Part shown: one piece after another, positions 1 to 49,283 of the stretch
Layout: each line of letters starts with the position of its first letter
Position numbering within the stretch: the stretch's first letter is position 1
Assembly (NCBI GenBank): GCA_963589675.1
Contig: CAVALL010000001.1
Coordinates: 1 to 49,283, forward strand
Reading direction: 5' to 3'
DNA: 49,283 nt
Origin: Alistipes onderdonkii
GTDB lineage: Bacteria; Bacillota_I; Bacilli_A; RFN20; CAG-288
Program-made: the position numbers and the translations under genes
Notes under the pieces: model-generated
The model's database searches: none
What the model was told of the DNA's origin: nothing
Seen by the model: only the letters and a program-made list of their open reading frames with translations

Positions 1-74
1 ATTTATGTTTGCTACATGAGCCGTGCAGTAGACTATTTTTCAGCTACTGCATTGAGATATTAAAGGAGCATATC

Positions 75-833
75 ATGAAAAAAGAAATCAATTCGAAGTC
101 GAAAAGAAAATGGATCATGGGTGGTCTTGCCGCCTTTGCCTCAGTTGCACTGTTAACAACTGGTTTTGCAGTATGGATCGTTGGATCTTCCAAAACTGAT
201 GACAGCAAAGACGTCAATGTCACTGTTGATACAGCTAACAACAAGAGCATTGTCTTCACTTGGAATGCAGGTGCTGATTCCGCCATTGAATTAAAGGAAG
301 CCAGTGCTGTCACTGATGGCAAGATTGTCAATGTTTCCAGCGCAGATGATGTCGCCACTAATCCATTGCAGATTTCCTATGCTGCATCTACCATCACCTT
401 TGGTACTTCTTATGACTTCAAATTCAAATCTATTCAGTTCTCTATTGAGGAACCGAAAGCAGAAGGAACAGATTATGCTTCTGTCAAAGCAGTTGGAAAT
501 AAATTGACCGGCGACTATGCTCGTAAAACTGGTGATTACACATATATTGCTGCCCCTAAAGCACTTAGCATTGCAAGTTTGAATCCTGTTGAAAGTGGAA
601 ACACTAAAACAATCACTCTTCCTGCTGGAACCCTAGATTTCTCTTGGGGAACATTCTTCGATAGCGAATCTCCTGCTACTTTCTACAATACAAAGTATGC
701 AAACGAAGATGATCAGACTAAGTTAGCTAAGGCTGCTGATGAGATCACAACCGAATTGACTGATATGTACAAGCAGCTCAATGGAAAGAAAATCAAATTG
801 GTTGCCACCTTATCTGAGACTGAAGTTGCCTAA
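75..833 (+). CDS. Secreted protein, family paralog A, with SipW-cognate-like N-terminal signal; function unknown
   Basis: ORF 9..833. AAGGAG at 63-68 lies 6 nt before ATG 75. The N-terminus is a basic stretch (KSKRKW), then a hydrophobic helix ending TTGFAVWIVGSS, then DVNVTVD. The C-terminal FSWGTFF..P motif is shared with the next ORF. Confidence 0.6.
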   Translation: MKKEINSKSKRKWIMGGLAAFASVALLTTGFAVWIVGSSKTDDSKDVNVTVDTANNKSIVFTWNAGADSAIELKEASAVTDGKIVNVSSADDVATNPLQISYAASTITFGTSYDFKFKSIQFSIEEPKAEGTDYASVKAVGNKLTGDYARKTGDYTYIAAPKALSIASLNPVESGNTKTITLPAGTLDFSWGTFFDSESPATFYNTKYANEDDQTKLAKAADEITTELTDMYKQLNGKKIKLVATLSETEVA

Positions 834-848
834 TCGGAGTATTCAATC

Positions 849-1619
849 ATGAACAAGTTCAATAAAGGCAAAACCATTGGAATCGTTGCTGCTTCTTTAG
901 CCGCTGTTTCTGTGTTTGGTATTGGCTTCTCTACATGGATTATCAATACTACTACAAATAAAGTAGAAACGTCTGATATTACCGTTGTGGTAGCTGATAC
1001 AAAGGATATTTCCGTTATCATCAGCAATGCAAAGGTAAGCGAGTCTGATAATTCTGTGAAATTTGATGCTGATGAAGAGAAGATGAATAAAGCAACTGAT
1101 CATTTGCTATCTTGCAGCTCTGGTGATAAGGAAGATTTATCTTTCACTCTTACCTATGATGTCACTGTCGGTACCGATGCATCTGCATGGCAGATTAAGG
1201 CTGCTATTGATGATGGCACTACTGGTACAAATGGCAAATTCGAAACTGCAGTCAACACAAGAAAATATATTGCTCTTCCTTCTACATTAGGAATCACTAA
1301 TGGTGTTGAATGCTTGAACCAAGCTAGCAAGACTGATACTGATACTGGATTGACAGTCACTGCATCAACCACATCTGGTGCAACAAACAAGACCTATTCT
1401 ATTAGTCAGACCTTCACATTCTCTTGGGGGCTTGCATTTGCTAATAAGAATCCAGTTGAAGTTACTGGCGCCGATGAAATCTATACTCAGGGCGCAACTG
1501 ATGGTACTACTACCACAACTGCTACTCTTGATAATTTGACCGCCAATACAAAGAAAATGAAGGAATTAGGATTAGGAACGTTCAAAGTCATCCTTTCTGT
1601 CGGTGCAGTCTCCAAATAA
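849..1619 (+). CDS. Secreted protein, family paralog B, with the same N-terminal signal motif; function unknown
   Basis: ORF 849..1619, 15 nt after the upstream stop. N-terminus is MNKFNKGK, a hydrophobic stretch ending FGIGFSTWIINTT, then DITVVVAD. FSWGLAF..NP near the C-terminus parallels paralog A, and the size is similar (256 aa). Confidence 0.6.
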   Translation: MNKFNKGKTIGIVAASLAAVSVFGIGFSTWIINTTTNKVETSDITVVVADTKDISVIISNAKVSESDNSVKFDADEEKMNKATDHLLSCSSGDKEDLSFTLTYDVTVGTDASAWQIKAAIDDGTTGTNGKFETAVNTRKYIALPSTLGITNGVECLNQASKTDTDTGLTVTASTTSGATNKTYSISQTFTFSWGLAFANKNPVEVTGADEIYTQGATDGTTTTTATLDNLTANTKKMKELGLGTFKVILSVGAVSK

Positions 1620-1640
1620 AGGAATAACTAATCTGTCAGA

Positions 1641-2753
1641 ATGACAACTGTTGAAATCATCACTTTATTCATCACAATCTTATGTCTCATCAGTTTCTGT
1701 GCTGTCTTTACTATTCTGTTCAATCATTATTACAAATCAAATATTGAATCGGTGTCCTCTGGCAAGGAGGACATCGATTTGATTGATAATGCAATCGATG
1801 AAGAAAAAGAAAAGAAGAGTAAAACAAAGAAGACATGGAAACTGGTAGGTAAGATTTTTTCGTATGTTCTATTAGGTGTAGTGTTCTCGTTCTTTGTTTT
1901 CTCACTTGTCTCTAGGATTCAAGGTAATACGATGCTCTTTGGTAATTCTACCATGGTAGTCATTGCATCAGGTTCTATGTCAGAGAGAAATAATAATACG
2001 ATCAAAGCACATCCGGAACTGACCAATCAGTTTGATACTTATGACATCATTGGTATCAGTAAGTATCAGAGTCAGGATGAGGTTGCTTTATATGATGTCA
2101 TCGCCTATAAGAACAAGAAGAACGTTACGATTGTTCATCGTATCGTGGAAGTGAATAAGGATGAGAAGACAGGTACTACCACTTATCTGACACAGGGAGA
2201 CTCAAATCTCTATTCTGATAATACAGGTGGCTCACAATATACTGGATATCTTACCTATGATAAAATCATCGGTAAGTATGATGGTAGGAGAATCAAAGGA
2301 TTAGGTATCTTCGTTATCTTCCTTCAGTCTTCTGCTGGTATTGTCACAGTGTTATCTGTTGTATATTGTCTATTTATGTATGACTATCTCTCCAACAAGT
2401 ATAAGAAAGCAATTGTAGAGAGAACGAATATGCTCGTGAATCTGATTGACTATGATCTCAGTCATGAGGATGCAGATGATGTAGTCTCTAACTATCATGA
2501 GACACTCTTATACAAGAACAAGCTATACACTTTCCAGGATGGTAAATTCATCTCGAAAGAGGATAGCGATACCGAAATCACGAAACTGAATGATCATATG
2601 GTATTTGTGAAACGTGAGAATGGTACAATCACTATTACAGTGACAGATACAAGAGACAACACATCTAAAGTTTATGAAAATGTTTCTGAAGAAGACTCTA
2701 AGGATTTAAGTAAATTCATTCCTGATGATAAATCGGAAGAGAAAGCTGAATGA
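1641..2753 (+). CDS. Signal peptidase I, SipW/archaeal-ER type (S26B), with extra N-terminal TM and about 130-aa charged C-terminal tail
   Basis: Catalytic-box motifs are present: ASGSMSE (Ser box), TIVHRIVEV (His box) and TQGDSNLYSDN (GDNN-like box). There are two N-terminal hydrophobic helices and one after the catalytic domain, then a long acidic/basic tail. Confidence 0.75.
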   Translation: MTTVEIITLFITILCLISFCAVFTILFNHYYKSNIESVSSGKEDIDLIDNAIDEEKEKKSKTKKTWKLVGKIFSYVLLGVVFSFFVFSLVSRIQGNTMLFGNSTMVVIASGSMSERNNNTIKAHPELTNQFDTYDIIGISKYQSQDEVALYDVIAYKNKKNVTIVHRIVEVNKDEKTGTTTYLTQGDSNLYSDNTGGSQYTGYLTYDKIIGKYDGRRIKGLGIFVIFLQSSAGIVTVLSVVYCLFMYDYLSNKYKKAIVERTNMLVNLIDYDLSHEDADDVVSNYHETLLYKNKLYTFQDGKFISKEDSDTEITKLNDHMVFVKRENGTITITVTDTRDNTSKVYENVSEEDSKDLSKFIPDDKSEEKAE

Positions 2754-2770
2754 TATTAGGAGGTAGGAAA

Positions 2771-4600
2771 ATGCTCAAGACTCATTTGACGAGAAAGAAT
2801 CTCATCGGCGTTGCCATGATGTTCTTCTACGGCCTTTCGGTGCTGATTGCTGGACTTGCAATCGACGGCAACAATCCGGTGTTTGCAAAGAACAATCCAA
2901 TCCAGAACTTGGCGGCATCGATGTTCAAGGTAAAGGATATCAATGGAATCACGACAAAAGGTGTTCCGGCAGGATCGGTTCAAGCCTATATCATATTGAT
3001 TCTCTTTGTCATCTATATTGTTCTTTGTACAGCAGCTATCATTTATGAAGTTAGACTTGCAAAGTACTATGATGAGAATCCCTTATCCTTTAAATGGTGG
3101 ATGGTCTATATCATCACATTCTTAGTCTGTGGTGGATTGTGGACTGGTATCTCTATGGTATCCCAGATTTCGGATAAGCCTTTTGGATACTATATCGCTA
3201 ACTCCTATCTATTCTTACTTGAATCCATTGTCTTTGGTTTCATTGTCTTTGTTGTCTTAGGCTCCATCATCTTCAATGTCTGTCTCCTTGTCGTCAATTT
3301 CAAGAATATCAATAAGCCGTTTAAGTTCTTCGATGATTCCGAAGAAGAACAGAAGGCTGAACAGGAAAAGGAAGAAGAGGAGAAGAGAGCATTAGAGCAA
3401 GGTCAGCTTGCTGAATCCTTCGGTGAAGGTGGTTCCACTAATGGTGGAACGGTCTCTGGAGGTGCTTCTACTGTTGGTACAGATGATTCCTCTCCTTTAA
3501 AGGAGAAGGAAAGAGTTTTCCCAGGTCTTTGCTCTATCGACTATATGAACAGTGCTCTTCCTGTCGATAACTTCGAAGACGACTTATCCTTGAGTGAAAT
3601 CTGTGTCCGTTTCCGTAACTATTTAGCTGATAAGGAAGGATTATACTTCTCTCCTATCTATATTGAAGAATTCATCTCTGGTCTTGCAGCTAGCCGCTTC
3701 ATCATCTTAGAGGGTCTATCCGGTACTGGTAAATCCTCTCTTGCCCGTTACTTCTCTGAATTCATTTCCGAGAAATCCTACTTTGAAGCAGTCCAGGCTA
3801 CCTGGAGAGACCGTACCTCAATCTTAGGTTACTACAACGACTTCTCTAAGACCTATAACGAGACTGAGTTCTTGAAGAGACTCTATGATGCTACATATAA
3901 GAAGAATCATATCAACATCATGGTCTTAGATGAACTCAACATCTCCCGTGTTGAATACTACTTTGCAGACTTCCTCTCTGTCCTTGAATATCCTCAGGAT
4001 GAATGGAAACTGAAGATCATGCAGTTCCCGTATGACTTCGATGCTCCAGAACATCTTGAAGACGGTGTCTTACAGATTCCGGAGAATACCTACTTCATCG
4101 GTACTGCCAATAAGGATGAATCCACCTACACCATCACTGACAAGGTCTATGACCGTGCTATCACAATCGACTTCGATGATAGAAATGAGCCGTTTGCTGT
4201 CTCGGGTGATAGCGATAAGATCTCCTTATCCTATGCACGATTACAGGAACTCTTCTCTGATGCTATCAATAATGAATCCAACCAGCTCTCTATGGACGAA
4301 TACAAGAAGTTCAAGACTCTTACTGACTTTACCTATGATATGTTTGATATCACCTTCGGTAACCGTATCATGAGACAGATTCAGCTCTTTGTTCCTGTCT
4401 TTGTCGCTTGCGGCGGTGAGAAGAATGACGCTCTTGACTTCATGTTTGCTAGAAAAGTCGTCAGCAAATTAGAGGGTAGATTCGAAGACTATGTCAAGGA
4501 AGGACTTATCGATCTGAAGGCTTTGATCGTCAAGACCTATGGAGAGAACAGCTTCCCCCAGACAAGTCATATGATTGATAAACTCATCCGTAAACTCTAA
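2771..4600 (+). CDS. Membrane-anchored McrB-like AAA+ NTPase (4-TM N-domain, low-complexity linker, McrB-type ATPase)
   Basis: ORF 2750..4600; AGGAGG at 2758-2763 favours ATG 2771. The first about 190 aa contain four hydrophobic helices. An acidic/Gly-Ser linker follows (EEEQKAEQEKEEEEKR..GGSTNGGTVSGG). ATPase motifs are Walker A GLSGTGKSS, Walker B IMVLDELN followed by ISRVEYYFADFLSVLE, and FIGTANKDEST. This is the pattern I recognise from McrB/COG1401 ATPases. Confidence 0.7.
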   Translation: MLKTHLTRKNLIGVAMMFFYGLSVLIAGLAIDGNNPVFAKNNPIQNLAASMFKVKDINGITTKGVPAGSVQAYIILILFVIYIVLCTAAIIYEVRLAKYYDENPLSFKWWMVYIITFLVCGGLWTGISMVSQISDKPFGYYIANSYLFLLESIVFGFIVFVVLGSIIFNVCLLVVNFKNINKPFKFFDDSEEEQKAEQEKEEEEKRALEQGQLAESFGEGGSTNGGTVSGGASTVGTDDSSPLKEKERVFPGLCSIDYMNSALPVDNFEDDLSLSEICVRFRNYLADKEGLYFSPIYIEEFISGLAASRFIILEGLSGTGKSSLARYFSEFISEKSYFEAVQATWRDRTSILGYYNDFSKTYNETEFLKRLYDATYKKNHINIMVLDELNISRVEYYFADFLSVLEYPQDEWKLKIMQFPYDFDAPEHLEDGVLQIPENTYFIGTANKDESTYTITDKVYDRAITIDFDDRNEPFAVSGDSDKISLSYARLQELFSDAINNESNQLSMDEYKKFKTLTDFTYDMFDITFGNRIMRQIQLFVPVFVACGGEKNDALDFMFARKVVSKLEGRFEDYVKEGLIDLKALIVKTYGENSFPQTSHMIDKLIRKL

Positions 4601-4605
4601 AGGAT

Positions 4606-5991
4606 ATGGCCGATAGCAAAGATTTTCTTGTTGATTTCACCGATAAAATCAAGAATGAGATAGGAAACAAGCCTATCGGTTTTTATCATGCCTTAGATAC
4701 TCTTACCTATTACGAACCCTATCATTTTGATGAGGAGAAGAACAAGTTAGATGATTTGAAAAAGGTATCGGATAAGATCTTATCGATCCTTTATCATCCT
4801 GCATTTCATGCAGAGACGAGTGAAGTTATCCTTCGAAGCGAATTATCCGGAAAACTATCTCATGAATCCTTCTCCGATACGATGCAGGATCCAAAGCTCT
4901 GGAAAGAGAAGAACAGTAGAATGGTTCCGGAGTATGTCCATACTGTGGAGACTGTTGATAGCATCGATATCTATGAGAATAGATTCATCTCTCTTCTCAT
5001 CGATGAGATCAATGATGATATCGATACTTCCTTAGATGATATGACTCCGATGGTGGAATCCTTCTCTGAACATTATCAGAGCAATCAGTTTACTTTCGGT
5101 ACCTATTCTCCTTTAAGAGACATGAGAAAGAAGTATTATCCCTATACTTCCTTTATCCTGAAAGGCAATGGTTCGAAAGAGGAACTCTATGCCACAGCGA
5201 AGAGAATCAAGAGAAGAATGAAGAATATGAGAGGAACAGAGTTCTATAAGATTACTTCAAAGCATGAGATCTCTCATTCTATAAGACCTACCAATATCCT
5301 GATTCACGATAAACTGTATTCCTACTGCTATCGCTATTATGTATCTCATTATCGCAGTAAGGATATGGAAGAGAGAAAGAAACAGATTCTCTATTTCAAT
5401 TACTTCTTTACCTCTTTCCTTCATCTTTTGAAGAAGAGAGAACTCATCAAGGAAGAGAATATGCCTATTCTTTCCATTGATAAGGAAGACATGGTCTCTT
5501 TCTCTTCCTTCTCTATTGAACATTATCCCTTTACTCTTACATTTAAAGAGGATAAGAAGAATGTAGCACTGATAGTCGATGTTACGCTTCACTATGATAA
5601 AAGGGATATCAGCTCTACTTACTATCTCTTATGCCGAGATAAGTACAGTGAGAAGAATGCCTCCTCTATTTGTTCTATTCGTGATGAGAACTTGGATAAG
5701 AGATTTATCCTCATCACTCTAAACAATATCTTAAAAGACTACAATTCCACTCTTACCTTCTCTTATCGAAGAGAGAAGAATGAGATGCTATTAGATGACC
5801 TATTATCTTCGATGACAATTCTCATCGATGCGAATAAGGAGTTCTATACTGGATTTTGTCCCGTATGCGGAAAGAATGAAATCCGCTTCGATGGAGAGAA
5901 ATATATCTGTCAGAACTGCCATAGTGAATACGTGATGGATAAGATTGATGATGATACCCTGTTATGGATTCAGTCTTATCGAAAGGAGTGA
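4606..5991 (+). CDS. McrC/DUF2357-like partner protein with C-terminal CxxC-x13-CxxC zinc ribbon (tentative)
   Basis: Starts 5 nt after the ATPase stop. The segment DSIDIYENRFISLLIDEI resembles the conserved ENR-containing segment of McrC-type partners (from memory). The C-terminus is CPVCGKNEIRFDGEKYICQNC. I could not see a clean PD-(D/E)xK motif; the closest is LIVDVTLHYDK. Confidence 0.45.
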   Translation: MADSKDFLVDFTDKIKNEIGNKPIGFYHALDTLTYYEPYHFDEEKNKLDDLKKVSDKILSILYHPAFHAETSEVILRSELSGKLSHESFSDTMQDPKLWKEKNSRMVPEYVHTVETVDSIDIYENRFISLLIDEINDDIDTSLDDMTPMVESFSEHYQSNQFTFGTYSPLRDMRKKYYPYTSFILKGNGSKEELYATAKRIKRRMKNMRGTEFYKITSKHEISHSIRPTNILIHDKLYSYCYRYYVSHYRSKDMEERKKQILYFNYFFTSFLHLLKKRELIKEENMPILSIDKEDMVSFSSFSIEHYPFTLTFKEDKKNVALIVDVTLHYDKRDISSTYYLLCRDKYSEKNASSICSIRDENLDKRFILITLNNILKDYNSTLTFSYRREKNEMLLDDLLSSMTILIDANKEFYTGFCPVCGKNEIRFDGEKYICQNCHSEYVMDKIDDDTLLWIQSYRKE

Positions 5992-5996
5992 AATAG

Positions 5997-6800
5997 ATGG
6001 AAAAGCAAAACAATACATTTTCTCCTTTCATGAAGAACAAGGAGAAGAAAGAAGAAATCAAAAGAGAAGTGATTCTCTCTGTCACTGATCTTCATAAATC
6101 CTATGGAAAGAAGGAAGTCTTAAAAGGAATCAATATGGAAGTCTATAAGGGTGAAGTATTTGGCTTCATCGGTAAGAACGGTGCCGGTAAATCGACAACG
6201 ATTGACTGCATCGTCGGACTAAAGGACTTCAACGAAGGCAAGATCATCTTAAACGGACACAACGTCAAAGAGAATCCAATCGATGCTAAGATGTCGTTAG
6301 GATATGTGCCAAGTGAACCTGTGACCTATGAAGTCATGACGGGATTAGAATATCTTCAGTTTGTCGCTTCCAGTTACAATATGTATCAGGAAGCATTCGA
6401 TAAGAATTACGAATTTTTGAAGAACAAGTTCATGATCTCAGATGCCGACTTAAACAGAAAGATCAGAGAATACTCTCATGGTATGAAACAGAAGGTCTGC
6501 CTTATGGCATCTCTCATTCATAATCCGACTATCTGGATACTGGATGAACCGACTGTCGGTTTGGATATCATCGTCTATCAGACGCTCATGGATATGCTAA
6601 AAGAGTTTGCGAAAAACGGTAAGACTGTCTTCATCACATCCCATAATATCGACTTAGTTTCCCGTGTCTGTAACCGCGTTGCTATCATCAACAACGGTGT
6701 CGTTGCTGAACTGATCGACTTCAATAAGGAACCATTGAAGAGAAGAAATCTCAGCGAAATCTTCTTCTCTACCTATGCTGTTGAAAAGGAAGACAAATAG
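5997..6800 (+). CDS. ABC transporter ATP-binding protein
   Basis: Walker A GKNGAGKST, signature-like YSHGMKQK, Walker B IWILDEPTVGLD and H-loop ITSHN. Starts 5 nt after the upstream stop. Confidence 0.9.
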   Translation: MEKQNNTFSPFMKNKEKKEEIKREVILSVTDLHKSYGKKEVLKGINMEVYKGEVFGFIGKNGAGKSTTIDCIVGLKDFNEGKIILNGHNVKENPIDAKMSLGYVPSEPVTYEVMTGLEYLQFVASSYNMYQEAFDKNYEFLKNKFMISDADLNRKIREYSHGMKQKVCLMASLIHNPTIWILDEPTVGLDIIVYQTLMDMLKEFAKNGKTVFITSHNIDLVSRVCNRVAIINNGVVAELIDFNKEPLKRRNLSEIFFSTYAVEKEDK

Positions 6801-6812
6801 AAAGGACATTCG

Positions 6813-8432
6813 ATGTTTTTAGAACTGCTTCGAAAAGAGTTCATCGAGAAGAAGAGTCAGGAGAAACAGAGCACTTCTATGGTTGTTCTCTCCTATCTTT
6901 TACGTGGAATCCTTCTTGCTCTTTTCATTGCACTCGAATGCTATATTGCAATCGCTTTGGATAAGAAGATTGTCCAGTATTCTAGTTATGGATCATTTGA
7001 TTTCCTTGTCCTCTTCCTCTTTGTGATGATGGGACTGAATCTGTTATTCACATTAGTCAAAGCGAGAAAATCAATCTTTGATCATAAGGATAGTTCCGTT
7101 GTCCTTCCTCTTCCCATCTCTCCATCGACACAGGTATTCAGCAAAGTTGTTTATCTTTATATCGAAGCGATACTCTTTGCACTATTTACAAGCACACCAC
7201 TTCTTATCTGCTATGGAGTGAGTAGACACTATATCCCATACTATTACATCTTCTCTATCCTTTATCCGATTTTCATCTCGATATTCTCCGTTGGCATCTC
7301 ACTTTTGTTATCCATTATCTACCAGCAGATTTACAAGATTATCAAGAAGAGTGATATCCTTCAGTTCATCATGGCATGTGTGGTTGTTGTCTCAGCCTGC
7401 TACTTCTATCAGTTTGTATTGAATCTGTTCTTAACTGCTTTGAATGACTCTTCTATCGGTGGTGTCTTCTCTTCTGACTTTGTCGATGGATTACATAAGG
7501 CAAGATACTATTTCCTTCCTGTCTATCATCTGATGGACTCTGTGATTGAGAAAGGACAGTTAGCCAGTGACATTCTGATATTCATCGGTGCCTCTCTTCT
7601 TTCTGCTATCTTAGGTGTTTCTACGACTAGCCTTTGCTATTTCCACGAGATCAAGCTTGGTGAACACTCAGAGTCTAAGGCAAAGAAGAACAAGAATACA
7701 AAGTTACTTTCTCCATTCAAGGCATTAGTCAAGAAGGAACTGGATTTGTTATTCAAGGATGAGACCAATCTCTTTTCCTATACTTCCTTATTGATTTTAT
7801 GTCCGTTCCTTACCTTTGCTGTCATCTCTTCTTTGAATTCCATCATCTATGATAATCTTCGTTTCTATGCTTCCTATTTCCCAGAGTTAGTCTCTGGAAT
7901 TAATTTAGTTTTGATCCTTCTTTTCTCCGGTGTCATCAATGCGTCGGCATCCTTATCGATGTCGAGAGAGGGAAAGTCTCTTATCATCGTCAAGTATCTT
8001 CCTGTTTCCCCTTTGAAACAGATTTTAGCGAAGATTATCATTCCGATCTTCTTCTCTTTCCTCTCCTTATTTGTCACGGAGATTGTATTGATCTCTACAG
8101 GTATCATTACTCTTCCTGTCTTCTTCTCTTCTTTCTTTATCGGCACTCTTCTTCTTGTCTTTTCCAATGTCTTTGGTATCTACTGTGATATGCATGACAA
8201 AGAAGGAGAGAACAGAAAGGTAAAGCTCTCTGTCATCAATGACATCATTCCTCTTGTCCTTCCTCTTATCATCTTTGCTCTTTTCTTTGTCTTCTCTGTC
8301 TATGTCAGGATCCCGTCATGGTCCTTATATCTGATTGCATCTCTATTCTCTCTTCTTGTCTTATCTCCTTCCTTCTTTGCTTTGAAGAAGAGATATCAGA
8401 AAGCATTCGTGAAAATGGAGGTGAGCAATTAG
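6813..8432 (+). CDS. Polytopic membrane protein, putative ABC exporter permease partner
   Basis: 539 aa and almost entirely hydrophobic helices (at least 10). It sits immediately downstream of the ABC ATPase. There are no other recognisable motifs. Confidence 0.6.
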   Translation: MFLELLRKEFIEKKSQEKQSTSMVVLSYLLRGILLALFIALECYIAIALDKKIVQYSSYGSFDFLVLFLFVMMGLNLLFTLVKARKSIFDHKDSSVVLPLPISPSTQVFSKVVYLYIEAILFALFTSTPLLICYGVSRHYIPYYYIFSILYPIFISIFSVGISLLLSIIYQQIYKIIKKSDILQFIMACVVVVSACYFYQFVLNLFLTALNDSSIGGVFSSDFVDGLHKARYYFLPVYHLMDSVIEKGQLASDILIFIGASLLSAILGVSTTSLCYFHEIKLGEHSESKAKKNKNTKLLSPFKALVKKELDLLFKDETNLFSYTSLLILCPFLTFAVISSLNSIIYDNLRFYASYFPELVSGINLVLILLFSGVINASASLSMSREGKSLIIVKYLPVSPLKQILAKIIIPIFFSFLSLFVTEIVLISTGIITLPVFFSSFFIGTLLLVFSNVFGIYCDMHDKEGENRKVKLSVINDIIPLVLPLIIFALFFVFSVYVRIPSWSLYLIASLFSLLVLSPSFFALKKRYQKAFVKMEVSN

Positions 8433-8433
8433 T

Positions 8434-10854
8434 ATGAAAAAGCGTACTTTAGCATTCCTTCTCATCATTCCTTTCATCATCTCCTTACTCACTTTTGTGT
8501 CCATCAAAATCCTCGACAATCAGGTTGCTGTCGATATTTTAGGTATCGAATGGAACTATCAGGAGAACGAAGGATTCCAGATCGATGAGAAAGGATATGA
8601 ATTGAAGGCTACTCCAATCGTGGATCCCAATCTCATCCTTGCTAATGGAAATAATCTTGTCTGGTCCACCAAGAAGGTGAATGACAGTGATGATGAATAC
8701 GCAAAGGTAGAAGAGGAGAACGGAAAATATTATCTCTATGCCTTAAAGCCAGGTGAAGTAGAAGTCATCTGCTCCAATGAAAGAGGAAGCAAATCCAAGC
8801 ATTTCCTAGCTACAATCTTCGAAGATGGTGCCATGGTCATCAATCCAAAGAGAAAAGGAAGCGGAAGCTCTGTCACTTCCAATAAGTATTACGGATTGTA
8901 TGACTATGAGAACGAAGACAAGGTCAAGGCTAGCTTTGATCTTGTGACGACTGCCTATTATAGCGATAGGGGTACTAGCGTTAAGAATATCCTTGTCGAT
9001 TGCTCTAGCAATATCACATACGAGAATGGAACAGTATCTGTTCATTCTGCGGGTGATAGTTATGTAACCTTGGAAGAGCCGGATTATCATTACCGTGCCA
9101 CTTACACATTCAAGGTCATTGACGGTGTCAATGTCTACTCTTACTCTGATTTATTGTTAGGTACAAACAAGTCTCAAAGTGGTGAGAATATCGTCATGCA
9201 GGTCAATTTAGAGTCGTTGAAGAATACCTATACTTACGATAGTACAACTGGAAAATATACGGACGAAAAGTTATCAACTAGCAAAGACAATACAGAGCTC
9301 TTTGGTAACTTCGACTTCACTAGTCAGACATTCTCCTTTGATCAGGAATATTACACCTTTGAGACGACCTATGATTCTACCTATATCGATCAATACAATA
9401 GGGAGAAATATACGGATGTCTCTAAGGATGTCATTGCTGGCATCCATTTGAAGAAGGGATTATACGGAAACGGCTTTACTATCAACATGAACGGATTATG
9501 CTATCCGAATCATGGTGAGATCGATAAATATACGGGAAAGAGAGTGCCGAAGAAAAAGAGTGAAGCCAAGAAGGGTGAAGCCTATGACTACTTCTATGGT
9601 CCGCTTCCCTTTGTTGCTGTCGGTGATATGGTATCATTCCCATTAGTCACTGCCTTAGGACAGGATAACTGTGGAATCTATATCGATGATGACAATGTCA
9701 TTATTGATGATGTGAAGTTATCCAATGTTGATGAAGTCGATAATCTCTATAATCTCTCTTATACAGGAAGCATTGTCGATGTGAAAGGCAAGAATGCGAC
9801 AATCCGTAATTCTGTCCTCTCCAACGGCAAAGTCTGTGTAAGAGCATATGACAGCGATAATCTACTTATCGATAACTGCATCTTGAAGAACTCTGGTGAA
9901 TTCACACTCCTATTAGGAAGTGATAAGAAGGATAGTTATGATGCATCTAGAAGAGTGCAGGATTACGGTATTGATAAGTCCTATTCTGAATTCTTCGATG
10001 ACTTGGATGAGAGTAAACAGGATACCGCAAATGGTGTCCTAAATGCCTTCTTGAATGCGACGATGGCTGGTACCTTGAAAGAGGGAGACTATAAGACACA
10101 ATTAGAACTGATTCAGAAGTATCTTGATACGGATACAAATAGCGGATATGCAGCGAATATCACAGTCAACAATACATTCTTCGGACGCTCTGGTGTCTTC
10201 TCAATAGCCTTTGAATCGATGTTCAATGGACCTCTCCTCTATGGCGGTATCCCGACGATGCTGACAAAGCTATTAGGCAGTTATCTCAATGCTCCTCTTC
10301 CGGAAAAGGTCGGTGGAACAAGTAGACCGGTCCATCTCACATTGAAGGGTGATACAAGATTCTATGATTGGAAGGACATCGATAGTATCGATGTATCTGC
10401 GCTCATTGAAGAGAATATCTCCCGTACTCTGAATCAGATGGGATACGGAAACAAGAACGTTACGATCGATGATATCTTCCCAATGAAATCAGCTCTGAAG
10501 AAAGAGTCTCAGACAAAAGGTCTTATCTATACCAAAGATGATAAGAGCTTTGTCAATACTGCCATTGCCTACTATGGTGGTGGCATGAATAACTCCGCTA
10601 TCGATATTGAAAGTGATACGACCTATAACAGCTATAGCGATGAAACGATTGTCTCATTGCTTGATGAGACGATTGAGAACAATAAGGGCGGTGGATTATC
10701 ATCACTTTTTGTCGATTGTGTCATTGTCACAATCGGTACCCATCCATTCCGGTTCATCACCAATGGAAGTGAAGAGAAGACAAGCCCTAGATTATTCGAT
10801 CAGGTTCCCGCGATTGACGGATTGAAGAAACATGTTCAGGAGGTAACAAAATGA
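8434..10854 (+). CDS. Signal-anchored exoprotein with Ig-like segment and right-handed beta-helix-like repeats
   Basis: N-terminus is MKKRTLAFLLIIPFIISLLTFV. The segment LKPGEVEVICSNERG is Big_2-like. The stretch NATIRNSVLSNGKVCVRAYDSDNLLIDNCILKNSGEF is typical of parallel beta-helix (pectate-lyase-fold) repeats. Confidence 0.5.
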   Translation: MKKRTLAFLLIIPFIISLLTFVSIKILDNQVAVDILGIEWNYQENEGFQIDEKGYELKATPIVDPNLILANGNNLVWSTKKVNDSDDEYAKVEEENGKYYLYALKPGEVEVICSNERGSKSKHFLATIFEDGAMVINPKRKGSGSSVTSNKYYGLYDYENEDKVKASFDLVTTAYYSDRGTSVKNILVDCSSNITYENGTVSVHSAGDSYVTLEEPDYHYRATYTFKVIDGVNVYSYSDLLLGTNKSQSGENIVMQVNLESLKNTYTYDSTTGKYTDEKLSTSKDNTELFGNFDFTSQTFSFDQEYYTFETTYDSTYIDQYNREKYTDVSKDVIAGIHLKKGLYGNGFTINMNGLCYPNHGEIDKYTGKRVPKKKSEAKKGEAYDYFYGPLPFVAVGDMVSFPLVTALGQDNCGIYIDDDNVIIDDVKLSNVDEVDNLYNLSYTGSIVDVKGKNATIRNSVLSNGKVCVRAYDSDNLLIDNCILKNSGEFTLLLGSDKKDSYDASRRVQDYGIDKSYSEFFDDLDESKQDTANGVLNAFLNATMAGTLKEGDYKTQLELIQKYLDTDTNSGYAANITVNNTFFGRSGVFSIAFESMFNGPLLYGGIPTMLTKLLGSYLNAPLPEKVGGTSRPVHLTLKGDTRFYDWKDIDSIDVSALIEENISRTLNQMGYGNKNVTIDDIFPMKSALKKESQTKGLIYTKDDKSFVNTAIAYYGGGMNNSAIDIESDTTYNSYSDETIVSLLDETIENNKGGGLSSLFVDCVIVTIGTHPFRFITNGSEEKTSPRLFDQVPAIDGLKKHVQEVTK

Positions 10855-11963
10855 AAAAAAGATTATTCAAAAGGATGATGCTGCTTGTAGCAGCTTTGAC
10901 TCTATCTTCACCTTTAGCTTCCTGCGCCTTCTTTGATACAGGAAGCGGAACACAGATCAAGGATGTCATCACAACCTATGATGATTCAACCGGTAATACG
11001 ATTGTCACTATCACCTTCACAAGTGATGATACTTCTCCGGTCTCTTTCAGCATTCCTCGTGGTATCTCGGGTAAAGATGGAGTATCCATCAAGAATGTCA
11101 CATCCCGTATCTCTGACGATGGTAATAGCATTGAACTCACTATCACCTATACCGATAGTAGTGTTGAAAACACGGTTATCTCTGTTCCTGTCTTACAGGG
11201 AAGAGGTGTCAAGGAAGTGTTGGTCGATAAGGATGAGGATGGAAATCCTACCATTCAGTTCATCTATAACGATAATACCAAAAGCTCTGTCATTACGATT
11301 CCAAGCGGTAAAGACGGTAACGGAATTGAGAGCTTTGAAGTCTCTGATCCCGATTCAAGCGGTAGAATGTCTGTTGTCATCAAGTTTACAGATGGCACAT
11401 CTACTACCTTTGAGATCAAGAACGGTGTCTCTGTCATGAATATCACCTACAATGATGAAAAGTCTGATTCAACTCATTATGTTCTGACTGTCACTTATTC
11501 AGATGGATACAGTGAAGATATCACCTTGGATAGACCTCGCTCGAACCATTGGTATACAGGTACAACGGCACCGGAGAAGGATGCTGTTGCCTCTTCCGAG
11601 GCAACAGAAGGTGACTTCTATCTCAACCGTGTCAATGGATACGTCTATCAGAAGGAGAGCAATGGAAACTGGACATTCCTCTTTGGTATGAAAGCAGATT
11701 CTTCCTCAGAAGAAAAAGTCTATCATACGGTCTTCTTTGATCCTGGTCTTGGTAAGATCAATGGTAATTCCAGTATCCTGATGTCTACTGTATTAGAGGG
11801 TAAGACAATGGATTTATCCGCTATTCCGACTCCTACCTATGATGATCATACCTTCTTAGGCTGGTATACGGATTTAGAGAATGTCAATGCTGGTAAGTTT
11901 ACGGATTTGACTCCTGTTATGTCTGATTTGAAGTTATATGCGAAATATCAAGCAAATAACTAA
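10851..11963 (+). CDS. Lipoprotein with tandem about 50-aa repeats, fibre-tip-like segment and C-terminal Listeria-Bacteroides (Flg_new) repeat
   Basis: ATGA start/stop overlap with the upstream gene. Lipobox is LASC. The repeats follow the pattern I-K-x-V..T-I-T-F/Y-T..I-P-x-G-x-x-GKDG (GISGKDGVSI, SGKDGNGI). GDFYLNRVNGYVYQKESNGNW resembles phage tail-fibre/collagen-like tip motifs. FLGWYTD...LYAKY is the Flg_new signature. Confidence 0.65.
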   Translation: MKKRLFKRMMLLVAALTLSSPLASCAFFDTGSGTQIKDVITTYDDSTGNTIVTITFTSDDTSPVSFSIPRGISGKDGVSIKNVTSRISDDGNSIELTITYTDSSVENTVISVPVLQGRGVKEVLVDKDEDGNPTIQFIYNDNTKSSVITIPSGKDGNGIESFEVSDPDSSGRMSVVIKFTDGTSTTFEIKNGVSVMNITYNDEKSDSTHYVLTVTYSDGYSEDITLDRPRSNHWYTGTTAPEKDAVASSEATEGDFYLNRVNGYVYQKESNGNWTFLFGMKADSSSEEKVYHTVFFDPGLGKINGNSSILMSTVLEGKTMDLSAIPTPTYDDHTFLGWYTDLENVNAGKFTDLTPVMSDLKLYAKYQANN

Positions 11964-12019
11964 ATCCGATATGGTAAAATAGTCACATTATATCTATACA
12001 TGGAAAGGAGGATAGCAAG

Positions 12020-12764
12020 ATGAAACGTAGGAAGAAAAACATCACAATCATTCAACCTTATCAGATACCATCTATCTGCCTCCTTTTGTCTGTCTCCTCA
12101 CTCTTTGGTATCGGGTTTGCAACCTGGTATGATACGGGGGGGGTTGAGAACTGAAGCAGAAAGCGTTACTGTCACTGTAGGAGAAGTTGTTTTAAACGAT
12201 ATTAGCCTAAAAGACTTTGGTTTTGATGTAGTTAGTGGAAGTACTACAAGCATTACAACATCAAAGCGATTAAGCGATGATGATGAATCAGTGACAGACA
12301 CTTTATTGAATTCTCATTGCGTATCTGTTAAAGCAACTGTTGATACCAATATTATGGGTAAAGCGGATTATTACGATGATCTTTATTTATCCATTTCTTT
12401 TGCGTATGAAGGTTATAGCAGTACGACAAATAACATCATTGAATCTCTAACTCTTTATCCAGAGAACTACGTTGGATATTCTTTTGATGGTATTAAGTCA
12501 AGTAAGACGACTCAAATGAAGAACGGAAAAACGACACTGTTTTATTTTCCAATGAAATCCCAAAATGATATTTCATTATCTTCCGTTGCTTTGATAGATA
12601 CAACATATCCAAAAACGAATATTCATAGTACAACTGGATTTGATTATAAAGTTCCGATCGTTTTTGAATTCACAATTGATGAGGATACATTGAATTCTGA
12701 ATTGGCGAATTCTTCTGTTAAATACAGTGTTACTTTTTCATTAGCTGAAGGAACAGCTAATTGA
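12020..12764 (+). pseudogene. Third member of the about 250-aa secreted family, frame-interrupted at a G8 tract (phase-variable gene or pseudogene)
   Basis: AAGGAGGA at 12005-12012 lies 7 nt before ATG 12020. The first frame reads MKRRKKNITIIQPYQIPSICLLLSVSSLFGIGFATWYDTGGVEN and stops at 12152-12154. With one fewer G it continues as ..DTGGLRTEAESVTVTVGEVV.. into ORF 12105..12764, giving about 247 aa. Confidence 0.75.
12136..12143 (+). repeat. Homopolymeric G8 tract at the frameshift point
   Basis: Read directly: gatacGGGGGGGGttgag. It is the only long G/C homopolymer I noticed in this AT-rich window. Confidence 0.95.
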
Positions 12765-12775
12765 GGAAACTTGTA

Positions 12776-15472
12776 ATGAAAAAGATTTCTTTGATTGCAA
12801 AACTATCCTGCGCTCTTGGAATGTTATTGACTATTTTTGGCGTCATTGGTTTTTCTGATTATATTGCAGACACAATAAATACTTCAGATAAGACTAGTGT
12901 CAAAGACAATGCCGTTGATGATGGTGAAATGGTTACGTTGAGTTTCAAGTATGCGGTTTGTACAGGTTCGAAGATAGTCAAGCAAGATGAGACTACGGAA
13001 ATATTATCAAATACAATTAGTTCGACGGATAGAAAGAGCGATGCTGCAAAAACAAAATATTATGCTTTGTTTGACTGCTTAGAAAAGTATGTTGATGCAG
13101 ATGAATGCCCTGAACGTGAGACTACATTTAAGAAAGGAGAAACGTTTACTTATACTGGGATCAATGAATATTCTGGATATTATGTCATTCTTAATGTTAC
13201 TCAAAAAACATACCATAGTTCCTACACCTTGGCTGGGAAAACTTATGATAATTATTATGGTGCATATACTATATCCGTACAAAAATACGATATTGTTACT
13301 AGTTATGACTATTATGACTATGCGATCAAAGATAAGGTGGAAGTGAATAAAAATACAAAATTTACACTCACCGATTTGTATGGGATTATATCATTGGCCA
13401 CTGATGATAATTACAAGTTGGTGGGACTTGCTGAAGAGACGACAGAAGGCAAGCCAAGTGGAACGATAGTTTCATTGCCGTTGCAAGTTAGTGCTTCCGG
13501 CACTTATTACGCACTTTTCAATAAGACGAGTATGGATGGGAAATATGTTTTGGGAAAGACAATCTCTGGTTATACTACGAAAGGGACGTATACATTTAAT
13601 GCTCAGGTTGCTCAAAATGAATTTAATCTGACCAATGATGCTTCTTATTATGCGACAGATAAAGTTGTATTTCTCGGTGATAATTCTTCGACGATAACAA
13701 CATCAGGTGGACAAACTGCCGTTGGGACAAAAATCTCATCAGATGTAACAGTTAATTTTGGTTTGAATAGTGGCGATGTTTTTGTGAAAACATCCTCATC
13801 GATAAATACTAACGATCTTGAACCTGAAGATACTGAACATTCAAGACAATATACGGTTTGCCTGCAATCTGACTTGTATGTTTATGGAACTCTTGCTATT
13901 GGTGCAAACTGCGGTACAACGAACAACACCTATTATGAGGGACATATTTGTAATGAGTATGTGGCTTTAGATTTGAATGGTCACAATATCTATTTGGAAA
14001 ATGGCACTCTTAATATATATGGCTTAATTAAAAATTCAAAAGATGACGGAGAAATAATTTCATATGGCGGAGAAATTAATACTCTAGCAGTAATTTATGA
14101 TTATCGCGGAGGCAATGCAACGACATCGCTTGTCAATCAGAAGGTTATGCCGTTTCAGATTTATTCATTGCCTTATTTTAGGTGCAAAGCTCGTCTTTGC
14201 TATTCATCGGATTATGGGTGGACGCAGTTTAATGCTGTTTGTTATGCGACTGTCGCTAAACTCTTAGGTGCGCCAGTACCTGTAACTATTAAGATCAATT
14301 TTATTGGCGGTTTGGATGATGAGGTTCTATTCAAAATAGCTGAACAGACAGACTCTTATGTTGAAATCGAAGGCTATAAAAATGATAAAGTCACTGAAAA
14401 TAAAGAAATCTCTAGTGATGAGGTTAAACTGTGTTTGTCTCAAAGATTAAAAATCACTTTTCGTAATTGCTCTGTTAAGATGTCAAATATTGAGATGGAC
14501 ATTGCTTCAGGTTACAAAGTGAATACAAAGGACTACAATTTCCCTGTCTCTAGCTTCTTTGATATTTTGCTGGTAAATACTGATTTGACTTTCTCACAGT
14601 CACTAAAGATGATGCCAGGAATGTCCTTTATCGCTGATAAAGATAGCAATGTTATCCTTTCTTATGATTCCACTAACAAGAAATCAGCACAGATATCTGT
14701 TCTTGGAGAGAATGCCTATTATTATGATTCTGAAAAAGAAACGATGGTAAAGAATGATCTTATTGCAGAAAATCAATTAACATTCACTGCATCATTCTTT
14801 AAATCCGAATCATTGTGGAAATATTATAGTGGTAGTCGTTTTAAGATTTATGGAACACTTGTATTTCAAGGTGGTAATGCTGATATAAGAGAATATCTAT
14901 TAGCTGGGCAAATGGATTTCAATCGTGTTGCATATTCTTCGGATGGAACAACATCCAATCTCGAATATATAGAGTTTTCTGAAAATGAAAATCCATTTGC
15001 AAAGCTAATGGAAAAACATAGTGATGTAAAGATACTCACATATGGATATGATTATTTGCTTGGCAGTTCAGACTTAAAGGCAGTCATCAAAGGATATTCT
15101 CGTCCATTAGTTTCTTATGGTAAAGGTTATTATACAAATGGTAGTTCCGCTGATGCTAAAGTCGGAGACTATAGCTTCAGAACAGGAATATTCAAAGTCA
15201 GTGATACTGAGATGTATTACTTCAACATTGGTGAAACCTTTACCTTAAGTGATAATTCAACCTGCTCATTAGAACCTTGTACCTATGATGAAGCAGAGCA
15301 TACTTTTACGGATACAAAAACAAATACAAAGTATGCATACTTTGCTTCTTCCTATTATCCGTATACAAATACAGATGGAACAATAACTCTGAATGTGACT
15401 AGATCTAATTCATCAACGACATCCGTTACTGTTGTATATAATTCGACATTGGATCGTTGGCTGAGGAAATAG
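12776..15472 (+). CDS. Large secreted protein of unknown function with related N-terminal signal motif
   Basis: ORF 12761..15472; GAGGAA lies upstream of ATG 12776. N-terminus is MKKISLIAKLSCALGMLLTIFGVIGFSDYIADT. The sequence is rich in Thr/Ser/Asn/Tyr, with beta-rich repeats such as LDLNGHNIYLENGTLNIYGLI. Confidence 0.6.
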   Translation: MKKISLIAKLSCALGMLLTIFGVIGFSDYIADTINTSDKTSVKDNAVDDGEMVTLSFKYAVCTGSKIVKQDETTEILSNTISSTDRKSDAAKTKYYALFDCLEKYVDADECPERETTFKKGETFTYTGINEYSGYYVILNVTQKTYHSSYTLAGKTYDNYYGAYTISVQKYDIVTSYDYYDYAIKDKVEVNKNTKFTLTDLYGIISLATDDNYKLVGLAEETTEGKPSGTIVSLPLQVSASGTYYALFNKTSMDGKYVLGKTISGYTTKGTYTFNAQVAQNEFNLTNDASYYATDKVVFLGDNSSTITTSGGQTAVGTKISSDVTVNFGLNSGDVFVKTSSSINTNDLEPEDTEHSRQYTVCLQSDLYVYGTLAIGANCGTTNNTYYEGHICNEYVALDLNGHNIYLENGTLNIYGLIKNSKDDGEIISYGGEINTLAVIYDYRGGNATTSLVNQKVMPFQIYSLPYFRCKARLCYSSDYGWTQFNAVCYATVAKLLGAPVPVTIKINFIGGLDDEVLFKIAEQTDSYVEIEGYKNDKVTENKEISSDEVKLCLSQRLKITFRNCSVKMSNIEMDIASGYKVNTKDYNFPVSSFFDILLVNTDLTFSQSLKMMPGMSFIADKDSNVILSYDSTNKKSAQISVLGENAYYYDSEKETMVKNDLIAENQLTFTASFFKSESLWKYYSGSRFKIYGTLVFQGGNADIREYLLAGQMDFNRVAYSSDGTTSNLEYIEFSENENPFAKLMEKHSDVKILTYGYDYLLGSSDLKAVIKGYSRPLVSYGKGYYTNGSSADAKVGDYSFRTGIFKVSDTEMYYFNIGETFTLSDNSTCSLEPCTYDEAEHTFTDTKTNTKYAYFASSYYPYTNTDGTITLNVTRSNSSTTSVTVVYNSTLDRWLRK

Positions 15473-15474
15473 CG

Positions 15475-16200
15475 ATGTTACCAAGTATATGGAAGATACC
15501 ATCTTTGATATTCTTTTGGGTGATTGGTATCATTGTTAGTGTCGTTTATTATGTGCTGACATCTAAGAAATATCAGAGGAAATGGTACATTTCTCTCCTA
15601 TTAGGTTTTGTAATGATTATCCTTGAAACATTTGCAGCTAAGATTATGTTTCTTATTGAAAATCCATCATCTATTAAGGACGGTATTTCATGGAAAGGCG
15701 GATATTCTCTTTTTGGCGTGTTTTTCTTCTGTCCCTTGTTTTTATTGCTATTATCTTGGATACTGAAAATTCATTATTTGAACCTGATGGATTTCCTTGT
15801 TCCAGGTATTTTAATTGAACTATCACTTTATCGTATCGGTTGTATGTGTGCAGGCTGTTGCTATGGTATAGAGGTGGGATGGGGAATTACAAATGGAACA
15901 ATGAATGGATTATTCCCTGTTCAACCAATAGAAGTAGGATTGGATCTTATTACATTCTTATTGATTCATATCCTAATGACTAAGGATAAGTTAAGAAGAG
16001 GAGAAGCTTTCTATATAACCTATATCTCTTATGGTCTTATCCGTTTCACTATGGAATTCCTAAGACATAGAACAAATGTAGTAGGTATATTATCAGCCAG
16101 TCATTTCTATGCTCTTGCTATTCTGATATTTGGAACTGTAATGTTGATCTATTCAAGAACGCATAAAAAGAAAGAAAGGGATGAGGCATCACATCTTTAA
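15475..16200 (+). CDS. Lgt-family (prolipoprotein diacylglyceryl transferase-like) membrane protein
   Basis: ORF 15457..16200; ATG 15475 lies 2 nt after the upstream stop with GAGGAA upstream. It is polytopic. Motifs SWKGGYSLFG, YRIGCMCAGCCYG and FPVQPIEVGLDL match conserved Lgt blocks (W-GG, GR-G..G, P-Q-YE) as I remember them. Confidence 0.55.
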   Translation: MLPSIWKIPSLIFFWVIGIIVSVVYYVLTSKKYQRKWYISLLLGFVMIILETFAAKIMFLIENPSSIKDGISWKGGYSLFGVFFFCPLFLLLLSWILKIHYLNLMDFLVPGILIELSLYRIGCMCAGCCYGIEVGWGITNGTMNGLFPVQPIEVGLDLITFLLIHILMTKDKLRRGEAFYITYISYGLIRFTMEFLRHRTNVVGILSASHFYALAILIFGTVMLIYSRTHKKKERDEASHL

Positions 16201-16271
16201 CTTAGACTGATTTCTAGTATCTGATGTGATCAAATTTGTAAGTGACAAGAACAAATGGAATCTCAAACAAA

Positions 16272-16312
16272 AACGATAGGATCAGAATCTTACCAATCCT
16301 ATCGTTATATTT
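16272..16312. terminator. Bidirectional rho-independent terminator between convergent operons
   Basis: 11-bp stem aacgataggat / atcctatcgtt (16272-16282 and 16296-16306). It is followed by atattttta on + and by tttgttt on -. Confidence 0.7.
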
Positions 16313-17854
16313 TTATTCAACTAGTTCTTTGATCTTCTCGGCTAACATCTCTCCTGCTTTCTTGTGTTCGTTGACTAATGGATGTCCATTGGATGTACTC
16401 TTTTCAAATTCTAATGTTGTGACATTGGTGATGCCTTCCTTTAGTAGAGTTGGGTAGACGTAGTTTTCAATGATAGGATAGACGCCAGTCTCCATCAAAC
16501 CACAGCATAGGACAAAGGATACATCTTCACCGTAGTTGGAAATCAGATTCTTAACAAGAGTCACATACTGAGTGACAAATGTCTTACGATCGAACTTTCC
16601 GCTCCAACTATCATTGGTTCCTAAGTTGATGATGACAACATCTGGAATATAGTTATGAAGATTCCATTTCGTATCCGACAATGGTGTCATATATTCGTAT
16701 CTAGTATTCATGTTGTAGTCACCGACAATATTAGCGGCAACAGATAATCCAATACCAGAACGAGCCATGACATTGATATCAGCATCTAGGATTCTAGATG
16801 CAACACATTCATAGGTCATGAGTGTGTTTTGGATGTTGCTGTTTGTGCCATCAGCGGCTGTCTCACTTCTCATGTTTCCGTATCCAGCAGTGATAGAGTC
16901 TCCATATGCTTCTAGTTTCAGTTTCTCTTTCTCTTCAGCTTTGACAAAGTATCCGTCTGTTGATAAGGATGTCATTGTAGCAAAGGTAGCACCGGCTTCC
17001 GTTCTCTTCAGTACCTTGATTGTATGGAAACCTTTGTCTAGATTTTTAGCGAGTGTGTATTCTTTGCTGTCCGTTGATGTGAAAGCGAAACTATTGGAAT
17101 TGTAATCTGTTGCATCATCGATGATGACAGAGAACATAGTAGGTCCATAATAGGAAGCATAGAATCCTTGCATCTCACAGGTTAGATTGGTTCCGTAGAA
17201 TGTAGTTTCAAATCCTGCTGCTTCATTATCCATGGTTACATAGTCGGTGTAGAATTCGTTCCTTCCATGGAACTTTAGGTAGGTGGAGTTACGGTAGAAC
17301 TTTTGTATTCTGTTCTCTTTCTTTGTGATGTGAATCTCTTTGGAATAGGTAACATCATCATAGGTAAGAGAGACAGTTACCCATCCTTCTTTGATTCCGG
17401 TTAGTTTACCTGTCTGATCGATACTAGCAAGACTCTCATCTGAAACGTAGAATGTAGCTTCACTCTTATTCTTTGTCAAAGTGATGCTTTCACCGATAGG
17501 AGTAGACTCATATCCGGAAAAGGAGAAATCGTAGACGATAAGATTTCCGTATGAGCTGTTACCGGATCCATATCTTAGTTCGACCTTTGTCTCTCCTTCT
17601 TTCAGAAGATGAAGGATGATGGAATCATCATCTATCTCTGCTTCTGCAAGAGAGGAATCTTCAAAGAATACCTGTACATTCTTTTCTACTTTATCAATAC
17701 GAATACTTTCATTGACTAAGCCTTTATAGGTGGTCAGTTCTTCTTTCTTTTCACTTTCTTTTTCAGCTGTTGTAGAAGGTTCACTATTTGTTGTGTTTTG
17801 ACATCCTACAAGGAAAAGAGGAAGAATCAGAAAAACTTTTAGTTTACGTTTCAT
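16313..17854 (-). CDS. SGNH/GDSL carbohydrate esterase lipoprotein (CE2-like architecture)
   Basis: Lipobox LVGC. There is an N-terminal Ig-like segment and a beta-sandwich segment (LKFHGRNEF..AAGFETTFYGTNL). SGNH blocks are GDSITAGYG, GTNDS and a C-terminal GHP. Confidence 0.75.
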   Translation of the reverse strand: MKRKLKVFLILPLFLVGCQNTTNSEPSTTAEKESEKKEELTTYKGLVNESIRIDKVEKNVQVFFEDSSLAEAEIDDDSIILHLLKEGETKVELRYGSGNSSYGNLIVYDFSFSGYESTPIGESITLTKNKSEATFYVSDESLASIDQTGKLTGIKEGWVTVSLTYDDVTYSKEIHITKKENRIQKFYRNSTYLKFHGRNEFYTDYVTMDNEAAGFETTFYGTNLTCEMQGFYASYYGPTMFSVIIDDATDYNSNSFAFTSTDSKEYTLAKNLDKGFHTIKVLKRTEAGATFATMTSLSTDGYFVKAEEKEKLKLEAYGDSITAGYGNMRSETAADGTNSNIQNTLMTYECVASRILDADINVMARSGIGLSVAANIVGDYNMNTRYEYMTPLSDTKWNLHNYIPDVVIINLGTNDSWSGKFDRKTFVTQYVTLVKNLISNYGEDVSFVLCCGLMETGVYPIIENYVYPTLLKEGITNVTTLEFEKSTSNGHPLVNEHKKAGEMLAEKIKELVE

Positions 17855-17855
17855 A

Positions 17856-18896
17856 TCATTTCTCCTTTACCTGGTAATCAGTCACTTCAACAACATCATT
17901 CTGAACATAGATACCTAAATAGTCTGAACCTTTCTTCAGGTTCGAAAAACTTCTAGAACCAGAGAAAGTAAGTCCATCATCACCTAAGAAGGTAGCAGTA
18001 AAACCAGTGTTGGTTCTTTCCATCGTCAGTGTGAAACCAGTAGATGGTGAAGTAGTGATATTAGATGGAGCCAAGATATCGTTCCATCCTGCTGATACAC
18101 CATTGATATAACCAGTTATACCGATTTCACGGACGACAGTCTGATAGCCTTCCCAGTTACACCACTGGACATAGGCGAAAAGATAATTGTTGCTATCGAA
18201 ATAGTAAGGAACAAATCCGATATAGGTTTCATCTGTATAAGGGCTAGACTTTGTTCCTTTGAAATGAGCGGACATAGTATAGTTCTTTTCACCGAATGTG
18301 TTTGCTTTGCATACAAATCCACTTTGCCAGGAATAGTTCTCAATCTTGATTCCGTTCTCTGTTTCCGTGACATTGGAGGTAGGACCATTGAGGATAGACC
18401 ACTGATTCTCGTTTACTGGATAGCCATCGAAATCCATCACTTTGTGTGACAAAGTGATTTCATCTTCGGATGATGAAAACTTGATCTGATTATCTTTTTC
18501 ATTCAAAATATGTTCCTGATATTCAGAGTCATCATTGATGAGGACATAGTAATTGTAGGTGATAGTAGAATCGATAGATGCAGTGACATCACCTTCAAAC
18601 TGAAAAGTAGAAATCTTATTGAGTAGTGTTGAGGATGTATAGTTATCCCAACTACCTTTTAGATAGAGTTTGAAATCATCGGATATTATCTGACTGATTT
18701 CAATTACTGCGTGAAAATGATCCCAAGTCTTTGTCTTTTCTTCGCTTTTTGTCAACTTTGAAACAAGAGAGGAGGGGGAATCTCCCTCTCCTCTTTGTTC
18801 CGTATTGTCAGTTGTTGTAGTTTGATTGCAGCTGATGAGCAACGTACTAGCGAAGAGAAAGACTAAGGGAAGTGTCTTTCTCTTGCTGTTACTCAT
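17856..18896 (-). CDS. Surface lipoprotein carrying one copy of the repeated beta-sandwich-like module
   Basis: ORF 17856..18950. ATG 18896 forms an ATGA overlap with the upstream stop and gives MSNSKRKTLPLVFLFASTLLISC (lipobox). Module motifs are YIGFVPYYFDSNNYLFAYVQW and REIGITGYINGVSAGW. Confidence 0.7.
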   Translation of the reverse strand: MSNSKRKTLPLVFLFASTLLISCNQTTTTDNTEQRGEGDSPSSLVSKLTKSEEKTKTWDHFHAVIEISQIISDDFKLYLKGSWDNYTSSTLLNKISTFQFEGDVTASIDSTITYNYYVLINDDSEYQEHILNEKDNQIKFSSSEDEITLSHKVMDFDGYPVNENQWSILNGPTSNVTETENGIKIENYSWQSGFVCKANTFGEKNYTMSAHFKGTKSSPYTDETYIGFVPYYFDSNNYLFAYVQWCNWEGYQTVVREIGITGYINGVSAGWNDILAPSNITTSPSTGFTLTMERTNTGFTATFLGDDGLTFSGSRSFSNLKKGSDYLGIYVQNDVVEVTDYQVKEK

Positions 18897-20764
18897 ACTG
18901 TGACTTTGAAATTGGTTGCGGTGATGGTACCGATAGCGCCATGTCCCCAAAGACCGACCTTGTCACTCTTGAGTGTGCCATCGAATCCATCACGTGTGTA
19001 ATTCCAAGTGATAGTAGTATCACCCTGTGTGACAGTTGTGTTGAAGGTAGCACCATCTCTTTCGACAGTGACATCGAATCCATTCTGAGGATAAATCGGT
19101 GTACCATCGGTCCATTTATCTTCACCCCATTCAGGTTCAATGACTGCACCGTCTTTGTTTCCGATGATATGTAAGCCACGGCTATTCGGTCTATCAGACG
19201 AATAATCAAAGTATAAGACTAAGAAGTTGTTTGCATCCTGATAGTATAGGACGATTCCCCAGATTGCCTGATCGGTGAACGGAGTGCTTCCTGTTGTCTG
19301 TAAATGAGTGGAGATTGTGTACTTTGTAGTATCAGCGATTTCAGGGAACTTCTTGACAGCAAAGCCAGACTTCCAGTTGGCTGTCGGAACGGTATAGGTG
19401 ACTGTTCCATTGTCTTCGGAGACAGTTGCAGAACCGGAAGGAACTTCGAATGCTTCCGGTGCGACATATTTGGCATAGGAGATATTACTGTAGGTGACAG
19501 GCTTCTTATCTTGGTTGAAGATACCTAAAGATTTGGTCTTGCTATCTCCTACTGCGGAAATAGCAGTGCTCTTCTTATATTCTGTTCCGTTATGAGTCAA
19601 AGAGAATGTGAAGTTGGAGCTTTCTCTTCTGATGCTGAAGTCAATACCATCATGTGGATCAACCTGGACGCCTTCCAACCACATGTCGTGCCATCCGACA
19701 TCCTCACCATTGATGAAGCCGGTTAGATTGAATTCACGGCACCATCCAGATTGATCGAAAGAGGCCCACTGGGTGTATCCGATAAGATAGTTGCTGTCAT
19801 CCTGATAGTAGGCGACAAATCCGATTGCTAACTGATCGTAGTCAACCGGTGCGGAAGTCTCAGTCTGGATATGTGCACTGAGAGTATAGGAATCGGTTGC
19901 CTTGATTTCATCGCTGACCTCTTTAACTAAGAGGTTGCTGTTCCAATTGTTGGCATAGACAGTGACGGCATCATCTGCTGTGAAACTGGCATAATGAGGA
20001 TCAGTGGAAGCGTTTGTGAATGCGTAGCCTTTCATATCGACGGTCTTTTCGGTGATGGTGACATGGTTTTCACCAGCGACGGTAGTGAAAGAGTAATATC
20101 CATAGCTTTCAGCTGTGAGGACAGTGTCACCGACTTTAACGCTATCGATGTCATAACCGGATTCAGAAACGACCTTGAAATTGACAAGCTTACCTTCCGT
20201 GAGGTCTGTGACATCACTTGTGAGAGTGGCAGTATAATGACCTTTACTGAATGTGACAGTAGCAGCCTTAATGACATTCTTGATAGTGATTGTCACTTTG
20301 GCTTCTTTGTCTCCAGCCTTAGCTGTGACTTCGACAGAAGTATCTTCCGTTACTTCGTTGGCAGTGAATAAGCCGTTGCCATCAACTGTTCCTTTAAGAG
20401 TGTCGGCACAGGTCCAAGTGACAGTCTTGTCTGTAGCATTTTCCGGAAGGACTTCAGCGATGAGCTGGATGCTTTCTCCTTCATTGACCTCAATTGTTGA
20501 ACCATTTGTGATTTGAATGGACTCTACAGCAATGACCTGTTCCGTCGAGATGCTTTCTTCTGTCTTCTTCGAAGTGTCAGTGACAGGAGCCGTTGTTTCA
20601 CTAGCCTTTGCTGAATCGGTAATTGGAGCTGTGGATTCAGTCTGCTTTGCAGTCTCAGTAGTTGGAGTGGTTTCTGTCGGTTTTGTGGTTTCCGATACTT
20701 TGTTACCACAGGAAGCTAATAACGACAAGGTGATGAGTGTGAAGATCTTCAGATGCTTTTTCAT
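18893..20764 (-). CDS. Surface lipoprotein: Thr/Glu-rich linker, Big_2 domain, two copies of the repeated module
   Basis: Lipobox LASC. Big_2-like segment EGESIQLIAEVLPENATDKTVTWTC. Module motifs are AIGFVAYYQDDSNYLIGYTQW plus REFNLTGFINGEDVGW, and IWGIVLYYQDANNFLVLYFDY. Confidence 0.75.
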   Translation of the reverse strand: MKKHLKIFTLITLSLLASCGNKVSETTKPTETTPTTETAKQTESTAPITDSAKASETTAPVTDTSKKTEESISTEQVIAVESIQITNGSTIEVNEGESIQLIAEVLPENATDKTVTWTCADTLKGTVDGNGLFTANEVTEDTSVEVTAKAGDKEAKVTITIKNVIKAATVTFSKGHYTATLTSDVTDLTEGKLVNFKVVSESGYDIDSVKVGDTVLTAESYGYYSFTTVAGENHVTITEKTVDMKGYAFTNASTDPHYASFTADDAVTVYANNWNSNLLVKEVSDEIKATDSYTLSAHIQTETSAPVDYDQLAIGFVAYYQDDSNYLIGYTQWASFDQSGWCREFNLTGFINGEDVGWHDMWLEGVQVDPHDGIDFSIRRESSNFTFSLTHNGTEYKKSTAISAVGDSKTKSLGIFNQDKKPVTYSNISYAKYVAPEAFEVPSGSATVSEDNGTVTYTVPTANWKSGFAVKKFPEIADTTKYTISTHLQTTGSTPFTDQAIWGIVLYYQDANNFLVLYFDYSSDRPNSRGLHIIGNKDGAVIEPEWGEDKWTDGTPIYPQNGFDVTVERDGATFNTTVTQGDTTITWNYTRDGFDGTLKSDKVGLWGHGAIGTITATNFKVTV

Positions 20765-20797
20765 TGTAAATTCCTCCTTTTTTGAATATGCAATGTT

Positions 20798-23698
20798 TTA
20801 TTTTTCTTTTCTCTTTTTGATGGCAAGACCAGTTCCTACTAAGGCGATGGAACCGATGAGACTGGTTGCGACAGCGATGCTTCCACCACATCCCTTCTTC
20901 GTAGTACCATTGCTTGTGTTATCGTCTGTTGTTTTTTCACTAGTCTTTGTGTCATCGCTAGTCTTTGTATCATCCGGTTTGACATAGCCTTCGCTGACAA
21001 CGATATCGTAATCGATAGGGTCTGCTTCATTGCCCCAGGCATCGGTACAACTGACATTGACATGATAGGTTCCAACCTTCTCAGGTGTGAAGCGATTCTT
21101 TGTGACTGTGACATCATTACCATCTGGATCCGTTACTTTGATGACAGGAGTCAAGAAGTCTCCGGATGAATTCTCAGCAGTGTAGATAGGTAAGGAGATA
21201 GCTGTTCCTACATTTCCGGTCGTCTTTCTTGTTCCGGTTTCAGAGATGACAGGTTTTTCAGAAAAACCGTATACACGTTTATCTGAAACCATTGTGAATT
21301 CTGTGTAAGTAGCAGCAATGCCATTGCCAGACTGGAATCCAGTGAAGGCAAGTTCCATATTTCTGTCGCTGAGACCATCGACAGTTGTTTCAAATATCGG
21401 TGTGAATCCCTTGTTGAGATAGACACTGACCTTGTTACCAACGATGGAGGTTTCAAGGTAATTCTGTTCCATCATGTTGACACCGATGTCTCCGCTTTCT
21501 CTCCATTCACTTCCGATAGTGCGACCATTGAGTCTAGCGGTAACGACAATCTTGCATCCGCTATCGCTCCACTGAGAGAACCAAACGATGACATGGTTGT
21601 CAGCATCCTTATAATAAGGCATCAAACCGACCTTCCATTCGTTACCAGTTCTTTCGTTGACTTGGATACGGGCACCCATATAGAGATCTTTGGTTTCGGT
21701 GTTTTTGTAGAGTGCATTGGTTGCCTTCCAACCATTGTCGATACCATTCATCAACTTGTTGGAGATGACATTGTTTTCCTTATCATAAGACCAGGAATCA
21801 ACTCTCTGTCCGAAGAATGTGAAGTCTTCCACATCGAGTGGATCAAGAGGGCTGAAACCAGTGACTGTGACAGAGGAGACAGCAAAGCTAGCTCCACCGC
21901 CTAAGAATCCGACCTTTGCTTCTTCATGTAAATCAATTGTGACAGCAACATCACTTGCGATAGCTGTTTCATCCAATGTAATAGTCAGTTTGGAATCTTT
22001 GATGATAGAGGAGAGAGTATGACTTGTAACACTATTATCGAAATCACTTTCCAAATCGACTTCGTTCTTAGTGACAGCACCAGAGACGGCATTTTCAATG
22101 ATCAATTTCTTTGTCGCTACATCGACATAGGATTTGACGTAATTGTTGATATCGAATAGACAGGAATAGAGACCAAAGCTGGAATGATCGGTAAGAGAAT
22201 CAAAAGTAGCAGAGATGTTGACGTTTCCGTATTTGCCAGAGGCGTAATAGATAGCGGCATGTTTAGAGGAATCATTCAATGTGATAGCATTATCAGAGAA
22301 CTGATAGGAGCCATCAGCATAGCTGACACTATCATCGGTTCTAGCAGAGACAAAGACTGATTTACCACCCATCTTCTTTTCTAAGAAACTGTATTCAGAA
22401 TAGGATTCCTTGGAAGAAAGGGCACTGACACTTGTCTTAACACCAGAAACTGCAAATCCAAATAATTTGTTCTGGAAGGAGTTGTTACCTTGGACAAAGT
22501 ATGCGTTTGTATAACTGATTAAGACAGTATCATTTCCGTTTGCATATAGTTTAAATGTGCCATCGGACTTAGAAACCTTCAACGAAGTGATACTAGTTAA
22601 GGAAGTGATATCATTAATTTCAACCTTCTCATCAATCTCTTCGAAAGTAAGAGTGGCGGTCATAGATGTCACTCTTCTACCTTTAGCAAAAGCGTATAAT
22701 TTTCCGCTTTCCTTCTTGATACCTACAGCAAGATAGGAATATTCGTTTTCATAATAAGGGACAAGCGATACTGCACCAGTATCACCTTCTTCTGTGATTG
22801 TGAAATCAGCAGAGACATCAAATCCGCCAGCAGCATTGCTATTAGCTAGTAGTGCCATGTTGCTGAAGGGATCAGTAGAACTCTTGCTATCTACGGTATA
22901 GGTGTTATCAGCAAAGGCTAAAGTTCCATTTTCAGATCTTCCAATACCGGTAGATACTTCCTTGAACTGAGAGGATGTCGCATTGCTTTGGAAGGAGAAG
23001 TCTGTGAATGTGACAGTGTCATTGTATCCGTAGACACCGACTTTTGCTTTCATGTTGTCAAACTGGACAGTGTCTCTGATCTCAAGTGATTTGATGATGG
23101 TGTCATTGACATTGACCTGGAAGATATCAGAGTCATTTGTTTCGCTTCTGACTTTGCTGACAGTGATGGTGTTTGTCGTGTTCTCTTTGATAGCCATTCC
23201 ATCCGTCCAGTTATCGTTCCATTCTTTCTGTGTCCAGGAATTTCCGGATTTGACGACAAGAGCTTTCCCACCGATTCTACCAGTGATCTGAATCTCTCTT
23301 AATTCTGTAGGACGGTCACTATTCGACCAGTTCATATAGATGACAATATAGTTATTGCTATCGATATACCACGGAACAATACCGATATCGGTTTCCTGTT
23401 CCATCGGGAAACCTCTTGTTCCGCATGCTGTGACAGAGACAGTATAGTTTCCTAAGGTATCATACTGGTCTGTGATATAGAATCCGGAATTCTTTACGGT
23501 GTTGGAAGTGAGGGTGATTGTTCCATCTTCCATAGAATAGCTTCCACCTGTTGCTGTCCAGGATGTAGAGTCGTTGGCACGTAAGATGGAATTGTTGACT
23601 CTAGTGATTGAGGATGGCTCTTTAGCACTGCTCATCGAGAAAGAGAACAAAGAAGCGAGAAGAAGAATAGAGAGCAACGAGACATTACGTTTTTTCAT
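20798..23698 (-). CDS. Large cell-surface protein: four copies of the repeated module, Ig-like domain, C-terminal anchor-like signal
   Basis: Type I signal peptide (..FSMSSAKE). Module motifs are DIGIVPWYIDSNNYIVIYMNW, VSLVPYYENEYSYLAVG, FGLYSCLFDINNYVKSYVD and VGLMPYYKDADNHVIVWFSQW. Ig-like segment VGTYHVNVSCTDAWGNEA. The tail is KKGCGGS, a hydrophobic helix, then KKRKEK. Confidence 0.75.
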   Translation of the reverse strand: MKKRNVSLLSILLLASLFSFSMSSAKEPSSITRVNNSILRANDSTSWTATGGSYSMEDGTITLTSNTVKNSGFYITDQYDTLGNYTVSVTACGTRGFPMEQETDIGIVPWYIDSNNYIVIYMNWSNSDRPTELREIQITGRIGGKALVVKSGNSWTQKEWNDNWTDGMAIKENTTNTITVSKVRSETNDSDIFQVNVNDTIIKSLEIRDTVQFDNMKAKVGVYGYNDTVTFTDFSFQSNATSSQFKEVSTGIGRSENGTLAFADNTYTVDSKSSTDPFSNMALLANSNAAGGFDVSADFTITEEGDTGAVSLVPYYENEYSYLAVGIKKESGKLYAFAKGRRVTSMTATLTFEEIDEKVEINDITSLTSITSLKVSKSDGTFKLYANGNDTVLISYTNAYFVQGNNSFQNKLFGFAVSGVKTSVSALSSKESYSEYSFLEKKMGGKSVFVSARTDDSVSYADGSYQFSDNAITLNDSSKHAAIYYASGKYGNVNISATFDSLTDHSSFGLYSCLFDINNYVKSYVDVATKKLIIENAVSGAVTKNEVDLESDFDNSVTSHTLSSIIKDSKLTITLDETAIASDVAVTIDLHEEAKVGFLGGGASFAVSSVTVTGFSPLDPLDVEDFTFFGQRVDSWSYDKENNVISNKLMNGIDNGWKATNALYKNTETKDLYMGARIQVNERTGNEWKVGLMPYYKDADNHVIVWFSQWSDSGCKIVVTARLNGRTIGSEWRESGDIGVNMMEQNYLETSIVGNKVSVYLNKGFTPIFETTVDGLSDRNMELAFTGFQSGNGIAATYTEFTMVSDKRVYGFSEKPVISETGTRKTTGNVGTAISLPIYTAENSSGDFLTPVIKVTDPDGNDVTVTKNRFTPEKVGTYHVNVSCTDAWGNEADPIDYDIVVSEGYVKPDDTKTSDDTKTSEKTTDDNTSNGTTKKGCGGSIAVATSLIGSIALVGTGLAIKKRKEK

Positions 23699-26028
23699 TT
23701 TTGAATTCCTCCTATTCCGTAATTTTCAAGTTTTGTTTTCAAAGCGGATAAATCTTCGCTGATTTTGCTTACGTCTTTGATTCCGTATGTCTTTTCCATG
23801 TTGACAATCGGTTCAACATTGGCGATAGAAGACCATGGTAACCAAGTCCCGACGGATTTGAAGTCGAAGTCTGCAATTGTTGTTGCTTCTGGCATCAACG
23901 CCTTATACTTGAATCCCATGCGTCCATCATAGTCATTGGATAACTTTGTATTGTTCTGAATGAAGTAACTAGCGTTGTAGAAGAAGGAGTCTTCTGTTAA
24001 GACATAGAGGTTGAAGAGTTCGTAGTAGATATAGGCTGCATAATTGTCAGCAGAGCTATGACCGGTTGCAATCATGGAGAATCCTTTGACTCCACCATTC
24101 TTGAAAGTGTCGATATTCTCAACGGATGCATTGCAAGGAACCGAGAAATCGTAAGAGTAGACCCAGGAGAGGGAAGAGACTGCTGCATGTTTAGCGGCTA
24201 GTAGATACTTCTCTTCTTTCGTTGCCTGATAGGCGGAAGTGAAGCAATACATAGCATAGACAGCCGCTTCCTTATCGACGGTATTTGGATTATCCGGTGT
24301 TCCACCGACATACTTTCCTAATCCGAGATAGAGTTCGTTATAGCAATATTCAACGGCTTTGATTGCGGAGTTGTAGTAGTTGACATTGTCAGTCAACTCA
24401 TACATCTTGAAGAGGAAGCGGACTGCAATCGGAGTGTTGAGTCTACTCTCGCCTTGGAAAGCGGCATTGCTAGTATCCGTGTTGACACTTCCATCGACAT
24501 TGTATGCGCGGTAGAAGCTACCGTCTTCGTTTTGCTTTTGTACTAAGTGCTGAGCAAATGTCTCAACCATGTTTTTATACTGAGCATTCTCTTCGTTGTA
24601 TTCCTTTGAGATGAGGTAGGCATCTAACATGCCTTCCATTCCATCAATCATACAGCGTAGGAAGCAAGGATAGTTTCTTCTGCTTCCGCCGGAATCGCTA
24701 GGATCCCACCAGACAGTCGGGAAGTAAGTGCTATTGATTCGGTCAGATGACCAGAAGTTGAGGATGGTCTGACCTTTTCTCTTCAATTCAGCATCGTTTT
24801 CAATCAGGCCTTTGCGGTACATCTGATATCCGACAGGGATCTGCTGTCCGACAAATCCCATCTGAGAGGAATAGCCTTGCTTTGCGACGGCATTTGGTAA
24901 GGCTAAAGACCAAGGCTCACCTCCATAGAGAGTCGAACCGGAACCATATTCTTTGTATTCCTTTTCGAATATCTCCATGTTGTCTTCATATATCTGAGAG
25001 ATATCGATATTTTCAACAGATGTATTCTGAGCAGTGAACATCTTCTCGAAGGATTCTGTCATCGATGTCTGGTAAGTTTCTGCTTTCTGAAGAAGACAAG
25101 CAACGGAATAATTGTCTTTATTTCCTTTTTCGACAACATGATATCTCTTTGCCCAAGAGGCACCCGCATCATAAGTGACAGGACCTTCCTGACATGGATA
25201 GCAGAAATCAACGGAGATATCCGGTGTCATTGTCATACCGATGGATCCATATTGGATATCATTATTGACCTCACCGCCTTCACCGCCACCGACTAAGTTA
25301 CCAGCAGAGACATTGTTTGCGATGTGTGCCATTGAGAAAGCAATCTTCTCTTTCTGGTTCCTTAGATACATCATAGGAAGACCAGTTCTAGTCTCCTTGA
25401 CATAGATTCTTCCAGTTAAATCAGTATTGGAGAAGATAGCGCCATTTACCATGTCTTCTGTATCCTTGTAGATGATAGAAGGCATGAAGTAATCATACTG
25501 ATCGTATTTGACAGGATTGGAGTCTTTGAACTTGATGGTTGTCGCATAACCGGCATCCTTATTATCCGCTTTCACTACTTCCACTTCACGATTGATCGTG
25601 ATCAAATCGGAAACATTCTTATAAGTGTCTTTGACAGAGAACAAGGAACCGTTGTCGGTTGTGATCTCACTAGAGAGGATATATCCGTCTGTGGTTTCGG
25701 TCAGTAAATCATATCCTTTGGTATAGATAGATTCTGTGAATGTTTCGATGATTCCACTGGATTTGCTTCTCACAATCAAAGTGATCGGAGTATCTGAATA
25801 GAATGAAGCGGAAGCAGAGTTCAATGAGAAATAGGGATAGATGGAACTCTTATCCTTATTCTGTTTGAAAGCAACATTGTAGGTAGAGCATTCAATTGTC
25901 TTTTCCTGGAAGCTTTCATTGGATGCAGATTCGGTTTCCTTCTTTTCCGTCTCAGTTGTTGTCGAACAGCCAACAACTCCTAATAACGCTGTTAAAGCAC
26001 AGATAGCATTGATTCTTCTTTTTTTCAT
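23695..26028 (-). CDS. Lipoprotein, putative (alpha/alpha)6-toroid glycoside hydrolase or lyase (family not assigned)
   Basis: Lipobox VVGC. The C-terminal half has helix-repeat features typical of (alpha/alpha)6 enzymes (EDGSFYRAYNVDGS, VDKEAAVYAMY, repeated aromatic/Asn-rich helices). ATGA overlap with the downstream gene. Confidence 0.45.
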   Translation of the reverse strand: MKKRRINAICALTALLGVVGCSTTTETEKKETESASNESFQEKTIECSTYNVAFKQNKDKSSIYPYFSLNSASASFYSDTPITLIVRSKSSGIIETFTESIYTKGYDLLTETTDGYILSSEITTDNGSLFSVKDTYKNVSDLITINREVEVVKADNKDAGYATTIKFKDSNPVKYDQYDYFMPSIIYKDTEDMVNGAIFSNTDLTGRIYVKETRTGLPMMYLRNQKEKIAFSMAHIANNVSAGNLVGGGEGGEVNNDIQYGSIGMTMTPDISVDFCYPCQEGPVTYDAGASWAKRYHVVEKGNKDNYSVACLLQKAETYQTSMTESFEKMFTAQNTSVENIDISQIYEDNMEIFEKEYKEYGSGSTLYGGEPWSLALPNAVAKQGYSSQMGFVGQQIPVGYQMYRKGLIENDAELKRKGQTILNFWSSDRINSTYFPTVWWDPSDSGGSRRNYPCFLRCMIDGMEGMLDAYLISKEYNEENAQYKNMVETFAQHLVQKQNEDGSFYRAYNVDGSVNTDTSNAAFQGESRLNTPIAVRFLFKMYELTDNVNYYNSAIKAVEYCYNELYLGLGKYVGGTPDNPNTVDKEAAVYAMYCFTSAYQATKEEKYLLAAKHAAVSSLSWVYSYDFSVPCNASVENIDTFKNGGVKGFSMIATGHSSADNYAAYIYYELFNLYVLTEDSFFYNASYFIQNNTKLSNDYDGRMGFKYKALMPEATTIADFDFKSVGTWLPWSSIANVEPIVNMEKTYGIKDVSKISEDLSALKTKLENYGIGGIQK

Positions 26029-26031
26029 GTT

Positions 26032-26922
26032 TCACCTCTTGATTCCGGTGGTGGCAACACCTTGGATAAAGAATTTCTGACATAAGATGTATAAAAGCAA
26101 AGTCGGCAATAAGCTAGACATGGCACCAGCCATGAGAAGAGTATGTTGAGTGTTCTGGGCAGTAGATAAGGAATTGACTAAGAGCTGGATGGTATAGAGC
26201 TTTGGATTGGTTCCGACATAGAGTAGAGGAGTCATGTAGTCGTTATAAGCGCCATTGAAGGATAAGATCAATTGAGTGAGCAAGGCCGGCATCGAGACAG
26301 GAATGATGATTCGAATCAAGATTCCAAAGCGGGATAGTCCATCGATTTCAGCAGCCTCCTCCAATTCCTTTGGAAGAGTCTGGAAGTATTGATAGAGGTA
26401 GAACATGACACCTGCGCTACCGAATAATCCAGGAATGATGATAGGGAGTGCTGTTCCATACCAGTGATAGAAGTTGACGAATAAGGAGTAGGATGGCATA
26501 AGGATGATGACACCTGGTATGACCATCGTGGAGAGAATGATATAGAAAATGACTTTCCTTCCATGGAATTTGATTCTAGCTAATGCGTATGCAGCAGTTG
26601 TAGAGAAGAAGAGGCCGACAAACACAGGGGGAATGATATAGAGGAAGGTGTTGAGAATGGCTCTTCCGACATCGTTCTCGGAGAATAGTTTTACATAGTT
26701 TCCGATATCAACAGGATTTGGAATGAGTGTGAAATTGAAGATGTTCTTTGGCGAAGTGAAGGAGGCGGAAAGTGCAATCAAGAATGGGAAGATGAAAATC
26801 AATGCAAAAATGGATAAGAACAGATAAACACCTGTCTTATAGAGAATCTTATGAATATGCAGTCTTCTGATTCTCTTCTGTTGTTCGATGACTTTCAGTT
26901 GACGATTATCTGTGTTATTCAT
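26032..26922 (-). CDS. Carbohydrate ABC transporter permease (MalG-type)
   Basis: Six hydrophobic helices and the EAA loop EEAAEIDGLSRFGILIRIIIP. Confidence 0.9.
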   Translation of the reverse strand: MNNTDNRQLKVIEQQKRIRRLHIHKILYKTGVYLFLSIFALIFIFPFLIALSASFTSPKNIFNFTLIPNPVDIGNYVKLFSENDVGRAILNTFLYIIPPVFVGLFFSTTAAYALARIKFHGRKVIFYIILSTMVIPGVIILMPSYSLFVNFYHWYGTALPIIIPGLFGSAGVMFYLYQYFQTLPKELEEAAEIDGLSRFGILIRIIIPVSMPALLTQLILSFNGAYNDYMTPLLYVGTNPKLYTIQLLVNSLSTAQNTQHTLLMAGAMSSLLPTLLLYILCQKFFIQGVATTGIKR

Positions 26923-27823
26923 ATTTCACCCACAGTTTTGAAATGACAAAGTTGAATGCGGAAAGAGCAAGAATGACAAGGCCTAATAGGATACCTAAAG
27001 CAGAGGCATAGCCAAGCTGATAGTTCCAAGTGCTAGAAGAGTAGTTATAGATGTACCAAACGGGCATCACAGACCATTTCGTCAAAACACCACCTCTTAC
27101 GACTTGGAATCTAGAGAAGTCCTGGAAGGATCCCATGATACCGGTGATGAGGATATAGAAAGTGATCGGAGAGACACCAGGAAGAGTGACATGGACGAAT
27201 TTCTGAAATCCGTTGCATCCATCGATTTCGGCTGCCTCGTATAAGTTTTTAGAAATATTCTTTAGTGCGGCAAAGAGGAGCAATACGGAAGTTCCAAGTC
27301 CGCTCCATACACCCATAACGATCATGCTAGGAAAGAAATAGTCTTCGCCTAAAAAGACCATATTCTTGATTCCAAAGAATTCAAATAGTTTTGGTAAGAA
27401 TCCGTATATTGGTGTGTAAAGCCATTTCCATATGAATGTGATAGCAACAGCACCACAGATGGTTGGGATGTAGTATATAGTCCTATAGAACACAGAGAAT
27501 TTCGGATTCTTGACTAACATGTTCGATAAGATCAAGGCTAAGAAGATACCTATCGGAACACCAATGGCATTGATCAAGGCATTTAGAAGAGAACGTAAAA
27601 ACCATTCATCCTTGAATGCGTTGGCATAGTTTTGAAATCCGATGAAGGAGTATGTGTCGATGTTGGCAAAGGAATAGTTGGTGAAGGATAGATAGACAGC
27701 ATATCCTAAAGGTACGAAGAAGAACAAAGCCAAACCGATGATCAAAGGCGCTGAAAAAAGATAACCATAGATGTGGTCGTTGATCTTTCTTTTGTTGATG
27801 TAGTATGTCTTTTTTCTTTCCAT
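26915..27823 (-). CDS. Carbohydrate ABC transporter permease (MalF-type)
   Basis: EAA loop YEAAEIDGCNGFQKFVHVTLP. Polytopic, with an 8-nt overlap with the downstream permease. Confidence 0.9.
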   Translation of the reverse strand: MERKKTYYINKRKINDHIYGYLFSAPLIIGLALFFFVPLGYAVYLSFTNYSFANIDTYSFIGFQNYANAFKDEWFLRSLLNALINAIGVPIGIFLALILSNMLVKNPKFSVFYRTIYYIPTICGAVAITFIWKWLYTPIYGFLPKLFEFFGIKNMVFLGEDYFFPSMIVMGVWSGLGTSVLLLFAALKNISKNLYEAAEIDGCNGFQKFVHVTLPGVSPITFYILITGIMGSFQDFSRFQVVRGGVLTKWSVMPVWYIYNYSSSTWNYQLGYASALGILLGLVILALSAFNFVISKLWVKYE

Positions 27824-27853
27824 AAGGGAATGTTCAATTTGATATATGACAGA

Positions 27854-29296
27854 TTAGTAGAGGTTTTCTTCAACTATTTTCTTAGCCTGAGAAAGGAAGT
27901 AGTCGACAGTCCAACGCTTAGATTCATCGGAGTGGTAGAGATATTCACTAGTAGTATCGTATCCCATCGTCTTCCACTTCTGATTGTTGCGATACTGCCA
28001 AAGACCATAAGACTGTGTCTCTGCTGAATGGACAAAGACTTCATAATTGAGTCCGGAGTAATTGATCTCTTCTCTCTTCTTGACATCATCGCTTAAAGCA
28101 AGATCAGAATAGACTGGAATCTGGAAACCGGTGGAGGAGAGGATTTCCTGACCTTCACGGCTTGCGATATATTCGATGAGTTTCCAGGCTGCTAATTTGT
28201 TCTGGCATGTAGATGCCATTGCATAACCGACAGAACCGGAGTACATGTTCTTTGTCTGATTTTCACTGAAAGCAGGAACATAGCAGACATTCCATTTGAA
28301 GTCGAGGTTCTTGAATGTTGTGACATTGTATCTTCCACCGATATAGGTTGCAATCTTCTGCATAGAGAAAAGATTAGAGGCATCCTGTCCAGCTGTGAAT
28401 TCGCTCGGGGGCTGAACCTGATACTTGAAATAGGAATCCTGCATGTACTGATAGCCTTTTTTCAAACCCGCTAAATCGGAAGCTTCTGTTGGGAATGCAT
28501 CTCTTGAAGCGTTGAGGAAGTCTCCGCCTGCCGACCAGACAAGGCCTTCGATACCTAAACCACCGACACCATAGCAGGTGATATCTCCTTTGGAATCCTT
28601 CTTCGTTAGACTTTGCCACATTGTTGTAGCTTCTTCCATTGTCATGATGCGATCGGAAGGAGGAAGTTCAACACCTAACTGCTTGAAGATATCTTCGTTA
28701 TAGTACATGACATAAGGACCGATATCCTTTGGAAGAGCAAGCTGAACACCAGAGCCAGGTCTACCAGATCCGGCATTATATTGATAACGTGTCAAAGATG
28801 TGGAATACATGTTATCGGTATCGATAATTGTACTTGCATCAACATAAGGAGTGAGGTTGACTAGCTTGTTGCTTGAAGCCCAGCTTCCAAAAGCACCATC
28901 CGGTACCAAAAAGACGTCGTGCATATTGTTAGCGGAAATATTGTTTCCGTAGGTATTTTCATAGTCGGTAAGGATTTCAAGTTCGACCTTGATATTCGGA
29001 TAACGCTTGTTGAAACCTTTCAGCATGGCATTGAGAACAGCGGATTCAACGTTTCTTCCAGCGGAATCCCAATGACACATCCTGATAGTGCAAGCTTCAC
29101 CATCATAGCTCCAATCCAAATTGTCGTATTTCTTTTGGATGTCCTCCAATGAGAAACTATCTTCCTGTGTTGTGCTATCACCGGAATTGCTGCCTTTGTT
29201 CGATGACTCGGTGTCATATGAATTGACACAACCACATAACATCAATGATGAAAGAAGGGAAACAGCGAAAGTCTTTTTCAAATGATTAAGTGCCAT
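27854..29296 (-). CDS. Extracellular solute-binding lipoprotein of the sugar ABC transporter
   Basis: Lipobox LCGC with AGGAGG upstream. The 480-aa size and its position upstream of the two permeases fit family 1 SBPs. Confidence 0.8.
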   Translation of the reverse strand: MALNHLKKTFAVSLLSSLMLCGCVNSYDTESSNKGSNSGDSTTQEDSFSLEDIQKKYDNLDWSYDGEACTIRMCHWDSAGRNVESAVLNAMLKGFNKRYPNIKVELEILTDYENTYGNNISANNMHDVFLVPDGAFGSWASSNKLVNLTPYVDASTIIDTDNMYSTSLTRYQYNAGSGRPGSGVQLALPKDIGPYVMYYNEDIFKQLGVELPPSDRIMTMEEATTMWQSLTKKDSKGDITCYGVGGLGIEGLVWSAGGDFLNASRDAFPTEASDLAGLKKGYQYMQDSYFKYQVQPPSEFTAGQDASNLFSMQKIATYIGGRYNVTTFKNLDFKWNVCYVPAFSENQTKNMYSGSVGYAMASTCQNKLAAWKLIEYIASREGQEILSSTGFQIPVYSDLALSDDVKKREEINYSGLNYEVFVHSAETQSYGLWQYRNNQKWKTMGYDTTSEYLYHSDESKRWTVDYFLSQAKKIVEENLY

Positions 29297-29336
29297 AGGG
29301 AATAAATCCTCCTATTCTGATACCTTAATCATAGAA

Positions 29337-29355
29337 TGTAAGCGTTTCCGTTACA
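29337..29355. promoter_or_regulatory. Imperfect palindrome TGTAAGCG-TTT-CCGTTACA, candidate LacI/CcpA-type operator
   Basis: Read directly, 41 nt upstream of the SBP start codon. The half-sites TGTAA/TTACA with a CG-containing core resemble cre/LacI-family operators, but the spacing is atypical. Confidence 0.3.
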
Positions 29356-29393
29356 ATGCAAAATACTATAGGATTTATACAAAAAAGCACTTT

Positions 29394-29633
29394 TTAAAAC
29401 AAAGATTCGGTGCTTATAGAGTCGAAAATATGCATTTTTGCAAGATTGATACGATAGGAGAAGGAATCACCTTTCTTGTAAAGGTCTTTTGTAAGGGCTA
29501 CTTTGGATGTCAGGTGAGCAAATTCAGTCTGGAAATGGAGATAGTACTCACATCCCATTTTCGGAAGAATGATGTAGCCTTCAAAAATAATCTTCTGTGA
29601 ATTATGCCCGATGTCATCGCGATATTCGGGCAT
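29394..29633 (-). pseudogene. 3' remnant of an MsmX/MalK-type sugar ABC ATPase gene (only the C-terminal regulatory/TOBE-like part)
   Basis: The translation ..PEYRDDI..KIIFEGYIILPKMGCEYYLHF..KKGDSFSYRINLAKMHIFD.. matches the C-terminal about 70 aa pattern of MsmX/MalK (RPE.., G-E-YLH, KxGD, HxFD). No Walker motifs are present. The frame is closed by a stop at 29643-29645, next to the IS. Confidence 0.6.
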
Positions 29634-29665
29634 TTCATTTTGTCAAACATTTAGAATAAAAAGTA

Positions 29666-29694
29666 TGTACATTCATGTACATATATGCTATAAT
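29666..29694 (+). promoter_or_regulatory. Candidate transposase promoter (TGTACA-17 nt-TATAAT)
   Basis: -35-like TGTACA at 29666-29671, a 17-nt spacer and TATAAT at 29689-29694. GGAGGTG lies before ATG 29717. Confidence 0.35.
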
Positions 29695-29716
29695 AGAATA
29701 TACCGGAGGTGCATCC

Positions 29717-31492
29717 ATGTACATCAAGAGATATCTGAACAAAAGCGGGACCGATTCCAAGGTCTACCTCTTCATCGCCGTGCCCGGCTCCAAGAAGAGA
29801 AAGATAGTTGAGAGATACCCTTCCCTCAACGAGCTGACGGCAAAATACGGGTCCGAGGAGAAGGCGATGGCGTTCCTGAAGGAACGCTGCGCCATCCTGG
29901 ACAAGGCGGAGAAGGAAAGCAGGTCCGGCAGGACCACACTCCAGATCGACCTCGACAGGAAGATCTCACTTGAGTCTGACGAATACGTCGGGATCAAGAA
30001 CATGGGCTACCTTTTCCTGCAGAAGGCGTACTACGACCTTGGCATCGAGGCCTTCATAAACAAATGGAAGTTCGAGTCCAAGAGCAAGATCCGGTATTCC
30101 CTGAACGACGCGTTCAGGCTGCTTGTCTACTCCAGGGTCCACGAGCCATGCTCAAAGCTCGCGGCGTCCAGGAAAAACGACGATTTCATCGAGAACTTCG
30201 ACATTTCCGTGGACGACCTGTATGACTGCCTTGACAGAACGTATCTGTTCTCGAAGGACCTTACCAGGAAGCTGTCCAACAAATGCAAGACTCTCATCGG
30301 AGGGAAAGGCTGCGCCGTCTACTACGACTGCACCAACTTCTACTTCGAGATCCAGGAGGCCGACGAAAAAGACGGGCTCAGGGACTACGGCGTCGAGAAG
30401 AACCACAGGCCCGACCCCATCGTGGAATACGGCCTGCTCATGGACGAGGACGGATATCCGATAGGCTCTGCCACATTCAGAGGGAACGAGAGCGAGAAAG
30501 GCTCCCTCATCCCTCTTCTCAAGGAGTCCGGAGAGGACGCGACGAAGGCAAAGATCATCGTCGCGGACAGCGGGCTGAACACGGACGGGAACAAGAGCAC
30601 CATCCATGAGACGGGCAGGAACTATATCTTCTGCCAGTCCCCGAAGCAGCTGTCGAAGGACAACCTTGCGGAGGCCTTCGATGACAGAGACTGGCTTGTC
30701 TACGACAACGGAAGGAAGAGAATCAAGAGCTACTGGATCAGAAGGGCGAACGGAAGAGAGGAAAGGCTCGTGGTCAAGTTCGACCAGGCCTCCTATGACT
30801 TCATCTGCCACATGATCGACAAAAGGGTCGAAAGGGCCAAGAGCTTCATCAAGAACCCGTCCAGGCTCAGCCTCAGCAACTGCACCGACGGCAAGCAGTA
30901 CATCAGAAGCATAGTCGTCGACCAGAAGACCGGCGAGGTCTTGAAGGACAAGTCAGTATTGGAATTGAAACTGGAGGACATCGAGAAGGACAGGAGGTAT
31001 GCCGGATACATGTTCTACGTGACCGACATACCAAGGGAGAAGGACGACGCGGACGGACACTTCAGCGAGATGAGGAAGAAAGGGTTCAGGATCGAGTTCA
31101 TGGACGACATGGAGATCGCCAGGATCGCCGGAAGGAGGAACGACATCGAGGACTGCTTCAGGAAGATGAAGTCGGGAATGGACGCAAGGCCGATATTCGT
31201 GAGGAAGCCCGAGCACATAGAGGCCCATCTGTTCACGGTCTACGTGGCGTTGACGCTGCTGATGTACATCCAGAGGAAATATGTGCCCGATATGACGACC
31301 GACGAGCTGCTCGATGCTGTGAGGAACTACTCCCTCTGCATGCTTGAGGGGCAGACGGACATCTACAGGACCGGATACTTCTCGAGGGACGTGAAGAGGC
31401 TGGCGGAGTCGATGGGCTTCGAGTGCATGGACAGGTGGTATCTGGAATGGAACACGGTGAAGAAAATGGTATCCAAGAGCAAGAACAGGTGA
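29717..31492 (+). CDS. IS1634/IS4-family DDE transposase
   Basis: ORF 29675..31492; GGAGGTG favours ATG 29717 (MYIKRYLNKSG..). Size is about 590 aa. The N-terminal pattern and segments such as YYDCTNFYFE, KNHRPD and IVADSGLN are typical of IS1634-type transposases as I recall them. Confidence 0.7.
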   Translation: MYIKRYLNKSGTDSKVYLFIAVPGSKKRKIVERYPSLNELTAKYGSEEKAMAFLKERCAILDKAEKESRSGRTTLQIDLDRKISLESDEYVGIKNMGYLFLQKAYYDLGIEAFINKWKFESKSKIRYSLNDAFRLLVYSRVHEPCSKLAASRKNDDFIENFDISVDDLYDCLDRTYLFSKDLTRKLSNKCKTLIGGKGCAVYYDCTNFYFEIQEADEKDGLRDYGVEKNHRPDPIVEYGLLMDEDGYPIGSATFRGNESEKGSLIPLLKESGEDATKAKIIVADSGLNTDGNKSTIHETGRNYIFCQSPKQLSKDNLAEAFDDRDWLVYDNGRKRIKSYWIRRANGREERLVVKFDQASYDFICHMIDKRVERAKSFIKNPSRLSLSNCTDGKQYIRSIVVDQKTGEVLKDKSVLELKLEDIEKDRRYAGYMFYVTDIPREKDDADGHFSEMRKKGFRIEFMDDMEIARIAGRRNDIEDCFRKMKSGMDARPIFVRKPEHIEAHLFTVYVALTLLMYIQRKYVPDMTTDELLDAVRNYSLCMLEGQTDIYRTGYFSRDVKRLAESMGFECMDRWYLEWNTVKKMVSKSKNR

Positions 31493-31620
31493 TGTACAAA
31501 TAAATATTCCAAAAAAATCCCGGAAAATCTCGACAGACTCGAGACATTCTGGGATTTTTCGCTTTTTAACTTCCGAAAACCGGATATTATATTAAAATTA
31601 TATTTAATACTCAATTTATA

Positions 31621-31648
31621 ACGAAAAGAAAAAGCGGCCGAAGCCGCT
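31621..31648 (-). terminator. Rho-independent terminator of the alpha/beta hydrolase gene
   Basis: On the - strand: AGCGGC-TTCG-GCCGCT followed by TTTTTCTTTT, starting 3 nt after the TAA stop at 31652-31654. Confidence 0.8.
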
Positions 31649-31651
31649 ATT

Positions 31652-32593
31652 TTAGAACTGATCTTCTCTTGCAACCGTATCGTTATCGATATCCGGATCA
31701 AGGGAGTTGAAGATTTCGCTGAATGTCGGTATCTCTTCACCATCCTCATCAAGATTGTGTTTGACAACCTGAAGTTCGGCTTTTTTGATTTCTTCCTTCT
31801 TTTCAATCAGGAAAGGAGTATCAAAGGCATAATGAAGAATGTCTTCATAGACAACTCCATTGAGTCTTGCTGTCTTCAGCATCGTATGATTCATTCCACT
31901 ATAGAGGTAGAAACCATAATTTGCTTTCATGTGGGAAGTGACTTTCTTAGAGGAATGCTCACTGCACATCGGATCCATATCTCCACGAAGAATCAAGGCT
32001 TCCTGTTTTACGCGTCTTAAGTATTTACGGTTGATGACAACAGAGACAAAGATAGAGAAGAGTAGGTATAAGAATCCTTTGACGGACTGTCCATTCATCG
32101 AAGCAGTGATTCTGTTTCCGTACTTCTTCTGCATGACTTTGAACTTCTTAGCATATTTAAGATAGTTCGGAATCATATTGTTGAGAATTGTATCATAGAT
32201 CGGAGCGACTAAAACGACCTTGTCAATCTGATTTTTGTATTTGCAGGCGACCTTAGCAACTAAGGAACAGCTGAAGGAGTAACCCATCAATACGATATGG
32301 TAACCTTTGGCTATATATTCCTCAACAACTTCTCTCAATCTTTTCTCATAAAGCCTGACATGATGTGTCTCTTTCAAATGAGCTTCAAAAAGAAGGACAC
32401 ATCTAACCTCACATAAAGGATAGTCTTTCTGGAAATTGTTTTTGTAGTAGTCAAAAAGGCCTGTCGCATCATGAAGGTTTGTCGTCTGTAAACCATTTGC
32501 GCAAATCAAAACTGTCTTTTCAGTCGGTTCCTTGATAGTCAAGGAGCCTTTGATAGTCTTGACAACTTTAACTTTGTTTTTTGAATTGGTCAT
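31652..32593 (-). CDS. Alpha/beta-fold hydrolase
   Basis: Nucleophile elbow VLMGYSFSCS, later GDMDP and MNHTM consistent with a Ser-Asp-His triad, and a charged C-terminal tail. Confidence 0.6.
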   Translation of the reverse strand: MTNSKNKVKVVKTIKGSLTIKEPTEKTVLICANGLQTTNLHDATGLFDYYKNNFQKDYPLCEVRCVLLFEAHLKETHHVRLYEKRLREVVEEYIAKGYHIVLMGYSFSCSLVAKVACKYKNQIDKVVLVAPIYDTILNNMIPNYLKYAKKFKVMQKKYGNRITASMNGQSVKGFLYLLFSIFVSVVINRKYLRRVKQEALILRGDMDPMCSEHSSKKVTSHMKANYGFYLYSGMNHTMLKTARLNGVVYEDILHYAFDTPFLIEKKEEIKKAELQVVKHNLDEDGEEIPTFSEIFNSLDPDIDNDTVAREDQF

Positions 32594-32605
32594 ATCGTTC
32601 CTCCC

Positions 32606-33322
32606 CTACTTGAATCGATACATGAAGATGCCCGCGGCAACAGCAACATTCAAGGAATCGATTCCGTTCATCTCGATTTTCAGCTTCTTTCCCAAGGATA
32701 GATTCTCCTTGGATACCCCTTGTCCTTCATTGCCGAAGACAAGGACAAAAGGCTTTGTGAGATGATCGATTTCTCTCTCATCCACACCATCCAAAGTAGT
32801 CAGATAGATGTTGTATCCTTTTTCCTTCAAAGTGAGAAGATCCTCTCGCAAGACAGGAAGGTGGAATAAGGCACCTTTTGTACTTTGGATTACCTTACTA
32901 TTATACAACGAAACAGAGTCTTTCGATAAGACCAAAGATGAATAAGAAAAAGATAAAGCGGTTCGAATCATCGTGCCTGCATTTCCAGGATCCTGAATTC
33001 GATCCAAATAGATGACTTTGTCACCTAAGGAATCAAGAGAATAATTCAGTTTCTTACAGACGCCCATCATTTCAGGAAGAGACTGATAGGAAGATAATTC
33101 TCTATATAGTCCTTGCTTTAGTCCATAGATAGGGACATCCATCTTCGGGCAAGATGTTCCATCCACAACAATCAAAGCCTCAAGTAGATTCTCTTTCATA
33201 GCTTCTTCCACGAGGTCTTTTCCTTCCACTAAAAAGGAAGACTGCTTTTTATCACCTTTTTTCAGGTTCAAAAGCTCTTTGAATGTTTTGTTGTCTCTGC
33301 TTTCAATGACGCGGAATGACAT
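32606..33322 (-). CDS. TrmH/SpoU-family RNA 2'-O-methyltransferase
   Basis: ORF 32606..33376; AAGGAGAG lies 7 nt before ATG 33322 (MSFRVIESRDN). SpoU motifs are VLVFGNEGQGVS and IDSLNVAVAAGIFMY. Confidence 0.85.
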   Translation of the reverse strand: MSFRVIESRDNKTFKELLNLKKGDKKQSSFLVEGKDLVEEAMKENLLEALIVVDGTSCPKMDVPIYGLKQGLYRELSSYQSLPEMMGVCKKLNYSLDSLGDKVIYLDRIQDPGNAGTMIRTALSFSYSSLVLSKDSVSLYNSKVIQSTKGALFHLPVLREDLLTLKEKGYNIYLTTLDGVDEREIDHLTKPFVLVFGNEGQGVSKENLSLGKKLKIEMNGIDSLNVAVAAGIFMYRFK

Positions 33323-34001
33323 GGTCCATCTCTCCTTCAAAATGTCCGAGGTTGACTTCATTTTCCAGATAGTCATAATTCGGACAATAATATTTTACGA
33401 TAGAATAGAACCTTTCGTTATGCTTAATTTCGAAAATGTGTGCGATTTCATGATAAATGATAGAATCTGAGATACTACTTTCATAGGCAAAAAGGCGATA
33501 ATCAAACTTCAACTGATGCTTGGTTGGAAAACAGACACCCGCATAAGTGAGAAATAATCCTGTGCGGATTGTCCAAGAAGATAGGTCGACACCCATCTTT
33601 TTCCCAAGTTCAACTACTCTCATATTCAGATATTCAAGATACATCTTCTTGTACTTCACAAGTGGATCTTTGCAATTCGGTGAAACATAGAAATAGTTCG
33701 GATCATCCTTCTTTGTGATGTCATTTGTAAAATATCTTTTGCGTCCTAACACATAGATATAGACACCTTCTTTATAGAATGGTCTTCCAAAGATATGATC
33801 CGGATATTTCTTTATGACCTTGTAAGCTAATTCAGTGGCCTGCTTTATCGTAGAGTAACGCGGAGCATAGATTTCCAGTTCACCATAGGTAAATCTAGCT
33901 ATCAAGTTGCTTCCGCTTTTCTTGGCATACACCTTGATTGGAAGTACGGTTCCATCATTTAATTGAATTTCGATTGTTCTTAGTAATGTTCTTTTATCCA
34001 T
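33303..34001 (-). CDS. YgjP-like (DUF45/M48-related) zinc metallopeptidase
   Basis: HExxH motif IYHEIAHIFEIKHNERFY near the C-terminus. The size and layout are typical of DUF45 proteins. Confidence 0.7.
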   Translation of the reverse strand: MDKRTLLRTIEIQLNDGTVLPIKVYAKKSGSNLIARFTYGELEIYAPRYSTIKQATELAYKVIKKYPDHIFGRPFYKEGVYIYVLGRKRYFTNDITKKDDPNYFYVSPNCKDPLVKYKKMYLEYLNMRVVELGKKMGVDLSSWTIRTGLFLTYAGVCFPTKHQLKFDYRLFAYESSISDSIIYHEIAHIFEIKHNERFYSIVKYYCPNYDYLENEVNLGHFEGEMDHVIPRH

Positions 34002-34098
34002 AACGATTTCATTTTACTCTCTTATATTCCCATTTGTAACTAGATAGATAACGTTGTCCTTTCAAAAAGAGATAGTGAAGAAAAATCTAAAAAAAGTC

Positions 34099-34127
34099 TT
34101 GCATAAGTTTTTCAAAGCCGATATAAT
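34099..34127 (+). promoter_or_regulatory. SigA-type promoter of the tRNA-Leu gene
   Basis: TTGCAT (34099-34104), a 17-nt spacer and TATAAT (34122-34127). The tRNA 5' end lies 15 nt downstream. Confidence 0.6.
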
Positions 34128-34142
34128 TATTAGGCTTGACAT

Positions 34143-34226
<84 letters not shown>

Positions 34227-34239
34227 TCTCGAAGCAATA

Positions 34240-34268
34240 GTTTGACACTTCGGTGTCAAACTTTTTTT
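34240..34268 (+). terminator. Rho-independent terminator after tRNA-Leu
   Basis: GTTTGACAC-TTCG-GTGTCAAAC followed by TTTTTTT. Confidence 0.85.
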
Positions 34269-34513
34269 GTTTATATCAACCATTCGATTGTTTTGAATAA
34301 TGGAGAAATCATCCTTAATCGATCTCTTATATCATGCATTCCACGATCAACTTTCTCTTTGTTATTTTTCCTCAAATCAAATGTGTCATTCTACACATCG
34401 TTTTGATATCAATTATTCTCTCAGCACAAAAGTTACTATTTATTTGTGCTTGAATTCGCTTGCATTTTAACTTGCAACATGCGTAAATAATCATGATTAC
34501 TGGGAGGTATATC

Positions 34514-35611
34514 ATGAAAGATCTGCTTTTGATGAGAGCCCCGTTGAAATACATACAGGGCAAGGACGCTTTGAAGAAGTTCTATGAGAATTCTAAGGAA
34601 TTCGGAAAGAAGTATTTGTTCATCTGTTCCCATAGCGGATATGCTGCTGTTCATGATTCCGTTGAGGAATCCTTTGCTGACAGCGATGCAATAAGACATT
34701 ACGAAGTCTTCGGTGGCATCTCGTCTGTCGGTGAGATCAACAGAATGAAAGAAATCGTCAAGAATGAGAATATTGATGTCGTTGTCGGTGTCGGAGGCGG
34801 AAGCGCTATCGATACAGCAAAGGCGACTGCCTATTATATGAACAAGAGAGTCGCTATCATTCCTACTGTCTGTGCAACCGATGCCCCTTGCACCGGTCTT
34901 AGTGTCATCTATAACGATGATCATTCCTTCAACACCTATCTCTTCTATCCGAACAACCCGGATCTTGTTGTTGTCGATAGTGGTGTCATCGCCAAATCCC
35001 CTGCTAAATTCTTAGTTGCTGGTATGGGTGATGCCTTAGGCACCTACTTCGAAGCAAGGGCCTGCTATAAGACCAGTTCACTTTCTTTGGAAAATGGTGG
35101 AATCACACTCAGTGCTATGGCCTTATGTAAACTCTGCTATGAGACCTTGTTAAAGGATGGCAAGAAAGCTCTTGTCAGTGTCGAGAATCAACTTGTAACT
35201 CCAGAACTCGATGCCATCATTGAAGCCAACACCTATCTTAGCGGTGTCGGTGCAGACAATGGCGGATTATGTGTCGCACATAGTTTCTATAACGGTGTCA
35301 CTTCCTTAGGAAAGAAGACTGCAATGCACGGCAATTGTGTCGCCTATGGAACACTTGTCCAGCTCTTGCTTGAAAATGCACCGGTTGAAGAATACAACGA
35401 AGTCCGTGACTTCATGTATTCTGTCGGTCTTCCTCTTACATTAGAGGAAATCGGAATCGATGATGACGATGTCATGAAAGTCAGCATCGCAAGTTGTGTC
35501 AAAGGTGAAAGCATCCACAATTTAAGCGGTGATGTCAAACCGGAAGAACTCCATGATGCTATCATCCTCTGCGATCGTTTAGGTCATGAATTCTTAGATA
35601 GCAAGAAGTAA
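34514..35611 (+). CDS. gldA: Glycerol dehydrogenase (iron-containing alcohol dehydrogenase family)
   Basis: ORF 34493..35611; GGGAGG favours ATG 34514. Motifs are GVGGGSAIDTAKA, a PT.A.TDAP-type segment (IPTVCATDAP) and the His-containing CVAHSFYNG typical of GldA-type enzymes. Confidence 0.7.
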   Translation: MKDLLLMRAPLKYIQGKDALKKFYENSKEFGKKYLFICSHSGYAAVHDSVEESFADSDAIRHYEVFGGISSVGEINRMKEIVKNENIDVVVGVGGGSAIDTAKATAYYMNKRVAIIPTVCATDAPCTGLSVIYNDDHSFNTYLFYPNNPDLVVVDSGVIAKSPAKFLVAGMGDALGTYFEARACYKTSSLSLENGGITLSAMALCKLCYETLLKDGKKALVSVENQLVTPELDAIIEANTYLSGVGADNGGLCVAHSFYNGVTSLGKKTAMHGNCVAYGTLVQLLLENAPVEEYNEVRDFMYSVGLPLTLEEIGIDDDDVMKVSIASCVKGESIHNLSGDVKPEELHDAIILCDRLGHEFLDSKK

Positions 35612-35625
35612 ATTCAGCAATTAAC

Positions 35626-35659
35626 AAAAGAGTTCCGCATTTGCGAGCGGAACTCTTTT
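35626..35659. terminator. Bidirectional terminator between gldA and rmuC
   Basis: AAAAGAGTTCCGC-atttgcga-GCGGAACTCTTTT. The perfect 13-bp stem includes A/T runs usable on both strands. Confidence 0.8.
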
Positions 35660-35663
35660 CATT

Positions 35664-37271
35664 TCATTCATCTTCTTCCTCAACAGTTTCCTTTTCACCT
35701 TCAAACAACAATTTTGCATCTTCATCATCCAAGGCATCGATAGAATTCAGTTTCTTCTTCATGACTCTAGTACGCACACCGACTAATTCATCCAACTCAT
35801 TGGATGCGGCATTCATCTTCTTCTGTGTTTTCTCTAATGTGTCCGCAAACTTTGCAAATTCTGTTTTGACTGCACCTAAGAGTTTGAACACATCAGCGCT
35901 CTTCTTCTGTATCATCAATGATCTGAATCCCATATTCAATGAATTGATGAAAGCGGAGAGAGTAGTAGGGCCAGTCAGGTTCACTTTATACTTTGTCTGA
36001 ATCTCTTCAAACAGTCCCATATTCAGTGCTTCTAGATATAATCCTTCTAATGGTAAGAAGATTAAAGCAAAGTCAGTTGTATTGGGAACATCGATGTACT
36101 TATCATGTACACTTTTTGCATATTGCAATAAATCGTTGCGAAGCTGTTTTCTCGCTTTTTCGATTTCAGCCGGATTATCTAATTCGTGAATTCGTGAATA
36201 AGATTCATACGGGAACTTCGAGTCGATAGGAAGATAGACTTTCTCATCTTTCGTGCCAGGAAGAATGATTGCAAACTCAACTCTTTCACTGCTTCCTTTC
36301 TTTGTGACAACGTTCTCCTCATACTGAGTTGGAGTCAGGAATTCTTTGATGATGTTACCTAATATCACTTCACCCATGATTCCCTTTGTCTTCACATTGG
36401 TAAGGACATTCTTCAAAGATCCGACATCGGTAGCTAAGCCTTTGATCTCGCCAACTGCTTTATTGACATCTCCGATTCCTTCTACAACGCTCTTGAAGGA
36501 ATCATTCATCTTCTCTTCCAATGTCTTCTGTAGTTTCTCGTTGACGGACTGATTGATCTTATCTAGTTTCTCATTGTTATCCTGTCTGATAGCAGTAAGA
36601 TTACTTTTCACAGTTTCATTCAATCCACCGATAGACTCTTGTGTATTTGTCTTGAAATCTTCTAGTTTTCCTTTGATAGATGCATCGAAGTCATGCAATG
36701 TTTTATCAACAGTTTCATTGAATGATTTGATCTCAGAAGAAAGCTTAGTCATGATTTCTTCTTTTTGTCTGTTATTATCTTCTGTATACTTTCTTACAAA
36801 TTCGGAGAAGGCTAATGTCTCTTTTTGATAATTGTCTCTCAGGAGTTCGAGCACCTTTTCTTTGTAATCAGTATCGAATCCTAAGAAATAGGAGGCAAAA
36901 CCATCGAATTCTTTTTTCATATCCGTCTTATTCTGATTCAAAAGATCGTTCATACTTTGTTTAAAGTGTTCTTCCTCTTTTGCTAAGGATGACTGAGATT
37001 GAATCAGTGAATCTATTCTCTTATTCATGCCTTCAACTTCATTTCTAAGTTCAGACATTAAGACACCATTCTTCTCTGCCACTAATCTACTGACAGAGTC
37101 ACTTAATGTGTTGATAGACTCATTGACAGAAGAACGTATCTTCTTCAGTTCCTCTTCTCCTAGAGTGACATCTCCTGTCTTTCTGTTTTTCAAAACAATC
37201 ACCAGTGTCACAATGCTAAGAGCAAAGGACAAGACACATACTGCTAGTACCACCCATAAAATCCAATCCAT
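35664..37271 (-). CDS. rmuC: DNA recombination protein RmuC
   Basis: N-terminal TM helix and a long coiled-coil region. The C-terminal nuclease-like core has VEFAIILPG..YLPIDSKFPYESY and FALIFLPLEGLY, characteristic of RmuC. Confidence 0.85.
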   Translation of the reverse strand: MDWILWVVLAVCVLSFALSIVTLVIVLKNRKTGDVTLGEEELKKIRSSVNESINTLSDSVSRLVAEKNGVLMSELRNEVEGMNKRIDSLIQSQSSLAKEEEHFKQSMNDLLNQNKTDMKKEFDGFASYFLGFDTDYKEKVLELLRDNYQKETLAFSEFVRKYTEDNNRQKEEIMTKLSSEIKSFNETVDKTLHDFDASIKGKLEDFKTNTQESIGGLNETVKSNLTAIRQDNNEKLDKINQSVNEKLQKTLEEKMNDSFKSVVEGIGDVNKAVGEIKGLATDVGSLKNVLTNVKTKGIMGEVILGNIIKEFLTPTQYEENVVTKKGSSERVEFAIILPGTKDEKVYLPIDSKFPYESYSRIHELDNPAEIEKARKQLRNDLLQYAKSVHDKYIDVPNTTDFALIFLPLEGLYLEALNMGLFEEIQTKYKVNLTGPTTLSAFINSLNMGFRSLMIQKKSADVFKLLGAVKTEFAKFADTLEKTQKKMNAASNELDELVGVRTRVMKKKLNSIDALDDEDAKLLFEGEKETVEEEDE

Positions 37272-37378
37272 ATCGTTCCTCCTTATTTGTTGTCTTTATG
37301 ATTATAATATCAAAGAGAAGAAAACCGATGAAATATAAGTGCAGATGAGAAAGAAAAGAATACAATAATAGAAATGTC

Positions 37379-37897
37379 ATGGAGGAAATGAAGATGACTC
37401 ATGAAGATTATGTAAGAGCAATCGAATATTGGAAAAACAAGAAGACGACTGCTATGCCTAAAGATGAATTATTAAAGAAGGCAAACGAATACATAGAGAA
37501 GAACAACACCTGTGCCTTAGCAACTGGAACAGGTGACTTCATCCGTTGTACACCAGTCGAATACAGTTATCACGATGGAAAATTCTGGATTTTCACAGAA
37601 GGGGGTGAGAAATTCATCGGATTAGAGAAGAATAAGAATGTAAGTCTTGCTATCTATGACAAATACGATGGATTTGGAAATCTCCATAGCATCCAGATTA
37701 CAGGAATTGCTGAGTTCATCCCTCCATTCAGTGAGACATACAATAGTCATGCCGCAATCAAGAAAATCTCAATCGAGGCTTTGAAAAGGCTGGACTCTTA
37801 TATGAATCTCTTATGCATCACACCTACTAGAATGGATCTCCTTTTCTCTGATTTCAAGAAAGAGGGATATAGCAACAGGCAGACTTTGATGCTCTGA
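37379..37897 (+). CDS. Pyridoxamine 5'-phosphate oxidase-like FMN-binding split-barrel protein
   Basis: Size and pattern fit (CALATGTGD..RCTPVEY...FWIFTEGG..K). The start is ambiguous: GGAGGA at 37383-37388 fits ATG 37394 better than 37379. Confidence 0.55.
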   Translation: MEEMKMTHEDYVRAIEYWKNKKTTAMPKDELLKKANEYIEKNNTCALATGTGDFIRCTPVEYSYHDGKFWIFTEGGEKFIGLEKNKNVSLAIYDKYDGFGNLHSIQITGIAEFIPPFSETYNSHAAIKKISIEALKRLDSYMNLLCITPTRMDLLFSDFKKEGYSNRQTLML

Positions 37898-37910
37898 TAT
37901 CGTATATTTT

Positions 37911-37950
37911 TCAACACTTTGCAAAAAAGTGTTGATTTTATTTCTTTTTC
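37911..37950 (+). terminator. Rho-independent terminator
   Basis: TCAACACTT-tgcaaaa-AAGTGTTGA followed by TTTTATTTCTTTTTC. Confidence 0.7.
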
Positions 37951-37983
37951 TTATTCGGTTTGATAAGATATGCACATAACTAG

Positions 37984-38010
37984 AAAGGAGGTATCGTGTT
38001 ACATCCATAG
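37984..38010 (+). promoter_or_regulatory. Strong SD plus 4-codon mini-ORF (GTG-TTA-CAT-CCA-TAG) immediately upstream of the ABC ATPase gene
   Basis: AAAGGAGG at 37984-37991 lies 4 nt before GTG 37996, and the stop is at 38008-38010. The downstream ATG 38022 has no SD of its own. Confidence 0.3.
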
Positions 38011-38021
38011 CACGAAACAGA

Positions 38022-38915
38022 ATGGATTACATTATTGAAACAAAGAACCTCAGCAAAAAGTTCTCCAACAAAGTCGCTGTCGATAAAGTCAATATGCACG
38101 TCAAACGCGGTGACATATATGGCTTTATTGGAAAGAATGGTGCTGGTAAGACAACTGCGATGAAGATGATATTAGGTCTTTTGAATCCAAGTGAGGGAGA
38201 AATCATTCTCTTTGGAAGCAATGACTTGAACAAAGAGAGACAGAAGATCGGTTCTCTCATTGAAAGTCCTGGACTCTACAAGAACTGTACCGCCTATGAG
38301 AATCTAAAAAGATTCTCTCTGATCTATGGCGGAAACGATGAAGAGATCAAAGATATCCTTGCTCTTATCGGATTAAGTGATACCGGAAACAAGAAAGCAG
38401 GAAGATTCTCCCTCGGTATGAAACAAAGACTCGGAATCGGTATCGCATTATTAGGAAATCCAGAACTCCTTGTTCTTGATGAGCCGATCAATGGATTGGA
38501 TCCTGCTGGAATCAAGGAAATCCGTGACCTCATCATGAAACTGAATAAGGAAAGAGAAGTCACAATATTGATTTCCTCCCACATCCTTGATGAGTTAGCA
38601 AAGATCACAACCACCTATGGAATCATCAATGATGGAAGATTGATTGAAGAAGTCTCCGCTGAGCAGTTAGAAGAGAACTGCAAGAAGAATCTTACTATCA
38701 CTGTAAGTGATGTCGATAAGTCTATTGAACTATTGAAGGCAAATGACTTATTAGGTGAATACGAAGTCAAAGAGAATTCCCTTATCCTCTATTCTCATTT
38801 TGAAAATGCAGGTCTAATCAATACAACTCTAGTCACAAGCGGTATCACCGTCAGTGAGTTAGCAAACAAAGAAGTCAGTTTGGAAGATTATTTCATTGAG
38901 AGGCTTGGAAAATGA
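38022..38915 (+). CDS. ABC transporter ATP-binding protein (ABC-2/bacitracin-lantibiotic-export type)
   Basis: Walker A GKNGAGKTT, signature FSLGMKQRLG and Walker B LLVLDEPINGLD. Confidence 0.9.
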   Translation: MDYIIETKNLSKKFSNKVAVDKVNMHVKRGDIYGFIGKNGAGKTTAMKMILGLLNPSEGEIILFGSNDLNKERQKIGSLIESPGLYKNCTAYENLKRFSLIYGGNDEEIKDILALIGLSDTGNKKAGRFSLGMKQRLGIGIALLGNPELLVLDEPINGLDPAGIKEIRDLIMKLNKEREVTILISSHILDELAKITTTYGIINDGRLIEEVSAEQLEENCKKNLTITVSDVDKSIELLKANDLLGEYEVKENSLILYSHFENAGLINTTLVTSGITVSELANKEVSLEDYFIERLGK

Positions 38916-39655
38916 TGGGAAAACTATTGAAATTTGAGCTACGTAAAGTATTCCGTAGCAAAAGCTTATATATCTGTACTGCGATAACTGTCTTCCTTGT
39001 CCTGATTGTAGCACTGACAACCAAAATCGCCGAATCTGAGCTTGATATCGTTCCAACTGCATCAAGTTTGACAAAAAGTTCATTTAGCGAAATGAATGCA
39101 ATTCTGTTATCTAGCATATTTGTATCAATCTATATTTGTGAAGACTATTCTCTTGGAACCATCAAAAATATCTATGGTAAGGGATACACGAGAAATCAAG
39201 TATACTTCACAAAATACATTGTCTCTCTTATTGCGTCCTTGATTATGACTTTGTCTTGTTTCATCGTCGGATACCTATGTGGTCTCATCTTCAGTCATAA
39301 GGGAGCGTTAGAAAAAGACGTCATCATCTCAGTCCTACTGCAGCTTCTTATCAGCATTGGTTTCCTATCTTGCCACTACTTCGTTTCCATGTCGATTGGA
39401 AGATTAGGTATCTGCTTAGCCATAAACATTGTCGCACCCACCTTCGTTAAAGCAGTTTTAGCACTGATTGATATTGCCACAAAATGGGAGAAGTTCCATT
39501 TCAGTGATTACTGGCTTGGCAATATGTTAAACGCAGTCCAAGCAAGCGAGATTCCTGCTAAGACTCAGTGGACTGCTCTTATCGGTGCCCTTGTCTACAT
39601 CGCAATATTCTTAGTCTCCGGATTCTTCATCAATAGAAGAAGAGAAATCAAGTAA
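38912..39655 (+). CDS. ABC-2 type permease
   Basis: ATGA overlap with the ATPase gene. 247 aa with about six hydrophobic helices. Confidence 0.75.
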   Translation: MMGKLLKFELRKVFRSKSLYICTAITVFLVLIVALTTKIAESELDIVPTASSLTKSSFSEMNAILLSSIFVSIYICEDYSLGTIKNIYGKGYTRNQVYFTKYIVSLIASLIMTLSCFIVGYLCGLIFSHKGALEKDVIISVLLQLLISIGFLSCHYFVSMSIGRLGICLAINIVAPTFVKAVLALIDIATKWEKFHFSDYWLGNMLNAVQASEIPAKTQWTALIGALVYIAIFLVSGFFINRRREIK

Positions 39656-39688
39656 GCATCCGACAACAAAATATATAGAATGTCAACT

Positions 39689-39722
39689 AAAAAACGGCCT
39701 ACATTGCTGTAGACCGTTTTTT
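39689..39722. terminator. Bidirectional terminator between convergent genes
   Basis: AAAAA-ACGGCCTACA-ttgc-TGTAGACCGT-TTTTT, with one mismatch in the stem. Confidence 0.7.
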
Positions 39723-39731
39723 GATTGTTAA

Positions 39732-40091
39732 TTAAGCTTCTAAGACGTCCTTAGTGGCAACGACGTCAGCACCAGTGGATAAGACGTCCTTGATAAGGAC
39801 ATCACCGATGTGGACCGGAGCCTTGACTTCGACTTTGTCAATCTCTTCCATGACCTTCATCATCATTTCCTTAGGAACAGGATTGTTAGTCTTAACGGAA
39901 CAACGGGCGATTCTTCCACCTTCGACTTTGACAGTGGAAGTGATGGTTCTAACCGGATGAGTTGCTTCATTGATACCATATGTCTTACCACGAAGACAGG
40001 AGTTTCCCGTGACAGTCATCGTATCAAGATCAACTGTCAAAGAGCATCCTCTCGGGCATTGAATGCAAACAAAATTCTTTACCATAATCAA
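39732..40091 (-). CDS. DUF1667 domain protein (third subunit of the GlpA-like oxidoreductase cluster)
   Basis: N-terminal CIQCPRGCSLTV motif, about 120 aa, with a 4-nt overlap with the upstream oxidoreductase gene. Confidence 0.8.
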   Translation of the reverse strand: MIMVKNFVCIQCPRGCSLTVDLDTMTVTGNSCLRGKTYGINEATHPVRTITSTVKVEGGRIARCSVKTNNPVPKEMMMKVMEEIDKVEVKAPVHIGDVLIKDVLSTGADVVATKDVLEA

Positions 40092-41347
40092 GCCTCCTCA
40101 ATTTCGACTTTGATTTCCTTCTTTCCCTGAATGAGGGATTTCGGAAGGACGATCTTTTCCATTTCAGAAGGAATAATCTTCAGTTTCTCTACTTTCTTGA
40201 TGACTTCGCCATCGGCAGAGACGATGACACGGCTGCGATTGAAAGGATGACGGACACGGAAGGAGAATTCAAAGTTCTCATCTCCGTTATAGGCAACTTT
40301 CTGCGGGCAGAGGTAAGAGACACCATTTCCAACAACGGAAGTTGCATAATCGGATTCAATCTCACCTTTTTGGATATAGGCGGCAGCATTCTTACCGGCC
40401 TTTTCACCTTCCTGAGAGACATAGTCGACAAGGTCATGAACCTGAAGGACGTTACCACAGGCAAAGATGCCTTCCACGCTGGTTTCAAGGTTATCTTTGA
40501 CAACGGCGCCCTTGGTTCTCTGATCCAATTCGACGTTGGCCTTCTTGGAAAGTTCATTCTCAGGAATCAAACCGACAGAGAGAAGGAGGGTGTCACAGTC
40601 AAATGTGATCTCGGTTCCTGGAATCGGTCTATTCTTCTCATCAACTTTGGAGATGACGACCTGTTTGACACGGCGATGTTCCTCATCAGCAACAATATCC
40701 GTGACGGTATGAGAGAGATAAAGCGGAATATTGAAATCGTTAAGGCACTGGACGATGTTACGGTTCAGACCATTGGAATAGGGGCAAAGCTCGACATCAG
40801 CAAGGACAGTGGCACCCTCAAGCGTCATACGTCTTGCCATGATCAAACCGATATCACCAGATCCTAATATGACGACTCTCTTACCGACAAGGTATCCGTC
40901 GATGTTGCAATACTTCTGAGCGGCACCAGCTGTATAGACACCGGCGACACGATCACCAGGAGTGGAGATAGCGCCACGGCTTCTTTCTCTGCAACCCATG
41001 GCAAGAACGATGGCTTTCGCAGAGATCTGCTCTAAGCCTTTCTCAGAGGAAAGGACGGTTACGACCTTATCTTCAGAGATGTCGATTGCCATCGTCTTGA
41101 TGCGGACAGAGACACTAGTCTCTAAGACCATCTTCTCATAACGTCCTGCATATTCCGGACCGGTCAGCTCTTCTTTGAAACGATGAAGTCCGAATCCGTT
41201 GTGGATGCACTGATTCAAGATGCCGCCAAGGGTATCATCTCTTTCGATGATGAGGATATCCTTGATTCCACTCTGATAGGCTCCATATGCGGCAGCAAGT
41301 CCAGCCGGACCACCGCCGATGATGACTAAATCATGCTGTTCTTTCAT
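40088..41347 (-). CDS. NAD(P)/FAD-dependent pyridine-nucleotide-disulfide-type oxidoreductase
   Basis: Dinucleotide folds IIGGGPAGLAAA and VVILGSGDIGLIMA, with a C-terminal ACGNV motif. Confidence 0.8.
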   Translation of the reverse strand: MKEQHDLVIIGGGPAGLAAAYGAYQSGIKDILIIERDDTLGGILNQCIHNGFGLHRFKEELTGPEYAGRYEKMVLETSVSVRIKTMAIDISEDKVVTVLSSEKGLEQISAKAIVLAMGCRERSRGAISTPGDRVAGVYTAGAAQKYCNIDGYLVGKRVVILGSGDIGLIMARRMTLEGATVLADVELCPYSNGLNRNIVQCLNDFNIPLYLSHTVTDIVADEEHRRVKQVVISKVDEKNRPIPGTEITFDCDTLLLSVGLIPENELSKKANVELDQRTKGAVVKDNLETSVEGIFACGNVLQVHDLVDYVSQEGEKAGKNAAAYIQKGEIESDYATSVVGNGVSYLCPQKVAYNGDENFEFSFRVRHPFNRSRVIVSADGEVIKKVEKLKIIPSEMEKIVLPKSLIQGKKEIKVEIEEA

Positions 41348-42807
41348 TTTCTCTTCCCCTTTGTTTCACAGACAACGACATTCGAGCCTGTGACATCCTG
41401 ATAAACTTCATCAAAATTGAGATTTCTTTCTCTCTTGATGATTTCGAAGACCTTCGGTCCACAGAAGCCACCCTGGCAACGTCCCATACCAGCATTGGTA
41501 CGACGTTTGACAGCATCGATTGTCTTAGCTGGAATCGGCTGATGAATCGCCTGAACGATTTCACCCTCTGTCACCGTCTCACAGCGGCAGATGACCTGTC
41601 CATATCTTCTATCCTTCTTGATCCATTCTTCCTTCTCTTCTAAAGAGAGCGAAGCAAAGAATCCAGGTAGACGATAATAATGGAAGTCTTTCTTTTCGAT
41701 GAGTTTTTCACCCATGGCTGTAAGCATTCTGACCAACTCTTTACCAAAGGCAGGACCAGAGGAAAGACCCGGAGACTTAATACCAGCAAAGTTGATGAAA
41801 TGAGGTAAGAAAGGACTCTCTTCAATGAGGAAGTCTTCTCTTCCTTCAATCGTAGCACGAACACCGGCAAAGTTACGGATGTTGTTACGATAATTGATAT
41901 TAGCAGTAGTACGCTTTGCCTGATCTCTTACATAATCAAGAGCGGCCTGACGGTTACCAGTATAATCCTTGGAAGGAGTATCCTTGTTTGCATCTGGTCC
42001 GACGATTAAATTGCCGTGAACAGTCGGAGAGACCAAGACACCTTTTCCTAAAGAACTCGGAGTCTGGAAGACAACATGATTGACTGTCTTTCCTTCTTCC
42101 TTATCTAAGAGATAGTAGTCACCTTTGACAGCAGTGATCGTGAAGGAGTCATCCTTCTTGTCCTTTAAGGCAAGACGATAGATATCATCCGCATGGACAC
42201 CTGTGCAATTGACGACAAATCTTGCTTTGACATCCTCTGTGGAAGTCTTGACAAGATATCCGTCCTCTTCCTTATCGATAGAGAGGACTGGGCTTTCACT
42301 TAAGAAGCGGACACCGTTTGTGACAGCGGTCTCGGCCAAAGAGAGAGCTAACTCCCAAGGGGAAACAACGCCACAGCTCGGGGCATACAGGGCATAATCG
42401 ATTTCCGGATTGAGATTCGGTTCCATCTTGTGGACTTCTTCTTTTGTCTTCAAGACAACCAATCCCGGAACACCATTTGCAACACCGCGTTTGTAGAGTT
42501 CATCAATCTTCTGATGTTCTTCTTCTGTTGATCCAATGACCAAAGAACCTATTTGACGGTAGTGGAAGTTGAGAAGTGGCTGCAAGTCATGAATCAACTG
42601 ACAGCCTTCCACATTGAGCCTTGCCATCTTTGTGCCAGGCTTCGGATCATAACCGGCATGGACAATGCCGGAATTTGCTTTTGTCGTCTTCATCGCAACG
42701 TCATTTTCTTTATCGATCAAGATGACATTGAGCTCATATTTGGAGAGTTCAAACGCCAAGGAGGCACCTGTGATACCAGCGCCTATGATAGCTACATCGT
42801 ATAACAT
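41344..42807 (-). CDS. FAD-dependent glycerol-3-phosphate dehydrogenase/oxidase-like enzyme with BFD-like [2Fe-2S] domain
   Basis: N-terminal DVAIIGAGITGAS. The C-terminal ICRCETVTEGEI...GRCQGGFC is typical of the BFD-like domain in GlpA-like proteins. Confidence 0.7.
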   Translation of the reverse strand: MLYDVAIIGAGITGASLAFELSKYELNVILIDKENDVAMKTTKANSGIVHAGYDPKPGTKMARLNVEGCQLIHDLQPLLNFHYRQIGSLVIGSTEEEHQKIDELYKRGVANGVPGLVVLKTKEEVHKMEPNLNPEIDYALYAPSCGVVSPWELALSLAETAVTNGVRFLSESPVLSIDKEEDGYLVKTSTEDVKARFVVNCTGVHADDIYRLALKDKKDDSFTITAVKGDYYLLDKEEGKTVNHVVFQTPSSLGKGVLVSPTVHGNLIVGPDANKDTPSKDYTGNRQAALDYVRDQAKRTTANINYRNNIRNFAGVRATIEGREDFLIEESPFLPHFINFAGIKSPGLSSGPAFGKELVRMLTAMGEKLIEKKDFHYYRLPGFFASLSLEEKEEWIKKDRRYGQVICRCETVTEGEIVQAIHQPIPAKTIDAVKRRTNAGMGRCQGGFCGPKVFEIIKRERNLNFDEVYQDVTGSNVVVCETKGKRK

Positions 42808-42960
42808 ATTTGGGTTTCCTAACCTTTCTGAAAGATATTATAAGCCATTTTCGATAAATTAATCACACAAAATGAAAATTTTGATATTTTGTCTATTTTT
42901 TAAGTATGGTAGGGCTTTACTCAACAACTTTTACATAGTCCTATCCCTAAAGAATGAGAA

Positions 42961-42989
42961 TCAAAAAGAAGAGGATTTCTCCCCTTCTT
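42961..42989 (-). terminator. Rho-independent terminator after the phosphoesterase pair
   Basis: On the - strand: AAGAAGGGGA-gaaa-TCCTCTTCTT (one G-U pair) followed by TTTTGATT, 14 nt after the stop at 43004. Confidence 0.6.
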
Positions 42990-43003
42990 CCTATTTCATA
43001 ATG

Positions 43004-43540
43004 TTAGAACTGGATCTCTTTTACGACCTCATCGGTAAGAAGGTCTCTTAATGTGATTCCTTTTTCATTCATGACCATATAAGAGTGTCTTCCGTCCTTT
43101 GGCAAAGAAACAGAGCCAGGATTAGCCAAGATGAGATTCTCTTTTTTTTCTAGTACTCCGATATGAGTATGTCCCTGAAGGAAGATATCTCCACAGGAAG
43201 CAGGAAGATTATCAAAGGAATAGTGATGTCCATGTGTCATTGTGACAAGGTGTGAGAAGACATATAATTGTGAGATTTCACAGAACGGGAAAAGCGATAC
43301 CATCTGATCGACTTCACTCTCACAGTTTCCCTTGATAGCGATAAGTCTATCCGCATAGGAGTTAAGAAGCTTAACGACTTCCTTCGGACAATACTCTTCC
43401 GGTGGATCATTTCTGGCTCCATTGTAATAGCAGTCACCTAATAAAATGATCTTATCCGGATTATATTGGTTTACTTTAGAGAAAAAGATTTTTGCATACT
43501 TCAACGAGCCGTGAATGTCACTTCCAATCAATAAATTCAT
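43004..43540 (-). CDS. YfcE/MJ0936-family metallophosphoesterase
   Basis: Motifs GSDIHGS, LLGDCYYNG, GNCE, MTHGH and LQGHTH. Confidence 0.85.
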   Translation of the reverse strand: MNLLIGSDIHGSLKYAKIFFSKVNQYNPDKIILLGDCYYNGARNDPPEEYCPKEVVKLLNSYADRLIAIKGNCESEVDQMVSLFPFCEISQLYVFSHLVTMTHGHHYSFDNLPASCGDIFLQGHTHIGVLEKKENLILANPGSVSLPKDGRHSYMVMNEKGITLRDLLTDEVVKEIQF

Positions 43541-43554
43541 ATTTATGTATCCTC

Positions 43555-44049
43555 CTAGAATTCTAATTTCTGTATAACGCCTCTTGTACGATAATCATAG
43601 AGTTTCAATCCGTTCTCATCCATGACAAGATAGGAATGAATGCCGTCTCTTGGATTGGCAAAGCTTCCTGGATTAGCGATGATCCTGTTGTCACTCTCTT
43701 TCCTTAGTGTCGAGATATGAGTATGTCCAAAGAAGAAAATATCATAAGGTAGCTCATAAGAATAGGGAGACTCATAATGTCCATGAGAGAGAACAATCAC
43801 CTTACCGAACTGATAGTCAAGATTGACATAGGGCATTAAAAAGCGCGCTTTATCGATATCGCTTTCTGAGTCGCAGTTTCCCGCTACCGCCACAATATTC
43901 TCCGAGATAGGATTCAGTATTTCAATACTATCAAAAAGAAGATCTCCTAATAGGTAAAGTTTATCAAACTCACCCTCTTTGAAGAGTTCAACAAGTGCGT
44001 TTGTATAAGGTATGTCTCCGTGAAGATCGGATGCAATCAGTATTTTCAT
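43555..44049 (-). CDS. YfcE/MJ0936-family metallophosphoesterase, tandem paralog
   Basis: ORF 43555..44115. By alignment to the neighbour (MNLLIGSDIHGS versus MKILIASDLHGD) the start is probably ATG 44049, though no clear SD is present. Motifs are LLGDLL, GNCDSE, LSHGH and FGHTH. Confidence 0.75.
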   Translation of the reverse strand: MKILIASDLHGDIPYTNALVELFKEGEFDKLYLLGDLLFDSIEILNPISENIVAVAGNCDSESDIDKARFLMPYVNLDYQFGKVIVLSHGHYESPYSYELPYDIFFFGHTHISTLRKESDNRIIANPGSFANPRDGIHSYLVMDENGLKLYDYRTRGVIQKLEF

Positions 44050-44159
44050 AACATCAATTATAAAAAGAAGAGAGGAAATTGAAAAGAAGGAAACGTTTCC
44101 TTTTTTCATTTTCATCCCTTGTTATGCTATCATTGAATGCGTAAATAGGAGGAAGGACT

Positions 44160-44906
44160 ATGGAAATCCTTTTCGCTTCTGATTTTGATGGGACATTCTA
44201 CTTCCGTGACGGCTTTCACAAAGAAGACATCGATAGCATACACCGATTCCAGAAAGAAGGATTCCGTTTCGGTCTTTGTACCGGTAGATCCTATACCGGT
44301 GTCATGGAAGTCGTAAAGGATTTAATTGATTTTGATTTCTATATCCTTGTGACTGGCTCCTACGTATTAGCAAAAGACACATCAACGATTTATGAGCTTT
44401 CAATCGATAGCGATATCGCAAAAGAAATCTATCTAAAATATAAGGACAACTATTCAATCGCCATCAATACAGGAAAAGATTACATCATCACAAGCGATAA
44501 GCTTGATGTGTTCAAGGAAGAACCCCATCCTTTTCCAGATAATAATAGAATATTCTGTGTATCCATCTGTTATCGATCCAATAAGGAGGCGACAGAAGAG
44601 AAGAAAAAGATAGAGGAAAACTATCCCTATCTTACCGCCCATCAGAATGGTACCTATCTCGATGTCACGGATAAGGAATGTTCAAAAGGAAATGCAGTTG
44701 ATACACTAAAGAAAGAATATGAAAAACCATTTGTCTTCGGTATCGGAGACAACTATAACGATATCACTCTATTAGATAGTGCGGATATATCATTTACCTT
44801 CACCTATTCCGATGATGAAGTAAAGAAACACGCTGATTATGTTGTAAACAACCTAAAGGAAGCAATTGAGATTGCAGAAGGCCTCATAAAGAAAGGATTG
44901 CAATAA
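44160..44906 (+). CDS. Cof-type HAD-IIB family hydrolase
   Basis: N-terminal FASDFDGTF (DxD), LCTGRS, and C-terminal GIGDNYNDITLL. Confidence 0.8.
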   Translation: MEILFASDFDGTFYFRDGFHKEDIDSIHRFQKEGFRFGLCTGRSYTGVMEVVKDLIDFDFYILVTGSYVLAKDTSTIYELSIDSDIAKEIYLKYKDNYSIAINTGKDYIITSDKLDVFKEEPHPFPDNNRIFCVSICYRSNKEATEEKKKIEENYPYLTAHQNGTYLDVTDKECSKGNAVDTLKKEYEKPFVFGIGDNYNDITLLDSADISFTFTYSDDEVKKHADYVVNNLKEAIEIAEGLIKKGLQ

Positions 44907-46074
44907 CCTTCTCTTGTCTTCCTCCCACCATATAAGGGATTCTATCTTTGGAAATATAGACATCGGTTTCACTTCTCATTCCAAAGTCAGGAGCATAGAT
45001 TCCTGGTTCCAATGAGAAGGATGTGTTTTCAATGAGATTTCTTTCATCATGGGACTCATAGTCATCAATATTGGCTCCTGGTCCATGAGGAGAGACATCC
45101 TTGGAGATGTTGTGTCCAGTACGATGAATGAAGTATTCTCCATATCCAGCTTTATCAATGACATCTCTTACGACATCATCGACCTCATAGCCCTTCACAT
45201 CACGAAGCGGAAGGTTCTTTTCTAAGTACTCAAATCCAGAATCGACTGCCTTTCTTAGAATCGCAAATCGATCTTCTACAACCTTTGGTACACTTTCTCC
45301 TACATATCCCATCCAGGTGATATCTCCGTATACACTGTTTGGAATATCTTTCTTTGCCCACATATCGATGAGAACGACATCTCCTTTATGAATCTTGGAT
45401 GAGACATTCTCACTTGGTCCATAATGAGGGTCACTAGCATTATGGTTGATCGCAACGATAGCAGGATCATCATAGATATAGCCTTCCTCATGAAGTTGAT
45501 TGCAGATAAAGGACTGAATCTCATACTCATCTGATTCACCTTTTGTAAGGATATCCTCTTTGATTTTCTTGAAAGCTTCATCCTTGATCATCATCAAAGC
45601 ATTGCAGGCTTCAATTTGAGTCTTCTCTTCTTCTTCACTGAAGGCAGCATAAAGATACTGTTGCATATTAGCACTTGATACTACTTTATGTCCTAATGAT
45701 AGAAGATACTCAACGCTTCCATAGTCAGCAAGAGAGACTCTAGGGAGCAATCCGTCACTTGAAATATCCATACATAGTGTCGGATAGTCCTTTAATAAGT
45801 CTCTTTCTAACTCTAGCATCTCTTTCCAGGTCTTATAGACATGGAGATTGAATTGGCTCGTAATCCTTTCCTGGTTCAAGAAGACGGTATCGATCTTATG
45901 ACAGATCAAAAATGGTTTTCCTTCTCTTGGTATGACCATAATGATTTTTCTAGTCAGCATCAAGTCACCGAGCATAGAGACCATGATCGGATTTTTGTTC
46001 TCGTAATCGACTAGAACCCAACAGGAGACAGAGGAAGGAAGTCTCTTTTGTATTTCAGATATTTTGTTTGACAT
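44884..46074 (-). CDS. M24-family metallopeptidase (Xaa-Pro peptidase-like)
   Basis: ORF 44884..46104; an AGGATGGTGA-like SD favours ATG 46074. Pita-bread motifs are VLIDMWA, HRTGHNIS, SLEPGIY and ETDV. Confidence 0.8.
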   Translation of the reverse strand: MSNKISEIQKRLPSSVSCWVLVDYENKNPIMVSMLGDLMLTRKIIMVIPREGKPFLICHKIDTVFLNQERITSQFNLHVYKTWKEMLELERDLLKDYPTLCMDISSDGLLPRVSLADYGSVEYLLSLGHKVVSSANMQQYLYAAFSEEEEKTQIEACNALMMIKDEAFKKIKEDILTKGESDEYEIQSFICNQLHEEGYIYDDPAIVAINHNASDPHYGPSENVSSKIHKGDVVLIDMWAKKDIPNSVYGDITWMGYVGESVPKVVEDRFAILRKAVDSGFEYLEKNLPLRDVKGYEVDDVVRDVIDKAGYGEYFIHRTGHNISKDVSPHGPGANIDDYESHDERNLIENTSFSLEPGIYAPDFGMRSETDVYISKDRIPYMVGGRQEKVIAILSL

Positions 46075-46227
46075 TGTTTTCACCATCCTGAAATAGTTTA
46101 GCACACTGAATGCTGCTTATCTCTTTTTCCACTTTGTGTGAGAGAAAAGAAACCGTGAATTATTTTTAATATAGGAGACAACAATATTCACATTGTTATA
46201 AAATATTTCGGTTAGAGGGGGATCAAC

Positions 46228-49203
46228 ATGAACTTCAAGAACAAGAAGATGAAAAGAATCATGAAGATCCTCTTTGCCATCTGTTATTTTGGATGCTGTC
46301 TTGTCTTGATCGTCGAAGCTGCACTTCCTGGAAGTGTCTCCGCCAATCAGAGCAATACAATAGGCGGTGGAATCGCTGATATCATCAACAATGGAGCCGG
46401 TGATCAATCGGTCCTTATCAAGCCGACAAAAGTGAAGCTGACAAAGCCGGAATCTACTTCTATCTTTGTAGGAGATACGATCAAACTTGAAACTACAATT
46501 GAACCAGAAGACTGCTCCTATAAATCTATCTCATTTGAATCTGATAACGATGACGTTCTAAGCGTCGATGAAAACGGAACATTGTTTGCAAAAAAGGATG
46601 GCAAGGCAACCATCAAAGCCTACTCCACATCCTTTCCTGAGATATCCGATACATTGTCTTTTACAGTCCGCGACATCATAGAGACATCGATTGAGTCTAG
46701 TTTGTTAAATACAAACAAAAATGAGGATGGCTACTATGTTCTAGAAGCCAATCATTCCTATTCGATTGAGACTGCTTTTACTCCTAACAATGTTACAGAT
46801 AAATCTCTCACCTATTCTCTATTTTGTGATGGTATGACTGATACCGAAATAGATAGTCTAATCACAGTTCAGGGAAATACTCTCTACGCGAAAAAGAAAA
46901 CAGAGGAAAATAAACCAGTTGAGGTGAAAGTCACTTCAAAGAATTATTCGACATCCTCATTCTATATCCTGATTGAAGAGAACCAAGAGGAAGTCATACC
47001 GCTTGAATCCATTTCTGTGAAAGGCAAAAGCAATCCTTCCTACTCTTTAGCAGTCAAGGAAAGCGTTGCCTTCACTTCAAAGTACGATATCAGTTTTTCA
47101 CCGAGCAATGCCACCTACAAGCAATACCGTCTAGAATCCTCTGATCCATCCATCATCAAAGTATCAAGCAATAATATCATCGGTGTCAAAGAAGGGGAAT
47201 GTGATATCACGGTCTATTCCACCTATTACGACTTGAGTTCATCCATTCGAGTCAAAGTTGCAAAAAGGCCGCTTGAAAGAATCAATATCTCCCTGAACTA
47301 TCAGTCAGAGGCAAGGATCAAGAAAGGTAGTTCATCCTATATCCGATACTCTTCCGCGTATCCTAGCAATTCTGATCCTATCCTACAGAAACTATATGAT
47401 TATCAATCCAGTGATACGGATATCATCACTGTGAATTCCACAGGTAAAGTAACTGCTAAGGAAAAAGGAAGTGCTACTGTTACGATGAACTTCTATCAAA
47501 GCAAAGAGGAGATGAACAATCATATTGTATCCCTTTCTAAGTCTCTTCTTATCACAGTATTCGAACCATCCAAAATCAGTTCGATAACGTATACGAATAC
47601 GCTGGATGAAACGGATGATGACTCTCATGTCCTATACAATGGAAAAGAATACAACCTATCTTCCTATATCAAAGTCGACAAGATGTATGATGTCGATGGA
47701 AATCTGATTGATTCATCGAAAGAAGGCGTATCAAAGGAACTGACATATTCAATCACAAGTCTCTCCTCATCGACTGGTGATACATTGAATGTCACAATCA
47801 ATAACAGTAAGCTTTCCACAAAGGAAAACAAGGCCTGTGGAATTGTTACTATCGAATATTTCCATACGGAATCTGGACTCTCTGAAACTGTAGAGTACAC
47901 GATTATAAATGAGATGAATCCGATCATTGAAAGTGAGTATTCATCAGATACTATTCAAACCGCTAGCAGCAAAAAAGAGTTTGATGGAAAAGAATATGAT
48001 AGTCTTTCCACAAGGTTGGATTTCTATGTCACATCGAGTGCAACGATACGATTCGATGACAATCAGTCTTATTCATTCAAGACATCTAAGAATGCTTCCT
48101 CATACCTCTCTGTCACTTCCACTTCCTCTAACGCTATCTCATTCAGAGGCGTCGATGAAGGAGTTGTGACTCTTCTTATCACTCCGATTTTTGATGGAAA
48201 AGAGATATTAGGTGCTTCCAAGTTGATGGATATCTCTGTCCATCATAAGTTAGCCACTTCCTTCTCAATCCATCTATTTGAAAACGATACAGAGATTGAC
48301 TTAACTGACAAAACAGATGAGACAGGAAAATCTTCTCTTTCTGTCTATGTCGATTCGGCCATTCGACTTGAGACTGTCTATGCCCCCTTTGAGACACCGA
48401 CACACTATCGTCTCTCTGTCACAACCAAAGATAAGAATATCGCTAGTTTTAAGAATTCCACTTTTAAATTCAGCATGGTCGGAAAAGCGACATTCCTGAT
48501 TAAAGAGGAAGTGTCTGGTTATTCAAAAGAGGTCACTTTCTATGTGATCAACAGAGTCAAACTGGATGAGGAAAATCCGATCTCCATCAAACAGAACAAT
48601 GCCTCTTATGACAAGGAGACAAACTCCTATCATATCGAAAATGGATCCCCTGCCATTATCGTTACAAACTTTGATAAGTCTTCTACTTTCAAGAAGGTGA
48701 AATATGAAAGCTCTGATGAAGAGATACTCCTTGTCGGTGATGATGGAAAGATCACTCCATTGAAGGCAGGAAACTGCGATATCAATTGTCTTATCAATGA
48801 CAACAACAGCATCGATTACAAGATCAATGTCCATATCGTTGTCGACAAAAAGAAACTGATTTCGAATATGACCTCCTTCCTCTTTATGATCCGTAAAGGC
48901 CTTGGTCATTTCGGCGCTTTCTTGATTACTGCTGTATTCTCAGTCCTCTTCTATCTGTTTGTCTTTGATGATAAGAGAAACTGGTTCTTCTCCATTCCAT
49001 TCATTTTCTTACAGGGACTCTTTGTTGCTGAACTGACTGAATTCATTCAGTTATTCACTCCGAACCGTTCCGGTCTTTGGAGTGATGTCATGATCGACTT
49101 CACTGGTTTTTCAATCGGTGCCTCATTCACTCTGTTTGTCATTTTGCTTTATTATCTCATTCGATATTTGGTGAATAAGAAGAAAGAGAAAAAGAAAGAA
49201 TAG
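46228..49203 (+). CDS. Membrane protein: N-terminal anchor, array of Big_2-type Ig-like domains, C-terminal VanZ-like membrane domain
   Basis: Repeated Big_2-like signatures (VGDTIKLETTIEPED, GKATIKAYS, EGECDITVYS, KGSATVTMNF, AGNCDINCLI). The C-terminus GLGHFGAFLITAVF...AELTEFIQLFTPNRSGLWSDVMIDFTGFSIG matches the VanZ pattern. Confidence 0.75.
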   Translation: MNFKNKKMKRIMKILFAICYFGCCLVLIVEAALPGSVSANQSNTIGGGIADIINNGAGDQSVLIKPTKVKLTKPESTSIFVGDTIKLETTIEPEDCSYKSISFESDNDDVLSVDENGTLFAKKDGKATIKAYSTSFPEISDTLSFTVRDIIETSIESSLLNTNKNEDGYYVLEANHSYSIETAFTPNNVTDKSLTYSLFCDGMTDTEIDSLITVQGNTLYAKKKTEENKPVEVKVTSKNYSTSSFYILIEENQEEVIPLESISVKGKSNPSYSLAVKESVAFTSKYDISFSPSNATYKQYRLESSDPSIIKVSSNNIIGVKEGECDITVYSTYYDLSSSIRVKVAKRPLERINISLNYQSEARIKKGSSSYIRYSSAYPSNSDPILQKLYDYQSSDTDIITVNSTGKVTAKEKGSATVTMNFYQSKEEMNNHIVSLSKSLLITVFEPSKISSITYTNTLDETDDDSHVLYNGKEYNLSSYIKVDKMYDVDGNLIDSSKEGVSKELTYSITSLSSSTGDTLNVTINNSKLSTKENKACGIVTIEYFHTESGLSETVEYTIINEMNPIIESEYSSDTIQTASSKKEFDGKEYDSLSTRLDFYVTSSATIRFDDNQSYSFKTSKNASSYLSVTSTSSNAISFRGVDEGVVTLLITPIFDGKEILGASKLMDISVHHKLATSFSIHLFENDTEIDLTDKTDETGKSSLSVYVDSAIRLETVYAPFETPTHYRLSVTTKDKNIASFKNSTFKFSMVGKATFLIKEEVSGYSKEVTFYVINRVKLDEENPISIKQNNASYDKETNSYHIENGSPAIIVTNFDKSSTFKKVKYESSDEEILLVGDDGKITPLKAGNCDINCLINDNNSIDYKINVHIVVDKKKLISNMTSFLFMIRKGLGHFGAFLITAVFSVLFYLFVFDDKRNWFFSIPFIFLQGLFVAELTEFIQLFTPNRSGLWSDVMIDFTGFSIGASFTLFVILLYYLIRYLVNKKKEKKKE

Positions 49204-49283
49204 CCCTTCATTTGTTTAACGAACCTTAAATCAACGTTAAATCTTTATTGATTGTAAAGACTGGTTTTACATTGTCTTATATT

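Follow-up and report, generated by a model that had tools for sequence, protein, structure and literature searches.

A conserved operon of gut Bacilli that joins a membrane-anchored McrB/McrC-like pair to a SipW-like signal peptidase and phase-variable proteins: a candidate system for cell-surface assembly

The stretch of DNA analysed here (the window, 49,283 nucleotides) carries a 16-kb operon of 12 tightly spaced genes, all on the + strand (75-16200), and with a probability of about 0.58 this operon is a lineage-wide, sortase-independent builder or displayer of a cell-surface structure in RFN20-type gut Bacilli, be it a fibre, a pilus or an anchored coat. The original prediction had offered two readings, a surface-fibre or envelope-assembly machine and a McrBC-derived defence module. 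The first is favoured because the McrC-like protein lacks the nuclease residues and the putative substrates share a private signal motif, and also because these substrates are hypervariable and phase-variable and the hosts have no sortases and are probably wall-less. McrBC is the textbook DNA-restriction motor, and here a pair of this type is apparently re-used at the membrane, nuclease-free, inside a surface-protein operon. The features are the following:

75..833, + strand: P1, secreted or anchored subunit of 252 aa with a basic n-region, one transmembrane (TM) segment and the motif TTGFAVWIV
849..1619, + strand: P2, paralog of 256 aa with the motif GIGFSTWII
1641..2753, + strand: SipW-like (S26B, ER/archaeal-type) signal peptidase of 370 aa, with NCBIfam and SEC11 matches
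2771..4600 (open reading frame from 2750), + strand: membrane-anchored McrB-like NTPase in which an acidic linker of ~30 aa connects four N-terminal TM segments to an AAA_5 domain
4606..5991, + strand: McrC-like partner with an N-terminal DUF2357, a beta-rich C-terminal domain and a CxxC...CxxC zinc ribbon
5997..6800, + strand: ABC transporter ATPase of the DrrA/GldA-like subfamily (ABC_tran, 8.8e-27)
6813..8432, + strand: 12-TM permease with twelve hydrophobic segments (PF16949, 6.4e-10; PF09847, 12TM_1, in orthologues)
8434..10854, + strand: conserved core exoprotein of 806 aa with an N-terminal anchor; its beta-helix signal is weak
10851..11963, + strand: lipoprotein of 370 aa that starts from a LASC lipobox, contains beta modules with a GxxGKDG repeat and has Flg_new at its C-terminus
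12020..12764, + strand: P3, third paralog, with the motif GIGFATWYD, lying in two frames (frameshifted, OFF state)
12136..12143, + strand: poly-G tract (G8) inside P3
12776..15472 (open reading frame from 12761), + strand: exoprotein of 903 aa with the N-terminal motif VIGFSDYI
15475..16200 (open reading frame from 15457), + strand: prolipoprotein diacylglyceryl transferase of the Lgt family, a variable accessory gene (PF01790, 7.6e-23)
16272-16306, no strand assigned: bidirectional intrinsic terminator hairpin, with an A-run before and TTTTT after it

The list of open reading frames bears out the tightly coupled, co-directional run of 12 genes that had been described. The 10851/10854 junction is an ATGA overlap, the coordinates of the junctions 8432/8434, 4600/4606 and 5991/5997 are correct, as are those of 15472/15475 provided that the Lgt gene starts at its ATG, and the gap ahead of the interrupted gene indeed measures 56 nt (11963 to 12020). 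Homologues place the start of the NTPase at M8, i.e. at 2771, and the 903-aa gene most likely starts at the ATG at 12776; its GAGGA ribosome-binding site overlaps the stop codon of P3. The operon had been said to contain no internal terminator, and the terminator-like matches inside it are at chance level (10 versus 8.0 +/- 2.7 expected) and all intragenic. Its 3' boundary is the bidirectional terminator, which it has in common with a convergent gene (16313-17854). The genes flanking the operon are metabolic, and no defence genes were found among them.

In every locus that is long enough, the same order is found, namely 2-6 paralogs followed by the genes of the SipW-like peptidase, the NTPase, the McrC-like protein, the ABC ATPase, the permease, the 806-aa protein and the lipoprotein (65 genomes, ~60 at species level), with NTPase identities from 50% to 96%. 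Because the nine core genes keep their invariant order in ~60 species, they are regarded as one conserved system, and gene-neighbourhood comparison thus answers the question, raised with the original prediction, of whether the components occur independently elsewhere: they are linked. In RFN20-type loci that extend far enough upstream, the SipW-like gene always lies between the paralogs and the NTPase gene. The six most distant loci (L063-L066, L068 and L069) lack it, and, as a point against a role of the pair in surface assembly, more distant Bacilli have the TM-NTPase/McrC pair without SipW or paralogs. The genes of Lgt, P3 and the 903-aa protein form a variable tail outside of the conserved core, and Lgt follows the lipoprotein gene in some loci only, so that the "private Lgt" of the original prediction does lie in the operon but is no member of its core. 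It is very improbable that the locus is just a row of unrelated neighbours, in which an ABC exporter and various surface proteins happen to adjoin a degenerate remnant of McrBC and two housekeeping enzymes, a signal peptidase and Lgt. The tail genes are not universal in presence or position, as such a row would have it, and the SipW-like enzyme could be the only signal peptidase I of the cell in a reduced genome and would then not be dedicated, but the nine-gene order, invariant in ~60 species and with 1-21 nt gaps or overlaps, speaks against it, the NTPase ranks with the best-conserved proteins of the locus, unlike what one expects of a remnant, and sister loci of the CoCoPALM type (see below) independently join the same functional classes.

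The carriers are uncultured gut Bacilli, the named ones of which belong to the GTDB order RFN20, and RFN20-type host genomes have a size of ~1.2-1.4 Mb. Candidatus Enteromonas and Candidatus Enterosoma are members of RFN20 families for which a lack of peptidoglycan is predicted, and RFN20 bacteria lack sortases (srtA/B). One analysis took the missing sortases in these bacteria as a sign of lowered expression of surface proteins (PMC10868615). The guts of humans, ruminants and poultry commonly harbour uncultured RFN20 bacteria, and with the operon it becomes testable how sortase-free and probably wall-less cells of this kind display adhesins. Because the operon makes up more than 1% of the genome and has phase-variable, fast-evolving subunits, it is a concrete candidate for a host-, phage- or immune-facing surface.

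The S26B signal peptidase that had been recognized in the third gene is supported by matches to the NCBIfam families SipW (2e-11) and TIGR02228 (1.3e-10), both under the family cut-offs, and by a match to human SEC11A/C (E 0.002-0.003) that runs across the VHRI and GDSN motifs with the His and Asp positions. The Ser motif, SGSM, lies upstream of the SEC11-aligned stretch and was read from the sequence, and these three sources together give an S26B enzyme with the Ser-His(-Asp) catalytic set. The protein crosses the membrane with three TM segments and carries an additional domain of ~120 aa at its C-terminus, in the cytoplasm, and the Ser, His and Asp motifs are predicted to be on the outside. 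P1 and the other precursors are presumably cleaved by this enzyme.

As had been claimed, P1 and P2 are two secreted paralogs of ~250 aa; they are 21% identical and have the motif and an FxWG core in common. The N-terminal motif G-F-[AS]-x-[WY] occurs in the 49-kb window only in P1, P2, P3 and the 903-aa protein, and it is present in all of the 2-6 tandem paralogs of related loci. By their sequences, all four proteins are type-II oriented precursors, each with a single TM helix and a basic tail in the cytoplasm, and the position of the motif in the sequence is at the outer end of this helix and thereby at the outer membrane face. In P1, P2 and P3, a short polar linker leads from the motif to a strand of alternating hydrophobic residues (VxVxVD-like), which in P1 is the conserved strand-like segment DVNVTVDTA. 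The first 37 aa of P1, cytoplasmic tail included, hardly vary across the family, and the mature domain averages ~40% identity; the C-termini read ...LSETEVA in P1 and ...GAVSK in P2. In the AF2 monomer model of P1, pLDDT is >90 over residues 53-252 and <50 in the conserved VxVxVD segment. Neither Pfam (P1 included) nor NCBIfam matches the substrates, a profile search against the PDB yields nothing for them, and the Foldseek comparison of the substrate fold with the PDB gives no significant match (best E 0.035, TM <0.2). The chaperone-usher pilins FimA, FimI, PapE, CfaB and DraD are in the top 50 fold matches, individually at insignificant values (E 0.04-0.3, TM <0.26). In fibres built by donor-strand exchange (chaperone-usher pili, TasA, archaeal threads), the N-terminal strand of a neighbour completes an unfinished Ig-like fold, a part that the VxVxVD segment may conceivably play here.

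SipW with its cognate substrates had been cited in the original prediction as the builder of TasA-type matrix fibres in Bacillus, and in the known SipW fibre systems (TasA/TapA/SipW of Bacillus subtilis, CalY of Bacillus cereus, BsaA/SipW of Clostridium perfringens) an ER/archaeal-type peptidase does adjoin its cognate secreted substrates. An NTPase, a McrC-like gene and an ABC component are all missing from these systems, however, and the analogy to TasA breaks down at the fold level, as a TasA/camelysin fold (Peptidase_M73) was found for the substrates neither with Pfam or NCBIfam nor with PDB sequence profiles or Foldseek. The signal of TasA ends in the aromatic-containing motif GGGTWAAF and is in this comparable to the substrate signal described here.

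The substrates evolve far faster than the machinery. Among 99% strains, the machinery is 98-100% identical and the 903-aa protein only 58-61%, and in relatives at 96-97% the machinery is 91-97% identical versus 68-69% for P1 and 59-72% for P2. The third paralog of ~250 aa that had been described as frameshifted is there, but its frameshift is a poly-G phase switch and not decay. The responsible tract is the only G/C run of at least 7 in the window, and one G fewer or two more (G7 or G10) would bring its two parts into frame; the window and L070 have G8 (OFF), and L073 has G10 (ON) and with it an intact P3 allele of 248 aa. The NTPases of these three are 99% identical. P3 thus has a tract the length of which differs between close strains and switches the frame, as is characteristic of phase-variable contingency genes. 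Analogous genes have tracts in four more genomes (L005, L006, L030 and L033), other genomes have a second set of tracts ahead of the first operon gene, and 13 of the 15 G/C runs of at least 8 in 1.14 Mb of loci are in P3-like genes or upstream of P1. The switch probably also affects the downstream 903-aa gene, the product of which is a candidate tip or adhesin subunit. Surface proteins that vary in phase through homopolymer tracts are known from the Vlp/Vsa proteins of Mycoplasma and the poly-G contingency genes of Campylobacter, where likewise a 5' coding tract switches the frame between close strains; the difference is that the switch described here lies inside a conserved assembly operon.

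The linkage, the motif and the variability would also fit if the operon were a dedicated pathway for secretion, maturation and anchoring of large exoproteins plus a membrane-anchored coat without any filament, in which the small paralogs remain in the membrane or form a two-dimensional layer and the NTPase/McrC pair is a regulator or a quality-control extractor. The unusually conserved N-terminal TM helix of P1 also suits a retained anchor, wall-less cells need the protection by a coat, and a pilin-like fold was not detected with Foldseek. Such a coat is nevertheless rather unlikely, since RFN20-type loci have a dedicated S26B peptidase with apparently intact catalytic motifs, the 2-6 tandem paralogs together with a giant protein of the same signal resemble sets of major, minor and tip subunits, and the monomer model shows no structure for the conserved strand-like segment near the N-terminus.

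The 4-TM McrB-like AAA+ protein is real: the AAA_5 match is at the gathering score (22.2 bits versus a cut-off of 22), the best PDB match is McrB of Escherichia coli (E 1.1e-3, residues 298-472), and the N-terminal 190 residues form a 4-TM domain in the place of the DNA-binding specificity domain, which is absent. Long coiled coils are also absent from the NTPase. Walker A (GLSGTGKSS) and Walker B (MVLDE) are invariant among the aligned homologues, and N454-K455-D456 is invariant and followed by E or D in 15 of 15 of them, so that the N-K-D-E of the window corresponds to the NxD(E/D) signature, as it does in the sampled relatives. The protein is thus an McrB-type NTPase of the NxD branch with a four-TM tether and a catalytic domain that is predicted to be cytoplasmic. 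Its partner has also been assigned correctly as a McrC-like zinc-ribbon protein, as PF09823 (DUF2357) scores above the gathering threshold (24.8 versus 23.3 bits) and is precomputed in most homologues; the top Foldseek matches are all McrC chains (6hz4_M, 6ut6_G, 6ut7_G), at weak values (E 4e-3 to 3e-2). The invariant residues of DUF2357 include W99, K100, K102, E109, Y123, E124 and N125, and no column within residues 280-415 has D/E or K/R in at least 85% of 31 homologues. The protein thus keeps the McrB-engaging DUF2357 core but no conserved PD-(D/E)xK nuclease residues. Its longest helices in the AF2 model have 21-27 residues. Canonical McrBC of E. coli (PDB 6HZ4, 6UT6) likewise combines an AAA_5 NTPase with a DUF2357 partner; it has NxxD instead of the shortened form NxD, after which E or D usually follows, and the pair of the operon is membrane-anchored and has neither the DNA-binding N-domain nor nuclease residues.

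The best-studied relatives of the NxD branch of McrB are predicted restriction or RNA-targeting systems, such as the CoCoNuTs, which are predicted RNA-targeting type IV restriction systems of McrBC-like kind (Bell et al. 2024, PMC11090510). They share the NxD(E/D) motif, in their McrC homologues the PD-(D/E)xK domain is often inactivated or not there at all, and their coiled-coil CnuB-like NTPase domains are 39-47% identical to the NTPase of the window, which also matches the defence candidate PDC-M26A of PADLOC (3.2e-36), in the NTPase domain only. An envelope-coupled anti-phage defence, i.e. a CoCoNuT-like McrBC-derived module that uses its TM domain and the surface proteins to sense membrane events and acts on nucleic acid or aborts infection, could in addition use hypervariable and phase-variable surface proteins as phage-receptor decoys. 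This second reading of the original prediction is nonetheless quite improbable. Nuclease residues are missing in the McrC-like protein, the Pfam, NCBIfam and PADLOC scans matched no nuclease family elsewhere in the operon, and nuclease-less CoCoNuTs always adjoin a HEPN or other nuclease (Bell et al. 2024, PMC11090510). Unlike CoCoNuTs, the operon has no such nuclease, its NTPase is membrane-tethered in an envelope-operon setting, and it is vertically conserved in one lineage. Furthermore, a universal syntenic system in genomes of this small size, with an NTPase that is 50-100% conserved, is unlike patchy defence islands, the flanks contain no defence genes, and links to phages or PHROGs were not found.

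The ABC ATPase and permease that had been named are confirmed by the ABC_tran match and the 12-TM partner, and this nucleotide-binding protein with a PF16949/PF09847 partner has the composition of an ABC exporter. The protein that was called a beta-helix exoprotein is an anchored exoprotein, and its beta-helix signal is weak only (5e-5, below the cut-off). The lipoprotein assignment agrees with the LASC lipobox and Flg_new, and the Lgt-like transferase scores well above the gathering threshold of PF01790 (81.5 versus 24.9 bits), the match spanning 17-240 of 240 profile positions.

In the surface assembly proposed here, the precursors would be inserted by Sec or YidC, and the SipW-like enzyme would then cut at or near G-F-[AS]-x-[WY], so that the freed subunits could polymerise or dock, possibly via N-terminal strand exchange. 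The membrane-embedded McrB-like ring, with the McrC-like finger as its stimulator, may provide NTP energy or gating from the cytoplasm, much as ATPase and platform do in type IV pili, and it may engage the invariant basic tail of P1; this role of the pair in assembly is inference alone. A base for export and anchoring in a membrane without wall or sortase might consist of the ABC pair, the 806-aa protein and the lipoprotein that depends on Lgt, and P3 and the 903-aa protein could be a poly-G phase-variable, fast-diversifying distal module, i.e. an adhesin or antigen. Sortase-assembled pili were considered and rejected, as there is no sortase domain in the operon, P1 and P2 do not end in LPXTG, and srtA/B are missing in RFN20. 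Type IV or Tad pili were rejected as well, since A24 peptidases and ATPases of the PilB/TadA families were not found with Pfam and the motif is at the outer end of the helix and not at the inner one, where the G|F(T/L)LxE motif of those systems lies. The likeness to type IV and Tad systems is one of functional analogy only: pilin-like paralogs with a conserved N-terminus, a dedicated peptidase and a membrane-associated hexameric NTPase are common to both, but the protein families are entirely different and PilC is missing along with PilB and the A24 peptidase. Tentatively, the operon may even encode a surface-filament machine of an as yet uncharacterised class, apart from the sortase, type IV, chaperone-usher and TasA systems, with a McrB-type ring that is driven by a nuclease-dead McrC finger and recognises the invariant cytoplasmic tail of signal-anchored subunits, SipW-coupled release, strand-exchange polymerisation and a phase-variable tip. 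If true, this would be a new principle of energy coupling for extracellular assembly, for which a restriction-enzyme motor has been exapted in wall-less bacteria.

The closest precedent is CoCoPALM, a name given to McrB GTPases of the NxD type that have membrane anchors and are associated with signal peptidases and the assembly of pili, to which one paragraph without analysis is devoted (Bell et al. 2024, PMC11090510). The system, a candidate for an undescribed one in the original prediction, is for this reason not wholly undescribed; CoCoPALM itself was never characterised further, and the operon, as a variant akin to CoCoPALM, gives the first gene-by-gene anatomy for a relative of what until now was a name only. 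In common are the NxD-variant McrB-type NTPase with a membrane anchor, the adjacent DUF2357 McrC homologue and the adjacent gene of the signal peptidase family. In the FtsB-like group of CoCoPALM, the NTPase domain of which is 35-42% identical to that of the window, the loci also encode several secreted paralogs with a motif at the end of the signal helix (xAW(F/Y)(T/S)), SipW-like peptidases, a McrC-like protein and a ~1000-aa protein that shares the motif. The anchor there is an FtsB-like single TM segment with a coiled coil, whereas here it consists of four TM segments and the ~30-aa acidic linker, and neither partner has long coiled coils. The operon differs further in the zinc ribbon of its McrC-like protein and in the additional TM and cytoplasmic domains of its 370-aa SipW-like enzyme. 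It adds an ABC pair, an 806-aa protein and a lipoprotein, and the substrate families of the two groups have no detectable homology to each other. Some of the FtsB-like sister loci contain an EAL-domain protein (Pfam-confirmed in L079). In L063, a GGDEF gene follows the NTPase/McrC pair.

The operon at 75-16200 consists of twelve open reading frames, all on the plus strand, and both this co-directional arrangement and the tight junctions described in the original prediction (gaps of 1-21 nt, an ATGA overlap and a single gap of 56 nt) are confirmed by the ORF coordinates. From P1 on, the gaps are 15, 21, about 17, 5, 5, 12 and 1 nt, the ATGA overlap joins the 806-aa gene and the lipoprotein gene at 10851/10854, and the 56-nt gap precedes the interrupted gene P3. 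The 903-aa gene likely starts at ATG 12776, about 11 nt after the preceding ORF, with a GAGGA site that overlaps the preceding stop codon, and the Lgt ATG at 15475 follows 2 nt after the 903-aa ORF.

Features of the operon (the SipW-like peptidase gene lies between P2 and the NTPase gene, the ABC pair between the McrC-like and the 806-aa gene)
75-833, plus strand: P1, small secreted paralog
849-1619, plus strand: P2, small secreted paralog
2771-4600, plus strand: McrB-like NTPase
4606-5991, plus strand: McrC-like partner
8434-10854, plus strand: 806-aa exoprotein
10851-11963, plus strand: lipoprotein
12020-12764, plus strand: P3, third small paralog
12136-12143, plus strand: poly-G tract (G8) inside P3, the sole G/C run of 7 or more in the window
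12776-15472, plus strand: 903-aa exoprotein
15475-16200, plus strand: Lgt-like protein
16272-16306: strong terminator hairpin with an A-run before and TTTTT after it, common to the operon and the convergent gene 16313-17854

Also the view that no terminator intervenes before this bidirectional one holds, as terminator-like matches within the operon occur only at chance level (10 versus 8.0 +/- 2.7 expected) and are all intragenic. The window starts 74 nt upstream of P1, and the upstream region was therefore viewed in L071, a 97% relative. There, the P1 equivalent and a divergent HTH gene upstream of it are separated by 516 nt of intergenic sequence, with a promoter-like TTGACT…TATATT right at the position of the window edge, and the unit thus begins with P1.

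More than 5,000 homologues of the NTPase can be detected, and its full-length relatives at 57-100% identity come from MAGs of uncultured gut "Bacilli", "Mollicutes" or "Firmicutes". When one genome was scanned for each GTDB species, 65 loci were obtained, whose synteny was compared by a tblastn table, and the order paralogs, SipW, NTPase, McrC, ABC ATPase, permease, 806-aa protein and lipoprotein is found in every sufficiently long locus, down to an NTPase identity of 50%. Gene calls on two such contigs gave the same order, with six tandem paralogs in place of two, and the loci differ in which tail genes they have (P3-like gene, giant protein, Lgt) and in how these are arranged. Judged by this synteny, the core is one conserved system, and a mere chance juxtaposition of its genes is very improbable. 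An independent occurrence of the parts, which had been considered initially, is not seen for the core, and it is found only at a great distance: around the most distant TM-NTPase/McrC pairs (L063-L066, L068), SipW and paralogs are absent, and the pair adjoins a secreted collagen-repeat protein, in L063 followed by a GGDEF gene. Such secreted proteins with collagen-like GxY repeats precede the pair in the most distant loci (L063 7814-9862; L065 6135-8113), and L065 also encodes a 393-aa protein (8137-9318) that has a multi-TM N-domain like that of the NTPase, without an NTPase domain.

The named relatives are Ca. Enteromonas (RFN20; CAG-826) and Ca. Enterosoma (RFN20; CAG-288), the families of which are predicted to lack peptidoglycan, and RFN20 has no sortases. 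Host taxonomy was drawn only from records named as Bacilli or RFN20; several MAG records of these loci have titles that are clearly in error, among them Bacteroides, Alistipes and Prevotella. Such CAV… titles are Sodaliphilus, Prevotella, Hallerella, Paludibacteraceae, Alistipes shahii and Bacteroides uniformis for L008, L010, L011, L012, L027, L048 and L056, and in records of this kind that carry a Bacilli-type locus, either the bins are mislabelled or the contigs mis-binned.

All small paralogs and the 903-aa protein share an N-terminal layout of a basic tail, a single hydrophobic helix and then the motif [TSV][TVI]-G-F-[AS]-x-[WY]-[VIL], a topology and motif of the putative substrates that the sequences show. 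Within the 49-kb window, four genes alone carry the motif (P1, P2, P3 and the 903-aa gene), and each of the 2-6 paralogs in related loci has it too. Behind it, the small paralogs have a polar linker of about 10 residues and then an alternating strand-like segment (DVNVTVDT, DITVVVAD, SVTVTVGE). P1 and P2 have no Pfam, NCBIfam or PHROG match, and the 903-aa protein has no family match. A phage origin was rejected, as a PHROGs search of seven proteins gave no match. Across the P1 family, residues 1-37, among them the cytoplasmic MKKEINSKSKRKW, hardly vary, whereas the mature domain averages about 40% identity. Such a strong conservation of the n-region is unusual for a mere Sec signal, which suggests that the n-region of P1 is recognised from the cytoplasmic side.

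For P1, AF2 gives a confident beta-sandwich, then a long helix and a last strand (pLDDT above 90 for residues 53-252), and the conserved segment at the N-terminus is disordered. Foldseek found no significant neighbour in PDB or BFVD, a profile search against PDB gave TM noise only, and several chaperone-usher pilins are among the top 50 Foldseek matches, but only at E 0.04-0.3. The assignment of P1 to a TasA-like or any other known pilin fold was rejected on these grounds, and the analogy to TasA fibres that had been drawn at the outset does not extend to the fold. Instead of a filament, the proteins might form a non-filament coat or belong to a secretion pathway, which we consider rather unlikely.

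The 370-aa protein is, by its family matches, an ER/archaeal-type (S26B) signal peptidase (NCBIfam SipW 2e-11, TIGR02228 1.3e-10, both below the family cut-offs). Human SEC11A/C are its best PDB matches, aligned over the VHRI and GDSN motifs that hold the His and Asp positions, with the SGSM Ser motif just upstream of the aligned stretch. The protein contains three TM segments, with a cytoplasmic tail of about 120 aa in addition, and we place the Ser, His and Asp motifs on the outer face.

In the NTPase, four TM segments and an acidic linker precede an AAA_5 domain, and E. coli McrB is the best PDB match. Across 15 aligned homologues, the Walker A and B motifs do not vary, nor does N-K-D, after which E or D follows. 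A shortening of NxxD to NxD(E/D) defines a major McrB branch, the McrC homologues of which often lack an active PD-(D/E)xK nuclease (Bell et al., eLife 2024, PMC11090510). The NxD NTPase of the window is membrane-tethered, and our reading of its four TM segments puts the catalytic domain in the cytoplasm. Its McrC-like partner scores above the gathering cut-off for DUF2357, the N-terminal domain of McrC, and ends with a CxxC…CxxC zinc ribbon that resembles L37ae. With its AF2 model (pLDDT 85.6), four of the seven top Foldseek matches in PDB are 6hz4_M, 6ut6_G and 6ut7_G (McrC/McrBC-type) and the B. subtilis YdjA-YdiS model, and the restriction endonuclease AspBHI is also among the seven, all five of these being statistically weak. 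The DUF2357 core is invariant in the family at R77 S78 E79, W99 K100 x K102, P108 E109 and Y123 E124 N125 x F127, and residues 280-415 have no conserved acidic or basic positions in the family alignment. By this alignment, the partner is a protein that has kept the McrB-engaging part, without a conserved nuclease active site.

A McrBC-derived defence coupled to the envelope had been one of the two readings originally offered, and PADLOC matches the NTPase core (PDC-M26A, 3.2e-36, ORF 2750-4600), besides generic ABC/AAA models. This reading is quite improbable, because that match covers the NTPase domain only, no operon gene has a nuclease-family match, the system is lineage-wide and syntenic, and its flanks are metabolic. 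The other of the two, a surface or envelope assembly, is favoured by phase variation, hypervariable substrates and conserved linkage. The PDC-M26A model may itself represent an NxD-branch system of the CoCoNuT or CoCoPALM type and not a proven defence gene.

The ABC pair consists of a DrrA/GldA-like ATPase and a 12-TM permease (PF16949/PF09847), the 806-aa protein is N-terminally anchored with a sub-threshold beta-helix match, and the lipoprotein has a LASC lipobox and a Flg_new domain. The last gene encodes an Lgt-family enzyme according to Pfam, an assignment that stands although a sequence search against PDB gave no Lgt match at E below 1. A 230-aa gene that follows the lipoprotein gene in L003 was considered as an Lgt and rejected.

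Substrates and machinery differ greatly in their evolutionary rates. In two strains with 99% identical NTPases (L070, L073), the machinery is 98-100% identical, but the 903-aa protein (window 12776-15472) only 58-61%. In relatives at 96-97% NTPase identity, the machinery is 91-97% identical, P1 68-69% and P2 59-72%, and the P3-like and giant genes are unrecognisable; L030 (96%) has P3-like and giant alleles unrelated to those of the window. The distal module looks like the result of allelic replacement or recombination. With substrates that change much more quickly than the machinery, the pattern is that of exposed surface components which diversify while a conserved apparatus serves them.

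P3 had been described as a frameshifted paralog, and the comparison of strains identifies the frameshift as a phase switch: the gene is split with G8 in the window and in L070, and it is intact with G10 in L073, where it encodes 248 aa. P3-like genes of other species have G9 or G10 tracts in the 5' coding part as well (L005 ON, L006 and L030 OFF, L033 present), and the P3-like orthologue of L056 has none. G/C runs of 8 or more number 15 in 1.14 Mb of related loci; five are found within or next to P3-like genes, and eight precede the first paralog by 45-346 nt. As about 5 runs, scattered anywhere, are expected at random at 20% G by our own arithmetic, the signal is the positional clustering of the runs.

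Upstream poly-G/C tracts of 8-10 nt, 45-346 nt before the first paralog
L005, 6999-7007
L014, 7346-7353
L027, 6841-6848
L049, 7393-7400
L052, 7385-7393
L053, 7382-7390
L062, 7142-7150
L067, 6922-6931

In L049, a C8 run lies between TTGACT and a TATA-like hexamer, and the upstream tracts suggest that in these genomes the whole operon is phase-variable at the promoter level. L071 has no upstream tract, and the window itself covers only 74 nt upstream of P1. As the ribosome-binding site of the 903-aa gene coincides in part with the stop codon of P3, switching of P3 may also modulate that gene.

The best-supported reading, with a probability of roughly 0.6, is a sortase-independent apparatus that assembles and displays a surface structure, be it a filament or an anchored coat. 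At the sequence level, it is in agreement with the conserved linkage, with the hypervariable and phase-variable substrates, and with a partner that has no conserved nuclease residues. The substrates would be cleaved at the motif and may polymerise via the N-terminal strand, and the NTPase/McrC pair could contribute energy or gating, perhaps by way of P1's invariant basic tail and the NTPase's acidic linker. A base or anchor may be formed by the ABC pair together with the 806-aa protein and the lipoprotein, and P3 and the 903-aa protein may act as distal adhesin or antigen.

An exhaustive search with the NTPase domain gave 713 representatives at E below 1e-30, and the sampled N-termini are of three types, namely multi-TM with an acidic linker as in the window (47-55% identity), a long CoCoNuT-like coiled coil without TM, and a short TM with coiled coil, FtsB-like and presumptively CoCoPALM (35-42% identity). 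For comparison of neighbourhoods, 80 loci of the FtsB-like type were fetched. They encode 2-5 paralogs of 230-400 aa with a signal helix ending in xAW(F/Y)(T/S), one or two short SipW-like peptidases, a McrC homologue, and one protein of about 1000-1160 aa that shares the motif of their paralogs. Some have an EAL-domain membrane protein (L079 12641-14176, Pfam-confirmed, 2e-67), and such cyclic-di-GMP genes beside related systems hint at a regulation typical of biofilm or surface structures; the operon of the window has no cyclic-di-GMP turnover genes. In the distant Bacilli genome of L063, the GGDEF gene after the TM-NTPase/McrC pair is at 13439-14701 (2e-35).

The system of the window thus follows the same logic as CoCoPALM, but its anchor has four TM segments in place of a single TM with coiled coil, its McrC-like partner has a zinc ribbon, its SipW-like enzyme is long, the ABC pair, 806-aa protein and lipoprotein are added, the substrate family is its own, and there is poly-G phase variation. 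Homology of the P family to substrates of FtsB-type loci is not demonstrable, as hmmsearch --max with full and mature-only profiles gave best E-values of 0.17-0.6, and the sole phmmer match (P1 versus L110, 1e-4) was not reproduced. The combination had been called a candidate undescribed system, and while the general idea is already covered by the CoCoPALM name, a literature search found no follow-up paper on CoCoPALM, and neither a gene-by-gene description nor a tested member was found. New is therefore an RFN20-type version of this barely known CoCoPALM-like kind, described gene by gene.

The operon is followed by a convergent minus-strand block (16313-29296), probably a glycan-utilisation locus, and further on by what is probably a foreign IS element with 54% GC, as compared to about 40% elsewhere.

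Features of the window downstream of the operon
16313-17854, minus strand: lipoprotein with Big_2, CE2_N and GDSL esterase domains
18893-20764, minus strand: Big_2 protein
20798-23698, minus strand: large protein of 966 aa, no family match
23695-26028, minus strand: large protein of 777 aa, no family match
26032-29296, minus strand: sugar-type ABC uptake system with two BPD_transp_1 permeases and an SBP_bac_1 protein
29675-31492: DDE_Tnp_1 transposase ORF of 605 aa, in the 54% GC segment
34143-34226: tRNA-Leu(GAG), ordinary, the single tRNA gene of the window
35664-37271: RmuC-family gene of 535 aa, ordinary, near tRNA-Leu(GAG)

Follow-up and report, generated by a model that had tools for sequence, protein, structure and literature searches.

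In McrBC, McrC occupies the pore of the McrB ring, and its DUF2357 domain inserts into that ring and stimulates hydrolysis. The signature motif of McrB is NxxD, of which NxD, followed by D/E, is a deletion variant (Bell et al., 2024; PMC11090510). The closest described systems with the NxD variant are CoCoPALM and CoCoNuT. CoCoPALM combines a TM/coiled-coil McrB GTPase with a signal peptidase and has a predicted role in pilus assembly (PMC11090510, section 7); it is named in one paragraph of the literature and is uncharacterised (PMC11090510). CoCoNuTs are soluble and have long coiled coils; HEPN or other nucleases always accompany them, and their predicted target is RNA. In another setting, a dedicated Ser/His-type signal peptidase is encoded with paralogous, secreted, β-rich subunits in the SipW fibre systems, i.e., tapA-sipW-tasA of B. 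subtilis and sipW-bsaA-bsaB-bsaC of C. perfringens, and the flexible N-terminal segment of TasA and BsaA is a donor strand (PMC9674648, PMC11580942).

The window (the whole 49,283-nt stretch of DNA that was analysed) contains an operon of ~16 kb that forms one unit on the + strand (75..16200), the strand of all genes described below. Its order is small secreted paralogs, SipW-type peptidase, ATPase, McrC-like protein, ABC exporter, β-helix protein, lipoprotein, further secreted proteins and Lgt. The SipW-like stop codon lies 17 nt ahead of the ATPase start, the ATPase stop at 4600 is followed after 5 nt by the partner start at 4606, and the gap to the ABC gene is again 5 nt. An ORF check returned the gene pair, its 5-nt gap and both ORFs as the earlier note had described them. 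The ATPase (2771..4600) is a McrB-like, membrane-anchored AAA+ NTPase of the NxD type with 609 aa, as established from ORF, Pfam, PDB, hhalign and alignment analyses. Its ORF opens at 2750, but ATG 2771 is the likelier start because it lies 8 nt after AGGAGG and because called homologs have 609 aa. The N-terminal domain (2795..3310) has four TM segments by hydropathy (Kyte-Doolittle; residues 16-40, 70-105, 118-137 and 148-187 in the numbering of the 616-aa ORF), and is followed by a linker (3311..3517) that is first acidic and then Gly/Ser-rich, with 18 D/E and 16 G/S among 69 residues; both had been read correctly in the earlier note. A 4-TM N-terminus was found in ~46 of the 150 best ATPase representatives. 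The architecture of this domain is kept while its sequence is poorly conserved, with D32 alone attaining 87% conservation.

The AAA+ module (3518..4597), delimited by motifs and hhalign, carries in translation a Walker A motif, LEGLSGTGKS (3707..3736), a Walker B motif, NIMVLDE (3914..3934), followed by LNISRVEYYFADFLSVLE, and the NxD signature, IGTANKDEST (4097..4126). GLSGTGKS and IMVLDE satisfy the Walker A pattern GxxGxGK[ST] and the Walker B pattern hhhhDE, and in an alignment of 24 diverse relatives from three N-terminal architecture classes the Walker A, Walker B and GT.N.D.ST columns are invariant, including N447 and D449 of GTANKDEST. The McrB-type motifs GLSGTGKSS and FIGTANKDEST, which had been picked out from the letters alone, include these invariant columns. 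McrB-likeness was judged against E. coli McrB and Pfam AAA_5 profiles. E. coli McrB (6hz4) was the best of 8 matches among PDB sequences (E 1e-3) and the sole AAA+ protein among them; in hhalign the family profile aligned to residues 175-413 of E. coli McrB over the whole AAA+ module (96.8% probability, E 2e-10), and Pfam AAA_5 scored 22.2 bits, just at threshold. This places the ATPase, for which >5,200 homologs were found at E <= 1e-3, inside the McrB family, as first proposed. Since it carries the NxD variant GTANKDEST, it falls into the branch of Bell et al. (2024) that holds CoCoNuT and CoCoPALM. Overall, it is an AAA+ protein from the NxD-signature branch of the McrB family, with four TM helices in place of a soluble N-terminal domain. 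The suggestion that a membrane anchor had been exchanged for a DNA-reader domain holds for the presence of the 4-TM N-terminus, but not as a simple replacement, as the nearest relatives have 1 TM plus a coiled coil, or long coiled coils.

The McrC-like partner (4606..5991, 461 aa) was identified by a DUF2357 match, alignment and an AF2 model. The DUF2357 (McrC N-terminal; Pfam PF09823) match at 4798..5052 scored 24.8 bits, above the cut-off of 23.3, and DUF2357 was matched by 25 of 30 partner homologs (best E 1.8e-9), so that the relationship to McrC/DUF2357 stated earlier is borne out. At E <= 1e-3 the partner has 64 homologs. The 30 that were aligned, with 26-74% identity to the window protein, have invariant E109, Y123, E124, N125, F127, N230, L232, Y238 and four Cys. 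Within the DUF2357 region a W99-K100-x-K102 hairpin is invariant (AF2 strands 99-102 and 105-108), and the translation contains the previously listed IYENRF segment (YENRF, 4972..4986) and C4 zinc ribbon, CPVC-x13-CQNC (CPVCGKNEIRFDGEKYICQNC, 5857..5919), to which the four invariant Cys belong; zinc-ribbon matches to it in Pfam and PDB were below threshold. The C-terminal α/β domain (5470..5835; alignment, and AF2 secondary structure β-β-β-β-α-β) may be a degenerate PD-(D/E)xK fold. Across residues 289-410 the 30-homolog alignment contains no conserved acidic or Lys residue, consistent with the earlier view that the partner has no intact PD-(D/E)xK motif and is possibly nuclease-dead, and 0 of the 30 homologs matched a nuclease family in Pfam. 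The top two Foldseek matches of the model, McrC-type YdjA (9a5m) and E. coli McrC (6hz4_M), were both weak and not significant. Judged by sequence, the partner is a McrC-like protein that retains DUF2357 and the zinc ribbon and lacks nuclease catalytic residues.

Compared to E. coli McrBC (6hz4), the pair shares the AAA+ fold, the Walker motifs, the position of the signature, and a partner with the McrC N-terminal domain encoded immediately downstream. E. coli McrB has the signature NxxD (NTAD; its GLMNTADRS aligns with GTANKDEST in hhalign) and an N-terminal DNA-binding domain, whereas the window ATPase has NxD and no such domain; the D-D-x-K catalytic residues of E. coli McrC are missing in the window partner, whose profile failed to align to E. 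coli McrC directly in hhalign. The pair does not fit the type IV restriction class, being without a modified-DNA reader, an active nuclease motif, or a defence-island or mobile context. The NxD GTPase modules of CoCoNuT (CnuB/CnuC) and of the PADLOC candidate PDC-M26 share 30-34% identity with the window ATPase over the full-length alignment. Like the partner, the CoCoNuT McrC homolog has DUF2357 and CPxC zinc ribbons, and its often inactivated PD-(D/E)xK fold may have a counterpart in the partner. Unlike CoCoNuT, the window system lacks a TM-less form, a long coiled coil and a nuclease partner.

The likeness to CoCoPALM comprises a membrane-anchored McrB-type GTPase with the NxD signature, a DUF2357 McrC homolog as partner, an adjacent gene of the signal-peptidase family (here SipW-like and directly upstream), and a predicted role in surface-filament assembly and not restriction. 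CoCoPALM-type loci were recovered from Eubacterium ruminantium FB3002 (L062) and Ruminococcus sp. FC2018 (L073); the 1-TM relatives in Ruminococcus and E. ruminantium, which are more distant, adjoin bona fide SipW genes (TIGR02228, 90 bits) and do show a single TM plus coiled coil. The CoCoPALM GTPase has an FtsB-like single TM and a coiled coil, whereas the window ATPase has four TM and the 69-aa acidic/Gly-Ser linker. The window partner, with 461 aa, is without a coiled-coil insertion (its longest helix in the AF2 model has ~26 residues), compared to 520-998 aa and long charged helical inserts in CoCoPALM-type 1-TM-class partners. The SipW-like enzyme of the window has a third TM segment, and the operon adds a fixed module of ABC exporter, β-helix protein and lipoprotein, with a different family of putative substrates. 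In an NJ tree of 136 representatives, built quickly and with no support measure, the midpoint root separates the 4-TM class from the 1-TM and soluble classes. The published CoCoPALM precedent (PMC11090510) makes the system less unprecedented than the earlier note had implied; that note contains neither this precedent nor the NxD variant or the operon context.

Upstream of the pair, two genes encode small secreted or anchored proteins with a peculiar N-terminal signal in common, GF[AS]xW: paralog 1 (75..833, 252 aa; paralog alignment, AF2) and paralog 2 (849..1619, 256 aa), which aligns with it and has the signal motif GIGFSTW. Paralog 1, with 297 homologs, has a hydrophobic N-terminal signal with TTGFAVW, then a conserved ‘VNVTVDTA’ segment, a β-sandwich and a C-terminal helix; in the family alignment G30 and F195 are invariant and W34 nearly so. 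Its AF2 model has a pLDDT of 82, with >90 for the mature domain and <50 for residues 9-52. The β-sandwich is thus modelled confidently, and the conserved N-terminal segment just past the signal is unmodelled in the monomer. Paralog 1 had no match in Pfam, NCBIfam or PDB, and nothing significant pointed to TasA, camelysin or pilin likeness of the small proteins in Pfam, PDB profiles or Foldseek, the best Foldseek match being FimA/FimI with a non-significant E of 0.075. A third small paralog (12020..12764; N-terminal sequence, frame analysis) with the signal GIGFATW is broken within a G8 tract (12136..12143), where the reading frame shifts by +1, and the same gene is intact in the related locus L023. 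It is followed by an 898-aa protein of unknown family (12776..15472), whose signal, GVIGFSDY, is of the same motif class by N-terminal sequence.

Between the small paralogs and the ATPase lies the gene for a 370-aa SipW-type (archaeal/ER-type) signal peptidase I (1641..2753; NCBIfam, alignment). NCBIfam matched it to SipW (E 2e-11) as well as to TIGR02228 (E 1.3e-10), each time under the curated cut-off. Its SGSM, HR and GD.N boxes recur throughout 64 aligned homologs, with Ser112, Met113, His166 and Gly186 invariant and Asp187 present in 60 of 64, and on this sequence evidence the peptidase appears catalytically intact. The window enzyme has three TM segments, and its cytoplasmic tail is ~120 aa long; in the family, the extra cytoplasmic segments are a loop of ~35 aa and a tail that measures 70-200 aa. 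With SipW fibre systems the operon shares the dedicated peptidase, paralogous β-rich secreted subunits, a family-specific subunit signal and a flexible N-terminal segment. The window subunits show no detectable sequence or fold likeness to TasA or camelysin, and the TasA and BsaA systems are without an NTPase, whereas this operon adds the membrane AAA+ pair and the ABC exporter. Downstream of the pair follow an ABC transporter ATP-binding protein (5997..6800; Pfam ABC_tran, E 8.8e-27), a permease with ~12 TM segments (6813..8432; ABC_tran_2/12TM_1, PF16949, E 6.4e-10), whose homologs bear PF09847, a protein of 806 aa that begins with an anchor or signal and has a β-helix region (8434..10854; Pfam Beta_helix 23.3 bits, under cut-off), and a putative lipoprotein with the lipobox LASC and a Listeria-Bacteroides repeat (10851..11963; Pfam Flg_new, E 2.8e-8).

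We further analyzed the neighbourhood of the pair in 48 species-level loci with a 4-TM ATPase, taking as denominators the loci with enough flank. The McrC-like gene lies directly downstream of the ATPase in 47/47 loci and a SipW-like gene adjoins the ATPase upstream in 42/45; small paralogs are found upstream in 37/40, an ABC ATPase downstream in 37/39, and the permease, the β-helix protein and the lipoprotein in 36/39 each. The ten-gene order is rigidly kept across ~45 species-level genomes of uncultured gut Bacilli, and still at 26-33% partner identity. In four 4-TM loci (L038, L045, L050 and L051) the ATPase/McrC-like pair occurs with no SipW or ABC module detected, and the pair can therefore work in other contexts. 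All conserved neighbours of the pair are envelope or secretion genes, the operon is flanked by housekeeping genes, and no plasmid or phage record covers >=80% of the ATPase. A canonical nuclease motif and a defence-island context, which the earlier note had named together as a sign of an ordinary restriction variant, were both looked for and not found. Its proposal of a repurposed, non-restriction role is supported by context, namely synteny with the SipW-type peptidase and secreted proteins, housekeeping flanks and no full-length plasmid or phage copies, rather than demonstrated.

Because the pair has lost the parts for reading and cutting DNA and shares a conserved operon with genes for a signal peptidase and for secreted surface proteins, it probably helps to build a cell-surface structure. 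We infer, with a probability of roughly 0.5, that it is a McrBC-derived NTPase which was taken over by a cell-envelope operon and helps to process or assemble a surface fibre or coat; classical restriction by the pair is unlikely. Fibre-like features of the operon are the tandem small paralogs, which number 1-7 in related loci and are alignable with paralogs 1 and 2, their modelled β-sandwich, and the large protein with the same signal class. A surface-assembly role matches the prediction of Bell et al. (2024; PMC11090510) for the related CoCoPALM systems. In the proposed mechanism, a hexameric ATPase ring would sit at the inner face of the membrane, held by 24 TM helices and with the McrC-like protein plugged in. 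Hydrolysis of NTP (probably GTP) would drive or gate the transfer of subunit precursors, anchored in the membrane, to the SipW-type peptidase, whose cleavage of the small proteins is assumed, and the processed subunits would polymerise or be deposited as a surface fibre or coat. Because McrC occupies the ring pore in McrBC, threading or extraction in the style of an AAA+ unfoldase is not obviously available to such a ring. To our knowledge, no experiment exists for any NxD-type McrB. Further points against the surface-assembly reading are the missing likeness of the small proteins to TasA, camelysin or pilins, the failed profile alignment and non-significant Foldseek matches of the partner to McrC-type proteins, the loci that have the pair with no SipW or ABC module, and the defence role predicted for the closest soluble relatives. 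More tentatively, the membrane GTPase ring and nuclease-dead McrC might be the energy-transducing core of an unrecognised surface-filament pathway, with β-sandwich subunits that are processed by SipW and possibly joined by N-terminal donor-strand exchange, encoded by a conserved core locus of uncultured gut Bacilli (RF39-like lineages such as Candidatus Enteromonas, Enterosoma and Scatosoma). If true, this filament pathway would represent a new class of pilus machinery, in which a restriction motor was exapted for envelope biogenesis.

Two other readings, each of which we regard as improbable, need to be weighed against this surface-assembly role. The pair could belong to a membrane-associated defence or conflict system, a McrBC derivative of the CoCoNuT/CoCoPALM type that senses phage at the membrane and uses the peptidase, exporter or surface proteins for its response, e.g., by receptor remodelling or shedding, or by membrane abortive infection. 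Defence is what the McrBC family as a whole is known for (PMC11090510), and the closest soluble relatives of the AAA+ module are coiled-coil, CoCoNuT-like NxD GTPases of predicted defence systems, with a match of E 3.2e-36 to the PADLOC candidate PDC-M26A; the small paralogs also vary in copy number and diverge fast, and the G8 tract frameshift in one of them resembles phase variation. However, the partner had no match in PADLOC, Pfam and PADLOC searches recognised no nuclease, toxin or other effector in the operon, and the rigid gene order, housekeeping flanks and lack of a full-length copy among plasmids or phages argue against such a system.

Also doubtful is a regulatory NTPase switch or quality control, in which the pair would gate the SipW-type peptidase or the ABC exporter, e.g., via nucleotide status or a cytoplasmic signal at the zinc ribbon or degenerate nuclease domain, and would not power assembly. 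The loop and tail of the SipW-like enzyme could touch a cytoplasmic ring, the poor sequence conservation of the 4-TM domain is as for a mere anchor, and we know of no polypeptide threading by McrB rings with McrC in the pore (McrBC structure, PDB 6hz4). The support for a switch comes from context, however, with no recognisable sensor domain, and the sequence and model analysis used does not distinguish it from an assembly motor. Far less probable is a variant of ordinary type IV restriction at the membrane, directed at incoming DNA, with the zinc ribbon and degenerate nuclease fold binding DNA and an unrecognised nuclease supplied in trans: the pair does have McrB-like and McrC-like ancestry, and nucleic acid binding is possible for zinc ribbons and for inactivated PD-(D/E)xK folds, as Bell et al. 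suggested for CoCoNuT CnuC (PMC11090510), but the pair has neither a DNA-reader domain nor a catalytic motif, the Pfam search of operon genes found no nuclease gene anywhere in the conserved operon, and its conserved neighbours are all of the envelope or secretion kind.

The final operon gene encodes Lgt, prolipoprotein diacylglyceryl transferase (15457..16200; Pfam LGT, E 7.6e-23), and a stem search located a terminator-like hairpin with a 14-bp stem (16272..16306, no strand assigned) between the operon end and a convergent gene.

The ATPase open reading frame opens at 2750, and its ATG at 2771 lies 8 nt past an AGGAGG; because of this spacing, and because the homologs as called are 609 aa long, 2771..4600 is the likely gene. 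The partner gene (4606..5991) opens 5 nt past the ATPase stop, confirming the pair as two adjoining genes on the + strand. Every motif quoted in the earlier note was recovered on translation of the window, namely LEGLSGTGKS (3707..3736, +), NIMVLDE and then LNISRVEYYFADFLSVLE (from 3914, +) and IGTANKDEST (4097..4126, +) in the ATPase, and YENRF (4972..4986, +) and the C4 zinc ribbon CPVC-x13-CQNC (5857..5919, +) in the partner. A Kyte-Doolittle scan likewise resolved the four hydrophobic segments described in the first 190 residues of the ATPase, and the linker that follows this transmembrane (TM) part spans 69 residues, with 18 D/E and 16 G/S. A genetic code in which UGA is read as Trp was ruled out, since every long ORF is intact under table 11. 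An exact-sequence look-up of the ATPase returned no record.

The ATPase had been proposed to be of the McrB type, and its closest matches bear this out. It scores 22.2 bits against Pfam AAA_5 (cut-off 22), its best PDB sequence match is the AAA+ domain of E. coli McrB (6hz4, E 1e-3), and a profile of 24 diverse relatives was aligned by hhalign to residues 175-413 of E. coli McrB (probability 96.8%, E 2e-10). Because the best sequence and profile matches were both to McrB, a MoxR or dynein-type AAA_5 identity was rejected. In the hhalign alignment GTANKDEST lies opposite GLMNTADRS of E. coli McrB, and therefore the ATPase has NxD, one residue shorter than the NxxD signature of McrB; N447 and D449 are invariant among all relatives examined. 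Exactly this deletion from NxxD to NxD defines a major branch of McrB (Bell et al., 2024, PMC11090510, section 7). In an exhaustive search over 50%-identity representatives, the family comprised 8,140 matches at E <= 1e-3 and 704 at E <= 1e-30. One common AAA+ module is combined with three types of N-terminus in the best 150 representatives: a 4-TM N-terminus (~46), the class closest to the window ATPase; 1-2 TM helices and then a stretch of charged helix, in proteins of 460-530 aa (~31); and a coiled-coil N-terminus in soluble proteins 700-870 aa long (~59). The sequence of the four TM helices is scarcely conserved, which suggests that they serve as an anchor and not as a channel; a conserved channel or sensor was ruled out on the same ground.

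The partner was compared with McrC in the same manner. It matches Pfam DUF2357, the McrC N-terminal domain, at 24.8 bits (cut-off 23.3), and the domain is also matched, with a best E of 1.8e-9, by 25 of the 30 homologs in the alignment. Invariant residues in this region and in the helical middle of the protein are I61, S78, T92, W99, K100, K102, P108, E109, Y123, E124, N125, F127, N230, L232 and Y238, and the terminal ribbon keeps all four of its Cys throughout. The earlier note had failed to find an intact PD-(D/E)xK motif. Consistent with this, no conserved acidic or lysine residue was present in the C-terminal alpha/beta domain (residues 289-410) across the 30 aligned homologs, none of which matched a nuclease family. 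The AF2 model of the partner is confident (pLDDT 86, pTM 0.79); in a Foldseek search against the PDB it gave nothing significant, and the two best, non-significant matches were both of the McrC type, E. coli McrC (E 3.7e-2) and YdjA (E 7e-3), the latter a protein of the B. subtilis BsuMI system. Since hhalign gave no alignment between the partner profile and E. coli McrC, the likeness to McrC rests on DUF2357, gene position and these weak top matches, and the proposed McrC relationship stands for the N-terminal domain and gene position and is not borne out by direct profile comparison. The DUF2357 match, the position of the gene and the lack of conserved acidic or lysine residues thus indicate, as judged from the alignments, a protein that is McrC-like in its N-terminal part and without a nuclease active site; we infer that its C-terminal domain is a degenerate PD-(D/E)xK fold. 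Several McrC homologs from the NxD branch have been described with this combination of DUF2357, an inactive nuclease-like domain and a CPxC ribbon (Bell et al., PMC11090510).

This core reading of the pair holds, and the system is more interesting for its operon context than for the two proteins alone. The genes from 75 to 16200 are all on the + strand, with gaps or overlaps of a few bases. Two small paralogous proteins (75..833 and 849..1619) precede a SipW-type signal peptidase (1641..2753), the ATPase and the McrC-like partner, after which come an ABC ATPase (5997..6800), a permease with ~12 TM segments (6813..8432), an 806-aa beta-helix protein (8434..10854), a lipoprotein with a Listeria-Bacteroides repeat and the lipobox LASC (10851..11963), a third, frameshifted small paralog (12020..12764), an 898-aa protein (12776..15472) and, closing the operon, the prolipoprotein diacylglyceryl transferase Lgt (15457..16200, Pfam LGT). 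In one homologous locus (L001) a gene with a Pfam LGT match takes the slot after the lipoprotein gene. A promoter and terminator scan gave counts at chance level inside the operon; only a hairpin with a 14-bp stem (16272..16306), between the end of lgt and a convergent minus-strand gene (16313..17854), stood out, as a probable bidirectional terminator. A 97%-identical relative (L091) shows the region upstream of the window's start: the first small gene opens the operon there, preceded by ~500 nt of intergenic sequence and a divergent XRE-family HTH gene (L091:5997-6815), which is a candidate regulator of the operon. The peptidase matches the NCBIfam models SipW (E 2e-11) and TIGR02228 (E 1.3e-10), in both cases under the curated cut-offs, and combines three TM segments with a cytoplasmic tail. 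An alignment of 64 homologs shows retention of the catalytic Ser in the SGSM box, of the His in the HR box and of the GD.N box, with Ser112, Met113, His166 and Gly186 invariant and Asp187 present in 60, and on this conservation the enzyme is predicted to be catalytically intact.

To follow the gene order in other genomes, one genome per GTDB species was scanned with two conserved peptide patterns, yielding at least 593 loci, of which 80 were kept; ORFs were called in all loci and searched with HMMs from the window-type proteins. The order is the same around ATPase homologs of 57% identity and partners of 26-33% identity. In the 48 loci whose ATPase has at least three N-terminal TM segments, counted where enough flank was available, a McrC-like gene adjoins downstream in 47 of 47, a SipW-like gene adjoins upstream in 42 of 45, and one to seven small paralogs lie upstream in 37 of 40; the ABC ATPase was found in 37 of 39, and the permease, the beta-helix protein and the lipoprotein in 36 of 39 each. 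The membrane-anchored NxD NTPase, its partner lacking nuclease residues, the apparently intact SipW-type peptidase and the proteins with a shared special signal belong to one conserved operon. Four loci differ in that the McrC-like gene is followed by the lipoprotein gene, with the block of ABC, permease and beta-helix genes ~4.5 kb further on. Four other loci (L038, L045, L050 and L051) hold the ATPase/McrC-like pair without a detectable SipW gene and without the ABC exporter module. In L038, from Bacillales bacterium UBA6449, the only ABC gene is an unrelated fragment ~9.5 kb downstream, and the 4-TM pair (L038:8137-12515), without a SipW gene or the ABC module, adjoins a different, 393-aa multi-TM protein upstream; the link between pair and operon is therefore not strict. 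The loci come from uncultured Bacilli of the gut or rumen and from "Mollicutes" MAGs, for example Candidatus Enteromonas, Enterosoma and Scatosoma.

An unusual signal, in which a long run of hydrophobic residues closes with G-F-[AS]-x-[WY], is common to the small proteins, the third paralog and the 898-aa protein. The AF2 model of paralog 1 is a confident beta-sandwich with a C-terminal helix (pLDDT > 90 from residue 55 on), and residues 9-52, which hold the signal and a conserved segment, are unmodelled; V49, V51, D52, T53, A54 and N56 of this segment are kept in at least 90% of sequences. No match was found in Pfam, in NCBIfam, which would cover any model for SipW-cognate signals, or by profile in the PDB, and the best Foldseek matches of the model, the chaperone-usher pilins FimA/FimI, were non-significant (E 0.075). 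A TasA-like or pilin-like identity was ruled out, there being neither a sequence match nor a significant fold match. The SipW-processed subunits TasA and BsaA polymerise by a flexible N-terminal segment that enters the sheet of a neighbour (PMC9674648, PMC11580942). The features of the small proteins are compatible with an N-terminal insertion of this type, without proving it; they are not members of the TasA family, and the likeness is one of analogy only. The third paralog is split by a +1 frameshift in a G8 tract (12136..12143) where seven G would restore the frame, and its ortholog in another locus (L023) is uninterrupted and lacks the G run; the frameshift may stem from an error in assembly, or it may mark a phase-variable (contingency) switch for a surface protein. 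The 898-aa protein matches no Pfam or NCBIfam family, and its signal, GVIGFSDY, is of the class found in the small proteins; it is possibly a large subunit, or an adhesin, on which the SipW-type peptidase acts.

McrBC is the textbook NTP-dependent restriction motor. McrB forms a hexamer (PDB 6hz4; Niu et al., 2020, as summarised in PMC11090510), and the N-terminal domain of McrC enters the McrB ring and stimulates hydrolysis through contact between a conserved basic residue and the signature Asp (PMC11090510). For the pair studied here we favour a role in envelope assembly, with a probability of roughly one half. An ATPase ring would sit under the membrane on 24 TM helices, with the invariant K100/K102 hairpin of the partner in the stimulatory role, and hydrolysis would drive or gate the delivery of membrane-anchored precursors to the SipW-type peptidase and the building of a surface fibre or coat from them; accessory envelope parts would be supplied by the ABC exporter, the beta-helix protein and the lipoprotein. 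A function of the pair in defence appears unlikely. The PADLOC candidate PDC-M26A matches the ATPase, in its AAA+ module only (E 3.2e-36), and the partner has no PADLOC match. A tblastn search with the ATPase of 72,556 plasmids and 50,697 phage records gave no place covering at least 80% of the protein, only its AAA+ module being matched, at no more than 39% identity; with the flanking genes listed further below also taken into account, the locus is not a defence island. That the pair acts purely as a regulatory switch is about equally doubtful. Membrane-located DNA restriction, with a partner apparently devoid of nuclease residues, is very improbable.

The closest described kind is CoCoPALM, in which an NxD GTPase bears a fused FtsB-like TM and coiled coil and is associated with genes of the signal-peptidase family; it was named in one paragraph, with its analysis deferred (Bell et al., 2024, PMC11090510), and no follow-up was found in the searchable literature. 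The window system resembles CoCoPALM in having an NxD GTPase and a signal-peptidase neighbour. However, neither the ATPase nor its partner has FtsB-like or coiled-coil character, the operon is larger, fixed and of other content, and the 4-TM class stands apart from the 1-TM clade in a quick NJ tree of the top 150 representatives, which carries no support values. On these grounds the system is akin to the known, uncharacterised CoCoPALM and not categorically new, and it is partly anticipated in the literature. If envelope assembly is indeed its role, this large, vertically conserved clade, which lacks both DNA-handling parts and is integrated into an operon for a signal peptidase and surface proteins, would show the McrBC AAA+ module to be reusable for envelope biogenesis, a role that for such McrB relatives has been raised only in the CoCoPALM paragraph. 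Many uncultured Bacilli of the human and animal gut carry the operon, whose subunits evolve fast and are candidates for adhesins or antigens. The 1-TM class is hosted by Ruminococcus, Eubacterium ruminantium FB3002 and Erysipelotrichaceae, and its loci often include an adjoining bona fide SipW gene that scores 90 bits with TIGR02228, a McrC homolog with a long coiled coil that scores 38 bits with DUF2357, and secreted proteins whose signal, 'GTATYAWF', is TasA-like. In E. ruminantium FB3002 (L062:7672-17351) the 1-TM GTPase is flanked by two SipW genes, the McrC homolog is a 764-aa coiled-coil protein, and the secreted proteins bear the 'GTATYAWF' signal and a C-terminal 'VWLEGEDANC' motif. 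The cultured carriers of the 1-TM form, this strain and Ruminococcus sp. FC2018, leave the question open to experiment, and FB3002 would be a tractable model organism.

The rest of the window encodes a SpoU methylase, FAD oxidoreductases, an M24 peptidase and the following. A minus-strand run of large genes (16313..26028) includes Big_2 Ig-like surface proteins, a CE2/GDSL esterase and two ORFs, of 966 aa and 777 aa, without a family match; after it comes a sugar ABC importer (26032..29296). An RmuC-family protein (35664..37271, minus strand, E 9.8e-66) lies near the one tRNA-Leu of the window, tRNA-Leu(GAG) at 34143..34226, and is unrelated to the McrBC-like finding. A single IS-type transposase ORF, with a DDE_Tnp_1 domain (29675..31492), has 54% G+C against ~40% elsewhere in the window, and is probably an insertion sequence of foreign origin.

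Follow-up and report, generated by a model that had tools for sequence, protein, structure and literature searches.

The window, that is the whole 49,283-nt stretch of DNA analysed here, has a low GC content of about 40%; its genetic code is the standard one, with TGA as a stop and open reading frames that are intact under translation table 11. The third gene of a co-directional run of five (8434..10854, 10851..11963, 12020..12764, 12776..15472 and 15475..16200) is split by a homopolymer of eight G directly behind its predicted export leader, and two further genes with the same type of leader lie at the beginning of the window, next to a signal peptidase homolog (Table 1). No terminator-like site was detected on the + strand between 10800 and 16400. 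Upstream of this run, the peptidase homolog and an ABC transporter (5997..8432) flank a McrBC-like pair, composed of an AAA_5 ATPase with N-terminal membrane segments (2750..4600) and a DUF2357/Zn-ribbon protein (4606..5991). The window contains no rRNA gene. Together, the IS1634-family transposase and the type 2 glycerol-3-phosphate oxidase suggest that the lineage is Mollicutes-like or Bacilli-like. Several related loci (L009-L014) come from MAGs labelled Bacteroides uniformis, Paludibacteraceae, Lachnospiraceae, Oscillospiraceae or simply 'bacterium', and the submitter taxonomy of these 'cleanbin' MAGs seems unreliable.

Table 1. Features of the window that bear on the split gene, its neighbourhood and the host lineage.
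Feature	Coordinates	Strand	Remarks
Two leader-sharing genes	72..833, 849..1619	+	..TGFAVWI.. / ..GIGFSTWI.., then xVxVxV
SipW-like (archaeal/ER-type) signal peptidase I homolog	1641..2753	+	Candidate processing enzyme for the shared leader
806-aa protein, right-handed beta-helix region	8434..10854	+	Pfam Beta_helix E 5.3e-5, below gathering score; syntenic in related loci
370-aa lipoprotein-like protein, Listeria-Bacteroides repeat	10851..11963	+	Pfam Flg_new E 2.8e-8; syntenic in most related loci
Shine-Dalgarno AGGAGG	12006..12011	+	8 nt 5' of ATG 12020; read from the sequence
Frame-0 5' gene part, 44-aa OFF product	12020..12154	+	Identical product on record (NCBI and Logan assemblies)
G8 homopolymer, putative hypermutable tract (site A)	12136..12143	+	Codons 40-42 of the ORF
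Gene body in +1 frame, LRTEAESVTVTV...	12144..12764	+	Predicted beta-rich secreted/surface domain; TGA 12762-12764
898-aa protein, same leader type (..GVIGFSDYI..)	12776..15472	+	Own Shine-Dalgarno GAGG at 12763-12766
lgt, prolipoprotein diacylglyceryl transferase	15475..16200	+	Pfam LGT E 7.6e-23; last gene of the co-directional run
IS1634-family transposase	29675-31492		E 1.3e-75; in the only segment of the window with ~50% GC
Type 2 (Mycoplasma-type) glycerol-3-phosphate oxidase	41344..42807

The sequence-only reading of this region had described a G8 run at 12136-12143 behind a Shine-Dalgarno-led ATG at 12020, a stop at 12152-12154 and a +1 frame open over 12105..12764, and all of these coordinates were correct when read again. 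The ORF starting at ATG 12020 encodes MKRRKKNITIIQPYQIPSICLLLSVSSLFGIGFATWYDTGG, where a basic n-region, a hydrophobic core and the stretch GIGFATW-YDT are followed by the tract-encoded Gly-Gly and then by VEN-stop. At the DNA level, frame 0 before the tract reads ...GIGFATWYDTGG, then GGGGGGGG, and the VEN-TGA stop comes 9 nt 3' of the tract. The +1 frame is already open from 5' of the tract, continues with GGLRTEAESVTVTVGE... directly after it and ends at the TGA of 12762-12764. Removal of one G from the window allele gives a protein of 247 aa (G7) and addition of two G one of 248 aa (G10), whereas G8 and G11 lead to products of 44-45 aa and G9 to one of 53 aa, with a stop 33 nt 3' of the tract. 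In the in-frame (ON) alleles the tract encodes two or three Gly directly behind the leader motif. The AGGAGG Shine-Dalgarno sequence is conserved in L001, L002, L003 and L015-L019, according to the leader DNA alignment.

The restored protein, as well as the two leader-sharing proteins of 72..833 and 849..1619, showed no match to any Pfam or NCBIfam family at E <= 0.1. The family is narrow, with 27 representatives among 1.84 billion proteins in a full-library HMM search, and its body carries conserved motifs, among them YPENYxGY and LDSTYP. The intact ortholog P0003 was modelled with AF2 from a 13-sequence alignment; the model is of low confidence (pLDDT 59.5) and has a helix at the N-terminus, with a beta-rich domain behind it. 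Fold assignment by Foldseek against the PDB was discarded, as the matches were at chance level (best E 8.5e-3, TM < 0.3), and sequence and profile searches of the PDB retrieved nothing (profile search at E <= 10). The gene had been considered the third member of a family with two intact paralogs in the window. This holds for the N-terminal leader module, common to these proteins and consisting of a basic n-region, a hydrophobic core, the motif G-x-G-F-(A/S)-x-W, a polar linker and an xVxVTV strand, but not for the bodies: the likeness to the proteins of 72..833 and 849..1619 is limited to the first ~50 residues, and the bodies are not detectably related. The peptidase homolog, which sits ~9 kb upstream of the split gene, matches two NCBIfam models below their curated cut-offs (SipW, E 2e-11, 43.8 bits, cut-off 190; sigpep_I_arch, E 1.3e-10, 41.3 bits, cut-off 51.85). 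Searches for a SipW-cognate signal and for TasA-camelysin membership gave no NCBIfam or Pfam match at E <= 0.1 and no PDB profile match.

The tract is beyond chance expectation, and the earlier claim that a G8 run is improbable in this DNA was confirmed. It is the sole G or C run of at least 6 in the 49,283 nt, and base composition predicts about 0.07-0.12 such runs of at least G8 per window. Among the Gly codons of 28 window ORFs, GGG is used least (15 of 856, 1.8%), and none of the 49 Gly-Gly dipeptides encoded by window ORFs elsewhere than at the tract uses GGGGGG. Across 89 kb of related loci, G/C runs of at least 7 are confined to the leader of this gene.

With the G7-restored protein as the query, a protein search retrieved 13 cluster representatives, which fall into two groups, namely intact 246-aa orthologs (P0002, P0003) and N-terminally 'truncated' calls. 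The latter begin at an out-of-frame ATG just 5' of the tract (MTRGGS... in P0001, MIRGGGS... in P0005). The DNA of relatives was collected from the contigs of the representatives, from the members of their 90%-identity clusters and from a GTDB species genome scan; a scan of JGI metagenomes with the family alignment found no relatives. The tract lengths obtained (Table 2) all derive from short-read metagenome assemblies (MAG or Logan contigs), where homopolymer length can be miscalled.

Table 2. Tract length and reading state of alleles in the window and in related loci (site B is described in the text).
Alleles	Site	Tract	State	Basis or remarks
Window, L001, L017	A	G8	OFF	Leader DNA alignment
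L016	A	G9	OFF, other frame, 53-aa product	Leader DNA alignment
L015	A	G10	ON, intact 248 aa	Leader DNA alignment
L002	A	G11	OFF	Leader DNA alignment
L019, L011	A	G10	ON	Leader DNA alignment
L012	A	G6	ON	Leader DNA alignment
L014	A	C + G10	OFF	Leader DNA alignment
L018 (895-903)	A	G8, following T absent	ON	Contig coverage only ~3x
P0041/P0024		G8-type	OFF	Protein N-termini, 90%-identity clusters
P0035, P0039, P0019, P0026, P0022		G9-type	OFF	Protein N-termini, 90%-identity clusters
P0025			ON	Protein N-terminus, 90%-identity cluster
P0028/P0021			OFF	Protein N-termini, 90%-identity clusters
L005 (2715-2721), L006 (646-652)	B	G7	OFF	
L010 (2957-2964), L020 (1540-1547)	B	G8	ON	

The comparison of tract length among relatives, proposed by the sequence-only reading as a check, revealed G8 to G11 in close relatives and G6 to G11 at site A in the wider clade, with ON alleles and both OFF frames. 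At the DNA level, the flanking genes of L001, L015, L016 and L017 share 93-97% identity with those of the window, and L002, a mosaic, is ~87% identical overall. The tract-bearing alleles (n = 22) comprise 8 that are ON, 8 that are OFF and need the loss of one nucleotide, and 6 that are OFF and need the gain of one; the 8/22 in the ON state are close to the one-third expected under randomised phases. ON and OFF alleles are found within the same 90%-identity clusters. The orthologs L003 and L007 (ACAGGTTCG, ACAGGCTTA) have no tract and yet are intact, with 246 aa. The exact ON forms of the window allele (G7 or G10) are absent from a collection of 15 billion proteins. As for L018, the missing T after the tract restores the frame, and either a compensating deletion or an assembly error is possible at ~3x coverage.

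A second poly-G site was found in a sister clade. This site B is separate from site A and lies ~70 nt upstream of it, before the hydrophobic core, where it is again present in OFF and ON forms (Table 2). The distant members P0047, P0055, P0058 and P0066 show 'GGG' at the site-B position, as read from the proteins alone.

The body behind the tract is constrained. None of the 16 alleles analysed has a stop within its 180/183 codons, and dN/dS (Nei-Gojobori) ranges from 0.12 to 0.27. The same method gave dS 0.296, dN 0.040 and dN/dS 0.13 between the window and L001, both of which are OFF.

Our results suggest, with a probability of roughly 0.8, that 12020..12764 is a translational phase-variable (contingency) gene with a slipped-strand poly-G switch. 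The hypermutable tract would gain or lose Gs by slipped-strand mispairing during replication. At G7 or G10 the window allele would fuse the leader to a beta-rich body of ~205 residues (ON), and at G8, G11 or G9 translation would run into one of the two early stops (OFF). The window would thereby represent an OFF state, in which a 44-aa leader peptide is made and the body is untranslated but intact, and the short Gly stretch behind the leader would evidently tolerate either number of Gly. The accepted in-silico (PhasomeIt) criteria for phase variation consider repeats of at least 7 G/C, take the longest of the three frames as ON and look for between-strain variation (PMC6321876). At this locus, a repeat of that class lies inside the reading frame (G8), the product is full-length at one repeat number and truncated at the neighbouring ones (247/248 vs 44-45/53 aa), the length differs among close strains with both ON and OFF states (G8, G9 and G10 in the 93-97% identical loci), and the downstream coding sequence is intact and constrained in OFF alleles. 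The ON/OFF switch by slipped-strand mispairing that had been claimed for this gene is thus supported by the length polymorphism, by the presence of both OFF frames and by the constrained body.

Three alternatives must be weighed against this phase-variable gene, two of which, an assembly indel and a pseudogene, had been raised beforehand. It is very unlikely that the tract is a sequencing or assembly indel and that the window strain has an ordinary intact gene with a true length of G7 or G10. In short-read assemblies, to which all the data belong, indel errors are indeed most frequent at homopolymers, and a Logan contig of run SRR13434611 (L021, positions 1317-1336) breaks 13 nt after the tract, where read quality may be poor. 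Nevertheless, this contig matches the G8 of the window and its flanks exactly, so the identical length was obtained by two different assemblers. G8 is also found in three other strains and G9 or G11 in others, and the error would therefore have to recur across samples and in both wrong frames. Even with a wrong G8 call in the window, the length polymorphism of the locus as a whole stands. The end of the L021 contig was also considered as a sign of length heterogeneity and rejected, because its position is unlike that of a k=31 graph branch for a length variant. The same run contains the tract-less allele L004, which indicates that two related strains or species share this sample.

Recoding is likewise very unlikely. 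Under this alternative, RNA polymerase would slip on the G run, or ribosomes would shift by +1 there, and the 'OFF' alleles would yield full-length protein at a set ratio. Transcriptional slippage can occur on long homopolymers, eight OFF alleles would all be corrected by -1 nt, and a degree of leaky expression in the OFF state is plausible. However, in-frame alleles (G6, G10 and tract-less) coexist with OFF alleles in the opposite frame (G9, six cases), and the coexistence of ON alleles with both wrong frames speaks against a single conserved recoding event. Moreover, the codons flanking the tract vary (TTG, TCG, TCA), and the search for a stable RNA structure 3' of the tract found none (z = +0.35). 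The combination that marks a programmed frameshift or transcriptional slippage, namely a conserved need for the shift, a slippery site and a stimulator, is not present here. A bias towards one OFF frame was considered as a hint of recoding and disappeared with more alleles (8 vs 6).

Finally, it is hardly tenable that the gene was permanently knocked out at a mutation-prone run and is now decaying as a fixed pseudogene: although 14 of the 22 tract-bearing alleles are out of frame and the tract-less L013, with an in-frame TAA in its body, shows that gene loss is possible, no OFF allele has a second lesion in the 180/183-codon body, the two OFF alleles compared above keep a dN/dS of 0.13 at a dS of 0.30, ON alleles share 90%-identity clusters with OFF alleles and the tract persists across lineages with saturated synonymous sites, so that the open body and the purifying selection between OFF alleles disfavour decay. 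The TAA of L013 (541-543, GY*STSNN) falls in the conserved body and could be a nonsense allele or an assembly variant.

Returning to the phase-variable gene, we infer that it switches reversibly and at high frequency within a clonal population. Its product would be a secreted or surface component processed via the GF(A/S)xW leader, the SipW-like peptidase (1641..2753) may be the enzyme involved, and switching may vary the cell surface, for example against the host or phages. The next two genes start 11 nt and 2 nt behind the upstream stops, as had been pointed out (12776 after 12764, and 15475 after 15470-15472). The OFF state leaves ~620 nt of mRNA untranslated before the next start, and a polar effect on the downstream genes is therefore conceivable; the gene at 12776..15472 has its own Shine-Dalgarno sequence (Table 1).

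The sequences around the tract diverge abruptly between relatives. Between the window and L002, identity is 92-100% up to 12197 and only 49-68% from about 12290 on. This mosaic breakpoint (12200-12290) falls within the phase-variable gene, and the body of L002 belongs to another allele class (P0005/P0013 type). Against L017, the identity is 94-100% up to about 12920, inside the gene for the 898-aa protein, and 53-72% beyond. The drop at ~12920 is equally abrupt against L016 and extends, for both loci, through at least 14250, so this segment is hypervariable and apparently recombining. Both genes would thus combine conserved leaders with exchangeable, highly divergent cassettes, an arrangement that fits a surface locus under diversifying selection.

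The leader-sharing proteins might form a common SipW-processed surface structure. We regard as rather unlikely the more specific proposal that the genes at 72..833, 849..1619, 12020..12764 and 12776..15472, together with the SipW-like peptidase, would constitute an undescribed SipW-processed donor-strand surface fibre of a Mollicutes-like lineage, in which the poly-G gene would encode a phase-variable minor or tip subunit and the recombining hypervariable cassettes of this gene and its neighbour would add antigenic variation. If this fibre existed, poly-G tracts would have been recruited at two separate leader positions across the family.

Slipped-strand contingency loci are best known from a few cultured pathogens. 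The locus described here would be a clean example from uncultured low-GC MAGs, supported by comparative data only. In this lineage, the phase-variable gene and its hypervariable neighbour would then be where fluctuating selection acts most strongly on the cell surface, and would be a natural first target for studying interactions with host or phages. Frameshifted 'pseudogenes' at homopolymers of MAGs should accordingly be neither discarded nor silently 'corrected'. The mechanism itself is a textbook one, so the locus adds no new principle but an annotation and a candidate for such a system, in a protein family that is uncharacterised and of narrow distribution.

Three known systems can be compared with this locus. 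In the SipW-dependent matrix and fibre proteins TasA, TapA and CalY, the signal is SipW-cognate and a donor strand is present at the N-terminus (PMC9674648, PMC10151520). As in these systems, otherwise unrelated secreted proteins share a leader, here G-x-G-F-(A/S)-x-W, which is reminiscent of the GGGTWA of TasA; a short beta-strand (xVxVTV) follows the leader, and an archaeal-type signal peptidase I homolog is encoded nearby. Unlike them, the proteins of the window have no HMM match to the SipW-cognate signal, TasA or camelysin and no fold or sequence match to TasA-like structures, and the peptidase scores below both cut-offs. Phase variation is not known for TasA.

The surface lipoproteins of Mollicutes phase-vary via SSRs (Vlp, Vsa and P78-type coding-region homopolymers). 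The window resembles the Vlp/Vsa systems in its low GC, its Mycoplasma-like markers and the association of a variable, putative surface component with hypervariable neighbouring sequence. It differs from them in that TGA is a stop and in that the leader has no lipobox Cys, the product not being a lipoprotein. The tract is also a coding poly-G, in contrast to the poly-A or poly-GA tracts that lie in promoters of Mollicutes.

The poly-G/C loci of Campylobacter jejuni, Neisseria, Haemophilus and Helicobacter share with this locus a G/C homopolymer of at least 7 in the 5' coding region of a surface-related gene (PMC6321876). As in Campylobacter- and Neisseria-type loci, a change of one nucleotide truncates the product, the length differs among close strains with both ON and OFF states, and the tract is strongly over-represented relative to composition. 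Unlike those loci, this one belongs to an uncultured low-GC host and an uncharacterised family, and is known here through sequence comparison. It also has one tract in 49 kb, with no sign of a large phasome. Finally, it is distinguished from the Campylobacter- and Neisseria-type loci by the position of its tract, precisely at the junction of the leader and the mature protein, and by the second, independent site in the sister clade.
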